Assembly (NCBI RefSeq): GCF_964213995.1
Contig: NW_027590192.1
Location: 124,001 to 188,000, forward strand
Origin: Mustelus asterias
Taxonomy: Eukaryota
Length of the DNA stretch: 64,000 bases
Reading direction: 5' to 3'
Both the position numbers and the translations under genes were made by a program. The notes under the pieces were generated by a model. That model saw nothing but the letters and a program-made list of their open reading frames with translations. It had not been told where the DNA came from and made no database searches. Shown here piece by piece: positions 1 to 64,000 of this stretch (positions are counted from its first letter, which is position 1; every line of letters starts with the position of its first letter).

Positions 1-1845
1 AAGAATTAGGGGGCATAAGATGGGAACAGAAACTGTCAGGGAAGGGAACTAATGAAAAGTGGAACTTTTTCAACGAACAAATACTGTGTGTCCTTGATAG
101 GTATGTCCCTGGCAGGAAGGAAATGGCCAAGTGAGGGAACCATGGTTCACAAAAGAGGTGGAATGTCTTGCAAAAAGGAAGAGGGAAGCTTATGTCGGGA
201 TGAGGAAACAAGGTTCAGATGGCTCAATTGAGGGTTACAAGTTCGCAAGGAATGAGCAGAAAAAGGGGCTTAGGAGAGCTAGGAGTGGACATGAGAAGTC
301 CTTGGCGGGTCGGATCAAGGAAAACCCCAAGGCCTTTTACTCTTATGTGAGGAATAAAAGAATGACCAGGGTGAGATTAAGGCCAGTCAAGGACAGTAGT
401 GGGAACTTGTGTATGGAGTCAGTAGAGATAGGAGAGGTGATGAATGAATACTTTTCTTCAGTGTTCACCAAGGAGAGGGGCCATGTTTTTGAGGAAGAGA
501 AGGTGTTACAGGCTAATAGGCTGGAGGAAGTAGATGTTTGGAGGGAGGATGTACTAGCAGTTTTGAATAAACCGAAGGTCGATAAGTCCCCAGGACCTGA
601 TGAAATACATCCTAGGATTCTTTGGGAGGCAAGGGATGAGATTGCAGAGCCTTTGGCTTTGATCTTTGGGTCCTCACTGTCCACGGGGATGGTGCCAGAG
701 GACTGGAGAGTGGCGAATGTTGTTCCTCTGTTTAAGAAAGGGAATAGAAATGACCCTGGTAATTGCAGGCTGGTTAGTCTTACTACGGTGGTTGGTAAGT
801 TGATGGAAAAGGCCCTTAGGGATGGGATTTACGACAATTTAGAAAGATGCGGATTAATCGGGATAGTCAGCATGGATTCGTGAAGGGCAAGTCGTGCCTC
901 ACAAATTTGATTGAATTTTTTGAGGAGGTAACTAAGTGTGTTGATGAAGGTAGGGCAGTTGATGTCATATACATGGATTTTAGTAAGGCGTTTGATAAGG
1001 TCCCCCATGGTCGGCATAGATAGGATGCAAAGCTGGGCTGCAAAATGGCAAATGGAGTTTAACCCTGATAAATGTGAGGTGATTCATTTTGGTAGGACAA
1101 ATTTAAATGTGGATTGCAGGGTCAAAGGTAGGGTTCTGAAGGCTGTGAAGGAACAGAGAGATCTTGGGGTCCATATCCACAGATCTCTGAAGGTTGCCAC
1201 TCAAGTGGATAGAGCTGTGAAGAAGGCCTATAGTGTGTTAGCTTTTATTAACAGGGGGTTGGAGTTTAAGAGCCGTGGGGTTATGCTGCAACTGAACAGG
1301 ACCTTGGTGAGACCACATTGAGAATATTGTGTGCAGTTCTGGTCACCTCACTATAAGAAGGATGTGGAAGCGCTGGAAAGAGTGCAAAGGAGATTTACCA
1401 GGATGCTGCCTGGTTTGGAGGGTAGGTCTTGCGAGGAAAGGCTGAGGGAGCTAGGGCTGTTCTCTCTGGAGTGGAGGAGGTTGAGGGGAGACTTAACAGA
1501 GGTTTATAAAATGATGAAGGGGATACATAGAGTGAACGTTCAAAGACTATTTCCTCGGGTGGATGGAGCTATTACAAGGGGGCATAACTATAGGGTTCGT
1601 GGTGGGAGATACAGGACGGATATCAGAGGTAGGTTCTTTACGCAGAGAGTGGTTGGGTTGTGGAATGGACTGCCTGCAGTGATAGTGGAGTCAGACACTT
1701 TAGGAACATTTAAGCGGTTATTGGACAGGCACATGGAGCACACCAGGATGATAGGGAGTGGGATAGCTTGATCTTGAGTTCAGATAAAGCTCAGCACAAC
1801 ATCGTGGGCCGAAGGGCCTGTTCTGTGCTGTACTGTTCTATGTTC
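1..1845 (+). mobile_element. CR1/HER1-type LINE, decayed ORF2 3' part with internal deletion near 1015
   Basis: ORF pieces 131-883, 938-1321 and 1331-1771 carry KSPGPD, WRVANVVPLFKKG, QFWSPH and RLRGDL motifs; tail ...ctgtgctgtactgttctatgttc. The central RT segment (PQGS/FADD) is missing at the junction near 1015. Confidence 0.93.
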
Positions 1846-2799
1846 ATTATAACTTAACCTTTTTTAAGACAACTTACAAGGACTGATTTTAGAGGCAACA
1901 TCTTTGTTGATTTAAAATCCCAAACACGTTACACCCAAACACAGGCAAAATCTTTGTTCTTTATCTGGGGATAAAATTCTCAGTTATTCCAAATTCCTCC
2001 AGGCTATGCTTAATATTTCCGCATTTAACTTATTCCCAGAAATCCTCAATTATAAACTGAAATAGACCATTGAGTTTCCGGGCAGTCACAGGAATATGGT
2101 CAAGATAGTCTAGTCCCACAATGCTTCACTTTCAATCTGCAGTCCTTCAATTATAACAGAATATGTGGCTGTACGTAGCTGCCTTGGCCATGGTCAACCC
2201 CAACCCCAAGGGTGGCTTCCTGAACTGCTGCAATGCCTCAGGTGTACGTCCACCCACAGTGCTGTTAGGAAGGGACTTCCAGCTACATATTCCAGACTTT
2301 CATGAGACTGTAGGTGCATATATGATTGATATATTCCATTCAACCACATCCAAGGTGAGTTATTCCAATTCCTTTATTGTCCAGGACAATATATTCACAA
2401 TATCTTTAAAACAGAAATTAAAGATTCCCATTTGATTTCAGACAGTAACATATTCTGTTGGTTTGTTCTTTATTGTCAATGTCAGGCTGGGGTTGTTCTC
2501 CTTGGAGCAAAGGAGGTTGAGGGGAGATTTGATAGAGGTGGACAAAATTCTGACAGGTTTAGATAAGGTGGACAAAGAAAAGCTGTTCCTATTAGCTGAT
2601 GGGACAAGGACGAGGGGGGACACAGATTTCTTGTTTTGGGTCAGAGATGCAAGGGGGGGGAGTGGGGGGGAGATGTGAGGAAGAATATTCTGATGCAGCG
2701 AATGGTAATGACCTGAAACTCGCTGTCTACGAGGGTGGAGGAAGTGGAGACAATAAACAATTAAAAAGGAAATTGGATGGGCATTTGGGATGTTCCAAA

Positions 2800-3850
2800 C
2801 AGAACGAAGAACAAAGACAATTACAGCACAGAAACAAGCCCTTTGGCCCTCCAAGCCTGTAGCAACCATGCTGCCCGTCTGAACTAAAACCCCCTACCTT
2901 TCCAGGGACCATATATCTCTATTCCTATGCTATTCATATCTTTGTCAAGACACACCTTAAAAGTCATTATCGTATCTGCTTCCACTGCCTTCCCCGGCAA
3001 CGAGTTCCAGGCACTCACCACCCTCTGTGTAAAAAACCTGCCTTGTACATCTCCTTTAAACCTTGCCCCTCGCACCTTAAACCTATGCCCCTCGTAATTG
3101 ACTTTTCCACCCCCTGAAAAAGCTTCTGATTATCCACTCTGTCCATGCCCCTCATAATCTTGTAGACTTCTATCAGGTCGCCCCCCTCAACCTCCGTCGT
3201 TCCAGTGAGAACAAACCAAGTTTCTCCAACCTCTCCTCATAGCTAATGCCCTCCACACCAGGCAACATCCTGATAAACATTTTCCACACCCTCTCCAAAG
3301 CCTCCACATCCATCTGGTCGTGTGGTCACCAGAATTGAACATGAGATTCCAAGTGCGGTCTAACTAAGGTTCTATAAAGCTGCAACATGACTGACCAATT
3401 TTTAAACTCAGTGCCCTGGCCGATGAAGGCAAGCATGCCGTATGCCTTCTTGATTATCTTACAATAACCTGTGTACCTGTACACCTCGATCCCTCTGCCT
3501 ATGAATACTCTGAAGGGTTCTGCCATTTACTGTATATTTCCCATCTGTATTAGACCTTCCAAAATGCATTACCTCACATTTGTCCGGATTAAACTTCATC
3601 TGCCATCTCTCCGCCCAAGTCTCCAACTGATCTATATCCTGCTGTATCCTCTGCCGTTCCCCATCGCTATTCGCAATTCCACCAACCTTTGTGTCGTCCA
3701 CAAACTTACCAATCAAACCAGTTACATTTTCCTCCAAATCATTTATATATATTACAAACAGCAAAAGTCCCAGCACTGATCGCTGAGGAACGTCACTTGT
3801 CACAGCCCTCCATTCAGAAATGTACCTTTGCACTGCCAACCTCTGTTTTC
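2800..3850 (-). mobile_element. 5'-truncated CR1 LINE inserted downstream of Z1
   Basis: Minus-strand ORFs 3459-3839 (VPQRSVLG, FVDDTK), 3326-3526 and 2884-3075 (FFTQRVVSAWNSLP); CR1 tail near 2800. Confidence 0.92.
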
Positions 3851-4090
3851 TTCCGACTAAATATCTCTCAACTTCCTAACACCCTGTCACTCTGTGATCC
3901 TCGTGAAATTTGAAACCAGGTATTCGCAAAAAGACTCAAAGAGCATCAGCCCACTGGAGGCTGAGATCAGCCAGTCCAGCACAAAGAAACCCTCTGACCC
4001 TTCCCATTGACCAACTGTGAGAATGAACAAAATGCAGTCCTGGATGCAGCTGAGAGCAGAAACAATAACAGCAGAATCCAACCCCTGGAA

Positions 4091-4765
4091 TCACTTGTGA
4101 ACTTGCTGGTGTTTCAGCAGCCGGGATGAAACGCTGAAACCCTTCCCACACTGAGAGCAGGTGAACGGCCTCTCCCCAGTGTGAACTCGCTGGTGTGCCT
4201 GCAGCTCAGATGGCTGAGTGAATCCCTTCCCACACTGAGAGCAAGTGAACGGCCTCTCCCCAGTGTGAATTCGCTGGTGTGCCCGCAGGGTGGATAACTG
4301 AGTGAATCCCTTCCCACACTGAGAGCAGGTGTATGGCCTCTCCCCAGTGTGAACTCGCTGGTGTGTCTGCAGGCTGGATAATTGAGTGAATCCCTTCCCA
4401 CACTGAGAGCAGGTGAACGGCCTCTCTCCAGTGTGAACTCGCTGGTGTGTCAGCAGGCTGGATGACCGTGTGAATCCCTTCCCACACTGAGAGCAGGTGA
4501 ACGGCCTCTCCCCAGAGTGAACTTGCTGGTGTGACTGCAGGTGGGATGACTGAGTGAATCCCTTCCCACATTGAGAGCAGGTGAATGGTCTCTCCCCAGT
4601 GTGAACTCGTTGGTGAATCCGTAAGCTGGAGAACTGATGAAATCCCTTCTCACACCGAGAGCAGATGAACAGCTTCTCCCCAGTGTGGCTGCGCCGATGA
4701 GCTTCCAGCTCTGATGGGGCTCTGTATCCCTTCCCACAGTCCGCACATTTCCATGGTTTCTCCAT
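4091..4765 (-). CDS. Z1: C2H2 zinc-finger protein, 8 fingers, 224 aa
   Basis: Uninterrupted CxxC...HxxxH units with TGERP linkers; ATG in caccATGG context at 4765; likely exon acceptor ttttccAG at 5117-5118. Confidence 0.88.
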
Positions 4766-5252
4766 GGTGCAGGTGTCCTTACCTCTCTCTTGGGTGGACA
4801 ATCAGTTGAAACTTCGTCCACATACACAACAAGATTACAGTCTCTACCCGCTGTGAATGGTGTGATATTTATTCAGGCTGTGTAACTGGTTAAAGCTCTT
4901 TAGTCAGTGCATTGGAACACTCTCACTCAAGTGTGGCAGTGTGTTGATGCATTTTCACTCACACTGACATTTCAAATCTTTTCAAATTTACAGACTGGAC
5001 AATCATTTCTCCTTCTGGATTCAAAGTCCGATGATATTGAAGTCCCAAGGAATATGATTCTGTCGCGTCTAGACGTGACGTTTGAGATTTCAGCCTGTGA
5101 TTCCTCTTTCAATATCCTGGAAAATTCGTTCACAAAAGTCATCAGTGTCAGTACAGGATAGAAATTCAGAACAGACAATTTCTATGGAACATTCTTTCCT
5201 CTCTCATTCCCCAAAAGCTGGAAATCTCCATCCCACACACTCTCTCCCCATT

Positions 5253-5440
5253 CTCAGCAGGTCTGGCAGCATCTGTATGGAGAGAAAAGAACTGATGTTT
5301 CAGAGCTTTGACAAAGGGTTATCTAGACAAGAAACATCAGCTCTTTTCTCTCCTTACAGATGCTGCCAGACCTGCTGAGATTTTCCAGCATTTTCTCTCT
5401 TGGTTTCAGATTCCAGCATCCGCAGTAATTTGCTTTTATA
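5253..5440. mobile_element. Short fold-back repeat (49-bp arms), probably Penelope-derived
   Basis: Arms 5253-5301 and 5331-5379 are reverse complements with 2 mismatches; related sequence at 61700-61795, 60888-60942 and 52020-52088. Confidence 0.7.
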
Positions 5441-6455
5441 AGGCTGCAGATACCTCCTCCCAAGTAACATGCGTGTGCCCAAGACATCACCACTTGTTTC
5501 CCTTATTTCTTTAGCACCCATGGTGCTCTCCGCAGTAAACACAGAGAAGTATTCATTACAAATCTCACCCATCTCCTGTGGCTCCACACACAGATGGCCA
5601 TACTGATTTTTAAGGGGATCTATTCTCTCTCGAGCCACCCTTTTACTCTTAATATAGCAAAAGAACCTCTTGGAATTTTCTTTAATCTTACCTGCCAGAT
5701 CCATATCATACCCTCTTTTTGTCCTCCTGATTTCCCTCTTCAGTATTTTCTTACACTTTTTATAGTCGGAGTGATTCACTTGTCCCCGATTGCCTAAACC
5801 CAATGTATGCTTCCTTCTTTTACCTGACCAGAGCCTCAATGTCCCTTGTCTGCCAGAGATCCCTAAATTTGCCATTCTTTCCCTTCATCTTAACAGGAAT
5901 ATACTGCCCCTGGATTCTTGATATCACACTTTTAAAACCTCCCATTTGCCAGTCATTCCTTTCCTTTCAAACAAACTCACCGAATCGACATCTGCTCGAT
6001 CCTGCCTCATGCCCACAAAAGTGGCCCTGCTCCAGTTTAGGGCCTTGACCTGTGGACCTGTCCTATCTGTTTCCAGAACTATTTTAAAACTATTGGTGCT
6101 CCCAATAGTGCTCCCAATACTGACACTTCAGTCACTTGCTCCACCTCATTTCTTCACTGTCTAATAGAAAGTGAGTCCAGGAATTGATGATGGAAAATGA
6201 GGAGCTGGGAGATGAATTGAACAAGTATTTTGCCTCGGTGTTCACAATAGAGGATACAGTTAAAACTCAGAAACAGCTGGAAATCAGAAAACAGGAGTGT
6301 GGGATGAACTCTGAAAAAGCACAATTCCCAGGGAAGTGGTCCTCAGCAAACTGTTGGAGCTGTGGGCTGGTGAGTCCCCGGGTCCTGCTGGGCTCCATTC
6401 CCGGGTCTGAACAGAGGGAGATAGTTGATGTTGTTCAATTTTCTAAACCGTCTGT
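5440..6455. mobile_element. Old CR1 fragments (minus strand ~5440-6160, plus strand ~6165-6455)
   Basis: ORF 5354-5875 has KIKENSKRFFCYIKSKR and EMGEICNEYFS; the start of ORF 6184 has DELNKYFASVFT. Confidence 0.75.
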
Positions 6456-6464
6456 CGCCATTCC

Positions 6465-6985
6465 CCACACTGCGCATGCTTCAGGTCCCGCCCCTCATTC
6501 ACTCCGATTGGTTGGAGGACCAGCCGCTCCCGCTCGGTCCTCCAGCCCCGCCCCCTCTTCCTATTGGTCCGGAGCCACCGTCAATCAGTCCCCGGGCATT
6601 GTGATGTGGAGCATGCGCAGTGTCATTGCTGTCCTTGGCGCTTGTTTGTCCCGGAGAAGCGGAGTCAGCGTTAGGCGGTGGCTGGGAGGATTTGGAAACA
6701 CTTTGTGGATCCGCAAACCCTTCAGAATCATTGTCAGCTCCCTGGTTTGCAGCTGCGGGGCTTCTCCCTCCCTCCCTCCCGGGAACAGGCCCAGGTTAAC
6801 GGCCCCATCCTGGCTCAGCCACTGGAGGATGGTTCACATCAGAGGATGGGGGAGGGGGACAATAAATAAGAGGTTACACTTTGGCCTCAAATCAATGAGG
6901 ACTCTGATCTCTGGGAAGGAAGGAAACCCTGGGAGGTGGGCGGGGAGGATTCACGAACACCCGCTGGAGGCTCCAACACCCCCAG
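6465..6985. promoter_or_regulatory. CpG-rich promoter cassette copy 1, between divergent Z1 and Z2
   Basis: NRF1-like TGCGCATGC/GCATGCGCA near 6471 and 6611 flank GC boxes (cccgcccc) and ATTGG (CCAAT) boxes; near-identical to 40030-40525 and 52670-53200. Confidence 0.7.
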
Positions 6986-7055
6986 TAAAAAGCTGCAGCT
7001 CCCAGGTTTGCAGCTTTTTCCCGGGAGGGAGTTGGGAAAGTTTTGTGGAGACAAT

Positions 7056-7128
7056 TCCCAGCTGGTTCAGTTAGTGGTTCCTGGAGCTCAGAAACCCTGA
7101 GTTAGAATCCTGAACCCCACACTGGGTG
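7056..7128 (+). pseudogene. Degenerate tRNA-like sequence (gap-free resemblance to vertebrate tRNA-Lys)
   Basis: 73 nt; about 60% identity by eye to recalled tRNA-Lys(CTT); 5 of 7 acceptor-stem pairs; T-loop and anticodon stem decayed. Confidence 0.4.
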
Positions 7129-7244
7129 GTTGTTTTATGAAATACTTTTTATTTATTAATCATTAAAATATTAATTTGTTTTGAAAATTCATTTTATAGC
7201 ATGTGAAAATGCCCATTGAAATAGCAATTCTCCCAAAGTATTTC

Positions 7245-7570
7245 ATAGAATCCCTACAGTGCTGAAGGAGGTTATTCGGCCCATCGAGTCTGCACCAACA
7301 ACAATCCCACCTAAGCCGTCTTCCCATAACCCCACATATGTAACCTGCTAATCCCTCGAACCTACTCATCCCAGGACACTAAGGGGCAATTTAGCATAGC
7401 CAATGCACCTAACTGGCATATCTTTGGACGATGGGAGGAAACCGGAGCATCTGAGAAAACCCACGCAGACATGGGGAGAACGGGCAGACTCCACACGGAC
7501 AGTGACCCAAGTTGGGAATCGAACCCAGGTCCCTGGAGCTGTGAGGCAGCAGTGCTAACCACTGTGCCGC
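7245..7570 (-). mobile_element. HE1-type V-SINE
   Basis: Reverse complement of tRNA head (ggcacagtggttagcactgctgcctcacag), V-domain (tctgcgtgggttttctc) and CR1-derived tail. Confidence 0.92.
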
Positions 7571-8564
7571 TTACATTGCTGATGAGAATTTTCATTTACT
7601 GATTTGGGAATTAATTCTTGGGAATAGTCATTCTGAAAATGACCATTAAAATGGGTTTTAATTTACCCCATAATGCCAGATTTCAGTTTGCATTTCAAAA
7701 TTGAACTGAGAATGTCTGGGAGCAAATGGTAAAATGAGGTTTGAGACACCAGCTGCAATTATTTTCTGTGACTGATGATACCTTTGTGCCTGTGCAGGAG
7801 GTAATTCCCCTGCTGTTGTGGCACAAATAAAATGGAGCTTTTCCAAGGAACAGGCCCATGTTAATGGTCATTGTGGTGTTTCATTGGTGAGCAGAGCATG
7901 AGTGCCCATTGTGGTAACAACAGAGTCAGTGGGGCTGCACGTCCCCTGACTTGGAAGGAAAATAATTGACTCCTTGATTGTACTCTCAATCTGCACATGG
8001 TCTGGAGGACTGAATCCAGCTGGAGGGCGAGGGAGCTGGGCTCAGAGTGGAGATGGGGCAATGAGTTTGATTTCAGCTCAGGGACAAGAGAGAGTGTGTG
8101 GGATGGGGATTACAGCTCAAGATAAATGAGATGGAGAAATGTTTCGTGGAAACTGAAATTGTCTGTTCTGAAGTAGTTTTTTAAAACTCTTTGTGCAGGG
8201 AACTAGAAGAGGAAGATTCACAGACAGGAAACTCAAACTAAACTTCACATCAAAGTCTGACAGCCACTGGATTCATCATGTGATGATTGTGATAAAGCTT
8301 TTGACAGTGGAGGGATAAATCGTTCCCTGTTTTGTCAGTGGAAGAAAATTTCAAAATTCAATGTGACAGAAAAAGAACTGAGACACACCCACACACCCAA
8401 GTGAGAGTGCTCCAGTGAACTGACTGTGGACAGAGCTTTAACCAGTTACATAGCCTGAAAAACATTACACCATTCACAGTGGGGAGAAACCATACACATG
8501 GTCTGTATGTGGATGAGGCTTCAACTAATCATCCATCCTGGGGAGACAGAAGGACAACAGCACC

Positions 8565-8900
8565 ATGGACAAACCGTGGAAATGTGAGGATTGTGATAAA
8601 GGATTCAATTATCCATACTTGCTGGAAAACCATAGACACAGTCACACTGGAGAGAGGCCATTCATCTGTTCTGTGTGTGGGAAAGGATTCACTATCTCAT
8701 CCCACCTGCTGTTACACCAGCAAATTCACACTGAGGAGAGGCCGTTCAGCTGCTCCACCTGTGGAAAGGGGTTCTCATGTTCATCCAACCTCACTGCACA
8801 TCAGCGAGTTCACACTGGGGAGAGATCGTTCACCTGCTCCTTGTGTGGGAAGGATTTTGCTGGGCCATCCAGTCTTTGGTGACAACGGTGAATTCACAAA
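8565..8900 (+). pseudogene. Z2: truncated C2H2 ZNF pseudogene (3 intact fingers plus 1 broken)
   Basis: MDKPWKC start; stops in finger 4 at 8880 and 8889; array ends where a CR1 begins at ~8903. Confidence 0.85.
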
Positions 8901-8902
8901 GG

Positions 8903-9870
8903 ATATATATAATAGATATAAATGATTCGGAGGAAAATGTAACTGGATTGATTTGTACGTTTGCGGACGACACAAAGTTTGGTGGATTTGCGGATCGCGA
9001 TAAGGACCATCAGAGGATACAGCAGGATATAGACCAGTTGGAGACTTGGGTGGAGAGATGGCAGATGGAGTTTAATCTGGACACATGTGAGGTAATGCAT
9101 TTTGGAAGGTCTAATACAGATAGGAAATATATAGTAAATGGCAGAACCCTTAACAATATTGATAGGCAAAGGGATCTGGGTGTACATAGACACAGATCAC
9201 TGAAAGTGGCAATGCAGGTGGAGAAGGTCATCAAGAAGGCATACTGCATGCTTTCCTTCATCGGCTGAGTTTAAAAATTGGCAAGTCATGTTGCAGCTTT
9301 ATAGAACCTTAGTTAGGCCGTACTTGGAATATAGTGTTCAATTCTGGTCGCCACACTACCAGAAGGATGTGGAGGCTTTGGAGAGGGTCCAGAAAAGATT
9401 TACCAGGATGTTGCCTGGTATAGAGGGCATAAGCTATGAGGAGAGGTTGGAGAAACTTGGTTTGTTCTCACTTGAGCGACGGAGGTTGAGGGGAGACCTG
9501 ATCGAAGTCTACAAGATTATGAGAGGCATGGACAGAGTGGATAGTCAGAAGCTTTTTCCTAGGGTGGAAGAGTCAATTACGAGGGGGAATAGGTTTAAGG
9601 TGCGAGGGGTAAAGTTTAAAAGAGATGTACGAGGCAGATGTTTTCCACAGAGAGTGTTGGGTGCCTGGAATTCATTGCCGGGGGAGGTAGTGGAAAGAGA
9701 TACGGTATTGACTTTTAAGGGGTGTCTTGACAAGTACATGAATGAGATGGGAAGAGAAGGATATGGTCCCCAGAAGGGTCGTGGGTTTTAGTTAAGTCAG
9801 GCAGTATGGTCGGTGCAGGCTTGGAGGGCCGAAGGGCCTGTTCCTGTGCTGTAATTTTCTTTGTTCTGAG
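8903..9870 (+). mobile_element. 5'-truncated CR1 LINE
   Basis: FADDTK, QFWSPHYQKD and RLRGDLIEVYK in ORFs 8777-9268 and 9288-9791; CR1 tail. Confidence 0.94.
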
Positions 9871-10409
9871 TACACAGGCCAATTTATCTTTCTAGGGATG
9901 AGTGTGTCTGAGAGGTATGCAACTGGAAAACATTTTCCATTCACCTCCTGCATTGCTGCAGTATAAAGAGATATTGTTCTCACTCTGCCAGCAGGGCTGT
10001 GGGATTAATTGGATAGATCTTAAAGACAGCCCGACTGGGCAGGATGTGCCAAATGGTTTCCATCTGTGATGTATCGTTCCACAAAACAGAATATTCAGCA
10101 CCAGGAGAAAGAAAGTGAAAGAAACCAGTCTCTGTGGGATTTACCCAACCAGTATGAGCACCTTCAGGAGAGCAGAGAGGAGGAATCCAGTGGGAAAAGT
10201 TTTAAAGACACTGGATATTCCCACAGGAGAGCACTGGTTTAAATCAATTTCAGAAATAGAGAATGGCAGCGCACAAATTCCGAGGAATGCATTTTTAAAA
10301 ATTATTTGATCTTAATTGCACAAGATAATTTTCTATTATTGTCTTTGACAATGACGCCGTTAATTCCCAGGTGCCCCTGCGGGTATGAAAGTGTCCTATT
10401 CATTCCACA

Positions 10410-10750
10410 GGAGTCCATTGCGCAGGCGCAATGCTATATCTGGAGCGTGCGCAGTGCCACTTTGCCCGGAGACCTGTGAGTGCGGGAGCGGCTTTTTTCA
10501 ACGGGTGAGTCGGTGGCGCTGCGGGAGAAATGGAGCCGGGAGTCGGGGCAGGGAGGGAGCTATGGCTTCACAAACATCCTCTGTAGGCCGCACGGCCCGA
10601 ATAAGACCCTGCAGGTCCTGGGTTTACAGCTCCAAGGCTTTTATCTCGGGAACAGGCCCCGGTTATCGGCCGCCATCTTGTTTCAGCGGGGAAGGAGAGC
10701 GCATGCGCCGCTGTCGGTGGCGGGTCACAATGGGCGTGGTTTCAGGGGCT
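10410..10750 (+). promoter_or_regulatory. CpG-rich promoter/first-exon module upstream of Z3
   Basis: TGCGCAGGCGCA at ~10419, GCGCATGCGC at ~10699, and YY1-like CCGCCATCTT at ~10670 within the gggaacaggccc..gtta.cggccgccatctt motif shared with other modules. Confidence 0.6.
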
Positions 10751-10782
10751 GGTTCAGAACCTCTGTCTTCAGAGGGACAATA

Positions 10783-11020
10783 GAATCATAGAAACCCTAC
10801 AGCACAGAAAGAGGCCATTCGGCCCATCGAGTCTGCACCGACCACAATCCCACCCAGGCCCTACCCCCATATCCCTACATATTTTACCCGCTAATCCCTC
10901 TAATCTACGCATCCCAGGACACTAAGGGGCAATTTTTTTAGCATAGCCAATCAACCTAACCCACATATCTTTGGACTGTGGGAGGAAACCGGAGCACCCG
11001 GAGGAAAACCCACGCAGAGA
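10783..11020 (-). mobile_element. HE1-type SINE, 3' part
   Basis: CR1-like tail and V-domain on the minus strand, abutting a Tx1-like fragment. Confidence 0.88.
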
Positions 11021-11405
11021 GGGGCGGGTCGGGATGGTGACCTCCTCGTGAACCTGCTCCTGGGCCTGGCGAAGCGCGCCATTTACCGGTCCAGGCAGCG
11101 GGCGATCGAGGGGGCCGTCCATCCTGACTGTCTGCCCCTCTACTGCGGCTACGTTCACGGCCAGGTGTCCCTGGAGAGGGAGCATGCGGTGTCTACAGGC
11201 ACGGTTGACGCCTTCTGCCCCCGTTGGGCACCGCAGGGGTTGGGGTGCGTTATCGACCCGAATAATCACACTATGATTTGATGTTTTTAAGTTTCCTTTG
11301 TACTTTGATTTTTGTTTGGGCTGTTCCCCCTCCTTTTGGGGAGCTGCCCCTTTTACTTTGTCCTGATTTAACTTGAGTTTGTTTATTTGGTTTGACCTTA
11401 AAAGA
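11020..11405 (+). mobile_element. L1/Tx1-type LINE 3' fragment
   Basis: ORF 11048-11281 (LLLGLAKRAIYRSRQR...F..RW) resembles the Tx1 ORF2 C-terminus; T-rich 3'UTR follows. Confidence 0.65.
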
Positions 11406-12396
11406 GGCCAACATCTGTGGGTAAAACACTTTCTTTTCTCCCCCTTTCCATTTCTTTTCTCATTCTGGGGAAAATTGGGGACTTGCAGCAACTGAAGGGA
11501 AATGAAGTGAATCCAGTCGGTATTTTCCACACATTGTTAGTCCAGTCAGATAGACATATATCTGTCTGGCAGCCTGCATGGAGATTTCCAGCTCTCTCTG
11601 TCCAGGACAGGAAGCAGTGAGCATGGATCTATCAATCAGCACCTACAGGAGAATTGGGAGGGTGAATATTAGATACAGCAGAGTGAGAATCGAGGGAGAG
11701 TGTGTGGGATGGAGATTTACAGCTCTTGCGTTGTAATATGATGCTGTAGCGATGTTATACATTTCCAGTCATAAAGTCATTACAGCACAGAAGGAATCCA
11801 TTCGGTAACTCGAGTCCATGCTGACTCTCTGTATAACATTCCAGTCCCATTACCACTCAATATCCCATTCTCCTGTAAGTTTATTTCCTTCAAGTGCCCA
11901 TCCACTTTCATTTTTAAATAGAATCCATAGATATGGATGGAGATTTACAGCTTTTTGGGACTGGGAGATGAAAGAATCTTCCATAGAAACTAGAATTGTC
12001 TGTTCTGAATTTCTATCCTGTACTGACACTGATGACTTTTGTAAACTCATTTTACAGGATATTTAAAGAGGAATCACAGACTGAAAACTCAAACGTCACG
12101 TCTCGATCTGACAGAGTCATACTCCTTGGGAGCTGAATATCATCGGACTTTGAATCCAGAAGGAGAAATGATTGTCCGGTCTGTCGATTTGAAATGTCAG
12201 TGTGACTGGAAAAGCATCAACACACTGTCACACTCGAGTGAGTGTGTTCCAATGCACTGACTAAAGAGCTTTAACCAGTTACACAGTCTGAATAAATATC
12301 ACACCATTCACAGCGGGGAGAGACTGTACCTGTGTTGTGTGTGGACGAGGCTTCAACTGATTGGCCACCCAAGAGAGAGGCAAGGACACCTGCACC

Positions 12397-13236
<840 letters not shown>

Positions 13237-14280
13237 TTCCAGGGGTTGGATTCTGCTGTCATTGTTTCTGCTCTCAATTCCATCCAGAACTGCATTTTGT
13301 TCATTCTCACAGTTGGTCAATGGGGAGGGTCGGAGGGTTTCTTTCTGCTGGACTGGTCGGTCTCATGGCTTTGCCTCCAGTGGGCTGATGCTCTTTGAGT
13401 CTTGTTGCGAATACCTGGTTTCAAATTTCACAAGGATCACGGAGTGACTGGGTGTTAGGAAGTTAAGAGATAGTCACTATTTCTGTTTGAAACCCCCCAA
13501 TGCCCATCCAATTTCCTTTGTAATTGTTTATTGTCTCCACTTCCTCCACCCTCGTAGGCAGCGAGTTCCAGGTCATTATCATTCACTGCATCAAAATATT
13601 CTTCCTCACATCCCCCCACTGCATCTCTGATCCAAAACCTTAAATCTGTGTCCCCCTCGTCCTTGTTCCATCAGCGAATGGGAACAGCTTTTCTTTGTCC
13701 ACCTTATCTAAACCTGTCAGAATCTTGTCCACCTCTATCAAATCTCCCCTCAACCTCCTTGCTCCAAGGGGAACAACCCCAGCCTGACATTGACAATAAA
13801 GAACAAACTAACAGCATATGTTAATACCTGAAATCAAATGGGAATGTTTAATTTCTGTTTTAAAATTATTGTGAATATATTGTCCTGGAGAACAAAGAAA
13901 TTGGAATAGCTCACTGTGGGTGAGGTTGAATGGAATATATCAATGTGGAATCCTGGTTCATTCCAGTGAAAGTCTGGAATGTGTCGATGGGATGAATAAG
14001 TTGATCACTTTCTCTGGGAGATATTTACATCCTTGTCCATTGTTCGAGGGGGTTCAGGACAACCTGGGACTAAAAGACTAATATATCAGAATAGGTTAAT
14101 TTAGAGTGAATATATTCAAGAAGAATCACAAAGTACCTGGAGTTACAAATGTACTGTTTGCATAGAAATACATATAACCATTGTTAGTGAATTTAAACAT
14201 GTATTTTTGATAACATATATTCTGTATTAAAATCATACACCTTGGCTAATGACACTCTAAGGCATGATGGTATATAGCTA

Positions 14281-14709
14281 TGTAAGAAGAACCACATTCT
14301 TTGAAAACAATACAGCTACTGAGTTAAGCAAAAAAAAACTCTTATCAGTGTTGGCTCCAGACAGTACAAGCTTCCCAGACAATTGAATGAATAAGAGCAT
14401 ACCGTTTCCCGATAAAGAATTGCTCGGACACAGTGGAAAAGCACTTTTGAATTTATGGACCTTTGTATTCTCATGCTGCCAGAGAGTGACATGTTATTGG
14501 CCAAGGTAAATCTAGACGAATAATGATTGGCTGATGTCTGGCTGGGTGAGCAAAGTGGGTGGGGAAATGATTTTTGAAAGTTGTATAATTGTAATATTGG
14601 AAGCAATGGAATTTAGAATAGTTTGGCTGCCCCAAATTATTCTCTGACGCCCCTGGACCAGGCCTGGGCAATAAAGCACGTATTCAACAGAATTACTGTC
14701 TCTGTGAGG
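14281..14709 (+). mobile_element. Possible solo-LTR-like sequence, interrupted by the CR1 (may continue at ~18823-18875)
   Basis: TG start, ATTGG boxes, TATA-like tgtataatt and AATAAA at ~14670; no partner LTR or clear target-site duplication. Confidence 0.3.
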
Positions 14710-17700
14710 GCTTTGGCTCACAGGGCTTCGGCGAAGGCGAGGAAGGTTGTTTGTTTTTCTTCTGTTACACCCCCTTTTTTGTTTTATCTCCCAAAAACTA
14801 AAAAGGACATGGCTGGTATGAGTGGGAGGCCAGTATACTGCATTCGGTGTGGGATGTGGGAGTTCCTGGAGACAACTTGCCTCCCGGAAGTCCATATCTG
14901 TGCCAGATGCGTGGAACTGCAACTCCTGAAGGATCGTGTAAGGGAGCTGGAGCTGAGGCTCGATGAACTCAGTTTAGTTAGGGCAAATGAGAGATTAATA
15001 GATAAAAGTTATAGTCAGGTAGTGACACCAGGGTCTCGGAAGGAAGACACGTGGGTCACAGTTAGGAGGGGTAATAGAAGGGTGATGTGCCAGAAAGTAC
15101 CCCAGTGGCAGTCTCCCATAAAAGAAAGGGATGGCAACAGATGGGAGAAGGGAAGGGTGTGAGCAGTCTGTGGAGGGATCCCCTGTGGTTGTCCCCCTCC
15201 AAAATAGGTATATTGTTTTGGATTCTGTGGAGGGGGATGACCCTCCAGGGGTAAGCCACGAGGACCAGATCGCCTCCACGGAGACAGGCTCAAGGGAGGG
15301 AAGGAAGCGATTTAGGAGAGCGATAGTTGTGGGGGACGCAATGGTTAGAGGCACGGACAGGCGGTTCTGTGGGAGTGAACGAGAATCCAGGATGGTAGTC
15401 TGCCTCCCTGGTGCCGGGGTACTGGATGTCTCCGAGAGGGTAGGAAGCATATTTTAAAAGGAAGGTAGTCAAACGGATGTGATTATACACATTGGTGAAA
15501 ATGATGTCGGTAGGAAGAGCAGGGGGGTCATACGAGAGAAATTCAGGGAGTTGGGTGCTAGGCTAAAAAGTAAGGCCTCCAGGGTAGCAATCTCTGAACT
15601 GCTCCCGGTGTCTAGTGCAAGTGAGGCTCGGAACAGGGAGATTGTACAGTTGAACGCGTGGCTAAAGGACTGGTGCAAGAGGGAGGGTTTTTAATTCATA
15701 GATAACTGGGAAATCTTCAAGTCAGGATGGCAACTGTACAGAAAGGATGGGTTACACCTTAACTGGAAGGGAGCAAATATCCTGGCTGGGAGTTTTGCGA
15801 GAGTGTTTCGGCAGGATTTAAACTAGTGTGGCAGCGGGGTGGGGAACAAAACAGTAGGTTAGTAAATACTGAGGCTGGGGTTGAGCTGGGGGCCAGGGCA
15901 AGGCTAGCTAAGAAGAGGAGCACTCTGGAGGAGGATGACCTGAGTGGGCCTGGAGGTCTGGAGTGCATCTGCTTCAATGCAAGGAGCGTAACGGGTAAAA
16001 CAGACGAACTTAGGGCCTTAATGCTTATGCGGAATTTGGATGTGGTTGCGGTGACGGAAACTTGGTTAAAAGAAGGACAGGACTGGCAGCTGAATATTCC
16101 AGGGTATAAGTGTTTTAGGCGAGACAGAGGAGGGGCTAAAAAAGGTGGGGGAGTAGCGATATTAGTTAAGGAGCATGTTACCGCGGTGCAGAGGGTAGAC
16201 AACTTGGAGGGGTCATGTACTGAGTCGCTGTGGGTGGAACTCAGAAACAGGAAGAGTGCAGTCACTATGCTGGGGGTGTACTACAGACCACCTCTCGGCC
16301 CACGGGAAGTGGAGGAAAGGATATGTCAGGAGATTCTGGATAGGTGCAGAAAAAATAGGGTTGTTGTAGTGGGGGACTTTAATTTCCCTGGCACAGACTG
16401 GAAAGTGCTTAGAGCTGGGGGTCCGGACGGGGAGGAATTTGTAAAATGCGTACTGGAAGGTTCTTTGGAACAGTATGTAGATAGCCCGACTGGAGAGGGG
16501 GCTATACTGGACCTAGTTCTGGGAAATGAGCCAGGTCAGGTTGTCAAAGTTTCGGTAGGGGAACATGTGGCAAATAGTGACCACAACTCTGTTAACTTTA
16601 GGATAGTAATGGACAAGGATGAGTGCTGTCCTACGGGCAGGGTGCTAAATTGGGGGAAGGCTAACTATAGCCGGATTAGGCAGGAATTGGTGGATGTTGA
16701 TTGGGAGAGGATGTTCAAGGGTAAGTCCGCGTCTGGCATGTGGGAGTCTTTTAAGGAACTATTGATAAGACTGCAGGATAGGCATATGCCTGTAAAAAGG
16801 AAAGATAGGAAAGGTAGGATTCGAGAGCCGTGGACAACCAGGGAAATTGAGGATCTGATTAAAATGAAAAGGGAGGCGTACGTTAAGTCCAGGCAACTGA
16901 AAACAGATGGAGCTCTGGAGGAATACAGAGAGAGTAGGAAAGAACTCAAACGGGGAGTTAGAAGGGCAAAAAGAGGTCACGAGATGTTCTTGGCAGGCAT
17001 GATTAAGGAGAATCCTAAGGCATTCTATTCATACGTTAGGAACAAAAGAGTTGTCAGGGAGAAAATCGGACCTCTCAGGGACAAAGGAGGGGAATTATGC
17101 TTAGAACCCAAGGGAATAGGGGAGATCCTAAATGAATACTTTGCATCGGTATTCACGAAGGAAAGGGGCGTGTTAACCGGGAGTGTCTCAGAGGGAGGTG
17201 TTGACCCGTTAGAGAAAATCTCCATTACAAGAGAGGAAGTGTTAGGTTTTTTAGGGAACATTAAAACTGACAAAGCCCCAGGGCCTGATGGCATCTATCC
17301 TCGACTGCTCAGGGAGACGAGAGATGAAATTGCTGGGCCTCTGACGGAAATCTTTGTCGCTTCTTTGGACACGGGTGAGGTCCCTGAGGATTGGAGGATA
17401 GTGAATGTGGTCCCGTTGTTTAAGAAGGGTAGCAGGGATAACCCAGGAAATTATAGGCCGGTGAGCTTGACGTCCGTGGTAGGGAAGTTGTTGGAGAGGA
17501 TTCTTAGAGACAGGATGTATGTGGATTTAGAACGGAACAATCTCATTAGTGACAGACAGCATGGTTTTGTAAGAGGGAGGTCGTGCCTTACAAATTTGGT
17601 GGAATTTTTTGAGGAAGTGACAAAAACGGTTGATGAAGGAAGGGCCGTGGATGTCGTCTATATGGATTTCAGGAAGGCATTTGACAAAGTCCCACATGGC

Positions 17701-18822
17701 AGGTTGGTTAAGAAGGTTAAGGCTCATGGGATACAAGGAGAAGTGGCTAGATGGGTGGAGAACTGGCTTGGCCATAGGAGACAGAGGGTAGTGGTCGAAG
17801 GGTCTTTTTCCGGCTGGAGGTCTGTGACCAGTGGTGTTCCACAGGGCTCTGTACTGGGACCTCTGCTATTTGTGATATATATAAATGATTTGGAAGAAGG
17901 TGTAACTGGTGTAATCAGCAAGTTTGCGGATGACACGAAGATGGCTGGACTTGCGGATAGCGAAGAGCATTGTCGGGCAATACAGCAGGATATAGATAGG
18001 CTGGAAAATTGGGCGGACAGGTGGCAGATGGAGTTTAATCCGGATAAATGCGAAGTGATGCATTTTGGAAGAAATAATGTAGGGAGGAGTTATACAATAA
18101 ATGGCAGAGTCATCAGGAGTATAGAAACACAGAGGGACCTAGGTGTGCAAGTCCACAAATCCTTGAAGGTGGCAACACAGGTGGAGAAGGTGGTGAAGAA
18201 GGCATATGGTATGCTTGCCTTTATAGGACGAGGTATAGAGTATAAAAGCTGGAGTCTGATGATGCAGCTGTATAGAACGCTGGTTAGGCCACATTTGGAG
18301 TACTGCGTCCAGTTCTGGTCGCCGCACTACCAGAAGGACGTGGAGGCGTTAGAGAGAGTGCAGAGAAGGTTTACCAGGATATTGCCTGGTATGGAGGGTC
18401 TTAGCTATGAGGAGAGATTGGGTAAACTGGGGTTGTTCTCCCTTGAAAGACGTAGAATGAGGGGAGATCTAATAGAGGTGTACAAGATTATGAAGGGGAT
18501 AGATAGGGTGAATGGTGGGAAGCTTTTTCCCAGATCAGAAGTGACGTTCACGAGGGGTCACGGGCTCAAGGTGAGAGGGGCGAAGTATAACTCAGATATT
18601 AGTGGGATGTTTTTTACACAGAGGGTGGTGGGGGCCTGGAATGCTCTGCCAAGTAGGGTGGTGGAGGCAGGCACACTGACATCGTTTAAGACTTACCTGG
18701 ATAGTCACATGAGCAGCCTGGGAATGGAGGGATACAAACGATTGGTCTTGTTGGACCAAGGAGTGGCACAGGCTTGGAGGGCCGAAGGGCCTGTTTCCTG
18801 TGCTGTACTGTTCTTTGTTCTT
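14710..18822 (+). mobile_element. Full-length young CR1 LINE
   Basis: 5'UTR, ORF1, ORF2 and (ttctttg)n tail; candidate target-site duplication tgtgagg at 14703-14709 and 18823-18829. Confidence 0.96.
14809..15826 (+). pseudogene. CR1 ORF1 (Cys-pair zinc knuckle, coiled coil, SGNH/GDSL esterase), disrupted
   Basis: CIRC..CARC, LELRLDEL, then VGDAMVRG, CLPGA, HIGENDV and DGLHLN; broken into several ORFs at ~15160, ~15455 and ~15692. Confidence 0.88.
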
Positions 18823-18840
18823 TGTGAGGTCTTTGTATGA
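15826..18840 (+). CDS. CR1 ORF2: APE endonuclease plus reverse transcriptase, open for 1004 codons
   Basis: CFNARS, VTETWL, GGGVA, YRPP, GDFN, SDH, GVPQGSVLGP, FADD; no ATG before the endonuclease; native TAG reads TTG at ~18748. Confidence 0.95.
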   Translation: MWQRGGEQNSRLVNTEAGVELGARARLAKKRSTLEEDDLSGPGGLECICFNARSVTGKTDELRALMLMRNLDVVAVTETWLKEGQDWQLNIPGYKCFRRDRGGAKKGGGVAILVKEHVTAVQRVDNLEGSCTESLWVELRNRKSAVTMLGVYYRPPLGPREVEERICQEILDRCRKNRVVVVGDFNFPGTDWKVLRAGGPDGEEFVKCVLEGSLEQYVDSPTGEGAILDLVLGNEPGQVVKVSVGEHVANSDHNSVNFRIVMDKDECCPTGRVLNWGKANYSRIRQELVDVDWERMFKGKSASGMWESFKELLIRLQDRHMPVKRKDRKGRIREPWTTREIEDLIKMKREAYVKSRQLKTDGALEEYRESRKELKRGVRRAKRGHEMFLAGMIKENPKAFYSYVRNKRVVREKIGPLRDKGGELCLEPKGIGEILNEYFASVFTKERGVLTGSVSEGGVDPLEKISITREEVLGFLGNIKTDKAPGPDGIYPRLLRETRDEIAGPLTEIFVASLDTGEVPEDWRIVNVVPLFKKGSRDNPGNYRPVSLTSVVGKLLERILRDRMYVDLERNNLISDRQHGFVRGRSCLTNLVEFFEEVTKTVDEGRAVDVVYMDFRKAFDKVPHGRLVKKVKAHGIQGEVARWVENWLGHRRQRVVVEGSFSGWRSVTSGVPQGSVLGPLLFVIYINDLEEGVTGVISKFADDTKMAGLADSEEHCRAIQQDIDRLENWADRWQMEFNPDKCEVMHFGRNNVGRSYTINGRVIRSIETQRDLGVQVHKSLKVATQVEKVVKKAYGMLAFIGRGIEYKSWSLMMQLYRTLVRPHLEYCVQFWSPHYQKDVEALERVQRRFTRILPGMEGLSYEERLGKLGLFSLERRRMRGDLIEVYKIMKGIDRVNGGKLFPRSEVTFTRGHGLKVRGAKYNSDISGMFFTQRVVGAWNALPSRVVEAGTLTSFKTYLDSHMSSLGMEGYKRLVLLDQGVAQAWRAEGPVSCAVLFFVLCEVFV

Positions 18841-19589
18841 GCTGAGTTGTAAATCAGTGGAAAGCCAGCATAATACTTGGTCTCTGAAACGTTTCTACAT
18901 CCATGAACTTTGTTTTAAAGAAATCCACATTTGAAAGCCCGGCCACGACATGAAATATCAGACCATAACAAGGGGAGATAAGAAAGACAGACACTCACTT
19001 TGATCTTTTCATCAGCAATCTGAGAGTTAAGAATGTGTGACATGATTTTGGGACACCGGAGTGAGTGTACAGATGTGATTTGTTACATGTGAAAAATAGC
19101 AATCCTAAATTCATGGTGAGATGGAGTGAAGAGCGGGTCCCAAACACACACAGCTACTTGAGACACAGCAGGAGATGAAATGGTTAATGTGGCCAGGGGA
19201 TTGAGACAACATTGTGACATCATCAAGGCATTGACACACACTCCAGAGAAACTGAGTTCAAAACAATCAGGATCCAATTAAACACAATGCACATGCTCAC
19301 AAAGTGAGGAAAATTACAGTAAAATGGATCATATAATGGTTTGGGACAATTAAGGGCTTGGGAGAAATAATACTGAGTAAGAACTGTCCACAAGTTGGAT
19401 AGGGGTAAAGAGCGCTGGAGAATCTTTTACATCTTTTATGGACTAGTAACCCAGAACTGACAGCGCTCCTTCAGGAGTAGGAAAGGTCGAGTAGATGTGA
19501 CCCCAGGCGGGACAGGAACAGAACTGGAAAATAACGGAGTGGAATTGAAATTGTCTAAATGACTGAACTAACAATGTGTGGAATGTACA

Positions 19590-20061
19590 GACTGGGGAAC
19601 AATGGGTGGGGGCGGGGCTCCCGGGTCCGCGCGCCTGAACCCGGAGACGTCACCGCGGAGCAGAGTGATTGCTATTGGGTGATTGAGGCAGGGCTCCATT
19701 GTGCCGTCACAATGACTCAGAGGGGCGTTCCCAGCACACAGTGTCCCATTGGCAGCAATATCACTGGTTACAGAAGCCGCACACTGCGGATTGGACACCA
19801 GCTCAGCGCGGCTGGCGGTCAGAGCCCCGCCCACCCCCACGCGGGCTCGGGTTCCGCCCCCTCATTGTCCACATGCGGCATATTGACCAATGGTTGCCAG
19901 GAGGACCGGATGGGCGATGGTCCTCCAGCCAATCAGAGTCCGGGCCTTGTGTCAATGGCCGCGCGGAGCTTCGTCCATTGTTGCTGCTGCTCCTCTCCCT
20001 CTGAATGAAGATTAAGCTTCAGACAGACTCAACCTTCCTCCTGTCTCCTACATCTGTGAGT
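19590..20061 (+). promoter_or_regulatory. CpG island, promoter and non-coding first exon of Z4
   Basis: GC boxes, several CCAAT/ATTGG sites; donor acatct|GTGAGT at 20056, homologous to acatct|GTGGGT at 11417 in Z3. Confidence 0.65.
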
Positions 20062-20297
20062 AAAACACTTTCTTTTCTCCCCCTTTTCATTTCTTTTCTC
20101 ATTTTGCACTTCAATTTTTAACTTCTGGGTCATCACTCGCTGCCTCAGTAAAGATTCTCCTCACATTCTTTATGTATCTGTAACCAGGTAATAAAGTGTA
20201 TTACACACACCATCAGTCTGCTCATTTATATCCAAATGTAAAACTGTAACGTGACTGTCAGCTTGAAGATTTTCAGCTCTCTGTGCCCACAACAGGA

Positions 20298-23006
20298 AGA
20301 AGTCTCACAACACCAGATTTGGAGATCCAACAGGTTTATTTGGTAGCACAAAGCCATCGTCACAATGCCACATTTGGTAGAACAGGAAACTTGAGAAACT
20401 CGGCATCACCACCAGCAGCAATCAAGCCTCCCCCGGTACCACAGTAGAAAACAGTACCACTGCAGGGAAGTCCATTGTCAACTTGTTGGACACACTTCAA
20501 CCAGATGAAATCGAAGTTCTCAATTTCTGCCCCACCACCAAAATAGACCCCATCAGTCTCGCAGCAGACACAGAGGAATTCATCAGGCGAATGAGGCTGC
20601 GGGAGTTCTTCCACAAACCCCAAGAGTCCAACAGCGAACATAATGAGATAGTCAATGAACTGGAACAGCCGATAGAGAGATCCACGGTACAGCAACCGAA
20701 GAGGAAAGAGTCGAATTGGACTCCTCCGGAAGGCCGCTGCCCTCGACTTGACATGTATGCCCAAGCCGTCAGGAGGTGCGTCAATGCCAGATTCATCAGT
20801 CGCACTCACAAGACAGCCCCGAACATCACCCAAGCACAACACAACGCCATCTGCGCTCTTAAGATCAAGCGCACCATTGTCATCAAACCAGCAGACAAAG
20901 GAGGGGCAATCATCACGCTGAACAGAACGAATTACTGCAAAGTGTCCTGACAACTGAACAATGAGGAAAACTACAGACAGTTACCTGCAGATCCGACCAA
21001 AGAACACACCTGTCAACTCAACAGACAGATCAAGACATTTGATCCGGACCTTCAGAGCACCCTCCGTGCTCTCATCCCACGTACTCCCCGCATTGGAGAT
21101 CTCTACTACCTCCCGAAGATACACAAGGCAAACACACCTGGCCGTCCCATCGTATCGGGCAATGGGACCCTGTGCGAGAAACTCTCCGGCTACGTCGAGG
21201 GCATCCTGAAACCCATTGTACAAAGAACCCCAGCTTCTGTCGTGACACTACGGACTTCCTTCAGAAACAGCACACATGGAGCAGTTGAACCAGCAGCACT
21301 CCTCATCACAATGGATGTCTCGACACTCTACACCAGCATCCCCTACGACGATGGCATTGGTGCAACTGCCTCAGTACTCAACGCCAACAACTGCCAATCT
21401 CCAGATGCAATTTTACAATCATCCACTTCATCCTGACCACAATGTCTTCACCTTCAACAACCAGTTCTTCATCCAGACACACGGAATAGCCTTGGGGACC
21501 AAATTCACACCTCAATATGCCAACATCTTCATGCACAGGTTCGAACAAGACCTCTTCACCGCACAGAACCTTCAGTCGAAGCTGTACACTAGATACATCG
21601 ATGACATGTTCTTCCTTTGGACTCATGGTGAACAATCACTGAAACAACGATATGATGACATCAACAAGTTCCATCCCACCATCAGACTCACCATGGACTA
21701 CTCTCCGGAATCGGTTGCATTCTTGGGCACACACATTTTCATCAAGGACGGTCACCTCAGCACTTCACTGTACCGCAAGCCCACGGATAATCTCACGATG
21801 CTCCACTTCTCCAGCTTCCACACTAAACACGTTAAAGAAGCCATCCCCTACGGACAAGCCCTCCGTATACACAGGATCTGCTCAGATGAGGAGGATCGCA
21901 ACAGACACCTCCAGACGCTGAAAGATGCCCTCATAAGAACAGGATATGGCGCTCGACTCATCGATCGACAGTTCCGATGCGCCACGGCGAAAAACTGACC
22001 TCCTCAGAAGACAAACACTGGACAGGAGGACAGAGTACCCTTTGTCGTCCAGTACTTCCCTGGAGCGAAGAAGCTACGACATCTTCTCCGGAGCCTTCAA
22101 CATGTCATTGATGAAGACCAACATCTCGCCAAGGCCATCCCCACACCCCCACTACTTGCCTTCAAACAACCACACAACCTCAAAAAGACTATTGTCTGCA
22201 ACAAACTACCCAGCCTTCAGGAGAACAGTGACCACGGCACCACACAACCCTGCAACAGCAACCTCTGCAAGACGTGCCGAATCATCGACACAGATGCTAT
22301 CATCTCACGTGAGAACACCATCCACCAGGTACACGGTACATACACTTGCAACTCAGCCAACGTTGTCTACCTGATACGCTGCAGGAAAGGATGTCCCGAG
22401 GCATGATACATTGGGGAGACCATGCAGACGCTATGACAGCGGATGAATGAACACCGCTCAACAATCACCAGACAAGAGTGTTCTTTTCCTGTTGGGGAAC
22501 ACTTCAGCGGTCACGGGCATTCTGCTTCTGATCTTCGGGTAAGCGTTCTCCAAGGCAGCCTTCACGACACACGACAGCGCAGAGTTGCTGAGCAGAAACT
22601 GATAGCCAAGTTCTTCACACATGAGAACGGCCTCAACTTGGATCTTGGGTTCGTGTCATGCTATTTGTAACCCCACGACTTGCCTTGGCTTGCAAAATCT
22701 CACTAACTGTCCTGGCTGGAGACAATACACATCTCTTTAACCTGTGCTTCACCCTCTCTCCACTCACATTGTCTGTACCTTTCAGACTTGATTACCTGTA
22801 AAAACTCGCATTCCAACCATTATTTTGTAAATTGAGTTTGTGTCTTTATATGCCCTGTTTGTGAACTGAAATCCCACTCACCTGATGAAGGGGCAGCGCT
22901 CCGAAAGCTAATGGCTTGTGCTGCCAGATAAACCTGTTGGACTTTAACCTGGTGTTGTGAGACTTCTTCCTGTGTTTACCCGAGTCCAACGCCGGCATCT
23001 CCACAT
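20298..23006 (+). mobile_element. Penelope-like retroelement (RT plus GIY-YIG), decayed, with 5' inverted pLTR fragment and 3' pLTR
   Basis: IKPADKGG, GRPIVS, MDVSTLYTSIP, YANIFM, RYIDD, LYRKPT, then NVVYLIRC..YIGET..RMNEH..VGEHF; inverted end 20298-20357; flanks ccacaacaggaag and ccaggacaggaag. Confidence 0.95.
22876..22920 (+). ncRNA. Minimal type-I hammerhead ribozyme motif in the Penelope pLTR
   Basis: cac-CTGATGA-a-ggggc(agc)gctcc-GAAA-gc..gcTT-gtg; helices I, II and III can pair. Confidence 0.75.
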
Positions 23007-24188
23007 CCAGGACAGGAAGCAGTGAGCATGGATCTGTCAATCAGCCTGAATAGTATATATATTATATATTTCCAGTTATTCATCTCTTGCTTATTAGAAT
23101 CATTAGTCTTTGGATTTTTCTTCCACAGGGATCAGTGGAAGCTGAGGGTTATTGAAGATATTCGAGGATGAGTTAGATGGATATTACATTGATAAAGGAG
23201 TCAAGCGTCATGGAGAACAAGTGGGAAAATGGAGTGAAAGTTAAGATGAGGAGGGATTTCCTCACTCAAGGATGTGGTGTAGTTTTTGAATTCTGCGCTC
23301 CAGAGGACTGTGGAGCCTCAGTCATCAAATATTTTCAAGAGAGAGATTGGTAACTTTTGAGGCATTGAGCAACATGGGGGATAGAACATAGAAAAGCTAC
23401 AGCACAAACAGGCCCTTTGGCTCACAAGTTGCGCCGAACATGTCCCTACCTACGAGGCTTACCTATAACCCTCTATCTTACTAACTTCCATGATAGTTTG
23501 GGAAATAGTGGCGCTATGGAAATAGTGTGAGGTCGATCAGCCAATTCTCAATGAATGGTTGAGGCAGTTCAATGGGCTGAATGGCCAACTGCAGCTCCTG
23601 TTTCTTATGATTTATGTGTGGTGGACAGGAAGCAGTGAGCATGGATCTGTCAATCAGCCTCAATCAGCACCTTCAGGAGAATTGGGAGGGTGAATATTAG
23701 ATACAGCAGAGTGAGAATGGAGGGAGAGTGTGTGGGGTGGAGATTCACAGCTTTGGGGAATGAGAAAGGAAAGAATGTTCCATAGAAACTAGAATTGTCT
23801 GTTCTGAATTTCTACTTCTATTTCTAACTCATTTTACAGGATATTGAAAGAAGAATCACAGGCGGAAATCTCAAACGTCACGTCGAGATCTGACAGTCAT
23901 ATTCCTTGGGAGCTGAATATCATCGTCCTTTGAATCTAGAGGGAGAAATGATTGTCCAGTCTGTTGATTTGAAAAAAAATTCAAACTTCAGTGTGACTGG
24001 AAAAGCAGCAACACACTGCCACACTCGAGTGAGTGTGTCCAATGCACTGACTAAAGAGCTTTAACTAGTTACACAGCCTGAATAAATATCACACCATTCA
24101 CAGTGAGGAAAGACTGTACCAGTGTCCTGTGTGTGGACAAGGCTTCAACTCATTGTCCACCCAAGAGAGAGGTAAGGACACCTGTACC

Positions 24189-25241
24189 ATGGAAAAACCA
24201 TGGAAATGTGCGGATTGTGGGAAGAGATACAGAGTCCCATCAGAGCTGGAAGCTCATCGGCGCAGTCACACTGGGGAGAGGCCGTTCACCTGCTCTCAGT
24301 GTGGGAAGGGATTCGCTCTGTTAGCCACCTTGCAGAAACACCAGCGAGTTCACACTGGGGAGAGGCCATTCACCTGCTCTCATTGTGGGAAGGGATTCAG
24401 TCAGTTTTCCAACCTGCGGACACACCAGCGAGTTCACACTGGGGAGAGGCCGTTCACCTGCTCTCAGTGTGGGGATGGATTCAGAGCTTCATCCAGCCTG
24501 TGGACACACCAGCGAGTTCACACTGCGGAGAGGCCGTTCACCTGCTCTCAGTGTGGGAAGGGATTCACTCTGTCATCCAGCCTGCTGATACACCAGCGAG
24601 TTCACACGGGGGAGAGGCCATTCACCTGCTCTCAGTGTGGGAAGGAATTCACTCGGTCATCCAGCCTGCGGAGACACCAGCGAGTTCACACCAGGGAGAG
24701 GGCCTTCACCTGCTCTCAGTGTGGGGATGGATTCAGAGCTTCATCCAGCCTGCGGACACACCAGCGAGTTCACACTGGGGAGAGACCGTTCACCTGCTCT
24801 CAGTGTGGGAAGGAATTCACTCGGTCATCCAGCCTGCGGACACACCAGCACGTTCACACTGGGGAGAGACCGTTCACCTGCTCTCAGTGTGGGAAGGGAT
24901 TCAGAGCTTCATCGAGCCTGCTGACACACCAGCGAGTTCACACTGGGGAGAGACCGTTCACCTGCTCTCAGTGTGGAAAGGGATTCATTCGGTCATCCAG
25001 CTTGTGGAAGCACCGGCAAGTTCACACTGGGGAGAGGCCGTTCACCTGCTCTCAGTGTGGGAAGGGATTCACTCAGTCATCCCACCTGTGGAGGCACCAG
25101 CGACTTCACACTGGGGAGAGGCCGTTCACCTGCTCTCAGTGTGGGACGGGATTCAGAGCTTCATCTAGCCTGTGGACACACCAGCAAGTTCACATTGGGG
25201 AGAAGCCATTCACCTGCTCTGTGTGGGAAGCGGTTCAGTGA
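24189..25241 (+). CDS. Z4: C2H2 ZNF, 12 intact fingers; a 2-nt deletion near 25221 removes two more (relic to 25365)
   Basis: MEKPWKC at 24189; acceptor at 23838-23839; the shifted frame continues ...[20 protein letters not shown]...HQRVHE. Confidence 0.87.
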
Positions 25242-25711
25242 TTCATCCAGCCAGCAGAAACACCAACAAGTTCACACTGGGGAGAGACCGTTCAGCTGCT
25301 CTGTGTGTGAAAAGAGATTCAGTCTTTCATCCCAGCTGTTGAGACACCAGCGAGTTCACGAGTGATTCCAGTGGTCGATTCTGCTGTTATTGTTTCTGCT
25401 CTCAATTATATTGGTCAATGGGGAGGGTCGGAGGGTTTCTTTCTGCTGGACTGGCCGGTCTCACAACTTTGCTTCCAATGGCTGATGCTCTTTGAGTCTT
25501 GTTGTGAATACCTGGTTTCAAATTTCACACGGATCACAGAGTGACGGGTGTTAGGAAGTTCAGAGATATTTAGTCAGGATTTCTGTTTGAAACCCCCCCC
25601 AATGCCCATCCAATTTTCTTTGTAATTGTTTATTGTCTCCACTTCCTCCACCCTCGTCGGCAGCGAGTTCCACGTCATTACCATTCACTGCATCAAAATA
25701 TTATTCCTCAC

Positions 25712-26060
25712 ATGGGCAGCACGGTAGCACAGTGGTTAGCACTGCTGCTTCACAGCTCCAGGGACCTGGGTTCTATTCCCGGCTTGGGTCACTGTCTGTA
25801 TGGAGTTTGCACATTCTCCTTGTGTCTGCGTGGGTTTCCTCCGGGTGCTCTGGTTTCCTCCCACAGTCCAAAGATGTGCGGGTTAGTTTGATTGGGCATG
25901 CTAAAAATTGCCCCTTAGAGTCCTGAGATGCGTAGGTTAGAGGGATTAGCGGGTAAATGTGTAGGGATATGGGGGGAGGGCCTGGGTGGGATTGTGGTCG
26001 GTGCAGAACCGATGGGCCAAATGGCCTCTTTCTGCACTGTAGGGTTTCTCTGATTCTATG
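25712..26060 (+). mobile_element. HE1-type V-SINE, full length
   Basis: tRNA head, V-domain and CR1 tail; absent from the paralogous Z1 and Z3 flanks. Confidence 0.93.
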
Positions 26061-26591
26061 ATCCCACCCAAAACTTTAAATTTGCTTGTCATCCTTGTCC
26101 CATCAGCTAATAGGAACAGATTTTCTTTGTCCACCTTATCTAAACCTGTCAGAATCTTGTCCACCTCTATCAAATCTCCCCTCAACCTCCTTTGCTCCAA
26201 GGGGAACAACCCCAGCCTGACATTGACAATAAAGATCAATCCAACAGAATATGTTACTGTCTGAAATCAAGTGGGAATGTTTAATTTCTGTTTGAAAGAT
26301 ACTGTGAATATATTGTCCTGGACAATAAAGGAATTGGAATAACTCACCTTGGGTGTGGTTGAATGGAATATATCAATCTGGAACCCACTTACATTCTAGT
26401 GAAAGTCTGGAATATGTCGCTGGAAGTCCCTGCCTAACAGCACTTTGGGTCACCTATACCTCAGGCATTGTAGCAGTTCAAGAAGGCAGTGTTGGGGTTG
26501 ACCATGGCCGAGGCAGCTACAGACAGCCACGTATTCTGTTATAATTGAAGGACTGTAGTTTGAATGTGAGGCATTATGGGACTGGACTATG

Positions 26592-27822
26592 GAGTCATAG
26601 AGGTTTACAGCATGGAAATAGGCCCATCAGCCCAACTTGTCCATGCTGCCCTTTTTTTTAAACCCCTTAGCTAATCCCAATTGCCTGCATTTGGCCCATA
26701 TCCCTCTCTACCCATCTTATCCATGTAACTATCTAAAAGCTTTTTAAAAGACAAAATTGTACCCGCCTCTACTACTATCTCTGGCAGCTTGTTCCAGACA
26801 CTCACCGCCCTCTGTGTGAAAAAATTACCCCTTTCGACACTTTTGTATCTCTCCCCTCTCACCTTAAACCTATGCCTTCTAGTTTTAGACTCCCCTACTT
26901 TTGGGAAAAGATATTGACTATCTACCTTATCTATGCCCCTCATTATTTTATAGACCTCTATAAGGTCACCCCTCAGCCTCCTGCGCTCCAGAGAAAAAAG
27001 TCTCAGTCTATCCAGCCTCTCCTTATAACTCAAACCATCCAGTCCCAGTTGCATCCTAGTAAATCTTTTCTGCACTATTTCTAGTTTAATAATACCCTTT
27101 CTATAATAGGATGACCAGAACTGCACACACTATTCCAAGTGTGGCCTTACCAATGTCTTGTACAACTTCAACAAGACATCACAACTCCTGTATTCAATGT
27201 TCTGACCGATGAAACCAAGCATGCCGAATGCCTTCTTCAGCATTCTGTCCACCTGTGACTCCACTTTCAAGGAGCTATGAACATGTACCCATCGATCTCT
27301 TTGTTCTGTTACTCCCCAACGCCCTACCATTAACTGAGTAAGTCCTGCCCTAGCTCAATCTACCAAAATGCATCACCTCGCGTTTGTCTCAATTAAACTC
27401 CATCTGCCATTCGTCAGCCCACTGGCACAATTGATCAAGATCCCGTTGCAATCGGAGATAACTTTCTTCACTATCCACTATGCCACCAATCTTGGTGTCA
27501 TCTGCAAACCTACTAACCGTGCCTCCTATATTCTCATCCAAATCATTAATATAAATAACAGTGGACCCAGTACTGATCCCTGAGGCACACTGCTGGTCAC
27601 AGACCTCCAGTTTGAAAAACAACCCTCTACAACCACCCTCTAGAAGCCAATTTTGTATCCATTTAGATACCTCACCCTGGATTCCGTGAGATTTTAACCT
27701 TATGCAACAACCTACCATGCGGTACTTCGTCAGAGATCTTGCTAAAGTTCATGTTGACAACATCAACTGCACTGCCCTCATCTATCTTCTTAGTTACCCC
27801 TTCAAAAAACTCAATCAAATTT
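26592..27822 (-). mobile_element. 5'-truncated CR1 LINE
   Basis: Minus-strand ORFs 27389-27718 (FADDTK), 27130-27330 and 26671-27126; same subfamily as 54480-55932. Confidence 0.93.
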
Positions 27823-28459
27823 GACCACAGCTCAGTTTCTGCAATCATGAACCATTAAAGCTGCTTAGCAGTGCCCTGACAGAGGACCTGGTGAGAATAT
27901 TTCCTCATTGAGTTAGAATTAAACTTATTCCAGGACTGGCTGGTGTTCAGTGGCTGAGATACCCGAATCTGTGAAAAGGGGGTCTGACCAATCAACAAAC
28001 AGTGGTAGGTAGTTGATTAAGAAGTTAAGAAGCGTTCTCAGGCATTGTTTAAATTATTTTATCATAAATTTGTGATGTGAACTGTGAGGGACTATGACCC
28101 GATAGTCACTGAAGTGACGGTATACTCCAAGTAGCACTGGACTGAAAAGCGAGAGTAGATTCTAATGAATGGTTATAATCCTACCCTAGCATGGCCAGTG
28201 AAAAATCAGAGCTCGAGTGATCAAGAATAATAATGTGATAAGGTGCGAAGGAATAAGATCTCCCCGTGTAAAAATCAAGTTGGGATGACATTTGTATCAC
28301 ATAGGAGTCAATGAATGGAATACATTGGGTATTGCACATCCCCTAGCCTGGCCTGATTGAACACATGAATGGGCTATTGAAACAATAAATCAAGCTTGAC
28401 CACACACTCAAAGAGTGGCAAAGGCCTTACATAATTTGAATAATAGGCCACAAAAAGGA

Positions 28460-28778
28460 GGGGTGGCACGGCGGCACAGTGGTTAGCACTGCAGCCTCAC
28501 AGCACCAGGGACCTGAATTTGACTCCTGGCTTGTGTCACCGTCTGTGTGGAGTTTGCACATTCTCCCCGTGTCTGCGTGGGTTTCATCCAAGTGCTCCGG
28601 TTTCCTTCCACACTCCAAAGATGTGGTTAGATTGATTGGCCATGATAAATTGCCCTTTAGTGTCAGGGTGTTATAGGGTAAATAAGTATGGTTATGGGGG
28701 TAGGGCCTGGGTGGGATTGTGGTCAGTGCAGATTGGATGGGCCGAATGGCCTCCTTCTGCACTGTAGGGATTCTATGA
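28460..28778 (+). mobile_element. HE1-type V-SINE nested in the ERV relic
   Basis: Canonical head, V-domain and tail. Confidence 0.92.
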
Positions 28779-29236
28779 ACCCTCTTGAGTAAGATGATAA
28801 AACAACCTGTCCCTTCAATTCTTCCCCCAGACAGGGAATATGACACACCTGTATGTAAGGGTGGCAAGGTGTGGGTACATATCTCAAACCAAACCCCACA
28901 GAAAAGGGGAGATAATTGCTGCTCGACATGCTTGGCTTGTATCTCCTAAGCTGCGTTCACTCCCTATGCATGGGGGATGGAAGGCATCCAGTAAAATATG
29001 CACTCAAAACAAATGTACTTGTGCAGAAGGACAGAAATATTATTTGTATAACGTCACTGTCCAGGCATCCGTGCTCAATGTGGCAGATTGTAGCCAATGG
29101 CCTTTTGTGGTGGTATGTCCTCTACATAACTCCTCATACATGAAGCTTGTACCTTACAGCTGAGTCATGGCCAATGTCAATAGGAATTATCGCCAGTTAA
29201 TTATACTATGATGCATGAAATTGGACAAGTTTGGTG

Positions 29237-29482
29237 GGGAGGCGATGGCCTCGTGATATTATCGCTAGATTACTAATTCAGAACTCAGCTAATGTTCTGG
29301 GGACCCAGGTTCAAATCCCACCACAGCAGATGGTGAAATTTAATGAAAAAGATCTGGAAATAAGAATCTACTGATGACCATGAAACCATTGTCGATTGTC
29401 AGAAAAAAAAACATCTGATTCACAATGTCCTTTAGGGAAGCAAATCTGCTGTCCTTAACTGGTCTGGCCCACATGTGACTTC
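29237..29482 (+). mobile_element. tRNA-headed SINE of a second family (also 58812-59160, 49961-50255, head only 46607-46695)
   Basis: ggggaggcgatggc head, B-box ggttcaaatccc, shared core aatgtcctttagggaag.aaatctgc. Confidence 0.8.
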
Positions 29483-30472
29483 ACGAATAATTTAAAAAAA
29501 CTATGTCTGCATTACCAGCACTCTCAATGTACATCTGAATGCCAGATAGCTTGAACCCCCTGTAAACCAATGTTGGAAAGATGCATGGGACATATTTGAT
29601 GTACATACTAATAGAACATATTATTTGATATAGACACACCCACGGTATTGTGCATCTGCCTTCAATTGAACTGAATAAATTGTGCAGGTTTATTGAACAA
29701 AATACACACGTTTCTGCACACCTAAGTCAAGACAGGCAATATCTTCTTAGGCAGGGTGTGGAAATGACCTGTGCTTAAGGCAAACTTCACCAAACATCGG
29801 ATGAACCTAATTGCCTCAGTTTTCACCTTTGGTGGGATGTTTTTAATGGATGGTCATCCAAAGCATCCGCTGTTTTTACTTTAATGTTACATCCTGTTGT
29901 TATACTGCTACTTTGTACCCTTTTGTTGTTCATTTTAATTGTCTTGTGGTACAGAGTGCGTGCATTGTTCACACAGGTCATTGTTGTGAAGGAACTTATA
30001 CAGGTACAGATGGGATTGCTGTGTTGGCTGCTGAATCTCAGGGTGGAATGTATAGAAAGTAAAGAGTTAAGATATTCACCAGTCAACTCAGCATTTATTC
30101 ATGCTGTGAGAACCTAAAGAAGCAGCTGCGCTACAGTAATAAGCTGACCTTCCAGTGCTGTATTTGTATATTGTTTCCCAAGCCTGGGAATTTACCAAAT
30201 CTCCTGTCAGGTTGTTTGTGCCACACTGTAAAACGCGGGTGGGGGCTTCGACCGGGTACGTTGGTAGTCACCTTGGACCGAGATCACGAATGTTGCCAGG
30301 ACCTCTCGAGCTCCAGACCAGCTGTCGATAGATTAGTCCCCGACAGGCAGAAGGCAGTGAGACTCATTGTTTTAATTTCTCTCGTATTATTTACTCTTTT
30401 TGAATAAACCATTCTAATAGTTGAGAGATTATAATTCTGCTCTGTCTCTTATTTAACATTCACCTGGATCAT

Positions 30473-30868
30473 TGGTGGCACGGTGGCACAGCAGTTAGCT
30501 GCCTCACAGCGCCAGGGACCTGAGTTTGATTCCCAGTTTGGGTCACTTGTCTGTGTTCTCCCCTTGTCTGTGTGGGTTTCCTCTGGGTGCTCCGGTTACC
30601 TCCCACAGTCTGAAAGACGTGCTGGTTCGGTGCATTGGCTATGCCAAATTCTCCCTCAGCGTCACCGAACAGGTGCAGGAGCGTGGCGACTCGGGGATTT
30701 TCACAGTGACTTCATTGCAGTGTTAATGTAAACCTACTTGTGACACTAACCGGAGGAAGCCCATGCAGACATGGGGAGAACATGCAAACTCCATCCAGAC
30801 AATCACCCAAGGCTGGAATTGAACTCGGCTCCCTGGAGCTGTGAGACAGCAGTGTGAACCACCATGTC
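30473..30868. mobile_element. Two V-SINE copies in opposite orientation; the plus copy has an alternative tail
   Basis: Plus 30473-30749 ends ...cttcattgcagtgttaatgtaaacctacttgtgacactaa; minus head 30749-30868. Confidence 0.8.
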
Positions 30869-31047
30869 AGCCCATGTTTGCGACCAGGTGTCCCTGGAAA
30901 GGAAGCATGTGTGACGACCAACACAAGGTCTTCAGTGGGCACTGTGGGGACTGGAGAGCTTCATTCCTCCCCAGAACCACAGCATAGTTTTAAGTTTGTA
31001 ACTTTTCATTCAGGGTTTAGTTTTTGGTTGTCCCTTTAAAGGATTCT

Positions 31048-31106
31048 CACCCCCCCCCGCCACCCCCCCGCCACCGCCCCCCCCCCACCCCTCCCACCCC
31101 CGCCTT
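31048..31106 (-). repeat. C-rich tract (G-quadruplex-capable on the minus strand)
   Basis: More than six runs of 3 or more C separated by 1-6 nt. Confidence 0.7.
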
Positions 31107-31479
31107 CCCATTCATTTAATTTGATAATTTGATCTAAATTTCGATGTTAAAAAGAGTACAGAAGGGGAATTCATTATTGACCCCAAATCACAGAGAATAT
31201 GGAACTTGGTCCATGGTGAGTGGTTGAGGTGAACAGCATGAATACATTGAAAGGAAACTTAGATCCACACATGAGGGACACAGTAACAGAAGGATATGCT
31301 GATCGGGAGGAGATGCAGTGGGGTCGGTGGAGGCTGATGTGGAGCAAATTACTGACAGACCGATTGAGCCGGCTGGCCCGGCCCTGTGCTGGAGACTCAG
31401 TGGAACAGAGACTCATGTATTTATCTGAGATCTGACTGCAGGATCTATCAAACAAACTCAGGCCAGTCTTAAGGATCAT

Positions 31480-32370
31480 GGTGTTGTGATCTCAGTGAAA
31501 ACTGTGTGGAGCAGACACAGCATCTCGGTTACAATGAATATTCACCTTCTGAAAGCCCTTGTGTGGCCGGTGCCAATGTGTGTCTGTGAAAGCTGGACTA
31601 TCAATAAGAGTGACGAGGCTCCAATAAAAGTGTTTGAAATGAAAGGACTCAGACGGATATTCCGTGTGTCACGGACGGCAAAGTGGGTGAATGAGTGGGT
31701 GCTGGAGAAAGCTGGTGTTCACCGGAACCTGTTTGAGGCTCTGACATCCAGGAAGCTCACTTATTTTGGACATAAGAACATAAGAAATAGGAGCAGGAGT
31801 AGGCCATCAAGCCCCTCGAGCCTGCCCCGCCATTCAATAAGATCATGGCTGATCTGAAGTGAATCAGTTCCACTTACCTGCCTGCTCCCCATAACCCTTA
31901 ATTCCCTTATTGATCAGGAATCCATCTACCTGTGACTTAAACATATTTAATGAGGTAGCCTCCACTGCTTCAATGGGCAGAGAATTCCAGAGATTCACTA
32001 CCGTCTGAGAGAAGAAGTTCCTCCTCAACTCTGTCCTAAACTGACCCCCCTTTATTTTGAGGCTGTGTCCTCTAGTTCTTGTTTCCTTTCTAAGTGGAAA
32101 GAATCTCTCTGCCTCTACCCTGTCGAGCCCCTTCATGATCTAATATGTCTCTCTAAGATGTGTTGTGAATAGGGAGGAATGTTTGGAAAAAAAGGCAATG
32201 TGAGACAGAACACCTGGAAAATGTGCACAAGGAAGGCCCGAGATGGGTGGATAATATCAGAATGTGGACCGGCCTCCCGATGGGACAGGCAGTGAGAGCA
32301 GCTGAGAAATCAGTGGAGAAAGATTGTCCAGAGTGCGGCCAAACCTCAGAACGAGGACGGATGAGCGATA
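31480..32370 (+). mobile_element. RTE-clade LINE 3' fragment split by a minus-strand CR1 (31771-32152)
   Basis: LLKALVWPV..CESWT..FEMKGLRRI..NEWVL..RKLTYFGH, resuming as PRWVDNIRMWTGL; the inserted CR1 has FFSQTVVNLWNSLP. Confidence 0.85.
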
Positions 32371-32869
32371 AGGGACCTGTAGTGGTAGGAAAAAGACTAT
32401 TTACTATCCAGTATAAAATTAATGTACTATAATAAATTAAGAGCAGGCCATTCGAGTCGGTTCCACCATTCAATATGATCATGGCTGATCCTCGATCTCA
32501 ATGCCATATTCTCCCCACACCGCTTGAAGCCATTAAAATCTAAAATAAAATCTCTCTCTTCCTTGAATATATTCAGTGATTTGGATTCCACAGCCTTCTG
32601 TGGTAGACAATTCTATAAGTTCACTACCCTTTGAGTTAAGAATTTTTTCATCATCTCAGTCTCATCTGACATCTGCTTTTGTGGATCATTTCAGTGGAAA
32701 TGTGCCCTCGCTCAAAGAGAATCAGCCACTGGAATGAAAATTGAGAGACCGGCCAGTCCAGCAGCAAGAAACCCTCTGACCCTCCCACTTCACCAACTGT
32801 CAGAATGAACATGCTTCAGTCCTGGATGTGATTAACAGCAGCAATAACAGCAGAATCCAACCCGTGTCA

Positions 32870-33802
32870 TCACTTGTGAACCCGCTGGTGTCTCAGCAGG
32901 TGGGATGACTGAGTGAATCCCTTCCCACACACGGAGCAGGTGAATGGCTTCTCCCCAGTGTGAACTCGCTGGTGTGTCAGCAGGTTCGATGACCGATTGA
33001 ATCTCTTCCCACACACAGAGCAGGTAAATGGCTTCTCCCCAGTGTGAACCCGCTGGTGTGTCAGCAGGGTAGATAACTCACAGAATCCCTTCTCACATTC
33101 TGAGCAGGTGAAAGGCCTCTCCCTGTCCCCGCTGTGAATTTGTTGGTGTCTTAGCAGGTTGGCTAACTGAGTGAATCCCTTCCCACAGTTGGAGCAGGTG
33201 AACGGTCTCTCCCCAGTGTGAACTCGCTGGTGTGTCAGCAGGGTGGAGGAATCTCCGAATCCTTTCCCACACACGGAGCAGATGAATGGCCTCTCCCCGG
33301 TGTGAACTCGCTGATGTGCCAGCAGGTCAGATGAATCTCTAAATCCTTTTCCACACTCTGAGCAGGCGAATGGTCTCTCCCCAGTGTGAACTCGATGGTG
33401 CCTCTGCAGACTGGATGACCGAGTGAACCTCTTCCCACAGTCAGAGCAGATGAATTGCCTCTCCTTGGTGTGAACTTGCTGGTGTACCAGCAGGGTGGAT
33501 GAATCTCTGCATCTTTTCCCACACACTGAGCAGCTGAATGGTCTCATCCCTGTGTGAACTCGATGATGTCTCACTAGGTTGGATGAAATGCTGAATTTCT
33601 TCCCACACACAGAGCAGGTGAATGGCCTCTCTCCGGTATGAACTCGCTGGTGTGTAAGCAGGTCGGATGCATTAGTAAATCTCTTCCCACACTGAGAGCA
33701 GGTGAATGGTCTTTCCCCGGTGTGACTGCGTCGATGAATTTCCAACTCAGATGGGGACTTGAATCCCTTTCCACAATCCTTACATTTCCACGGTTTCCCC
33801 AT
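32870..33802 (-). CDS. Z5: C2H2 ZNF, 11 fingers, 310 aa, intact
   Basis: MGKPWKC from ATG at 33802; acceptor tttacAG at 33954-33955; one lengthened linker (HSGDRERP). Confidence 0.9.
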
Positions 33803-34639
33803 GGTGTCGGTGTCTGTGTCTCGGTGCTTTTCCAGTCACAGGAATGGTAGAATGGGCGATGGTTTGCCTCATCCTATTAAATCGAGTGACTCTGTCAGAT
33901 CTTGGTGTGAAGTTTGGTTTGAGATTTCTTAAAGGATATTCCCTTTTAATATCCTGTAAAAGAAGTTTGCAAATGTCATCACTGTCAGTACAGCTCAGAA
34001 ATTCAGAACAGACAACCAGTCACTGATGGGATACATTCTGCCACATGGAGAATTATGGATTGTAACATTGTCATTAAAACATGTGATACCAAAGCCACAG
34101 CAATGTGGTTGAATCTTAAGTGTCCACCAAGGGCAACTAGAGATGGGCAAGAAATGCTGGCAACCAGCGACATCCATGTCCCACAAATGAATACAAAAGT
34201 GATTGAGTGTAAATAATTTACATTTAAAAATGTCTTTTGTCAACGGTGTAAATGCTCATTTATAAATTTATATATGTATATCTATATATATATATTTACA
34301 TATTTATAAATGCTCATTTTGTCATTGATTTCCTGAAGCTCCTGTTTTGAGTTTCAGACAGTTCTATGCCAAGCGTTTGAGGTGATTAAAAGTCTTTCAT
34401 CTTACTCTTTGCATATCGATATTCACTAAAGCTACACAGATTGATTTTCTTCTCATTATAAATATATTTTCAATACTTAAAAGGACAGTCTTTCAGCAAC
34501 CCCCATTTTCCTTCTTTCTGGTTGATAATTAAGGGTCTGTACACTTGGCGTAATTTATGATTTTGTTCCTAATTTTATCGGTTTCCCCACCCGCCACAAT
34601 TTCCACAACACAGCAAAAATAATCACTATTCACTAATTG

Positions 34640-34920
34640 GGATTGTCAATGGCGGGCTTTATACCCAGCATTCCCCGCGGTGCTGAAAGTCCCCTTTCTA
34701 CACAGCAGGAGAGTAGTGCGCATGTCCAATGCTCATCCAGTTGGAGCATGCGCAGTATGAGTGATGTCTCCTGAGGCAAAGACGCTTCTTTGGTTAACAG
34801 GCAGTCGGTAAGGATGCGGAAACCCGGAGTGAGTAACGGAGGCGATTCTGGTTGGGAAGAGTTTGTAAACACCGGGTGAATTCTCTAACCCCCTATAACG
34901 AACCTGAAGGTGCCGCGTTT
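34640..34920. promoter_or_regulatory. CpG-rich module upstream of Z5
   Basis: Paired GCGCATG / GCATGCGCA sites at 34717-34756, CCAAT, and similarity to 53240-53400. Confidence 0.55.
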
Positions 34921-35282
34921 GCATTTTTCATGATACATCTGTCTTTACTTGTGCCTTGAAAACAGTGACTCCTCATCCCACACACTCTTCCCAGGCTAAC
35001 TATCTGTCCCATATTTAACAGGATTGATCTGTATTTGAGTCCACTGTCCCAGGCTTTCTCATTGCATACACCCCATCCCTCACTGTTTGCATGTTCCCAC
35101 AACTCTGGCAGACGCCACTTCCACACAGCCTGACCTCAGTTCTGGCAAGACCCATCCACCATTCATTTGGACTCCAGGGCAGGCTGTACCATAATTTTCA
35201 CCATGAGAGTTGATCAGCCTGCTAAATCCATCACACCATCTTCACAATTCCTTTCCTTACTTGCAGATTCCACCCCCTCCCT

Positions 35283-35805
35283 CTGGGGTGGCACAGTGTT
35301 TAGCACTGCTGCCTCACAGCGCCAGGGACCCAGGTTTGATTCCTGGCTTGGGTCACTCTCTGTATGGAGTCTGCACATTCTCCCCATGTCTGCGTGGGTT
35401 TCCTCCGGGTGCTCCAGTTTCCTCCCACAGTCCAAAGATGTGCCTCCAATCCATTGACTCTGCTACACTTCCTGCTGCCTCGGCAAAGCAGCCAGCATAA
35501 TTAAGGACCTCATGCATCCCGGACATTCTCTCTTCCATCTTTATCGGTCGGGAAAAAGATACAAAAGTCTGAGGTCACGTACCAACCGACTCAAGAACAA
35601 CTTCTTCCCTGCTGTTGTCGGACTTTTGAATGGACTTACCTTGCATTAAGTTGATTTTTCTCTCCACCCTAGCTGTAACTGTAACACTACATTCTGCACC
35701 CTCTCATTTCCTTCTCTATGAACGGTATGTTTTGTCTGTATAGTGCGCAAGAAACAATACTTTTCACTGTATGATAATACACGTGACAATAATAAATCAA
35801 ATCAA
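35283..35805 (+). mobile_element. V-SINE head joined to a Rex1/Babar-type 3' end
   Basis: SINE 35283-35440, then a LINE end (..TNRLKNNFFPAV..) with a (caaat)n tail similar to 38485-38760. Confidence 0.75.
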
Positions 35806-35959
35806 AGAATGGTGAATGGGTCTTGCCAGAACTGAGGTCAGGCTGTGTGAGGCTGGCATCTCCCAGAGTTGTGGGAACATACAAACAGTGAGGGATGGGG
35901 TTGTGGTCGGTGCAGGCTCACTGGGCCGAATGGCCTCCTTCTGCACTGTAGGGATTCGA

Positions 35960-36545
35960 TGATTTATTGTCTCCCTCCCCCATCCTCTGAAGTGAACCAT
36001 CCTCCAGTGGCTGAGCCAGGATGGGGCCGTTAACCTGGGCCTGTTCCCGGGAGGGAGGGAGGGAGAAGCCCCGCAGCTGCAAACCAGGGAGCTGACAATG
36101 ATTCTGAAGGGTTTGTTCCAGCTCACAATGCCCGGGGGCTGATTGACGGCAGCTCGGACCAATAGGAAGAGGGGGCGGGGCCGGATGACCGAGCGGGAGA
36201 CGCTGGTCCTCCAACCAATCAGATTCAATCGGGATCTGGACTGAGCCTGGAACTCCCTCTGTCTGCGCACGCGCTCCGCCGCAAGCTGTGCCCGTCTCAA
36301 GATGGCGGCCGTTCACCTGGGCCTGTCTGAGGGTAAAGCCCGAGCAGCTGTCATCCGTTTAAATACCGAATCCGAGCCTCGTATGAGGACTTGGGGCCTA
36401 TACAGCATGTCTTATGAAGCCTCCAAACCAACCCACCCACCGGCTCCGTCTCTCGTTCCTGATTTATCCGGCGGTATCTCCCGGGCTGATAATTCCAACA
36501 ACCGCCTCAATCCTCAACTGTGAGCGGCAATGCGCATGCTCCAGA
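35960..36545 (-). promoter_or_regulatory. Two tandem leftward promoter modules (internally deleted cassette copy 35960-36240; second module 36260-36545)
   Basis: Reverse-complement match to the cassette; AAGATGGCGGC at 36299; TGCGCATGC at 36531. Confidence 0.65.
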
Positions 36546-36565
36546 TCAGAATGGGGGTCCGCACC

Positions 36566-36832
36566 CAGCCCCGCCCCTCATTCACTCCCATTGGCTGGAG
36601 GACGAGGCTCTCCCGCGCGGTCCTCCAGCCCCGCCCCTCATTCACTCCGATTGGCTGGAGGACCAGGCTGTCCCGCTCGGTCCTCCCGCCCCGCCCCTCA
36701 TTCACTCCGATTGGCTGGAGGACCAGGCTGTCCCGCTCGGTCCTCCAGCCCCGCCCCTCATTCACTCCGATTGGCTGGAGGACCAGGCTGTCCCGCTCGG
36801 TCCTCCAGCCCCGCCCCTCATTCTCTCCCATT
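36566..36832. repeat. 60-bp tandem repeat, ~4.5 copies, each with a GC box, a CCAAT box and a 12-bp inverted repeat
   Basis: Unit cagccccgcccctcattcactccgattggctggaggaccaggctgtcccgctcggtcctc at 36566, 36626, 36686, 36746 and 36806. Confidence 0.95.
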
Positions 36833-37161
36833 GTCTGGTCACTGGAGATAAATCAGCAGGGGAAACAAAACAGGATTTTAACCTCCTGAAGCCAATTCAA
36901 GTCTGAGATGAAGAGGAATTTCTTCTCTCAGGGCGTTGTGAGTTTTTGGAATTCCTTGCCAGAGAGAGCTATGGGGGCAAAATCCTTGTGGTATATTTAA
37001 GACTGAGTTAGATTTTTGATCAATAAGGGAATCAGGGGTTATGGGGAAAGGGCAGGAAAGTGGATGTGAGGAATGTTGGGTCAGCCATGATCCTATTGAA
37101 TGCTGGAGCAGGCCTGAGGGGCCGATCTGCCTTCTCCTGTTCCTATTTCTTTTTGTCTTAA

Positions 37162-37466
37162 TCATGGAATCCTACGTACAGAAGGAGGCCATTCGGCCCA
37201 TCGAGTCTTCACTGACCACATTCCCACCTAGGTCCTATCCCCATAATCCCATGCATTTTCCCTAGTAGTCCCCCTGATACTAAGGGGCAATTTAGCATGG
37301 CCAATCCACCTAACCCACACATCTTTGTAGTGTGGGAGGAAACCGGAGCGCCCGGAGGAAACCCACACGGAGAGGATGTGCAAATGACACATAGACAGTG
37401 ACCCAAGCTGGGAATTGAATCCAGGTCCCTGGCGCTGAGGCAGCAGTGCTAACCACTGTGCCACCC
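37162..37466 (-). mobile_element. HE1-type V-SINE (preceded by a CR1 3' fragment at 36895-37160)
   Basis: Canonical head, V-domain and tail on the minus strand. Confidence 0.9.
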
Positions 37467-37479
37467 GAGGATTCTGAGG

Positions 37480-38760
37480 TCAATTATAGCATGTGTGTTG
37501 ATGTCTACCTGTCATGTGTCAAATTTTTCCGCACAGTCATAGGTGTATCAGGAGTATAGTAGGGGGCTGAGAACACAGCCTTGTGGGGCACTAATGTTGA
37601 GGATGATCATGGAGTAGGTGTTGTTGCCTATCCTTGCTGATTGTGGTCTATGAATTAGGAAGTTCAGGATCCAGTCAGAGAAGGAGGTGCCAAGGCCCAG
37701 GCCATGGAGTTTGGAGAGGAGTTTCTTGGGAATAATAGTGTTGAAGGCTGAGCTGTAGTCAATAAATAGGAGTCTGACATAGGTGTCCTTGTTATCTAGG
37801 TGTCCCGGGATTGAGTGTAGGGCCAGGGAAATGGCATCTGCTGTGGACCTGTTGCGGTGGTAGGCAAACTGTAGTGGATCCAGGTAGTCCGGGAGGCTGG
37901 AATTGATTCGTGCCATGACTAACCTTTCGAAGCACTTCATAATGATGGATGTCAGAGCCACCGGCCGATAGTCATTAAGGCACGCTGCTTGATTTTTCTT
38001 AGGTACCGGGATGATGGTCATCTTCTTGAAGCAGATAGGGCCCTCAGATTGTTGTAAAGAGAGGTTGAAGATGTCTGTGAATACCTCTGCCAGCTAATCC
38101 ATGCAGGATCTGAGTGCATTTTCGGGTACCCCACCTGGGTCAGTTGCTTTCCGTGGGTTGACCTTCAAGAAAGCTGCTCTGACATCTGAAGTGGTGACCC
38201 CCAGATACAGGTTCATCCAGGGCTTCCAGGGTGGAGGGCATGCTCTCGCTGACCACTTTCTCAAAACGGACGTAGAATGCATTGATCTCATCAGGGAGGG
38301 GTGCGTTGGAGCCGGCAATTTTACATGCCTTCATCTTGTAGCCTGTTATGTCTTGCAGACCTTGCCATAATTGGGGTCGGTGTGGCTAGCCTGGGACTCT
38401 AACTTGGTCTGGTATTGTCTTTTCGCATCTTTGATGGATCTCCTTCGATCGTATCTGGCTATCTGGCTTTCTTGTGTAGGTCAATGTCCACCTTCCACCT
38501 TCTTCTGTCGGGAAAAAGATATAAAATCTTGAAGTCACATACCAACCAACTCAAGAACAGCTTCTTCTCTGCTGCCATCAGACTTTTGAATGGACTTACC
38601 TCGCACTAAATTGATCTTTCTCTACACCCTAGCTATGACTGTAACACTACATTCTGCACTATCTCCTTTCCTTCTGCATGAATGTTATGCTTTGTCTGTA
38701 TAGCGCGCAAGAAACAATACTTTTCAGTGTATATATTTGACAATAAATCCAATCAAATCA
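37480..38760. mobile_element. Rex1/Babar-type LINE fragment with inversion (RT part minus, 3' tail plus)
   Basis: Minus ORF 37548-38021 has [35 protein letters not shown]; plus-strand tail 38485-38760. Confidence 0.85.
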
Positions 38761-39949
38761 AAACAAATTTGGATGTGAATGTACAATGCATGGTTAGTAA
38801 GTTTGTGGATGATACTAAGTTAGGAGTATTATTGATAGCGAAGATGTACAATGTCAATGGCACCTGCTAGGTATTGTGCAATACATCTAATCCCATCAGA
38901 TTAGAGCAGCAAGGATTAGGGCCAAGGGAATATTGGACTGCAGAGTTACAATAACATTAGATTTTGTTTCTCCTTGTAACCTGTCTTAGAATTTCCTTCA
39001 ATAACGAGACGATCAATATTTCCTTCAACAACTAGATGATCAATATGAGAGGATGAGCATTTCTGCAATTACAAAAGGAAAATTAGTGGCTGCAATTATC
39101 CTGAGATATTCTGCATTGTCTACTATCTCCAACTGGGCCTGATAACATAGGGTGGGAATGGAATGTTCAATGTTAGTGTTTGTTGTTGTTTCTGTGCGGA
39201 ATGTAAGATTCTGTTTCAGCGAAGAAGGTAGAATATTGGATGGTCAAGACTGCTCGTTGTCCTTGGAGGGTCATTTTTCCCGAAATTTCTTGAACTTTGT
39301 GGCTTTATCCCCAATATTAGACAGATGGGTGAGCGTTGTCCGCCTCAAAGGACAGTAAGTGTCCCGTGTGTATATTTGTGTGTGAGTAAGTGTATCCATG
39401 TGTGTATGTGTGTATCATGGAGTATATCTGCATATATCCTGTGTGCATGTACCTGTTGATATACGTGGGTTTCTGTGCATTGAGAAGATGTCCGTTTGTG
39501 TGTGACTGCGGGAGAGAGTGTGTGGGCCTCTGTGTTTAGCTGTGTGCTGCTTTTCATTAACTGTACGACAAGCCTTCCTCTCCAAACAAACAATGTGGTT
39601 CCTGAGAATTCCATGGAGTGATTTGAATGATGCAATTCGGAGATTCTCCATCCAGGGTGAAACCACAGGCTGCCCGTGTGCTGTGTAAAACTTGACATAG
39701 TAAGAAGTTTAACAACACCAGGTTAAAGTGCAACAGGTTTATTTGGTAGCAAAAGCCACACAAGCTTTCGGAGCTCTAACACTTGACATTGCAGAGGTCC
39801 TATTTCTCCCAGAATAACCTGGTATCTGCTGCTTTTCAGATCCCTTCCTTTCCGCTCATCTGTTTGAAGCCACAAACAGAAAGGTCCAGTTTTCTCCTGG
39901 AGTTTGACACAAAGCAGCTTTCACAATGATGCAGAGTTTCAGCCAATGA

Positions 39950-40570
39950 GGGAGATCCGGGCTCAGCCCCGCCTCTCATTCACTCTGATTGGTTGGGGGA
40001 CCAGCCGCTCCCGCTCTGTCCTCCAGCCCCGCCCCTCATTCACTCCGATTGGTTGGAGGATCAGCCACTCCCGCTCGGTCCTCCAGCACCGCCCCCTCTT
40101 CCTATTGGCCCGGAACTGCCGTCAATCAGTCCCCGGGCATTGTGATGTGGAGCATGCGCAGTGTCATTGCTGTCCTTGGCGCTTGTTTGTCCCGGAGAAG
40201 CGGAGTCAGCGTTAGGCGGTGGCTGGGAGGATTTGGAAACACTTTGTGGATCCGCAAACCCTTCAGAATCATTGTCAGCTCCCTGGTTTGCAGCTGCGGG
40301 GCTTCTCCCTCCCTCCCTCCCGGGAACAGGCCCAGGTTAGCGGCCCCATCCTGGCTCAGCCACTGGAGGATGGTTCACATCAGAGGATGGGGGAGGGGGA
40401 CAATAAATAAGAGGTTACACTTTGGCCTCAAATCAATGAGGACTCTGATCTCTGGGAAGGAAGGAAACCCTGGGAGGTGGGCGGGGAGGATTCACAAACA
40501 CCCGCTGGAGGCCCCAACACCCTCAATAAGACCCAATGGTTTTATTGTCAGTCTGCAGACAGCAGCTGGA
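39950..40570 (+). promoter_or_regulatory. Promoter cassette copy 2, upstream of Z6 and Z7
   Basis: About 2.5 copies of the 60-bp unit, GCATGCGCA at 40152; only about 3 differences from 6601-6980. Confidence 0.7.
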
Positions 40571-40583
40571 GAACTGAACCCAG

Positions 40584-41203
40584 TGAGAAGTCTCACAACA
40601 CCAGGTTAAAGTCCAACAGGTTTATTTGGTAGCACAAGCCACTAGCTTTCGGAGCGCTGCTCCTTCATCAGGTGAGTGGGAATTCTGTTCACAAACAGGG
40701 CACATGAAGACAACAATCCCATCCAGGCCCTATCCACATATTTACCTTGATACCAAGTGGCAATTTATCCTGGCCAATCCGTCTAACCGGCTTCGTGACG
40801 TGGCAGAACTTCCTTAGCTGTGGTTATCTTGGCATTCTAAACCACAGTGAGTCGTGCCTGACCGGTGGCCCCGCAGGGTATCAGGCAGCCACAACACTGG
40901 CAGATTTGGTACATGCTGGAAGACGACTGGCCGATAACTGCCAAACACACTTCTGGGCCTTCAAACCCATTAATTCAAAGAAACTATTGTACGTGACAAG
41001 TGTATCCGACTTGTCCCGGGGATAGTTGGTGATGTGCATTTTTATGCCCTGTTTGTGAACAGAACTCCCACTCATCTGATGAAGGGGCAGCGCTCTGAAA
41101 GTTAGTGGCTTGTGCTACCAAATAAACCTGTTGGACTTTAACCTGGTGTTGTGAGACTTCTTACTATGCTTACCCCAGTCCAACGCCGGCATCTCCACAT
41201 CAT
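40584..41203. mobile_element. Non-autonomous Penelope-derived element: inverted pLTRs around ~330 bp of cargo, 13-bp target-site duplication
   Basis: pLTR minus 40587-40705 and plus 41040-41203; gaactgaacccag at 40571-40583 and 41204-41216; hammerhead cores at 40633-40676 (-) and 41071-41114 (+). Confidence 0.85.
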
Positions 41204-41763
41204 GAACTGAACCCAGACACAGGAGAGGGAGGGAGAAAACTGGGAGTGCAGGAAAGAAATGGCGGAGATGGTTTGGATTTCAGCCTTGGGAGGATGGAGA
41301 GTGTGTGGGATGGGGATTTACAGATTTGGGGGAATGAGAGAGGAAGAAATATTCCAGAGAATTAGAATTGTCTGTTCAAAATTTCTATCCTGGACTGGCA
41401 GTGATTAATTTTGTAAATTCCTTTTACAGGTGAGGCGTGGAAACATCACATCAAAATCAGACAGAGTCTCAATTTATCAGGGTCTGAATATCCTCAGACT
41501 TTGAATGTGGAAGGAGAAATGAGGTTGTTTGTTCTGCCTGGAGAAGATTTCAAACATCAGTGTGACTGGAAACGCACCAAGATACACACACAACCCAAGT
41601 GAGAGTGTTCCAGTGAATTGACTGTGGAAAGAGCTTTATCCAGTTACGCAGCCTGAAAAAACATCACACCATTCACAGCAAGGAAAAACTGTGCACGTGT
41701 TCTGTGTGTGGGCGAGTCTTCAACTGATTGTGCAACCTGGAGAGACACAAGGATACCAGCACC

Positions 41764-42687
41764 ATGGAGAAACCATGGAAATGTGGGGACTGTGGGAAAG
41801 GATTCAGTTACCCTTCCCTGCTGGAAAACCATCGGCGCAGTCACACTGGGGAGAGACCGTTCACCTGTTCTGTCTGTGGGGAGGGATTCATTCAGTCATC
41901 TGGCCTTTGGTCTCACCAGAGAATTCACACTGAGGAAAAGCCATTCACCTGCACCTCCTGTGGGAAGAGGTTCAGGCATTCTTCAGCACTCACTGTGCAC
42001 CAACGCAGTCACACCGGGGAGAGACCATTCATCTGCTCCGTGTGTGGGAAGGGATTCACTCAGTCATTCCACCTGCTGTCACACCAGTGAGTTCATACTG
42101 GGGAGAGGCCGTTCACCTGCTCCGACTGTGGGAAGGGATTCACTGGGTCATCCCACTTACTGTTACACCAGCGAGTTCACATTGAGGAGAAGCCATTCAG
42201 CTGCACTGACTGTGGATGGAGTTTCAGACAGGCATCCTCCCTCATTGCACACCAGCGAATTCACACTGGGGAGAGACCGTTTACTTGCTTTGTGTGTGGA
42301 AAGGGATTCACAGCTTTACCCACCCTGCTGAGACACCAGAAAATTCACACTGAAGAGAAGCCATTCAGCTGCACTGACTGTGGAAAGAATTTCAGGCAGT
42401 CATCCAACCTCACTGCTCACCGACGCACTCACACTGCAGAAAGAGCATTCACATGCTCCGTGTGTGGGAAGGGATTCAATCGGTCATCCGACCTCTCTGC
42501 TCACCAGCGAGTTCACACAGGGGAGAGGCCATTCACTTGCTCCGTGTGTGGGAAAGGATTCGCAAAGTTTTTCAACCTGCTGGCTCACCAACGCACTCAC
42601 ACTAAGAGGCCATTCAACTGCTCTGTGTGTGGGAAGGGATTCACTCAGTCACAATGACTCCTGAGACTTCAGCAAGTTCATAAGTGA
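41764..42687 (+). pseudogene. Z6: 11-finger ZNF with nonsense codons
   Basis: Frame conserved, but TGA at 42088 (CGA>TGA in HQRVH) and at 42655. Confidence 0.85.
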
Positions 42688-43039
42688 CTGCAGGGGTTGG
42701 ACTCTGCTGGTATTGCTGCTGTTCAGTATTGATAGTCTGACAATATTTTATTTCTGCTGATAACAAATCCCATAACTAGCTGGAATTTAATATTCTGGAA
42801 GTGTCACTGATTTTCAGGGCTGCAATGTCACTTTTTAAAAGCACCACCAGTGATCTTCCCCCTCAATTGAAGAACTCTCAACAGGAACCTGTTTGGAATA
42901 AAATTATGAACTTTTGCTTCAATTTCACAGCATATTCAAATGTGAGGATTTGCAGTTGGAAAACTGAAACCAAACATCACATCAGGATCAGACAGAGTCG
43001 CCCAGTTTATCGTAATATGCGTATCATTGGATTTTGAAC

Positions 43040-43849
43040 ATGGAAAGAAAAAGCACCGCTCACAGTGGGGAGAAACTGTACACGTGTTCCGTGTGTGGAC
43101 GAGGATTCAGCCGTTTATCTGGCCTGTCAAAACATAAATGCAGTCACGGTGGGGAGAAATTGTGGAAATGTGAGTATTGTGGCAAGGGATTCAGTTCCCC
43201 ATCAGAGCTGGAAATTCATCGACGGTGTCACACTGGGGAGAGACCGTTCACCTGCTCCGAGTGTGGGAAAGGATTCACTCAGTTGTCCCACCTGGTGAGA
43301 CACCAGCGAATTCACACTGGGGAGAGACCATTCACCTGCTCTGTGTGCAAGGTGGGATTCACTCAGTCAACCCACCTGGTGTCACACCAGCGAGTCCACA
43401 CGGGAGAGAGACCATTCACCTGTTTTGTGTGCAAAATGGGATTCACTCAGTCAACCCACCTGGTGACACACCAGCGAGTTCACACTGGGGAGAGACCATT
43501 CACCTGCTCAGAGTGTGGGAAGAAATTCAGTCGGTCGTTTCACCTTCTGATTCACCAGCGAATTCACTCTGGAGAGAGACCATTCACCTGCTCTGAGTGT
43601 GAGAAGGCATTCATTACATCAACAGAACTGTTGACACACCAGCGGATTCACACTGAGGATAACTCGTTCACCTGCTCCAAATGTGGGAAGGAATTCGCTA
43701 ACTCTTCTAACCTGATCTGCCATCAACGGATTCACACTGACGAGAGACCTTTTAAATGCCCAGACCGTGGAAAGTGCTTTAAAAGTTTTGGGAACTTGAC
43801 CCATCAACGGGTTCACACTCGAGTTCAGATGCTTTCACTGTGGGACTGA
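43040..43849 (+). CDS. Z7: C2H2 ZNF, 8 intact fingers, decayed tail (relics to ~43970)
   Basis: ATG at 43040 ([12 protein letters not shown]); acceptor tttcacAG at 42929-42930; finger 9 lacks its second Cys. Confidence 0.78.
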
Positions 43850-43859
43850 GTTCAGATAA

Positions 43860-44057
<198 letters not shown>

Positions 44058-44291
44058 TAGTATTCTGAGTTTTTAAAAAAAAATCAACTTTGCTTTAATT
44101 TTTGAATGACTGCATCTTCATTTGGGAGGCTGGGATTATCCCCGTTTCGAGGGAACTAAGGAATAGACCATAAGCCGTAGGAGCAGCATTCGGCCATTCA
44201 GCCTTCATTATAACAATGATCCCATTGTGATTTCTGCTGGTTGGGAAATGTGCGATATTAACGCCAGTCTGTCTTTCTTTAATTCCCTTCA

Positions 44292-46455
44292 AAGAACAAA
44301 GAACAGTACAGCACAGGAAACAGGCCCTTCGGCCCTCCAAGCCTGTGCCGCTCCTTGGTCCAACTAGACCAATCGTTTGTATCCCTCCATTCCCAGGCTG
44401 CTCATGTGACGATCCAGGTAAGTCTTAAAAGATGTCAGCGTGCCTGCCTCCACCACCCTACTTGGCAGCGCATTCCAGGCCCCCACCACCCTCTGTGTAA
44501 AAAACGTCCCTCTGATGTCTGAGTTATACTTCGCCCCTCTCAGCTTGAGCCCGTGACCCCTCGTGATCGTCACCTCCGACCTGGGAAAAAGCTTCCCACT
44601 GTTCACCCTATCTATACCCTTCATAATCTTGTATACCTCTATTAGATCTCCCCTCATTCTCCGTCTTTCCAAGGAGAACAACCCCAGTCTACCCAATCTC
44701 TCCTCATAGCTAAGACCCTCCATACCAGGCAACATCCTGGTAAACCTTCTCTGCACTCTCTCCAATGCCTCCACGTCCTTCTGGTAGTGCGGCGACCAGA
44801 ACTGGACGCAGTACTCCAAATGTGGCCTCACCAGCGTTCTATACAGCTGCATCATCAGACTCCAGCTTTTATACTCTATACCCCGTCCTATAAAGGCAAG
44901 CATACCATATGCCTTCTTCACCACCTTCTCCACCTGTGTTGCCACCTTCAAGGATTTGTGGACTTGCACACCTAGGTCCCTCTGTGTTTCTATACTCCTG
45001 ATGACTCTGCCATTTATTGTATAACTCCTCCCTACATTATTTCTTCCAAAATGCATCACTTCGCATTTATCCGGATTAAACTCCATCTGCCACCTCTCCG
45101 CCCAATTTTCCAGCCTATCTATATCCTGCTGTATTGCCCGACAATGCTCTTCGCTATCCGCAATTCCAGCCATCTTCGTGTCATCCGCAAACTTGCTGAT
45201 TACACCAGTTACACCTTCTTCCAAATCATTTATATATATCACAAATAGCAGAGATCCCAGTACAGAGCCCTGCGGAACACCACTGGTCACAGACCTCCAG
45301 CTGGAAAAAGACCCTTCGACCACTACCCTCTGTCTCCTATGGCCAAGCCAGTTCTCCACCCATCTAGCCACTTCTCCTTGTATCCCATGAGCCTTAACCT
45401 TCTTAACCAACCTGCCATGTGGGACTTTGTCAAATGCCTTACTGAAATCCATATAGACGACATCCACGGCCCTTCCTTCATCAACCGTTTTTGTCACTTC
45501 CTCAAAAAACTCCACCAAATTTGTAAGGCACGACCTCCCTCTTACAAAACCATGCTGTCTGTCACTAATGAGATTGTTTCGTTCTAAATGCACATACATC
45601 CTGTCTCTAAGAATCCTCTCCAACAACTTCCCTACCACGGACGTCAAGCTCACCGGCCTATAATTTCCTGGGTTATCCCTGCTACCCTTCTTAAACAACG
45701 GGACCACATTCGCTATCCTCCAATCCTCAGGGACCTCACCCGTGTCCAAAGAAGCGACAAAGATTTCCGTCAGAGGCCCAGCAATTTCATCTCTCGTCTC
45801 CCTGAGCAGTCGAGGATAGATGCCATCAGGCCCTGGGGCTTTGTCAGTTTAAATGTTCCCTAAAAAACCTAACACTTCCTCTCTTGTAATGGAGATTTTC
45901 TCTAACGGGTCAACACCTCCCTCCGAGACACTCCCGGTTAACACGCCCCTCTCCTTCGTGAATACCGATGCAAAGTATTCATTTAGGATCTCCCCTATTC
46001 CCTTGGGTTCTAAGCATAATTCCCCTCCTTTGTCCCTGAGAGGTCCGATTTTCTCCCTGACAACTCTTTTGTTCCTAATGTATGCATAGAATGCCTTAGG
46101 ATTCTCCTTAATCCTGCCTGCCAAGAACATCTCGTGACCTCTTTTTGCCCTTCTAACTCCCCGTTTGAGATCTTTCCTACTCTCTCTGTATTCCTCCAGA
46201 GCTCCATCTGTTTTCAGTTGCCTGGACTTAATGTACGCCTTCCTTTTCATTTTAATCAGATCCTCAATTTCCCTGGTTATCCACAGCTCTCGAATCCTAC
46301 CTTTCCTATCTTTCCTTTTTACAGGCACATGCCTATCCTGCAGCCTTATCAATAGTTCCTTAAAAGACTCCCACATGCCAGACGCGGACTTACCCTCGAA
46401 CATCCTCTCCCAATCAACATCCACCAATTCCTGCCTAATCCGGCTATAGTCAGCC
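44292..46455 (-). mobile_element. 5'-truncated CR1, near-identical to 16665-18822
   Basis: ORFs 45849-46490 and 44364-45749 share a frame, split by AAA>TAA at 45849-45851. Confidence 0.96.
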
Positions 46456-47212
46456 CAGTCAATCCCAGTCCTCTGGTTACTGACCCGCATCAGTGGAACA
46501 GTTTCTCCCGATCTGCTCTATCAAACCACCCGTCCCCACCCCGATAATCTTGAACAGCTCCATGAAATCTCCATTTAAACTTCTTTGTTCTAAAGGGAAC
46601 AAATTTGGGGGAGGCGATGCCTAATGGTATTATCGATAGACTATTGATCCAGAAACACAGCTAATGTTCTGGGGACCCGGATTCGAATCCACATTTTGAA
46701 AAAGATGAACAGTGTCTGTGGTACCTGCTGGATGTGGTGCAGCACATTTCCCAGGACATTGGAGCAGTAATGAATGAGGCCAGGATGACAGAGTCAAAAC
46801 AACATTATATTCTTTATGCTTGAAACCTGTCTTAGAATTCTCTTCATTAACTGGACCATCAATGTGAGGGGAATTAGCATCTTCTGTAATTCCAGAGCCA
46901 AGAGACACTGATTACCCAGGGATGTTGTTCTGTAATTTACACTATCCCCCAGCAGGGCTCTTCACCCAGGCTGACAAGAGGCAGCTCAGTGTTAGTGATT
47001 TGTCACTGCTGCTGTTCCAGATGTTCAATATAGACTCAAGTTTAGAGAAAGGAGTGGAAATGGGTAATCAGAACTCTCACAATCCCTGGAGGGTAATGGT
47101 TACTTGAATTTCTCAAACATCGTGGTTTGTAAAGACACTGTTATTTCATCTCTAGTATTAGTCAGAATGGGCTGTATTCTCCACATGACAGGGCTGGAAT
47201 TATCTATGTGGA

Positions 47213-47982
47213 TGTGTGTCTATGAATGAAGATGTCTGTCTGGGTGTGGGTGTGTGTCTATGAATGAAGATGTCTGTCTGGGTGTGGGTGTGTGTCTATG
47301 AATGAAGATGTCTGTCTGGGTGTGGGTGTGTGTCTATGAATGAAGATGTCTGTCTGGGTGTGGGTGTGTGTCTATGAATGAAGATGTCTGTCTGGGTGTG
47401 GGTGTGTGTCTATGAATGAAGATGTCTGTCTGGGTGTGGGTGTGTGTCTATGAATGAAGATGTCTGTCTGGGTGTGGGTGTGTGTCTATGAATGAAGATG
47501 TCTGTCTGGGTGTGGGTGTGTGTCTATGAATGAAGATGTCTGTCTGGGTGTGGGTGTGTGTCTATGAATGAAGATGTCTGTCTGGGTGTGGGTGTGTGTC
47601 TATGAATGAAGATGTCTGTCTGGGTGTGGGTGTGTGTCTATGAATGAAGATGTCTGTCTGGGTGTGGGTGTGTGTCTATGAATGAAGATGTCTGTCTGGG
47701 TGTGGGTGTGTGTCTATGAATGAAGATGTCTGTCTGGGTGTGGGTGTGTGTCTATGAATGAAGATGTCTGTCTGGGTGTGGGTGTGTATCTATGAATGAA
47801 GATGTCTGTCTGGGTGTGGGTGTGTGTCTATGAATGAAGATGTCTGTCTGGGTGTGGGTGTGTGTCTATGAATGAAGATGTCTGTCTGGGTGTGGGTGTG
47901 TGTCTATGAATGAAGATGTCTGTCTGGGTGTGGGTGTGTCTCTATGAATGAAGATGTCTGTCTGGGTGTGGGTGTGTCTATG
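47213..47982. repeat. 38-bp minisatellite, ~20 near-perfect copies
   Basis: Unit tatgaatgaagatgtctgtctgggtgtgggtgtgtgtc at 47221+38n up to 47943. Confidence 0.97.
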
Positions 47983-48464
47983 TTTGCCCATGTCTGTGTA
48001 AGAGACAGGGAGAGAGAGTGTGTTTGGATCTCTGTGTTTGGATATCTTTATGTGCTGCTCCTTCTTAGGTGGTTCCTCTCAAAGGTTCCTCTCCGGGTGA
48101 TTTGAATAGAATCATTCAGAGATTCTTCATCCTGGGTGAATCCACAGGCTGACCATGTGCTGTGTAAAACCTGACATCCACACCACCAGACCCCACTTTT
48201 CCTGGAACAACATCAAGTGTTTGCTGCTTTCCTGATCCTTCCTTTTCCCTTCCTTTTCAATGATATCACTTCTCATTATTCTGAATTTCAGAGAGGACAG
48301 ACTCATCCCACTGAATGTCCTCCAAGGACAACCGCCTCATCTCAGGAATCAATCCAGTGAAATTTAGTTGCACAAAGACAGAGATCGAATAGAACAAAGA
48401 CCAAAAGAGGGAAATAGATAGAGACACAGACAGAGACTGTTCGAGTGAAAGAGACTGAGCGAGA

Positions 48465-49255
48465 GTTAGTCATAGTCATACAGTGCAGAAAACACCCTTC
48501 GACCCATAGAGTCTGCACCAACAATAGCTACCACTAAGCCCCATGCTAATCCCATTTTCCAGCACTTGTCCCATATCCTTATCTGAATGCTACAATATTT
48601 CAAGTGCTCATCCAAATACTTTTTAACGGTTGTTAAGTTTCCAGCCTCCACTACCTTCCCAGGCAGTTTATTACAGATTCCCACCACCCTCTGATTTTTT
48701 TTTTCTCAACTCTCCTCTGAATCTCTTGCCAGGTACCCTAAAACTATGTCCCCTCATGATTGACCCCTCAACCAAGGGTTCTACTCACCCGGTCCATATC
48801 CTTCATAATCTTATTCACCACAGTCATGTCCCCCTCAGCCTTCTCTGCTCTCAACACTCCAAACCTATCCAGTCTCCTTATAGCTCAAATGTTCCATCCC
48901 AGGCAACATCCTGGTGAATCTCCTCTGTACCCCCTCCAGTGCAATTACATCCTTCCTGGAGTGAGGTGACCAGAACTGCACACGGTACTCCAGCTGTGGC
49001 CTAACCAACATTCTGTACAGCTCCAACATTATCTCCTTGTTCTTATACTGTATGCCACGACTGATAAAAGCAAGTGTCTCTTATGCCTTGTTATCTATTC
49101 TATTCAGCAGCTCTGCTACCTTAAGTGAATAAGTACCCCAAGATCCATCTGCTTCTCTGATTTTACCTCGTGTCCTTCCATTCATTAATTATTTATTTAT
49201 CTTGTTACTTCTTCCAAACTGCATCACTTCACACTTATCAAGGTTAAATACCATA
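48465..49255 (-). mobile_element. Old CR1 3' fragment
   Basis: NKLPGKVVEAG..KKYLDEHL, and a QFWSPH-type segment on the minus strand. Confidence 0.8.
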
Positions 49256-49669
49256 TTTTTAAAATTAATTTGTGGGACATGGGTGTTGCTCGCTGGCCAT
49301 CCCTCGTTGCCCTTGAGAAGGTGGTGGTGAGCTACCTTCTTGAATCGCTGCAGTCCATGTGCTGTGGGTTTACCTACAATGCATTTCGGGAGGGAATTCC
49401 AGGATTTTGACCCAGCGACTGTGAAGGAATGGTGATATATTTTGAAGTCTACCAGTGTTCTGCCCATCTGACCAACCCAACTATATCTTGCTGCAACCTA
49501 CGCCAGTGTGGGGTGGACTCTAAAAGGACCCTGGGTCTCTGGAATACTCGTCCAGTAACAATTCCACCATGCACATTGGCAGATGTATCAATTGGTTTAA
49601 TAATTTTATATATTAACCCTGTAGTTCTGACCGTAATTGGATGACAAAATACAATTTTGTGTTGAAATT

Positions 49670-49960
49670 ATTTCCTTCCTATGGCGGCGCTCTTACCCAG
49701 CATTCGCAGCGAGAGAGAATGTGCCGTATTGTCACAATGGGAGCCGCTTGCGCAGGCGTAGTACCTGATTCTGAGTGGAGCATGCGCTGTGCGGATTCGG
49801 ACTGGCCCATGCGCAGTGTGGGTGCTGGAGCTGCAGGGAGGCGGGGGAGTGCAGAGGCTTCAGAAACAGCCAGTGGAGGAGGCCTCAAAACCCAGAATAA
49901 GAAACCCCCCCGGGCCCGAGTTTGCACCGACCCGGGGGGTAATTGCAGCAGCTCTACAAT
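49670..49960 (+). promoter_or_regulatory. CpG-rich promoter module upstream of Z8
   Basis: ATGGCGGC at 49681; TGCGCAGGCG, GAGCATGCGC and CATGCGCA motifs. Confidence 0.6.
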
Positions 49961-50603
49961 CGGGGAGGTGGTGGTAAAATCAGTGACACAGCCTAATGTT
50001 GTGGGGATGGGTTCAAGTCCCATCATGGAGCTGGGGGAGATTTAAATAGAATTCATAAAACGCTGGAAAATCTGGAATATAATTTCACTTGAGTAACCAT
50101 TACAGCTGTGAACAATTTTAAAAACCCATCCTGTTTATTCATGGGAATCTGCTGTCTCTCCATAGACTTGTCAACATGCGATTCAGCCTCTAACTGCCCT
50201 CCTCAGGGGCAGGAAATAAATGCTGGTCTTGGCAATAAAACCACATCACATGAAACAGTGAAGGAGAAACACTGATGGACTTGGGTTAATGGCTGTCATC
50301 TTTCTCGGGGGCAGGACACAGGCACGGCTATCACTGTCCCTGTGACAAAATGTGAATTTCTATCCTGGACTGACACTGATAGATTTTGGAGTCTCCTTTT
50401 CCAGAGGGTGAGAAGGGGAGGATTTACACACAGTAAACTCAAACCAAGAGAAATATTTGCTTCAATTTTTAACTTTGGACTTTTTTTTAAACAGGATATT
50501 AGAAGTGCAGGAGTGGAAGGGAGAAAACTCAAACCAAACATCGCATCAGGATCTGACGCTATCGCCTAAATTATTGTAATCTGAATATCATTGGGTTTTG
50601 AAC

Positions 50604-51641
50604 ATGGAAGGGGAAAGCACGGTTATCAGTGGAGAGAAACCGTACACGTGTTCTGTGTGTGGACGAACATTCAGCCGATCATCTGGCCTGTTGAAACATA
50701 AATGCAGTCACAACAAGGAGAAACAATGGAAATGTGGAGACTGTGGGAAGAGATTCAGATTCCCATCTGAACTGAAAACTCATCGACACAATCACACTGG
50801 AGAGAGACCATTCACCTGCTCTGAGTGTGGGAAGGGATTCACTACCTCATCCATCTTGCTGACACACCGGCGAGTTCACACTGGGGAGAGACCGTTCACC
50901 TGCTCCAAGTGTGGGATGGGATTCATTTGTTCATCCCATCTGCTGAAACACCGGTGGGTTCACACTGGGGAGAGGCCATTCAACTGTCATGAGTGTGGGA
51001 AGGGATTCGCTACCTCATCAATCCTGCTGACACACCAGAGAGTTCACACTAGAGAGAGACCATTCAGATGCTCTGATTGTGGGAAGGGATTCCCTACCTC
51101 TTCTATCCTGCTGAAACACCAGCGAGTTCACACTGGAGAGAGGCCGTTCACCTGCTCTGATTGTGGAAAGGGATTCACTGATTCATCCTACCTGCTGAAA
51201 CACCAGAGAATTCATAACAGGGAGAGGCCATTTATCTGCACCGAGTGTGGGAAGGGATTTACTCAGTCATTCAACCTCCTAAAACACCAGCGAGGTCACA
51301 ACGGAGAGAGGCCGTTCACCTGCTCTGAGTGTGGGAAGGGCTTCAGTCAGTCATTCATCTTGTTGAAACACCAGCGAGTTCACACTGGGGAGAGGCCATT
51401 CACTTGCTCCAGTTGTGGGAAGGGATTTATTGATTCATCCACCCTGCAGAGACACCAGCGAGTTCACACCGGGGAGAGACCATTCACCTGCTCTGATTGT
51501 GGTAAGAGATTCAGTCAATCATCCAACCTGGTAAAGCACCAGCGAATTCACACTGGGGACAGGCCATTCACCTGCTCCGTGTGTGGGAAGGGATTCACTC
51601 AGTCACCTCACCTGCTGAAACACCAGCGTGTTCACGAGTGA
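50604..51641 (+). CDS. Z8: C2H2 ZNF, 12 fingers, intact
   Basis: ATG at 50604 ([14 protein letters not shown]); acceptor acAG at 50493-50494; same subfamily as Z7. Confidence 0.9.
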
Positions 51642-52088
51642 CTGCAAGGACTGGAGTTTGCTTTTAATCACATCAAGGTCCTGACTATTTTCATTGGTGT
51701 CTGTTTCTGCTGATAAATCCTAGCCCAGTTGGAAGGTTTATATTTTGGGTGGAACTCAAATACACAAGCTTTATGTTCAACACAGTGTGATGAATGCTTT
51801 TAATACCTCAAACATGTAAGTTCCATTTGAAGGGCTTCCCCCTCTCCCGTCTCCTCCATCCTCACCTCCAACAAGTGTGAGGAGCTCATGGAGCTTCTTT
51901 GTCACCAAGATTGAGACAATCTGATCAGCTGCCTCTGCTCCTTCCCTCTCTTCCATTCGCCCACCGGGCCAAACTGTCTTTAAATTTCCTTCTGGCCTGA
52001 CTCTTGAACTCATAAATACAAACAGGAATGCTGTAAAAACACAGCGGGTCTGACAGCACCTCTGGCGAGAGAAATAGATTTAATGTTT

Positions 52089-52610
52089 TGGGAGGCACGG
52101 TAGCACAGTGGTTAGCACTGCTGCTTCACAGCGCCAGGGACCCAGATTTGATTCCCGGCTTGGGTCACTGTCTGTGTGGAGTTTGCACATTCTCCCCGTG
52201 TCTGTGTGGGTTTCCTCCGGGTGCTCCGGTTTCCTCCCACATTCTGAAAGACGTGCTGGTTAGGCGCATTGACCCGAACAGCTTGTCTGGACTTGCAGAA
52301 TCTCACTGGCTGTCCTGTCTGGAGACAATACACATCTCTTTAACCTGTGCTTAATGCTCCCTCCACTCACATTGTTTGTACCTTTAAGACTTGATTATCT
52401 GTAAAGACTGCATTCCAATCATTATTCTGTAAATTGAGTTTGTGTCTCTGTGTGCCCTGTTTGTGAGCATTTCTCCACTCCACCTGACGAAGGGGCAGCG
52501 CTCCAAAAGCTAGTGGCATTTGCGACCAAATAAACCTGTTGGACTTTAACCTGGTGTTGTTAAACTTCTTACTGTCTTTATCCCAGTCAACGCCGGCATC
52601 TCCACATCAT
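52089..52610 (+). mobile_element. V-SINE head fused to a Penelope pLTR
   Basis: SINE 52089-52280; pLTR 52280-52610 matches 22680-23006; hammerhead GAAA mutated to AAAA at 52505. Confidence 0.88.
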
Positions 52611-53560
52611 GGATTCAGTTCTCCAGCTCCTGTCTGCAGACTGACAATAAAACCAATGGCTCTTATTGGGGGTGTTGGGGCCTCCAGCGGGTATTTGTGA
52701 ATCCTCCCCGCCCACCTCCCAGGGTTTCCTTCCTCCCCAGAGATCAGAGTCCTCATTGATTTGAGGCCAAAGTGTAACCTCTTATTTATTGTCCCCCTCC
52801 CCCATCCTCTGATGTGAACCATCCTCCAGTGGCTGAGCCAGGATGGGGCCGTTAACCTGGGCCTGTTCCCGGGAGGGAGGGAGAAGCCCCGCAGCTGCAA
52901 ACCAGGGAGCTGACAATGATTCTGAAGGGTTTGCGGATCCACAAAGTGTTTCCAATTCCTCCCAGCCACCGCCTAACGCTGACTCCGCTTCTCCGGGACA
53001 AACAAGCGCCAAGGCCAGCAATGACACAGCGCATGCTCCACATCACAATGCCCGGGGATTGGTTGACGGCAGCTCCGGACCAATAGGAAGAGGGGGCGGG
53101 GCTGGTCCCCAACCAATCGGAGTGAATGAGGGGCGGGACTGGAGGACCGAGCGGGAGCGGCTGGTCCTCCAACCAATCGCACTGAATGAGGGCCCGGACC
53201 AATAGGAAGAGTTCCCTATTCTTTGCATGGGAGAGATGCACATGCGCAGTAAGCAACGGCGTTCGCCGCGTGGGTGAAAGCAACTGGAGAGAAGTTCCTC
53301 TGTCTCATCAGCAGCCGGTAAGGATGCAGAAACATAGAGGGAGCAATGGAAGCGGCGGATGGACGTAGAGGGTTTCTAAATATCTGGTGAAGGCCTCAAA
53401 CCTCGAATATGAGCCCGTAGGTCCCGTGTTTGCAGTTTCGGGTCTTTGTCCCGAGACGAAGCTCAGGTTAACGGCCGCCATCTTGATCCAGCGGAGAGCA
53501 GAGCGCACGCGTTGGTGTCTTGGTGACGCAACCGTGACTGGGCGGGTCTTTGTGCTTCTG
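52611..53560. promoter_or_regulatory. Bidirectional module: cassette copy 3 (minus) plus a rightward module upstream of Z9
   Basis: 52611-53200 is the reverse complement of the 39950-40580 cassette; CATGCGCA at 53241; CCGCCATCTT at 53475. Confidence 0.68.
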
Positions 53561-54479
53561 CTCCCACCGGGTCCTAATGCACCCATCGGGTCCTATGCAT
53601 ACTAACAATGAGCAATAGATTTTCAAACAGCTTCACCCACTCCCAGGCTGCACCTCACGTTTGCAGCCGAGAGAAGTTTATGGGTCATGTACATATTCAG
53701 TGTGAGAGGTTGCATCCCAGAGTACTTACATGAAGCGGTTACACGGCTTTTGTACTCGTTGGAGTTTAGAAGGTTGAGGAGGAATTTATTGAATCATCCA
53801 GGATACGGCGAGGCCTGGACAGAGTGGATCTGGAAAGGATGCTTCCACGAGTAGGAAAAACTGGAACCAGAGGGCACAACCTCAGACTAAAGGGATGATC
53901 CTTTAAAACAGAGATGAGGAGGAATTTCTTCAGCCAGAGAGTGGTCAATCTGTGGAACTCTGTTGCAGAAGGCTGTGGAGGCCAGGTCATTGAGTGTCTT
54001 TAAGATAGAGATAGATAGGTTGTTGATTAATAAGCAGATCAGGGGTTATGGGGAAAAGGCAGGAGAATGGGGATGAGAAAAATATCAGCCATGATTGAAT
54101 GGTGGAGCAGACTCAGTGGGCCGAGTGGCCCAATTCTGCTCCGATGTCTTATAGCCTTTTCGTTACACTTCAGCCCCAGGCTCCTCATGTTTACATAGAA
54201 GCGGAAGTAGACCATTCAGCTCTTTGAGCATTCCCTGCCATTCATTATAGTCATGGCTGATCCTCAAATTCAATACCCTAATCCCACACCCCACCCCATA
54301 ATATCCGTTTAGCCCCAAGAGATATATTGAATTGAAATCAGGCTCTACTTCCACTTTTGAGGAACGGAGATCCAAAGAGTCACAACCCACTGAGAGAAAA
54401 ACATCTCATCTCTGTCTCTATGGGCAGCACTGTTTTTTAAATAGTGACCGCAAGATTCTCCCATTAGAGTAAACAACAC

Positions 54480-55932
54480 TTCTAACAAGTTTTTAGAAGG
54501 TATTTTGAGAGACAGGATCTACAGGCATTTAGAGACACAAGGACTGATTAGAGATCGTCATGTGAGTGGCATTTAGAGACAGCATGGCTTTGGAGTGGAA
54601 AATCATATCTCACAAATTTGATTGAGTTTTTTGAAGGAGTAACCAAGAAGGTAGATGAGGGCAGTGCAGTTGATGTTCTCTACATGACCTTTCGCAAGGC
54701 CTTTGACAAGATACCACATGGTAAGTTGTTGCATAAGGTTAAATCTCTCGGGATCCAGGGTGAGGTGGCCAAATCGGTACAAAATTGGCTTGATGACAGA
54801 AAAAGTCTCACAACACCAGGTTAAAGTCCAACAGGTTTATTTGGTAGCACAAGCCACAAGCTTTCAGAACACTGCCCCTTCATGACAGAAGACAGAGGAT
54901 GGTTGTAGAGGATTGTTTTTCAAAGTGGAGGCCTGTGACCAGCGGTGTGCCTCAGGGATTGGTGTTGCGTCCACTGTTATTTATCATTTATATTAATGAT
55001 GTGGATGAGAATTTAGGAGGCATGGTTCGTAAGTTTGCAGACACCAGGATTGTGGCATAGTGGACAGTGAAGAAGATTATCTCTGATTGCAACAGAATCT
55101 TGATCAATTGGGCCAGTGGGCTGACGAATGCCAGATGGAGTTTAATTTAGATAAATGCAAAGTGATGCATTTTGGTAGATCAAACCAGGGCAGGACTTAC
55201 TCAGTTAATGGTAGGGCATTGGGGAGAGTTATAGAACAAAGAGATCTAGGGGAACAGATTCATAGCTCCTTGAAAGTGGAGTCACAGGTGGACAGAGTGG
55301 TGAAGAAGGCATTCGGCATGCTTGGTTTCATTGGTCAGAACATTGAAAACAGGAGTTGGGACGTCTTGTTGAAGTTGTACAAGACATTGGTAAGGCCATA
55401 CTTGGAATACTGTGTGCAGTTCTGGTCACCCTATTATAGAAAGGATGTTATTAAACGAGAAAGAGTGCAGAAAAGATTTACTAGGATGCTACCGGGACTT
55501 GATGGTTATAAGGCGAGACTGGATAGACTGGGACTTTTTTTTCTGGAGCACAGGAGGCATAGGGGTGATCTTATAGAGGTCTATAAAATAATGAGGGGCA
55601 TAGATCAGCTAGACAGTCAATATCCTTTCCCAAAGGTAGGGGAGTCTAAAACTAGAGATCATAGGTTTAAGGGGAGAGATAAAAAGAGTCGAGAGGGGCA
55701 ATATTTTCATACAGAGGGTGGTGAGTGTCTTGAATAAACTGCCAGAGGTAGTATAGAGGCGGGTACAGTTTTGTCTTTTGAAAAGCGTTTAGACAGTTAC
55801 ATGGGTAAGATGGGTAGAGAGGGATATGGGCCAAATGCGGGCAATTGGGACTAGCTTCGGGGTTAAAAAAAGGGGCGGCATGGACAAGTTGGGCTGAAGG
55901 GCCTGTTTCCATGCTGTAAACCTCTATGACTC
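54480..55932 (+). mobile_element. 5'-truncated CR1 with a nested Penelope end (54803-54883); older CR1 pieces at 53750-54480
   Basis: ORFs 54618-54824 and 55087-55737; the nested piece is flanked by atgacagaa. Confidence 0.92.
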
Positions 55933-56895
55933 CTCTCCACATCCAAGACCTTTCAGGATGTGAAAGGTTTAAGTTAAGTTGCCTCTTACTCTTTTAAACT
56001 CGAGCAGAAGCTAAACTCGAGCAGAGACTGTCTCACTGCTCCTCATCAGACAATCCACCTATTCCAGGTGTTAGTCGACTAAACCTACTATGAACTTCTT
56101 CTAATGCACTTATATTTTTCCTTAAATAAGGAAATCGATAATGTAGACATTGCTCCAGATACAGACTCACCGTGTGCAACTGAAACATAACTTCACTGCT
56201 TTTACTCCATTCCCCTCATAATAAATAATAGCTTTCTGAATTAGTTGTACCTGGATTTTCTATCGTGATGGATTATGGATATTTTTTGTTCCAGGGGGTT
56301 AGAAAGGGAGGATTTACACACAACAAGCTCAAACCAAGAGAAAATGTTGTCTCTTCTGATATGGGCTTTCTGAATGGGATAAGTAGGGAGATGTGAATGG
56401 AATGTTTCCACTTGTTGGTTTTTCCTTTACTGGGAACCATGAACAGACAACAAATAAATCAAACAGGAAAATAGGAGATGTTTCTTTCTTCAGACAGTTG
56501 TTAGAATTTGGAACTCACTGCGACTGGAAGTGGTTGACACAAATACTTTAGATGCTTTCAAAAGGAAAATATATGAGCTTATGAGCGAAAAGGGATTGGA
56601 AAAATCAACTGAAAAGCTGAGATGTGGTGATCAGAATGAGAGGAGACTCATGTGGAGTATAAACTCCAGTACAGACTCGATAAACCGAATGGCCTGTTTG
56701 TGTATTGTCACAGACAGAACAAACAATTCTCATTCCCTGTTCAAAGATAATAACAATCAGCTCCTAATGATCCGAGTGACTGTCAGATCTCAACGTGATG
56801 TTTTGTTTGTGTTTTCTTGCTGTAAATCCTCCTTTCCATTATCCTGTAAAGGGAATTTACAAAAGTCATCACTGTCAGTTCAGGATAGATATATT

Positions 56896-57325
56896 CATAG
56901 AATTCCACAGCTCGGAAGGAGGCTATTTGGCCCATCAAGTCAAGTCTCCGACAGAGCATCCCACCAAGGCCCCAACAACATAACCCAACTTATTTACCCC
57001 ACTAATCTCCCTAACCTACACATCCTGGGGGAAAAATTGATAATTTAGCATGGCCAATCCACCTAACCTGAATATCTTTGGACTGTGGGAGAAAACCGGA
57101 GCACCCGGAGGAAACCCACGCAGACAAGTAGAGAATGTGCAAACTCCACACAGCAGCGCTCTGAAAGCTAGTGGCGTTTGTTACCAAATAAACCTTTTGG
57201 ACTTTAACCTTGTGTTGTTAGACTCCTTACTGTGTAAACTCCACACAGACAGGTAACCAAGGCCGGAATCGAACCCAGGTCCCTGGCGCTGTGAGGCAGG
57301 AGTACTAACCACTGTGCCACCGTGC
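56896..57325 (-). mobile_element. V-SINE with a nested Penelope end (57154-57234)
   Basis: Nested piece flanked by aaactccacacag at 57141 and ~57236. Confidence 0.88.
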
Positions 57326-57542
57326 CAGCCACGTAATTCTTTGTAAACTTATTTTGCAGGAAATAGAAGAGGAGGATTTGCAGTCTGGACAAACAAATCT
57401 CACGTCAGACAGAGTCAATCAATTCATTGGGATTTGAAGATTTGTGCATCTGAAGGGATTTAATTGACCATCTCAGTTGGAAACTGGTGAGAATCTGTTT
57501 CCTTGCTCCTCCTGTGGGGAGGGATTGATACAGCTGGAAAAC

Positions 57543-58748
57543 ATGCTGACACGACAGCGAGCTCGCAATAGTGAGAGTTCATCCACCTGCTCCGTGTGTG
57601 GGAAGAAATTCATGTGTTCGTCCAACCTGCTGGCTCACCAACTCGATCACATTATTCAGAAGCCTCTTCAAAGCTCTGACTCTGGGGAAAGCATTGAAAC
57701 CTCTGAGGAACAGGCCCAACACCAGCTCCTTCACACTGACGAGAGACCGTTCAGCTGCTCCCACTGCGGGAAGAGGTTCAGCCAGTCCTCCCGCCTTGCA
57801 GAGCACCAGCTCCTTCACACACACGAGAGACCGTTCAGCTGCTCTCACTGTGGGGAGTCATTCAGCGACTCAGTGCATCTCACTGAGCACCAACAAGTTC
57901 ACACCAAGGACAGGCCATTCAGCTGCTCTCAGTGTGGGAAGAGATTCACTCAGTCCTCCCACTGCACCGTTCACCAACAGATTCATTTTCAGAAGAGACA
58001 TTTTAAATGCTTTAAATGTGAGAAGACCTTCAAAAGAAGGATTAGTCTGCTGAGACACCAGGGCACTCACACTGGGGAGAGGCCATACGTTTGCCCTGTG
58101 TGTGGGAAAACATTTACTTGTTTGCAGCATCTGCTAAGTCACCGGCCTATTCACACCGGGGAGAAGGCATTCAGCTGCTCTGTGTGTGGGAAGGCTTTCA
58201 CGGAGTCATCCAGCCTCCGGAGACACCGCCGCACTCACACAGGGGAGAAGCCGTTCTCCTGCTCCATTTGCGGCAAAAGATTTGCTCAGTTTTCCTACTG
58301 CAATCAACACCAACGCATTCACTCTGATAAGAGACCTTTTCAATGCTCAGAATGCAATAAGACCTTTAAAAGAAGTGATGATCTGCTGAAACACAAACAC
58401 ATTCACACCGGAGAGAGGCCGTTCCTGTGCTCCGTGTGTGGAAAGGGATTCGCTCAGTCGTCTGGCCTGCTGAGACACCAACGCATTCACACCGGGGAGA
58501 AGCCGTTCACCTGCTCTGTGTGTGGGAAGGGATTCACTGATTCATCCTATATGCTGAAACACCAGCGAGCTCACACTGCGACAGAACCGTTCACCTGCTC
58601 CCTGTGTGGGAAGGGATTCACTGATCCATCCCGCCTGCAGAGACACCAGCGAGTTCACACTGGGGCAAAACCTTTCAACTGCTCCATGTGTGGGAAGGGA
58701 TTTAATCAGTATTACAGCCTGCTGAAACATAGACGACTTCATGTGTGA
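57543..58748 (+). CDS. Z9: divergent C2H2 ZNF, ~13 fingers plus 2 degenerate N-terminal fingers
   Basis: Frame open from 57477; first ATG at 57543 (start uncertain); acceptor ttttgcAG at 57358-57359. Confidence 0.85.
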   Translation: MLTRQRARNSESSSTCSVCGKKFMCSSNLLAHQLDHIIQKPLQSSDSGESIETSEEQAQHQLLHTDERPFSCSHCGKRFSQSSRLAEHQLLHTHERPFSCSHCGESFSDSVHLTEHQQVHTKDRPFSCSQCGKRFTQSSHCTVHQQIHFQKRHFKCFKCEKTFKRRISLLRHQGTHTGERPYVCPVCGKTFTCLQHLLSHRPIHTGEKAFSCSVCGKAFTESSSLRRHRRTHTGEKPFSCSICGKRFAQFSYCNQHQRIHSDKRPFQCSECNKTFKRSDDLLKHKHIHTGERPFLCSVCGKGFAQSSGLLRHQRIHTGEKPFTCSVCGKGFTDSSYMLKHQRAHTATEPFTCSLCGKGFTDPSRLQRHQRVHTGAKPFNCSMCGKGFNQYYSLLKHRRLHV

Positions 58749-60389
58749 CCGGCAACGTTGGATTCTGTTGTTTCTGCGCCCTGAGATAAACAATAACAAT
58801 TGGATGAATAGGGGAGGCAGTGGCACAGTGGAATTATCACTGGACTCAGGGTAAGGCTCTGGGGACCCAGGTTCGAATCCCACCACAGGCAATGGTGAAA
58901 TTTGTATTCAATTAAAATCTTGGATTAAAAGTCTAATGACAAACCTCAACCTTTAATCAATTGTCGTAAAAACCCATTTGATTCAGTAACGCCCTTTAGA
59001 AAAGGAAACCTGCCATCCTTACTTGGTCAGGCCTACATGTGACTCCAAACCAGCAATGTGGTTGACTCTCAAATGCCCTCTGAAATGGAGGGCAGATAGG
59101 GATGGGAAAGAAATGCTGGCCCAGCAAGTGACGCCTACATTCCGTAAAAATGAACTTAAAAAAGTTCCTCAGTATCTCAGTAACCTGCTCCAGCCCCACA
59201 ACACTCTGTGTAAATACAAGTTGTTGATGATTATGCCCTGAGATAGATAACGTGAACCCGATTCCCCTCGTCCGCCAACTCGGCAACTTCTTCACAAAAA
59301 GTAAAGCACATGGGATTGGGGCTGTTGTACTGAGATGGGTAGAAAACTGACTGGCAGACAGGAAACAAAGAGTAGGATTAAACGGGTCTTTTTCCAACTG
59401 GCAGGCAGTGACTATTTGGGTAACGCAGGATCAGTGCTGGGGCCTCAGTTACTCACCTGCCATAGGTCTTGTTTTTTTCCCCCTGTTTATTATGCATCAT
59501 TTTTAAATTGTTGCTTCCTAAGAATCTAATTTAAAACCATGGATAAACTCAAACCACTTTTGGAAAATCTGTGACTCTCTGATCAAGAATCGTCCTGACT
59601 ACTGCACACCATTCTGGTCAGCGTATTATTAAAAAAAATATCCAGGCACTGGAAAGGAGAGGATTTATATGATGAGATTTTAATGCAGAAGGCAGCTCAC
59701 CACCACCTTCTCAAGGGCAATCAGGGATTAGCCATAAATGCTGGCCAAGCCAGCAATGCCCACATCCCATAAATGATTTTCAAAACGTGTGTGTTTTTTT
59801 TTATCAGGAAAGGATTGACAGGCTAGTTCTTCTTTCTTGAGAAATGAAGGCTGAGGGGTAACCTGAGCAGAGGTCCTCAAATTTATAAAATGCTTTGATA
59901 CAGAAATAGTGTTTCCTCTTGTGGGGAAGAGCAAAAAGTAAAGTTTATTTATTAATCACAAGTAGGCTTAGATTAACACTGCAGTGAAGTTACTGGGAAA
60001 CTGGAGACAATCAATATAAAACAGTCACTAAGAAATCCAATCGGAAATCCAGGATAAATTTCTCTACACAAAGAGTGGCGAGAATATGGAAATCACAACT
60101 ACAGGGAGTGAAATGAACAGTACAGATGTCTTTCAGGGGAATCTCAACAAGTACTTATGAATGATTTTATAGTTCATTCAGGATTTATTTCAAAACGACT
60201 AAAAGTGACAGGAGATAATTTGCAGGGTGTGAGACTCTGTGTGTGAGGGTGTCTGTGAGTGTGTGTGTTGCTTTTCATTGGTGTCATAGAAACCTTCCTC
60301 TTTCTGAGCAGACAATCTGGCTCCTGAATGAGGTGAATTGTACAACTCAGAGATTCTCCATTCAGAATGACCATGTGCTGTGTAAAACA

Positions 60390-60884
60390 GGCATTCGGCC
60401 TCTGATCTTCGGGTAAGCATTCTCCAAGGCAGCCTTCACGACACAACAACGCAGAGTCGCTGAGCAGAGACTGATAGCCAAGTTCCGCACACATGAGGAT
60501 GGCCTCAACCGGGATCTTGGGTTCATGTCACACTATCTGTAAACCCCACAACTTGCCTGGACTTGCAAAATCTCACTTACTGTCCTGGCTGGAGACAATA
60601 CACATCTCTTTAACCTGTGCTTAATGCTCCCTCCACTTACATTGTCTGTACCTTTAAGACTTGATTACCTGTAAAGACTTGCATTCCAACCATTATTCTG
60701 TAAATTGAGTTTGTGTCTTTATATGCCCTGTTTGTGAACAGAACTCCCACTCATCTGACGAAGGGGCAGCGCTCCGAAAGCTTGTGTGGCTTGTGCTACC
60801 AAATAAACCTGTTGGATTTTAACCTGGTGTTGTGAGACTTCTTACTGGGCTTACCCCAGTCGAACACCGGCATCTCCACATCAT
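60390..60884 (+). mobile_element. Penelope 3' fragment (GIY-YIG end plus pLTR) with a hammerhead motif at 60750-60795
   Basis: Matches 22515-23006; CTGACGA at 60755, GAAA at 60776. Confidence 0.92.
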
Positions 60885-60944
60885 GGAATCTCTCTCCACA
60901 GTTGCTGTCAGACTTGCTGAGGTTTTGCAGCATTTTCTGTTTTG

Positions 60945-61115
60945 AAGTCAGTGCTTTGCTGTGTTGTCCCTGTGCTCCATCCCCACTCTGATTGTATTGG
61001 AGCCTGTGTGTGTCACTGTTACACTCAGAGTAAGTCAGTGCTTTGCTGTGTTGTCTCTGTGCTCCATCCCCACTCAGATTGTATTGGAGCCTGTGTGTGT
61101 CATTGTTACACTGAG
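60945..61115. repeat. 87-bp direct repeat, 2 copies
   Basis: aagtcagtgctttgctgtgttgtc... at 60945 and 61032. Confidence 0.9.
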
Positions 61116-61154
61116 ACTCTGTCACTGTTATTATTGGACAAACAGCAAGCCACC

Positions 61155-61545
61155 GTCACAATGCCCGGCTGATTGACGGTAGCGCGGACCAATGGGAAGA
61201 GAAGGGGCTGGAGGACCAGCCTTTCCCGCTCGGACCTCCAACCAATCACAGTGAATGAGGGGCGGAGCTGGAGCATGCGCATTGTGGGTAATGGGGACGG
61301 AGACGGGCTGTTTTTTCGGCTCGGAGATAGATTAGCGGTGATTGACGGTACGGAGGGGGCGAGGGATCTCGCGGGTGGACGGAAACGCTGCGTAAGCAGG
61401 TTGTGTCAGCCACGAACCTCGGTAAAGAGCTTCACGGACCCAGTTTGTACCGAGCGGTACCGCAGCTCCTCATGGTCGGGCCGTGTTCATGGCCGCCATC
61501 TTTATTGGGGGCAATATGCAACAAGGCGCATGCGCAGGCCGGCAT
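61155..61545. promoter_or_regulatory. Promoter module upstream of Z10
   Basis: Cassette core in minus orientation (CCAAT, GGGGCGG), GAGCATGCGCA at 61271, CCGCCATCTT at 61493, GCGCATGCGCA at 61526. Confidence 0.65.
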
Positions 61546-62635
61546 CGTTTTAGGGGGTAATATTGTCAATGAGTGGGAGGAGCTTGTTCCCCAGTGTTCA
61601 GAATGGAGACAACTTGTCCATCAAACTGCATCAACCCTCTGAGTCCCAATGTCTTATTGACGAGGCAGAGCGGTGGCAGAGAAGGAAAGAAAGGGAAATA
61701 GCTTTGACAAACGGTCATCTGGCCTCAACGTCAGCTCTTTTCTCTCCTCACAGATGCTGCCAGACCTGCTGAGATTTTCCAGCATTTTCTCTTTTGGAAA
61801 GGGAAATAAATTCTGCTTTCCAGATCCCACTATATCATGGGATTTCTTTCCCATTCATCTTCTGTTCCACCATCCTTATAGGCAGCGAGTTCCAGATCAT
61901 GTGCTCTCCCTACCCAAGTATAAATCTTCCTCAAATGCCTGCTCTATCACGATTCAAATAATGTCCTGTATATTACACTTGTATCCAGTATTATAGACAT
62001 CTGTCTGGCAGCCTGCATGGAGATTTTCAACTCCCTGTGTCCAGGACAGGCAGCAGTGAGCATGGATCTGTCAATCAGCCTCAATCAGCACCTTCAGGAG
62101 AATTGGGAGGGTGAATATTAGATACAGCAGAGTGAGAATGGAGGGAGAGTGTGTGGAATGGAGATTCACAGCTTTTGGGGAATGAGAGAGGAAAGAATGT
62201 TCCATAGAAACTTGAACTGTCTGTTCTGAACTTCTATCTTGTACTGACATTGATGACTTTTGTAAATTCCTTTTACAGGATATTAGAAGGTGAGGATTTA
62301 CAGACAGAAATCTCAAACCAAACGTCACATCAATATCTGACAGAGGCCTCAATTCGTCGGGACCTGAATATTATCGACCTTTGAATCCAGAATGGAAATG
62401 TTTCTCTGTTCTGTCTGCTTCAGGAGATTTTAAATTTCAGTGTCACTGGAAAAGCACCGAGACACATACACACCCGAGTAAGAGTGCTCCAGTGCACTGA
62501 GTGTGGAAAGAGCTTTAACCAGTTACACAGCCTGAAAATACATCGCAGCATTCACAGCGGGGAGAGACTGTACCCGTGTTCTGTGTGAGACTTAACTGAT
62601 TGTTTAACCTGGAGAGTCACAAGGACACCCGCACC

Positions 62636-63397
62636 ATGGAGAAACCGTGGAAATGTGGGGACTGTGGGAAAGGATTCAGTTTTCCATCTCAGCTGGAAAT
62701 TCATCGACGCGGTCACACTGGGGAGAGGCCGTTCACCTGCTCTGTGTGTGGGAAGGGATACACTCAGATAATTGATTTACAGAGACACCAGCGAGTTCAC
62801 ACTGGGGAGAGGCCGTTCACTTGCTCTGAGTGTGGGAAAGGATTCACTCGGTTATCCAGTCTGCAGAGACACCATCGATTTCACACTGGGGAGAGACCTT
62901 TCATCTGCTCTGTGTGTGGGAAGGGATTCACTCAGTTAATTGATTTGCAGAGCCATCAGCGAGTTCACACTGGGGAGAGGCCGTTCACTTGCTCTGTGTG
63001 TGGGAAAGGATTCAGTGTGGCATCAGGCCTGCGGAGACACCAGTTAGTTCACACTGGGGAGAGGCCGTTCACTTGCTCTGTGTGTGGGAAAGGATTCAGT
63101 CAGTTGCCCTACTTGTTGAGGCACAATGTCACTCACACCCAAGAGAGACCCTTTAAATGCTCTGACTGTGGGAGGGATTTCAAAAGCTCTCAGCTAATGA
63201 TGTCCCACCAGCGCATTCACACTGAGGAGAGACCTTTCAGCTGCTCTCACTGCACAAAGAGATTCAGATCGTCATCTGCCCTGCGGACACACCAGCGAGT
63301 TCACACTGGGGAGAGACCATTCACCTGCACCGTGTGTGGGAAGGGATTCACTCAGTCATCCCGACTGCAGAAACACCAGCGAGTTCACAAGTCATAG
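62636..63397 (+). CDS. Z10: C2H2 ZNF, 9 fingers, intact
   Basis: MEKPWKC at 62636; acceptor at 62277-62278; stop supplied by the adjacent CR1 tail. Confidence 0.9.
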
Positions 63398-63965
63398 AGT
63401 CATACAGTACAGAAGAGGCCTTTCAGCCCATCGAGTCTGCACTGACAAAACTATACTAAATTTACACTCATCCATTTTCCAGCACTTGGCTGATGGTGTT
63501 TGAACTGTCAAAACATTCAAGTGCTCATCCATGTGCTTTTTAAAGGTTGTGAGTTTTCCCGCCTCCACTGCCCTCCCAGACAGTGAATTCCAGACTCCCA
63601 CCACCCTCTGGGTGAAAACATTTTTCTTCAAATCCCCCAAAACCTCCTGCCCCTCACCTTAAAATGATGCCCCCTCGTTATTGACCCTTCAACTAAGGGG
63701 AACAGCTGCTTCCTATCCACCCTGTCCATACCCCTCACAATCTTATACACCTCAATCATGTCCCTCCTCAGCCTTCTCTGCTCTAAAGAAGACAATCCAA
63801 GCCTATCGAGTCTCTCCTTATAGCTCAGCTGCTCCATCCCAGGGAACATCCTGGTGAACCTCCTCTGCACCCCCTCCAGTGCAATCACGTCCTTCCTATG
63901 GTGAGGCGACCAGTACGAGTGCGAACTGGGGTCAAGCAGGGCTGCGTCATTGCACCAACGTTCAT
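63392..63965. mobile_element. CR1 3' fragment (minus, to ~63915) followed by a short RTE-type RT fragment (plus)
   Basis: WSPHHRKD..RLRRDMIEVYK on the minus strand; VRTGVKQGCVIAPT at 63919-63960. Confidence 0.85.
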
Positions 63966-64000
63966 CCCCACCTTCCCCGCAGCAACACTCCACCCCAGCA

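Follow-up and report, generated by a model that had tools for sequence, protein, structure and literature searches.

Whether control of repeats guided by zinc finger (ZNF) proteins needs a fused effector is a general question across most animal ZNF families. Cartilaginous fishes lack KRAB-ZNFs although their ZNF repertoires are among the largest counted in vertebrates, and available sections of two papers describe KRAB-box families as lost or absent there (PMC8455134; PMC11603059). We consider the question in a window of 64,000 nucleotides, the whole stretch of Mustelus asterias DNA that was analysed, which holds ten finger arrays. The explanation that we favor, as reasonably likely, is a birth-and-death cluster of an elasmobranch-specific, finger-only C2H2 family, function included. 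Taken separately, the predicted architecture (finger-only proteins, a start codon in a former linker, and dead fingers in the leader) is very likely correct, and rests on the sequence, selection tests and gene models of other sharks.

The ten arrays that a sequence-only reading had placed between 4091 and 63397 are present, with 96 C2H2 matches inside them and one further, out-of-frame finger in the Z10 leader (Table 1). All ten match Pfam zf-C2H2 and are tandem arrays of C-x2-C-x12-H-x3-H fingers with TGEKP-type linkers. Each whole array lies in one last exon behind a splice acceptor shared by all ten units, so that the cluster has the layout of KRAB-ZNF genes as far as splicing can be predicted. 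Five of the ten are damaged: Z2 is truncated beside a LINE fragment and is likely a pseudogene, Z6 has a stop in a finger, and Z3, Z4 and Z7 have frameshifts near their 3' ends. Duplication of fingers is also seen inside arrays, as 168-bp periods in Z7 and Z10, and in an eleventh unit the fingers are gone. Sequence, selection tests and gene models of other sharks all support the birth-and-death pattern proposed earlier. An exact-sequence look-up of the ten predicted proteins in a protein collection found none of them.

Table 1. Arrays, leaders and promoter-like modules of the cluster, in window coordinates
Feature	Span	Strand	Remarks
Z1 coding array	4091..4765	-	8 fingers, intact; start MEKPWKC
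Z1 leader in last exon	4766..5116	-	acceptor 5116; fossil fingers; 11 in-frame stops
Z1/Z2 promoter-like module	6448..6988	.	between head-to-head Z1 and Z2; CCAAT and GC boxes, two flanking NRF1-like sites; candidate donor 6794
Z2 leader	8199..8564	+	fossil fingers
Z2 coding array	8565..8882	+	3 fingers, then broken; LINE fragment from about 8904
Z3 promoter-like module	10380..10740	+	upstream of Z3; NRF1-like, YY1-like sites; candidate donors 10475, 10504, 10661
Z3 leader	12058..12396	+	fossil fingers
Z3 coding array	12397..13236	+	8 in-frame fingers; last two frameshift-scrambled
Z4 promoter-like module	19600..20060	+	GC box, CCAAT; candidate donor 20055; putative assignment to Z4
Z4 leader	23840..24188	+	fossil fingers; last in-frame stop 123 nt 5' of ATG
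Z4 array	24189..25365	+	12 in-frame fingers up to stop at 25241; two more past frameshift
Z5 coding array	32870..33802	-	11 fingers, intact; start MGKPWKC
Z5 leader	33803..33953	-	short, 151 nt; most of fossil fingers deleted
Z5 promoter-like module, doubled	35962..36850	-	upstream of Z5; 4.6 copies of 60-bp CCAAT/GC-box unit; candidate donors 36317, 36035
Z6 promoter-like module	39964..40529	+	upstream of Z6; 97.6% identical to 6487-6988; candidate donor 40335
Z6 leader	41430..41763	+	fossil fingers and array still in one frame; three stops among fossils
Z6 array	41764..42657	+	10 fingers; TGA at 42088-42090 in finger 4
Z7	42931..43975	+	109-nt leader, ATG 43040, 8 fingers, 3' end decayed
Z8 promoter-like module	49680..49970	+	upstream of Z8; NRF1-like sites
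Z8	50495..51641	+	109-nt leader, ATG 50604, 12 fingers, intact
Two-sided promoter-like module	52663..53520	.	right side upstream of Z9; candidate donors 53317, 53466
Z9	57360..58748	+	divergent member; 183-nt leader; 13 fingers
Z10 promoter-like module	61156..61550	+	upstream of Z10; CCAAT, GC box, NRF1-like, YY1-like; candidate donors 61391, 61421
Z10 leader	62279..62635	+	one fossil finger, 62493-62555: all four zinc ligands kept, out of frame
Z10 coding array	62636..63397	+	9 fingers, intact

The earlier statement that no KRAB, SCAN or BTB exon is recognisable here was borne out. Home-made profiles run on six frames of the window found neither KRAB (best E 1.3, with 14 of 14 held-out controls recovered; a modern KRAB profile would score an ancestral-type KRAB lower) nor SCAN (best E 0.069; 7 of 7 held-out controls). 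The Pfam scan that had been proposed, run on the upstream sense-strand ORFs of at least 38 aa (243 of the 592 such ORFs in the window), gave no match to KRAB, SCAN, BTB or SET, and no PR/SET domain of the PRDM9 kind ahead of an array. Nor did we find a FiNZ-type coding upstream exon in frame with an array. All ten leaders contain in-frame stops, and between the last stop and the ATG there are only weak AGs or none, with no AG whatsoever in Z7 and Z8; an upstream exon therefore cannot be fused through the shared acceptor. With neither KRAB nor a fusion route in the window, recruitment of TRIM28 by the KRAB route cannot apply.

In Z1-Z6 and Z10 the ATG does lie inside a former finger linker, in the strong Kozak context ACC-ATG-G in all seven, as the sequence-only reading had noticed. 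Its details need correction, as the start sequence is MDK in Z2 and MGK in Z5, and the predicted initiating Met stands in place of the G of TGEKP, the old finger's second His being lost too. Z7 and Z8 start in the context AAC-ATG-G, and there the preceding finger is intact, the aligned place reading H-G-G-E-K in Z7 and H-N-K-E-K in Z8; the first in-frame ATG of Z9 (57543) falls within a degenerate finger. The last in-frame stop lies 39 nt 5' of the ATG in five of the six fossil-bearing genes. Upstream ATGs number two to six per fossil-bearing leader, three of those in Z2 overlapping the main start. Nonsense changes in the ancestor of the main subfamily would have killed the front fingers, and a CpG transition would be a simple route to the stop nearest the ATG, since this stop aligns with an Arg codon, CGA in Z8 and CGT in Z7. 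Translation would then have moved to the ATG in the next linker, with its strong Kozak context.

The leaders had been read as a 5'UTR made of about three dead fingers. Two of the three are supported against shuffled sequences, the second slot with p=0.003 in 6/6 genes and the nearest with p<=0.03 in 5/6, while the third is weak (p>=0.06 in 6/6); nhmmer found two fossil fingers per leader in Z2, Z4, Z6 and Z10 and one in Z1, Z3 and Z9. Fingers account for only part of the 5'UTR, since the exon opens with about 115 nt of other origin and is probably preceded by a separate first exon. Aligned across six genes, the leader shows 18 gap blocks, 17 of them not a multiple of three, against zero in the first 270 coding nt. 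Fossil dN/dS is 0.68 in the old frame versus 0.70 and 1.17 in the other two, and 0.62-1.01 in the intron. The fossil leader behaves as a neutral, decaying relic and not like a functional element. Function in the leader is ruled out by the lack of frame-specific constraint in dN/dS, and stop read-through or selenocysteine by the fact that the stops come with frameshifts. The dead fingers were copied along whenever a gene duplicated and are decaying neutrally; that they can still be read would be due to the slow substitution rates of sharks. Here former coding sequence has plainly become UTR and been inherited across a gene family.

Each unit would open with a promoter of housekeeping type and a first exon without coding sequence, followed by an intron and by the last exon, which holds the array. 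The modules upstream of the arrays carry CCAAT, GC-box, NRF1-like and YY1-like motifs. The module between Z1 and Z2 is probably bidirectional; Z7, in which the finger that is fossil in other genes is still intact, is without a module of its own. RefSeq models of Pristiophorus (three isoforms), Heterodontus, Scyliorhinus (two isoforms) and Carcharodon join a homologue of the promoter module to the array exon in the orientation that we infer, and share no common protein domain; two models (P0251, P0050) have the module in the opposite orientation. The 60-bp repeats and the 97.6% identity of two copies had suggested a young LTR, which is ruled out by homologues in the first exons of distant sharks; no LTR ends and no TATA were seen. 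For Mustelus asterias, the exons ahead of the arrays, the splice junctions, the start codons and the expression of the genes are predictions from sequence. A search of sequencing runs returned 22 rows, 18 guessed to be RNA (shares 0.08-0.21) and four of unknown kind (0.53-0.57), which have no bearing on expression or splicing.

The family is common to distant shark orders, and its start and one leader stop recur in distant sharks. Of 236 fetched proteins, 14 have the start motif K-x-W-K/E-C-x-x-C; each of these is named shark or skate, and five of them begin at that Met (Pristiophorus, Mustelus twice, Scyliorhinus and Chiloscyllium). These proteins come from the best 120 of 175 and the best 120 of 362 candidates scored in two word-index searches, a biased sample rich in chimeric models and no census; gene predictors take the first ATG of a long ORF, so the matching starts are not independent of our reasoning. 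An exon-start profile gave 27 matches from 1.84 billion representatives, whose clustering at 50% identity collapses the family; two (P0248, P0253) are unrelated repeats and were left out, leaving 25 true matches. In three of the 27 the last residues are FQTSV, right at the position where the first fossil finger has its stop, and two of these are RefSeq models, from Pristiophorus and Heterodontus. Pfam on the profile matches reports the best five families per protein, so a long match such as P0238 might hide a further domain. The exon-start peptide of P0178 returned only itself in a word-index search. A literature search, with subscription journals mostly outside its coverage, gave no description of this family or architecture, and no papers for MEKPWKC or a second, ten-residue peptide.

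Neutral dN/dS across the fingers, which had been named as grounds for rejecting the proposal, is not what we found in the first coding finger (0.27, 0.14-0.58) or in the scaffold without zinc ligands (K0/K4 0.46, 0.37-0.57), both of which are under purifying selection; K0/K4 is 0.30 in the linker. Results for the contact residues depend on the method. K0/K4 is 1.51 (1.21-1.93) at -1, 2, 3 and 6 and 1.97 (1.56-2.47) at the canonical DNA-contact positions -1, +3 and +6, whereas the Nei-Gojobori value for contact residues is about 1 (0.84; bootstrap 0.89-1.26 versus all-codon dS), within the neutral range. Positive selection at contact residues is suggested, and no more than suggested in view of the Nei-Gojobori value and the non-independence of the finger pairs counted. 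The picture of a conserved scaffold with a helix varying from -1 to +6 holds for the scaffold, but in the helix variation is restricted to -2, -1, +3, +5 and +6 (entropy 2.7-3.4 bits), +1 and +2 being mostly Ser (61/95 and 74/95).

The predicted proteins consist of a conserved, atypical W-K-C finger and then fingers with fast-changing base-contact residues, and from these residues it is quite probable that they bind DNA with gene-specific specificity. More tentatively, and by analogy, their targets may be repeats and retroelements, repressed by a finger-recruited partner or by occlusion; ZNF and retroelement numbers correlate across animals whatever the accessory domain (PMC10547256, in the sections available). 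It is unlikely that the proteins are functional but not transposon repressors, binding RNA or host promoters or acting as decoys, or that the arrays act in cis as heterochromatin-nucleating DNA. Such roles would suit proteins with no repression domain and with Ser, Leu or Thr at contact positions of many helices, and H3K9me3 at ZNF 3' exons is reportedly the subject of published papers (PMC4939920, PMC2999557). Against them, change is concentrated at -1, +3 and +6, and change at DNA-contact positions is the pattern reported for TE-binding families in the same sections of PMC10547256.

We consider it improbable that the family carries a short N-terminal module specific to its lineage, like carp FiNZ, in the form of a small coding first exon or an acidic exon-start peptide of ~38 residues that some members translate and the ten in the window have lost. 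In Z4, Z5, Z7, Z8 and Z9 the exon-start reading shares a frame with the fingers, and at least 8 of the 25 true matches, among them Pristiophorus isoforms and two models whose Met-Val start directly precedes the peptide, have this frame open through to the fingers; moreover, FiNZ, as described in part of PMC10547256, is 28 residues long, acidic and without a known-domain match, so Pfam would miss an analogue. However, the frame is stopped before the ATG in all ten window genes, its dN/dS of 0.65 (0.42-0.97) equals that of an alternative frame (0.67), and the same DNA is read in a different frame by other gene models (P0154). Compared all against all, 18 N-terminal pieces shared one motif only, derived from the promoter, and the profile matches are just 27, though the clustering must be borne in mind.

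Quite improbable, finally, is a cluster that is largely junk, an easily duplicated repeat under concerted evolution whose genes are mostly dead or dispensable and whose helices vary because constraint is relaxed, for although the damaged arrays, the fingerless unit, the within-array duplications and the contact-residue dN/dS of about 1 by one method would fit, the coding starts are free of indels beside a gapped leader, scaffold, linker and first finger are constrained, every unit retains promoter motifs and a strong Kozak context, and distant shark orders share the family.

A finger-only family under birth and death, as we prefer to read the cluster, resembles the transposon-silencing ZNF clusters of mammals and carp. 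Like the KRAB-ZNF genes of tetrapods and coelacanth, it has tandem clusters, whole arrays in one last exon, TGEKP-type linkers, a conserved scaffold with variable contact residues, and frequent pseudogenes, but it has no KRAB in any frame and no route for fusing an upstream exon. With PRDM9 it shares homogeneous tandem finger DNA and fast-changing contact residues, and PRDM9-like skate proteins were among the word-index matches, but it is without SET or KRAB, and its fingers are 68-84% alike within arrays; the PRDM9 minisatellite is far more uniform. Like the FiNZ-ZNF genes of cyprinid fish (Wells et al. 2023, PMC10547256, available sections), it is lineage-specific, clustered, two-part and KRAB-independent with a last-exon array, although FiNZ genes have a coding upstream exon (28 acidic residues) where the window has an apparently non-coding one and a stop-closed leader; TE repression by FiNZ-ZNFs was demonstrated by knock-down. 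Effector-less mammalian C2H2-ZNF genes also have arrays without a conserved accessory domain, and it is documented that such domains can be lost as their sequence degenerates (Tadepally et al. 2008, PMC2443715, available sections); the same sections describe these genes in human as more often singletons, unlike the pure finger-only cluster seen here with its shared internal start and family-specific first finger.

Supplementary file 2 of Wells et al. 2023 gives, in eight rows, counts per cartilaginous-fish genome of 475 to 3586 ORFs that have at least five fingers, and the window cluster is very probably part of this set. The shark ZNF expansion is already tabulated there, hence not new in itself; the main text has zero occurrences of shark, catshark, cartilaginous or chondrichth-, and neither it nor these rows give a gene structure, start site or family definition for the shark ORFs. 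The diagnostic start motif and conserved first finger define a family in which the need for a fused effector is testable, and through the shared start the whole family could be knocked down with a single target, as was done with FiNZ in zebrafish. The atypical W-K-C finger is conserved family-wide, with Pro at +1 in 26 of 28 W-fingers and Glu at +5 in 24 of 28, the latter found in 0 of 86 other window fingers, and is a candidate cofactor-binding module. A bolder and rather doubtful extension is that sharks have a repertoire of hundreds to thousands of repeat-recognising, effector-less ZNFs, in which the invariant W-K-C finger (Pro+1, Glu+5, acidic helix), exposed N-terminally once the front fingers had died, would recruit a corepressor in place of KRAB or FiNZ. 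The architecture also accounts for many chimeric models of shark genes: where a member has lost its ATG, predictors join unrelated exons to it.

A six-frame scan of the window returned 97 C2H2 matches, 96 of them within ten arrays (Z1 to Z10) lying between 4091 and 63397, in agreement with the number of arrays in the sequence-only reading; the remaining match sits out of frame in the Z10 leader, the leader being the stretch of the last exon from splice acceptor to ATG. Strong Pfam matches of the ten array ORFs are to zinc-finger families only, and the nearest proteins among the matches listed, from Scyliorhinus, Chiloscyllium, Heterodontus, Cetorhinus and Mustelus, are 72-78% identical. Half of the arrays are intact (Z1, Z5, Z8, Z9, Z10), Z2 breaks off beside a LINE fragment, Z6 has a TGA within finger 4, and Z3, Z4 and Z7 carry frameshifts close to the array end. 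The original observation is real and is now more sharply defined, and the cluster is a lineage-specific tandem ZNF cluster, an already known type. The DNA between arrays contains LINE-type reverse transcriptase and endonuclease ORFs along with other repeats, and the similarity of two LINE copies to one another (see table) suggests recent activity. The ends of a broken reverse-transcriptase element, presumably Penelope-like from its appearance, return as short repeats at several sites, one of them in the Z6 intron.

A splice-acceptor module common to the ten genes stands ahead of each array, and its profile finds all ten, one orphan and two partial copies. A doubled exon start is also seen in two proteins of other sharks (P0241 and P0249). 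CpG-rich modules 1-4 kb upstream hold candidate donors and motifs that we take to be CCAAT boxes, GC boxes, and NRF1-like and YY1-like sites. RefSeq gene models of Pristiophorus (three isoforms), Heterodontus, Scyliorhinus (two isoforms) and Carcharodon have module-homologous sequence, oriented as in the window, joined to the corresponding last exon (tblastn support: E of 9e-9, 6e-8, an 8/8 match and 0.003), while two further models have the module in the opposite orientation. The joins point to a non-coding first exon. While the modules are 89-99% identical to one another, identity of the adjoining Z2 and Z6 leaders is only 75%, suggesting that the promoters were recently duplicated or converted independently of the coding exons. 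The copy number of a 60-bp unit, with one CCAAT and one GC box, varies among promoters. Z7, which follows Z6 closely, may serve the Z6 transcript as an alternative last exon.

Features of the Z1-Z10 cluster, with positions in the window and distances in the leaders
Feature	Position	Strand	Details
Leader, Z1, Z2, Z3, Z6, Z10			acceptor to ATG 334-366 nt; last in-frame stop to ATG 39 nt
Leader, Z4			acceptor to ATG 334-366 nt; last stop to ATG 123 nt
Leader, Z5			acceptor to ATG 151 nt; last stop to ATG 36 nt
Leader, Z7, Z8			acceptor to ATG 109 nt; last stop to ATG 27 nt
Leader, Z9			acceptor to ATG 183 nt; last stop to ATG 78 nt
Orphan acceptor and leader start of eleventh unit	56710-56892	-	profile match 56892-56749; fingerless behind
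Partial second acceptor copy	50352-50447		upstream of Z8
Partial second acceptor copy	56264-56337		upstream of Z9
CpG-rich modules	6487-6988, 40028-40529, 35962-36115, 52663-53200		mutual identity 89-99%
60-bp unit	36565-36838		4.6 tandem copies
60-bp unit	39964-40095		2.2 copies
Z6 end and Z7 start	42657-43040		Z7 starts about 270 nt past Z6 end; own acceptor, no promoter module
Near-complete LINE	14600-18840		1025-aa endonuclease and reverse transcriptase ORF
5'-truncated LINE copy	44290-46520		opposite orientation to, and 97.6% identical to, the near-complete LINE
Broken reverse-transcriptase element	20290-23010		Pfam RVT_1 under cut-off
Short repeat in Z6 intron	near 40575 and 41205		apparent target duplication
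Tandem repeat	47207-47977		38-bp unit, 20.3 copies, 99% matches

Six of the leaders were initially read as containing about three dead fingers each; there is support for two finger remnants in a leader, and the third is legible by eye only. An alignment of six leaders has 18 gap blocks, 17 of which are not multiples of three, against a gap-free run over the first 270 coding nt. The leaders have a pairwise identity of 0.68-0.91, which matches the adjacent intron end (0.66-0.91) and is no lower than at third codon positions (0.63-0.88). For the fossils, dN/dS in the old frame is 0.68, against 1.17 and 0.70 in the other two frames and 0.62-1.01 in the intron. These values show no coding constraint, and the fossil leader behaves as a neutral relic. 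The low mutation rate given for the epaulette shark in the available text of PMC10587355 (7e-10 per base per generation) makes its long persistence plausible.

In seven genes the predicted start codon does lie inside a former finger linker, as had been proposed, in the context ACC-ATG-G. In a codon alignment the intact finger of Z7 and Z8 ends in His-Gly-Gly-Glu-Lys or His-Asn-Lys-Glu-Lys, while the others have x-Thr-Met-Glu-Lys; thus Met stands for the linker Gly and the second His has been lost. At the stop position, Arg (CGT, CGA) stands in Z7 and Z8, TGA in four of the other genes, TAA in one and TCA in one, a pattern from which the stop appears to have arisen by CpG transition. Of 236 fetched proteins, 14 contain the start motif, each with a shark or skate name, and five of the 14, from three shark orders, begin at the motif Met. 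Thr occupies the Met position in five fingers of four models and in one finger of an unnamed match, and unrelated sequence is spliced ahead in all of these proteins. Three of 27 matches to a profile of the exon start terminate at FQTSV, where the fossil finger lying furthest upstream has its stop. The recurrence of both start and stop across species indicates an arrangement common to squalomorph and galeomorph sharks, which separated more than 200 million years ago. Two Hemitrygon stingray models (P0128 and P0135) place the start Met within a finger helix, possibly an independent case in rays, or else an annotation habit.

The reported lack of a KRAB, SCAN or BTB exon held up under profile searches. 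KRAB and SCAN profiles made from tetrapod proteins, which recovered 14/14 KRAB and 7/7 SCAN held-out controls, found neither domain in six frames of the window (best E 1.3 and 0.069, respectively). Pfam likewise found no KRAB, SCAN, BTB or SET in 243 sense-strand ORFs upstream of arrays (stop-free, at least 38 aa, from 592 such ORFs outside the arrays and large LINE blocks). No shark or ray protein among the matches listed has a precomputed KRAB, SCAN or BTB family, and three skate proteins among them are PRDM9-like. All ten leaders have stops in the finger frame, leaving no route to fuse an upstream domain unless a cryptic AG is used. No AG lies between the last stop and the ATG in Z7 and Z8; in the other eight genes the AGs there are purine-flanked only, of a strength not common to all, and since pyrimidine count sets such AGs poorly apart from the main acceptors, cryptic use is possible in these eight. 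Our interest is in this family-wide lack of an effector together with a conserved but atypical finger, the W-K-C finger, present once in nine of the ten genes as the first or second of the array. Among 28 such fingers (nine from the window and 19 from 18 fetched proteins, 14 shark- or skate-named and four unnamed), Pro is at +1 in 26 and Glu at +5 in 24, while Glu at +5 is absent from the remaining 86 fingers of the window. The dN/dS is 0.27 (0.14-0.58). The helix, acidic, Pro-containing and hydrophobic at -1 and +6, would be poorly suited to DNA contact, and protein-binding C2H2 fingers are well known from Ikaros and FOG-1, so this finger is a candidate effector handle.

Over its first 36-38 codons the exon has an acidic, Ser/Thr-rich reading, in the finger frame in Z4, Z5, Z7, Z8 and Z9 and interrupted by stops. 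Of the 27 proteins that its profile found among 1.84 billion representatives, 25 are genuine and at least eight are open into the fingers; ahead of the peptide these proteins differ from one another, with read-through from an intron, sequence from a promoter or pieces of LINEs, and among the best five Pfam families listed per protein there is none besides fingers. The peptide may be an old coding linker. It is improbable that it is a module like FiNZ (the 28-residue acidic coding module of cyprinid ZNF genes) retained in a minority of members. Its dN/dS in the window, 0.65, is level with the 0.67 of an alternative frame.

In the working that we propose, a housekeeping-type promoter would drive transcription of a presumed non-coding first exon, scanning would pass short upstream ORFs to reach the strong-context ATG, and the product would be an 8-13-finger protein binding DNA through its variable fingers, with the repertoire renewed by duplication, finger shuffling and loss. 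By analogy, repeats are the likeliest targets, because across animals ZNF numbers correlate with retroelement numbers whatever the accessory domain, in a paper whose available text leaves the primary function open (Wells et al. 2023, PMC10547256). Its supplementary file 2 gives 475-3586 ZNF ORFs per genome among the eight cartilaginous-fish rows listed; its main text does not mention sharks, and supplementary files 3-5 may bear on shark ZNFs. Judging from the available texts, KRAB-box families were lost in cartilaginous fishes (whale shark paper, PMC8455134), TRIM33 is the proposed cofactor for the KRAB-like and FiNZ proteins of ray-finned fish, with only PRDM9 mentioned for whale shark (PMC11603059, PMC10380595), the effector-less ZNF genes of humans occur more often as singletons (PMC2443715), and coelacanth has single-exon ancestral-KRAB genes, sharks being unmentioned (PMC8835667); PMC4592553 and PMC11620358 contributed nothing specific. 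In literature searches, mostly outside subscription journals, we found neither this family nor its start motif described; the ORF counts of cartilaginous fishes are already known (PMC10547256).

Entropy is low in the finger scaffold and reaches 2.7-3.4 bits at -2, -1, +3, +5 and +6. The homogeneous scaffold and variable helix first noticed are both present, the helix variation being confined to these positions. With 66 fingers linked by a minimum spanning tree, the scaffold (zinc ligands left out) has a ratio of non-degenerate to four-fold divergence of 0.46 (0.37-0.57) and the linkers one of 0.30; at contact sites -1, 2, 3 and 6 the ratio is 1.51 (1.21-1.93), and at -1, 3 and 6 it is 1.97 (1.56-2.47). 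Applied to 74 fingers, the Nei-Gojobori method puts the scaffold at 0.27, and contact and helix sites at 0.84-1.05. By both methods the scaffold is not neutral and is clearly under purifying selection. Positive selection at contact residues is only suggested, as the methods disagree, pairs share nodes, and silent sites are perhaps homogenised. A late finger that begins F-K-C and has the helix F-K-S-S recurs in the 3' fingers of Z7 and Z10 and in two fetched proteins (P0026 and P0239), and most of the genes have a common sequence immediately past the stop codon. The pattern suggests that fixed N- and C-terminal fingers enclose a variable core.

What the first reader, a model, noticed from the sequence alone, without database searches (positions are those of the whole stretch)
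6465..6985. Near-identical ~500-bp promoter cassette shared by otherwise diverged genes
Seen: 6601-6980 and 40142-40521 differ at about 3 positions; further copies lie at 52670-53200 (-) and 35960-36240 (-, internally deleted). The paralogous sequence downstream (7985-8120 vs 41204-41340) and the Z2/Z6 arrays are clearly more diverged. The cassette also has AATAAA about 250 bp after the NRF1 site. Inference: it is homogenised by gene conversion, or it moves independently as a portable promoter that could co-regulate the family.
Basis: partly seen in the sequence, partly recalled or inferred. Interest (0 to 1): 0.7.

Follow-up and report, generated by a model that had tools for sequence, protein, structure and literature searches.

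The report
Gene-converted zinc-finger gene promoter copies
In a cluster of zinc-finger genes, probably from a shark-like fish, the same short promoter stretch is almost identical in front of genes that otherwise diverged long ago, most likely because DNA repair recently copied it between neighbours, which is a known process and not a new mobile element.

Summary
In detail: 6601-6980 and 40142-40521 differ at 3 of 380 positions, and copies C (53200-52663) and D (36229-35962, deleted) exist. The cassette is not a portable element. It is one arm of the cluster's native, often head-to-head promoter (CCAAT, GC-box and NRF1-like motifs); six other arms in the window are 46-58% alike to it. I found no target-site duplication, terminal repeat, LTR end or poly-A tail. 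The A/B core differs by 1.3%, while the homologous intron, exon 2 and finger array differ by 23-27%, also without CpG sites. B/C (1.8% core, 8-11% flank) and D (1.3% versus 11%) show the same mosaic. Repeated non-allelic gene conversion fits best (0.7); copy-in during break repair is the main rival. Family-wide co-regulation is doubtful: the shared arm lacks the family's donor-like motif, has an altered YY1-like core and fewer CpGs; Z2 and Z6 stop after three fingers; C has no downstream exon for 19 kb; D lost its NRF1-like site. The AATAAA is unremarkable (about 1 per kb here). Genome-wide copy number and expression could not be tested. New instance of a known process; interest 0.3.

The parts
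6448..6486 (-). Start of the opposite (leftward) promoter arm with an NRF1-like site at 6471, facing Z1; cut off by LINE-like sequence further left
   Evidence: Homologous to 61306-61270, the start of the arm that faces Z10; next minus-strand acceptor is Z1, 1361 bp away; LINE label by weak match to the 16.7-18.8 kb LINE
6487..6988 (+). Copy A of the cassette: 60-bp GC-box/CCAAT/inverted-repeat unit, second CCAAT unit, NRF1-like site 6608-6621, probable exon 1/intron 1 start, altered YY1-like core 6801-6811, AATAAA 6861, start of a second arm module
   Evidence: motif names recalled; promoter role inferred from position 1587 bp before the Z2 acceptor
6929..7026 (+). Second, diverged copy of the arm module; runs in register through the end of the near-identity, so the cassette's right end is not an element end
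   Evidence: One continuous arm-profile hit, E 1.4e-12; alignment to 6672-6800
7965..8199 (+). Z2 intron part homologous to the sequence directly after copies B and C (B/C lack about 1 kb that A holds)
   Evidence: 26.9% and 23.8% divergent from 40530-40583 and 41205-41429
8200..8882 (+). Z2 exon 2; ORF from Met 8565 is 105 aa with 3 fingers, then stops and a LINE fragment
   Evidence: LINE match at 8910-9867
35962..36229 (-). Copy D: 5' part 11% divergent from A, deletion removing the NRF1-like site, 3' part 1.3% divergent, ending at a repeat insertion at the AATAAA
   Evidence: 2164 bp before the acceptor of the intact 11-finger Z5, link uncertain
39964..40529 (+). Copy B with 2.2 60-bp units, 1276 bp before the Z6 acceptor
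40530..41204 (+). B's intron flank (40530-40583) and a composite repeat insertion (Penelope-like, label recalled) flanked by a 12-bp duplication; the left part is shared with C
41430..42654 (+). Z6 exon 2; ORF from Met 41764 is 108 aa with 3 complete fingers, in-frame stop 42088-42090, 6 further fingers after it
52663..53200 (-). Copy C, head-to-head with the native arm at 53243-53487; NRF1-like site mutated; no same-strand ZNF acceptor for 19 kb
52443..52662 (-). C's flank shared with B (intron 7.8% divergent, repeat 10.8% divergent)
61156..61306 (-). Old remnant of the same bidirectional promoter core (80.6% to 6448-6604), facing an exon-2 remnant at 56891-56709
10440..10682 (+). Native paralogous promoter arm before Z3, with donor-like motif at 10505 and intact YY1-like core
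36297..36544 (-). Native paralogous arm directly upstream of D, next to 4.6 copies of the 60-bp unit (36565-36838)
53243..53487 (+). Native paralogous arm before Z9
61268..61505 (+). Native paralogous arm before Z10
34742..34926 (+). Truncated native paralogous arm
49806..49934 (+). Short native paralogous arm before Z8

Best explanation
The cassette is one arm of the native CpG-rich, often bidirectional promoter of this C2H2-ZNF cluster (promoter, probable first exon and start of intron 1). Its copies came from old gene or segment duplications (A vs B about 23% apart; B, C, D about 10% apart). Since then a core of about 400 bp has been overwritten between copies by non-allelic gene conversion, more than once: an older, longer tract left the 5' units 6-13% apart, and recent tracts left the core 0.3-2% apart. 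Tracts stop where homology breaks (60-bp unit number change, the 1-kb indel, D's deletion and repeat insertion). Shown: the mosaic identity pattern, the arm family, the missing element ends. Inferred: conversion as the mechanism, the layering, promoter function, and the direction (A as recipient is simplest, but a donor outside the window is possible).
For: A/B core 5 differences in 392 vs intron 44 in 185, exon 2 78 in 331, fingers 65 in 288 (Fisher p 1.6e-18 to 3e-23); longest identical run 221 vs at most 75 in 10,000 permutations. Same without CpG sites, 1.1% vs 21-23%. The half of the core after the GT at 6796 is still only 2.2% divergent, far below the coding fingers. B/C core 1.9% vs shared flank 8.7% non-CpG (p 6e-4); D 3' 1.4% vs 5' 8.8% (p 0.008). 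Z2 and Z6 are sister paralogs in the exon-2 tree (support 61) and share an intron segment that Z1, Z3, Z4 and Z10 lack, so the cassette sits at homologous positions. The control runs the other way: Z1/Z3/Z4 are 88-91% alike in exon 2, yet the Z3 and Z4 upstream regions share only patches of 39-60 bp. Conversion of 5' regions between paralogs is described for SIGLEC11/16 (PMC5701461, passages), and short conversions among poly-ZF paralogs in PMC2604467 (passages).
Against: Left of 6487/40028 A and B are not alignable (13 and 17 of 50), and the right end coincides with a 1-kb indel, so neither tract end is bracketed directly by diverged A/B homology. Segment limits for the Fisher tests were chosen after seeing the data. 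That B and C share one repeat insertion is inferred: C's copy is nearest to B's left copy (10 differences vs 13-18), but B's copy is nearer to other copies (5-6). Z2+Z6 support is only 61. C and D sit in 5' contexts unlike A's, which copy-in would also explain. No ortholog or second haplotype was available.
Confidence: 0.7

Rival explanations
1. Recent short duplications: the arm was copied into new places by templated break repair or by unequal exchange, creating chimeric genes, without overwriting an older homologous arm.
For: C abuts the 53243 arm at a junction with an 18-bp repeat of the cassette's own CCAAT unit (53194-53211); D lies in tandem behind another arm and has a deletion between two short TGGA words; A's left flank is not shared with B.
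Against: In A and B homologous sequence resumes in register after the cassette. B and C share older flanks at 8-11% while their core is 1.8%, and D is a mosaic inside the copy; one recent copy event per locus gives even divergence.
Confidence: 0.17
2. Assembly or polishing artefact that homogenised or duplicated the sequence.
For: Single unnamed sequence, no reads available; copies are short enough for reads to cross-map.
Against: Each copy has private substitutions or indels (site list); the window holds no N; cross-mapping needs near-identity to exist already; false haplotype duplication would include flanks.
Confidence: 0.05
3. A mobile element (solo LTR, MITE, retrocopy) that carries a promoter and a poly-A signal and inserts in front of ZNF genes: the first reader's portable promoter.
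For: LTR-like order of promoter motifs, then AATAAA, then 120 bp; four copies in both orientations within 47 kb; as young as the youngest LINE pair in the window (1.1% vs 1.8% non-CpG, p 0.5).
Against: Longest word shared near both ends is 5-6 bp and not at the junctions; longest inverted word 6-7 bp; no TG...CA ends, no A-run; ragged ends; homologous to six native arms at 46-58%; AATAAA occurs about once per kb.
Confidence: 0.04
4. Strong purifying selection on an old promoter.
For: Promoter motifs and CpG-island-like composition (o/e 0.61 vs 0.40 for the window).
Against: Would need about 95% constraint over 390 bp, more than the finger-coding DNA shows (22.6% divergent); other arms are only 46-64% alike; near-identity holds in C and D, whose NRF1-like site is mutated or deleted.
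Confidence: 0.03

Closest known systems
Non-allelic gene conversion of 5' regions between paralogs, e.g. SIGLEC16P to SIGLEC11 (PMC5701461, passages seen)
   Same: High-identity block (97-99%) covering upstream and 5' sequence next to lower-identity homologous sequence; repeated events; a non-functional copy can be the donor.
   Different: Here the block is about 0.4-0.5 kb, non-coding only, the background divergence is much higher (23% vs about 7-12%), and four copies take part.
Gene conversion among clustered poly-zinc-finger paralogs (PMC2604467, passages seen)
   Same: Short conversion tracts among tandem C2H2-ZNF paralogs.
   Different: That work tested the gene alignments used for selection analysis; here the finger array is unconverted and the promoter arm is homogenised.
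Vertebrate bidirectional CpG-island promoters enriched in NF-Y, SP1, NRF1, YY1 motifs (PMC10887517, passages seen)
   Same: Head-to-head layout with CCAAT, GC-box, NRF1-like and YY1-like motifs (motif identities recalled).
   Different: The converted arm has an altered YY1-like core, no family donor-like motif and lower CpG o/e; activity untested.
Usual promoter evolution of duplicates (PMC10100218; mouse KZFP clusters, PMC5363842; passages)
   Same: Most arms in this window follow the rule: promoters diverge faster than gene bodies.
   Different: The cassette is the exception. PMC10100218 names zinc-finger genes among old paralogs with relatively conserved promoters and names conversion as a possible cause for recent duplicates.

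Membership tests
Non-allelic gene conversion tract | Block of identity far above that of homologous flanks of the same pair | tested here: met
   1.3% vs 23-27%; permutation p 1e-4; holds without CpG
Non-allelic gene conversion tract | Tract lies at homologous positions in pre-existing paralogs | tested here: inconclusive
   Met on the 3' side for A, B, C; on the 5' side A and B are not alignable, although A matches the 61.3 kb paralog and B shares a short lead-in with D
Non-allelic gene conversion tract | Tract tree groups paralogs within a species against orthologs | not testable with these tools
Non-allelic gene conversion tract | Non-reciprocal transfer with an identified donor | not testable with these tools
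   Site patterns are star-like; no outgroup
Solo LTR | TG...CA ends and 4-6 bp TSD at fixed ends | tested here: not met
DNA transposon / MITE | Terminal inverted repeats and TSD | tested here: not met
   longest inverted word 6-7 bp within 40 bp of the ends of A, B, C (D not tested for TIR)
Retrocopy / SINE / 3' transduction | Starts at or after the TSS, ends in a poly-A or simple-repeat tail after the poly-A signal | tested here: not met
   Copies include upstream CCAAT/GC units; A, B and C run 120 bp past AATAAA; no run of 6 A at any of 4 ends
Helitron | 5' TC, 3' hairpin plus terminal CTRR | tested here: inconclusive
   The CTRR flagged for A, B, C is an inner CTGG over 20 nt before the end, not terminal; hairpin not tested; ends are ragged
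Bidirectional CpG-island promoter | CpG-rich, CCAAT/GC/NRF1/YY1-type motifs, head-to-head genes | tested here: met
   Composition; motifs (consensus recalled); Z1(-)/Z2(+) flank copy A
Bidirectional CpG-island promoter | Transcription start and open chromatin | not testable with these tools
   No CAGE, RNA-seq or ATAC data
Known structured RNA | Rfam match at gathering score | tested here: not met
   0 matches in the 64 kb window

The most novel reading that the evidence does not exclude
These ZNF promoters are meiotic break hotspots (promoter-directed, as in vertebrates without a working PRDM9; cartilaginous-fish PRDM9 is reported as partial or weakly predicted, PMC5519329). Repair from paralogous arms would keep swapping promoter arms among old ZNF paralogs while their finger arrays diverge freely. 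A decayed, donor-less arm would then be spreading through the cluster by conversion and switching off or re-wiring the genes it reaches, which would make promoter conversion a route of ZNF gene death and regulatory shuffling.
Probability: 0.15. Interest if true: 0.6.

Novelty: new member of a known kind. Interest (0 to 1): 0.3.

Why it matters
If true, it is a clean case of conversion limited to a promoter arm between paralogs that are 23% apart, in a ZNF cluster where promoters otherwise turn over faster than genes. It shows that regulatory and DNA-binding parts of ZNF genes can have separate histories, and it warns that promoter identity cannot date ZNF duplications. It would matter more if the pattern is genome-wide and tracks recombination hotspots. 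As it stands it is one local example of a known process, around genes that look damaged.

Tried and rejected
Rfam scan of the window: 0 matches at gathering score. A hammerhead-like core that I thought I recognised in the repeat at 41045-41204 was not confirmed; the only match was a 24-nt snoRNA piece far below its cut-off. My first idea that the GT at 6796 is the conserved family splice donor was dropped: the better-scoring donor-like motif in other arms lies about 55-75 bp after the NRF1-like site and is absent from the cassette (crude score from recalled frequencies). Long stop-to-stop frames over the cassette copies have no Pfam match (0 families for 4 of 4), so no coding role. The four-fold count used a wrong frame for Z6 and was redone. 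The protein atlas gave no answer for Z5. TSD, TIR, LTR-end and poly-A tests were negative. No fold or complex prediction was run, as the feature is non-coding. Prokaryotic, phage and plasmid collections were not searched, as the window is animal DNA; viral and metagenome contigs were closed.

Full report
Setting. The window is animal DNA holding ten C2H2 finger arrays, numbered Z1-Z10 from the left (Pfam zf-C2H2 on Z5), mixed with LINE and SINE remains. A 1025-aa frame at 15763-18840 has endonuclease and reverse transcriptase domains. Among 65 hits, its best one named as a eukaryote is from the catshark Scyliorhinus torazame (62% identity over 62% of the query); the top hit overall is labelled as a bacterium and most are unnamed. 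A cartilaginous fish is therefore likely but only weakly shown; the repeat families also looked shark-like to me (recalled).

Observation. 6601-6980 and 40142-40521 differ at 3 of 380 positions. The full ungapped match is 6487-6988 vs 40028-40529, 12 of 502, with 7 differences in the first 91 bp and 1 in 377 between 6578 and 6954. Copy C is 53200-52663 (-) and copy D 36229-35962 (-) with a deletion of about 105 bp that removes the NRF1-like site. Among 150 non-finger self-matches of 100 bp or more, only tandem arrays and one LINE pair (97.6% over 2166 bp) are as alike as the cassette copies. A shuffled window gives at best 13 bp. AATAAA is at 6861 but occurs 66 times on both strands of the window.

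What the cassette is. It begins with a 60-bp unit holding a GC box, a CCAAT box and an 8-bp inverted repeat, found in 1 to 4.6 copies at several sites. An NRF1-like site and about 200 bp follow, ending near a YY1-like word (motif names recalled; these motifs are listed as enriched in bidirectional promoters in PMC10887517, passages). A profile built from six arms gave 12 hits in the window: those six, copies B, C and D or their parts, second modules at 6929, 40470 and 52722 included, the arm at 49819, and one weak hit at 7836. The six other arms are 46-58% identical to copy A in a multiple alignment; all scored above their best of 200 shuffles in local alignment, the arms at 49.8 and 61.3 kb only narrowly. 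Of 12 arms or arm starts listed, 10 lie 0.7-4.3 kb before a same-strand exon-2 acceptor; the arm at 34749 (6.7 kb) and copy C (19 kb) do not. Copy A has a second NRF1-like site at 6471 facing Z1, and 6448-6604 matches 61306-61156 at 80.6% in the same head-to-head layout. So the cassette is one arm of the cluster's own promoter. That it is a promoter is inferred; no expression data were available.

Identity pattern. A vs B: 5' units 6.4%, core 1.3% (5 of 392), intron just past the cassette 26.9%, rest of intron 23.8%, exon 2 5' part 23.6%, fingers 22.6%; 13 of 26 four-fold sites differ. The longest identical run in 1358 aligned columns is 221, against at most 75 in 10,000 permutations. Without CpG sites the contrast is 1.1% vs 21-23%. 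B and C share the loss of about 1 kb that A holds and a repeat at the same site; their core differs by 1.8% but this flank by 7.8% and 10.8%. D is 10.9% from A before its deletion and 1.3% after it. Segment limits were set after seeing the data, so the Fisher values are optimistic; the permutation result depends less on them. In the exon-2 tree Z2 and Z6 are sisters (support 61) at 73% identity and share an intron segment; Z5, downstream of D, is 64-69% alike to them. The control runs the other way: Z1, Z3 and Z4 are 88-91% alike in exon 2 but the Z3 and Z4 upstream regions share only patches of 39-60 bp, as reported for mouse KZFP clusters (PMC5363842, passages) and mammalian duplicates (PMC10100218, passages).

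Ends. No TSD: the longest word shared near both ends is 5-6 bp and not at the junctions; the longest inverted word is 6-7 bp. No TG...CA ends and no A-run. The right end of the A/B match falls inside a second arm module that continues in A to 7026, at the 1-kb indel; the left end is a change in 60-bp unit number. D ends at a repeat insertion that sits at the homologous site in the arm at 10.8 kb as well, which may mean D is an older arm overwritten up to that insertion (inferred).

Mechanism. Best: old duplicated arms repeatedly overwritten by non-allelic gene conversion, with tracts stopping at breaks in homology (0.7). The latest events are about as young as the youngest LINE pair (1.1% vs 1.8%, p 0.5). 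A's five private changes lie at the two ends of the core (6576-6577, 6955-6985), which fits A as a recipient, but a donor outside the window is possible. Against this reading: left of the cassette A and B do not align (13 and 17 of 50), so tract ends are not bracketed by diverged homology; the shared B/C insertion is inferred; no ortholog was available. Copy-in by break repair remains the main rival (0.17), above all for C and D. Artefact (0.05), mobile element (0.04) and selection (0.03) fit poorly.

Function. The shared arm looks decayed. A donor-like motif is seen 55-75 bp after the NRF1-like site in the arms at 10.5, 34.8, 53.3 and, weakly, 61.3 kb; it is absent in A, B, C and in the arm at 36.5 kb. 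The YY1-like core intact in 4 of 4 full-length other arms is altered in all four copies. CpG o/e is 0.54 against 0.80-1.18 in 5 of 6 other arms; the sixth is 0.43. Z2 and Z6 stop after 3 fingers (105 and 108 aa), while Z5 is intact with 11. C's NRF1-like site is mutated and D's is deleted. Family-wide co-regulation by this cassette is thus unlikely, though A and B may still be active.

Comparison and novelty. Conversion of upstream and 5' sequence between paralogs, even from a non-functional donor, is described for SIGLEC11/16 (PMC5701461, passages), and short conversions among poly-ZF paralogs in PMC2604467 (passages). Eight searches of the held library (listings only) showed no title or abstract start on promoter-limited conversion in a shark ZNF cluster; PMC10547256 has no occurrence of 'shark' or 'gene conversion'. 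The library lacks most subscription papers and I read no supplements, so this is weak evidence of novelty. The bolder reading, promoter-directed hotspots spreading a decayed arm, rests on partial or weakly predicted PRDM9 domains in two cartilaginous fishes (PMC5519329, passages) and is untested (0.15). Verdict: real, explained by a known process, a new member of a known kind, interest 0.3. Genome-wide copy number, orthologs and expression stayed unchecked.

Noticed in passing
window 6514, 19900, 36183, 36597-36818, 39995, 40055, 53141, 61210: An 8-bp inverted repeat next to a CCAAT box occurs 11 times, all in promoter-like regions, with arms kept while the 11-14 nt spacer changes; possibly a site for a dimeric factor.
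   Followed up: partly
window 36565-36838: Promoter minisatellite: 4.6 copies of the 60-bp GC-box/CCAAT unit at 95% identity; it may be the left half of copy B's bidirectional promoter, split by about 3 kb rich in repeats.
   Followed up: partly
window 16659-18824 and 46455-44290: Inverted pair of LINE copies 97.6% identical over 2166 bp; the first lies in an open 1025-aa endonuclease/RT frame, so a recently active family.
   Followed up: partly
window 22841-23007, 39699-39777, 40582-40712, 41045-41204, 52278-52616, 60548-60890: Repeat family (Penelope-like, label recalled) with a hammerhead-like core by eye; Rfam did not confirm it.
   Followed up: partly
window 56891-56709 (-): Exon-2 5' remnant with acceptor and no finger array, facing the decayed arm at 61156: a dead ZNF gene head-to-head with Z10.
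   Followed up: partly
window 2105-5256, 11935-13990, 23640-26590: Z1, Z3 and Z4 are whole-gene duplicates (85-91%) including 3' flanks, in both orientations, with unlike or lost promoters.
   Followed up: partly
window 11408-11467 and 20047-20106: A 53-60 bp patch 93-94% alike just after a donor-like site upstream of Z3 and Z4, amid otherwise unalignable sequence.
   Followed up: no
window 10350-10440, 34620-34740, 49670-49800: A second upstream promoter type with a ZNF143-like word (recalled) and paired NRF1-like sites in place of the 60-bp unit; upstream modules and arms appear shuffled.
   Followed up: no
window 47207-47977: 38-bp tandem repeat, 20.3 copies, 99% matches.
   Followed up: no
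window 8200-8564, 41430-41764, 62279-62600: The 5' part of exon 2 holds decayed finger-like sequence ahead of the conserved Met of the M-x-K-P-W-K-C start, suggesting an ancestral N-terminal loss in this subfamily.
   Followed up: no

Follow-up and report, generated by a model that had tools for sequence, protein, structure and literature searches.

A conserved ORF1-ORF2 junction in CR1 LINEs that is most likely a -1 ribosomal frameshift signal

How ORF2 of LINE retrotransposons is translated has been described as an open question, and the article concerned, in the portion covered here, treats stop-start mechanisms, reinitiation and internal ribosome entry, and not frameshifting (PMC3894237). 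SART1 and mammalian L1 share with the elements described below a bicistronic RNA and a low level of ORF2 product, and SART1 likewise has its ORF2 shifted by -1 at the stop. In both, however, translation restarts, in SART1 at a UAAUG, and free ORF2p is produced (PMC5972666, PMC3708506), whereas CR1 junctions mostly lack an AUG and carry a slippery heptamer. The Dictyostelium elements TRE5-A and TRE3-A are APE-type LINEs that are stated to require a -1 frameshift for ORF2, although they are amoebal, target tRNA genes and carry an ORF1 of unknown function, and no heptamer is given in the parts of the text covered (PMC5911963). For Paramecium LINE groups 1-3, ORF2 expression has been suggested to need recoding, but by a +1 frameshift or reinitiation, or by readthrough, and the portion of that account covered mentions no -1 heptamer (PMC5405496). 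In viral and LTR-element frameshifting, including U_UUA_AAC of coronaviruses such as IBV and the retroviral gag-pol junctions, an in-phase X_XXY_YYZ heptamer is combined with an enzyme ORF in the -1 frame, and U_UUA_AAC, G_GGA_AAC and A_AAA_AAC have been listed among the heptamers most prone to shift on mammalian ribosomes (PMC5009743).

In most vertebrates the dominant retrotransposons belong to the CR1 group (PMC13343379), and the canonical CR1 form (PMC13343379; CR1_7, type IVB, PMC4120745) resembles the element described here in its zinc-finger-like and esterase ORF1, its APE and RT ORF2 and its lack of poly(A). The word 'frameshift' is absent from the main texts of both papers and from the searched supplement text of PMC13343379, the supplements of PMC4120745 hold no junction sequences, and 'CR1' does not occur in the portion of PMC5009743 covered. 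A literature search, its scope excluding early CR1 papers and Repbase notes, yielded no paper linking frameshifting to CR1; an earlier mention somewhere is conceivable, though we would not expect one.

We analysed a 64,000-nucleotide stretch of DNA from Mustelus asterias, referred to below as the window, in which a near full-length LINE spans positions 14809-18840 of the + strand, with an ORF1 encoding a Cys-rich N-terminus and an SGNH esterase and an ORF2 encoding an APE endonuclease and a reverse transcriptase (RT). Its features are as follows.

14809..15826, +, ORF1, broken in this copy, with a Cys-rich zinc-finger-like N-terminus, a coiled region and an SGNH esterase
15073..15160, +, two frame changes in ORF1, near 15073-15078 and 15134-15160, from tblastn pieces in frames 1, 3 and 2
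15455..15457, +, in-frame TAA in ORF1 of this copy
15692..15694, +, in-frame TAA in ORF1, private to this copy, 15692 differing in nearly all of the depth in 4 of 4 runs
15799..15801, +, stop of the ORF2 frame in family members, a sense codon in this copy, with another base at 15799 in each of the four runs (96-100% of the depth)
15817..15823, +, slippery heptamer T_TTA_AAC in the ORF1 phase, from the sequence and conserved in relatives
15823..15972, +, open linker of 50 codons in the -1 frame without ATG, the other two frames containing 4 and 5 stops
15823..18840, +, ORF2 frame downstream of the junction, uninterrupted, with Exo_endo_phos (E 1e-15) and RVT_1 (E 3e-35) in Pfam
15824..15826, +, ORF1 stop TAG, adjoining the heptamer, its G opening GTG in the ORF2 frame
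15829..15844, +, short G-run element, 5-20 nt downstream of the heptamer, candidate stimulator
16021..16023, +, first ATG of the ORF2 frame, within the endonuclease domain
18809..18826, +, 3' end of short tandem TGTTCTT repeats without poly(A), shared with a second copy

The element combines an esterase-type ORF1, an ORF2 with APE and RT, and a tandem-repeat 3' end without poly(A), all of which are found in CR1, and from the esterase tree, the named homologs and its likeness to named consensuses we regard it as a decayed copy of an esterase-ORF1 CR1 LINE. The nearest named homologs of ORF1 are shark and ray proteins, in keeping with a cartilaginous-fish host, and tblastn aligns ORF1, split over three frame pieces, with the intact homolog P0002 at 84% identity. 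The ORF1 matches in Pfam, OSK and Lipase_GDSL_2, both lie below cut-off, and the ORF1 family profile matches the LINE ORF1 esterase structure 4c1b (E 4e-50); a PDB search with the endonuclease as a single sequence gave no match. A second copy of the family at 44290-46455 (-), 5'-truncated and without the junction, is 97.6% identical, and the LINE family is young.

At the junction the ORF1 frame reads GAT TTA AAC TAG and the -1 frame TTT AAA CTA GTG TGG CAG. A first-pass annotation of this DNA had placed T_TTA_AAC in phase directly before the ORF1 stop, with ORF2 in the -1 frame, and sequence and frames agree with it on both points; the open frame past the junction counts 1005 codons, not the 1004 given. 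It was also right that the ORF2 frame has no ATG before 16021, already beyond the first endonuclease motif: this ATG is residue 87 of the stop-to-stop frame, and the Pfam endonuclease match starts 16 codons earlier, at residue 71. The Asn of the NARS motif, which precedes the ATG, aligns with the Asn of 'ITILTLN' in the first endonuclease strand of L1 ORF2p. That Asn is essential in L1. A start at 16021 would, on this alignment, remove the first endonuclease strand, and the homologs P0054 and P0055 have no Met at the equivalent position. Neither an overlap of the SART1 type (UAAUG or AUGA, the window having UAGUG instead) nor an L1-type AUG ahead of the endonuclease domain is found in the window element. 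By a chance estimate, an XXXYYYZ heptamer precedes 20 of the 5412 stop triplets in the window (0.4%); TTTAAAC occurs 14 times against 6.8 expected, and since it is thus common as a word, its weight rests on position and conservation.

The claim that this LINE itself makes the fusion fails for the present copy because its ORF1, with two frame changes and two stops, is broken, a point that the first-pass annotation had overlooked, and a ribosome starting at 14809 therefore halts at 15160-62 and never reaches the heptamer in frame. Since this copy is dead, the frameshift claim concerns the family and needs testing there. Contigs from four runs were aligned to 15640-16060 (1501, 1347, 26 and 14 records), the other ORF1 breaks lying outside this stretch, and among the variant rows listed (40 of 50) there are rows at 15811, 15812 and 15816 and none at 15817-15826. 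The family base at 15799 is silent in ORF1 and closes the ORF2 frame by a stop lying 16 nt before the heptamer, so that ORF1 and ORF2 overlap only over 15802-15826. In the ORF2 frame of this family overlap no ATG, CTG, GTG, TTG or ACG precedes the heptamer, and with the frame closed at 15799-15801 ORF2 has to be entered between there and the endonuclease. An ATG upstream of the endonuclease, which had been named as evidence against frameshifting, was sought and is absent from the window family; the second ORF2-frame ATG, at 16027, is not family-wide in the four runs, and no variant row for 16021 appears among the 40 of 50 listed. The linker has 13 substitution sites in the family, none of them a stop in the ORF2 frame, a number too small to show selection.

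For other vertebrates, the first 400 nt of each consensus in the supplement of PMC13343379 were used and junctions were judged by eye; TTTAAACTA matched 23 times, 17 at an ORF1 end and 6 elsewhere. The latter comprise four L2 or Rex1 rows, which are not CR1, and two dogfish 5' UTRs, and one further consensus reads TTTAAACTGA at the ORF1 end, which gives 18 in total. Within the 400 nt covered, these 18 CR1-group consensuses, from 12 vertebrate species codes, end ORF1 in the heptamer, and the stop (TAG, TAA or TGA) and the following bases vary. We take the species codes to denote alligator, crocodile, bearded dragon, bullfrog, coelacanth, bowfin, halosaur, elephant shark, catshark, dogfish, stingray and sawfish. 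By eye, the window junction resembles those of the shark and ray consensuses. Controls were run because the search itself had asked for the heptamer. Synonymous spellings of the heptamer ending were counted at 53 places in the same partial consensuses, and none of the 38 viewed lay at an esterase end. A search anchored on the upstream GLH codons gave 12 matches. In six the match is the esterase motif of a CR1 row, and each of these ends in the heptamer; they are the same consensus rows already counted and not new data. In the -1 frame, the stop is overlapped by AUG in 3 of the 18 consensuses, always as UAAUG, by GUG in one and by another codon in 14. The sequence TTTAAACTA(A/G) is also present in the 5' UTR of the dogfish consensuses SquAca_CR1-18 and SquAca_CR1-3 (PMC13343379 supplement, as covered).

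Protein sequences offer a separate view of the same site. Forty-two of 52 ORF1 homologs end in Leu-Asn (LN); after a profile search had added 150 rows, with a profile that was built from LN-ending proteins and may favour LN, a final LN or Gly-Asn (GN) was found in 110 of 195 proteins, LN being the commonest ending (91 of 144). A heptamer of the form X_XXA_AAC demands that the residue before Leu-Asn has a codon ending in T and the residue before Gly-Asn a codon ending in G. After dereplication at 70%, the residues whose codons cannot end in T (E/Q/K/M/W) are found at position -3 in 0 of 42 LN enders, against a background of 19% (P 1e-4); this position takes 12 values, and the same residues are found at -4 and -5 in 16 and 15 of the 42. 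With dereplication at 60% and 50%, the counts at -3 are 1 of 30 (P 0.013) and 0 of 18 (P 0.011), respectively. GN enders have Q at -3 in 8 of 9 cases and S in the ninth, all from one clade, so that Fisher values overstate independence. Among 155 distinct tails, from an input that held 13 redundant cluster members and omitted at least 40 proteins that lack the motif or have very long tails, 112 end in a tripeptide that fits X_XXA_AAY, 10 carry one internally and 33 have none (background 0.7%). In the esterase tree of 76 rows, GN, KN, EN and LN endings alternate inside a single 18-member clade (support 100/96), and another esterase clade has x-K-N at a fixed internal place that, from protein only, fits A_AAA_AAY. 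This switching at -3 is the pattern that tandem tRNA slippage would predict, and not one predicted by a protein need or a reinitiation signal; the three heptamers seen or inferred here all belong to the four that PMC5009743 names as the most prone to shift.

In P0157, P0167, P0187, P0188 and P0202 x-K-N lies at the same offset after DGLHL and ORF1 runs on for about 10-12 codons, an arrangement that would fit an A_AAA_AAY site upstream of the stop. The gene models P0109 and P0218 run into the ORF2 frame and have F-K-L at the junction, which is the -1 reading of TTT AAA CT; natural single-ORF fusions of ORF1 and ORF2 were sought among 8000 scored candidates, which yielded one weak case, the stork gene model P0218. 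Two shark-type CR1 proteins, P0010 and P0054, are filed under Pseudomonas aeruginosa and Carnobacterium and are probably host DNA in bacterial assemblies.

More distant relatives were found at the DNA level in 39 metagenome loci, 4 of which have a heptamer junction with ORF2 behind it and 5 an in-frame TGA junction, the remaining 30 being bacterial-type esterases, other elements or unresolved. T_TTA_AAC TAA is followed by ORF2 in the -1 frame in L004, L010 and L003, and L002 has G_GGA_AAC TAG with ORF2 in the same phase. The ORF2 products of these four are about 40% identical or less to that of the window; L010 and L003 are near-identical, which leaves three lineages in all, and ORF1 of L003 has an indel close by. 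After the heptamer the -1 frame is open for more than 928 codons in L002, 945 in L004 and 156 in L010. For the 67-codon linker of L002, open in the -1 frame, the chance by composition is 0.002, and for the other junctions it is 0.09-0.2. The viral contigs searched gave no match; 4 loci were recovered from the genome contigs searched, and neither a heptamer junction nor an evident ORF2 is present in any of them. Conservation of heptamer and phase across CR1 relatives had been proposed as a check, and both are conserved, by eye in the consensuses and by frame in the distant loci. An in-frame Met stands just before the endonuclease motif in L002, L004 and L010, and also in P0218. The proposal that a -1 slip joins ORF1 to an ORF2 without AUG is supported by conservation and covariation as regards the join, but the lack of an AUG, which is true of the window family, is not universal, given the Met in three distant relatives and the UAAUG in three of the 18 consensuses.

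The junction is a real and conserved feature and most likely a -1 frameshift signal of CR1 LINEs, and we consider it probable that -1 frameshifting at T_TTA_AAC would give an ORF1-ORF2 fusion in active members of the family. Most ribosomes would finish ORF1 at Leu-Asn-stop. With TTA in the P site and AAC in the A site, a minority would slip back one base by tandem slippage to TTT AAA, bypass the stop and read CTA GTG TGG through the variable linker into the endonuclease and RT. The slippage and its product, a fusion that would, like Gag-Pol, be of low abundance relative to ORF1p, are what we infer from the phase, the open frame, the conservation and the covariation. CR1 differs from the viral and LTR cases in being a non-LTR element, in the stop that adjoins the heptamer and in that no 3' pseudoknot or stem was found; and, there being no protease domain among the Pfam matches of the element, its fusion would probably stay uncut.

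Coupled termination and reinitiation of the SART1 or L1 type, in which ribosomes would restart at the stop-overlapping codon or at a Met before the endonuclease and release free ORF2p, would make the heptamer a termination or restart signal and not a slip site. The UAAUG at 3 of the 18 consensus junctions, the UAGUG in the window, the Met before the endonuclease motif in L002, L004 and L010 and near-cognate CTG codons in the linker are consistent with it, there is precedent in PMC5972666 and PMC3708506, and an AUG-independent restart in the window element is conceivable. We nevertheless judge reinitiation alone unlikely, since the stop-overlapping codon varies among the consensuses while the heptamer is fixed, since it predicts neither the switch between T_TTA_AAC and G_GGA_AAC nor the rule for the -3 residue, and since reinitiation after a long ORF1 has been argued to be improbable in the portion of PMC3894237 covered. 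It is possible, if rather doubtful, that use is mixed, with frameshifting ancestral and the UAAUG sharks and Met-bearing invertebrate-type elements also, or only, reinitiating, which would be compatible and overlap with frameshifting in the window family. Cases with UAAUG or an upstream Met do coexist with an intact heptamer; yet in an intact -1 frame a TG may follow TAA simply by chance, and these families keep the heptamer, which suggests that it is still needed.

If the esterase simply needed a C-terminal Leu-Asn, the heptamer would be incidental, a result of codon use and shared ancestry, as might be expected from the predominance of LN endings and the common descent of the vertebrate CR1s. 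Such a constraint on the protein is very improbable, however, because Gly or Lys replaces Leu in step with the preceding residue, no synonymous spelling was seen at an esterase end among the 38 places viewed, an L2-type clade keeps the esterase without LN and the 4c1b match stops before the terminal Leu-Asn residues; moreover, ORF2 would still lack an entry route. Removal of the stop by splicing or another event in RNA or DNA, with TAG as acceptor or by transcriptional slippage, has a parallel in the automatic stork gene model P0218, which joins ORF1 and ORF2, and TAG can indeed act as an acceptor. We give this scarcely any credence, as the stop is TAA or TGA in many families, the homopolymer runs are just three bases long, neither an indel row nor a joint that ends at the stop appears in the four runs (40 of 50 variant rows listed), and P0218, in which the end of the esterase is missing, appears to be an artefact of gene modelling.

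Returning to the frameshift reading, a G-quadruplex in the G-tract-rich segment after the junction had been suggested as the stimulator. The segment is G-rich, but the four-run G3 quadruplex motif, (G3+N1-7)x4, is absent from all five junctions over their first 120 nt, folding with G4 enabled selected no quadruplex, and the element is G-skewed throughout; the quadruplex was accordingly rejected. No stem-loop or H-type pseudoknot stood out above shuffled sequence either: folding z values ran from -1.5 to +1.4 at 5 junctions, between 3 and 29 of 30 shuffles equalled the best pseudoknot, and Rfam gave no match at the junction. What recurs, at about the 5-9 nt spacing usual for a stimulator, is the short G-run, whose score is reached by 2 of 74 background blocks in the window, 0 of 68 in L002, 2 of 69 in L004 and 1 of 23 in L010; it ranks in the top 0-4% of ORF2 blocks in these four junctions and is visible in most vertebrate consensuses over the part covered. 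It is a candidate stimulator, which may bind a protein or may simply encode Gly. A long-range pairing partner for it was rejected, the best duplex in the window, near 15391, beating 15 of 15 shuffles only narrowly, and no comparable duplex being found in L002, L004 and L010, where 4, 4 and 8 of 15 shuffles were as good.

If the frameshift reading is true, CR1 ORF2p would exist as a fusion to ORF1, unlike that of L1, and annotations that begin ORF2 at its first Met would be truncated. The nuclear-encoded -1 frameshift sites would gain a large family without obvious RNA structure, which would be useful for finding a new kind of stimulator. A broader proposal, which we put forward tentatively and hold to be somewhat less than an even bet, is that CR1 LINEs from sharks to crocodiles, and invertebrate-type lineages, obtain their RT only as an uncut fusion of the esterase ORF1 with ORF2, by an ancient, pseudoknot-free -1 frameshift driven by the adjacent stop and an unpaired G-run; that sister L2-type elements would reach the fusion by UGA readthrough; and that fusion to ORF1p would be a general way in which esterase LINEs load the enzyme into their particle.

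The five TGA junctions belong to L2-type esterase elements (L001:2406, L005:3661, L006:1134, L007:1322 and L028:1642), in which ORF1 ends in TGA and the frame beyond it is open in phase; the clade has support of 100/100 in the esterase tree. The endonuclease motif lies 82-97 codons past the TGA in L001, L005 and L007, and TGA-C occurs in 3 of the 5 junctions, one of them TGA CTA. These junctions are candidates for stop readthrough, weakened by an in-frame Met before the motif in L001 and L007.

The window as a whole is occupied by a C2H2 zinc-finger gene cluster, which accounts for 8 of the 15 long ORFs scanned, with many LINE fragments among the genes. Tandem C2H2 zinc-finger exons lie on both strands at 4091-4801, 12361-13236, 24069-25241, 32870-33835, 43016-43849, 50580-51641, 57468-58748 and 62600-63397. 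Older CR1-like RT fragments of other subfamilies occur at 101-1848, 2804-3872, 5480-6124, 8885-9867, 26698-27824, 37527-38204, 48583-49257, 54460-55827 and 63500-63916.
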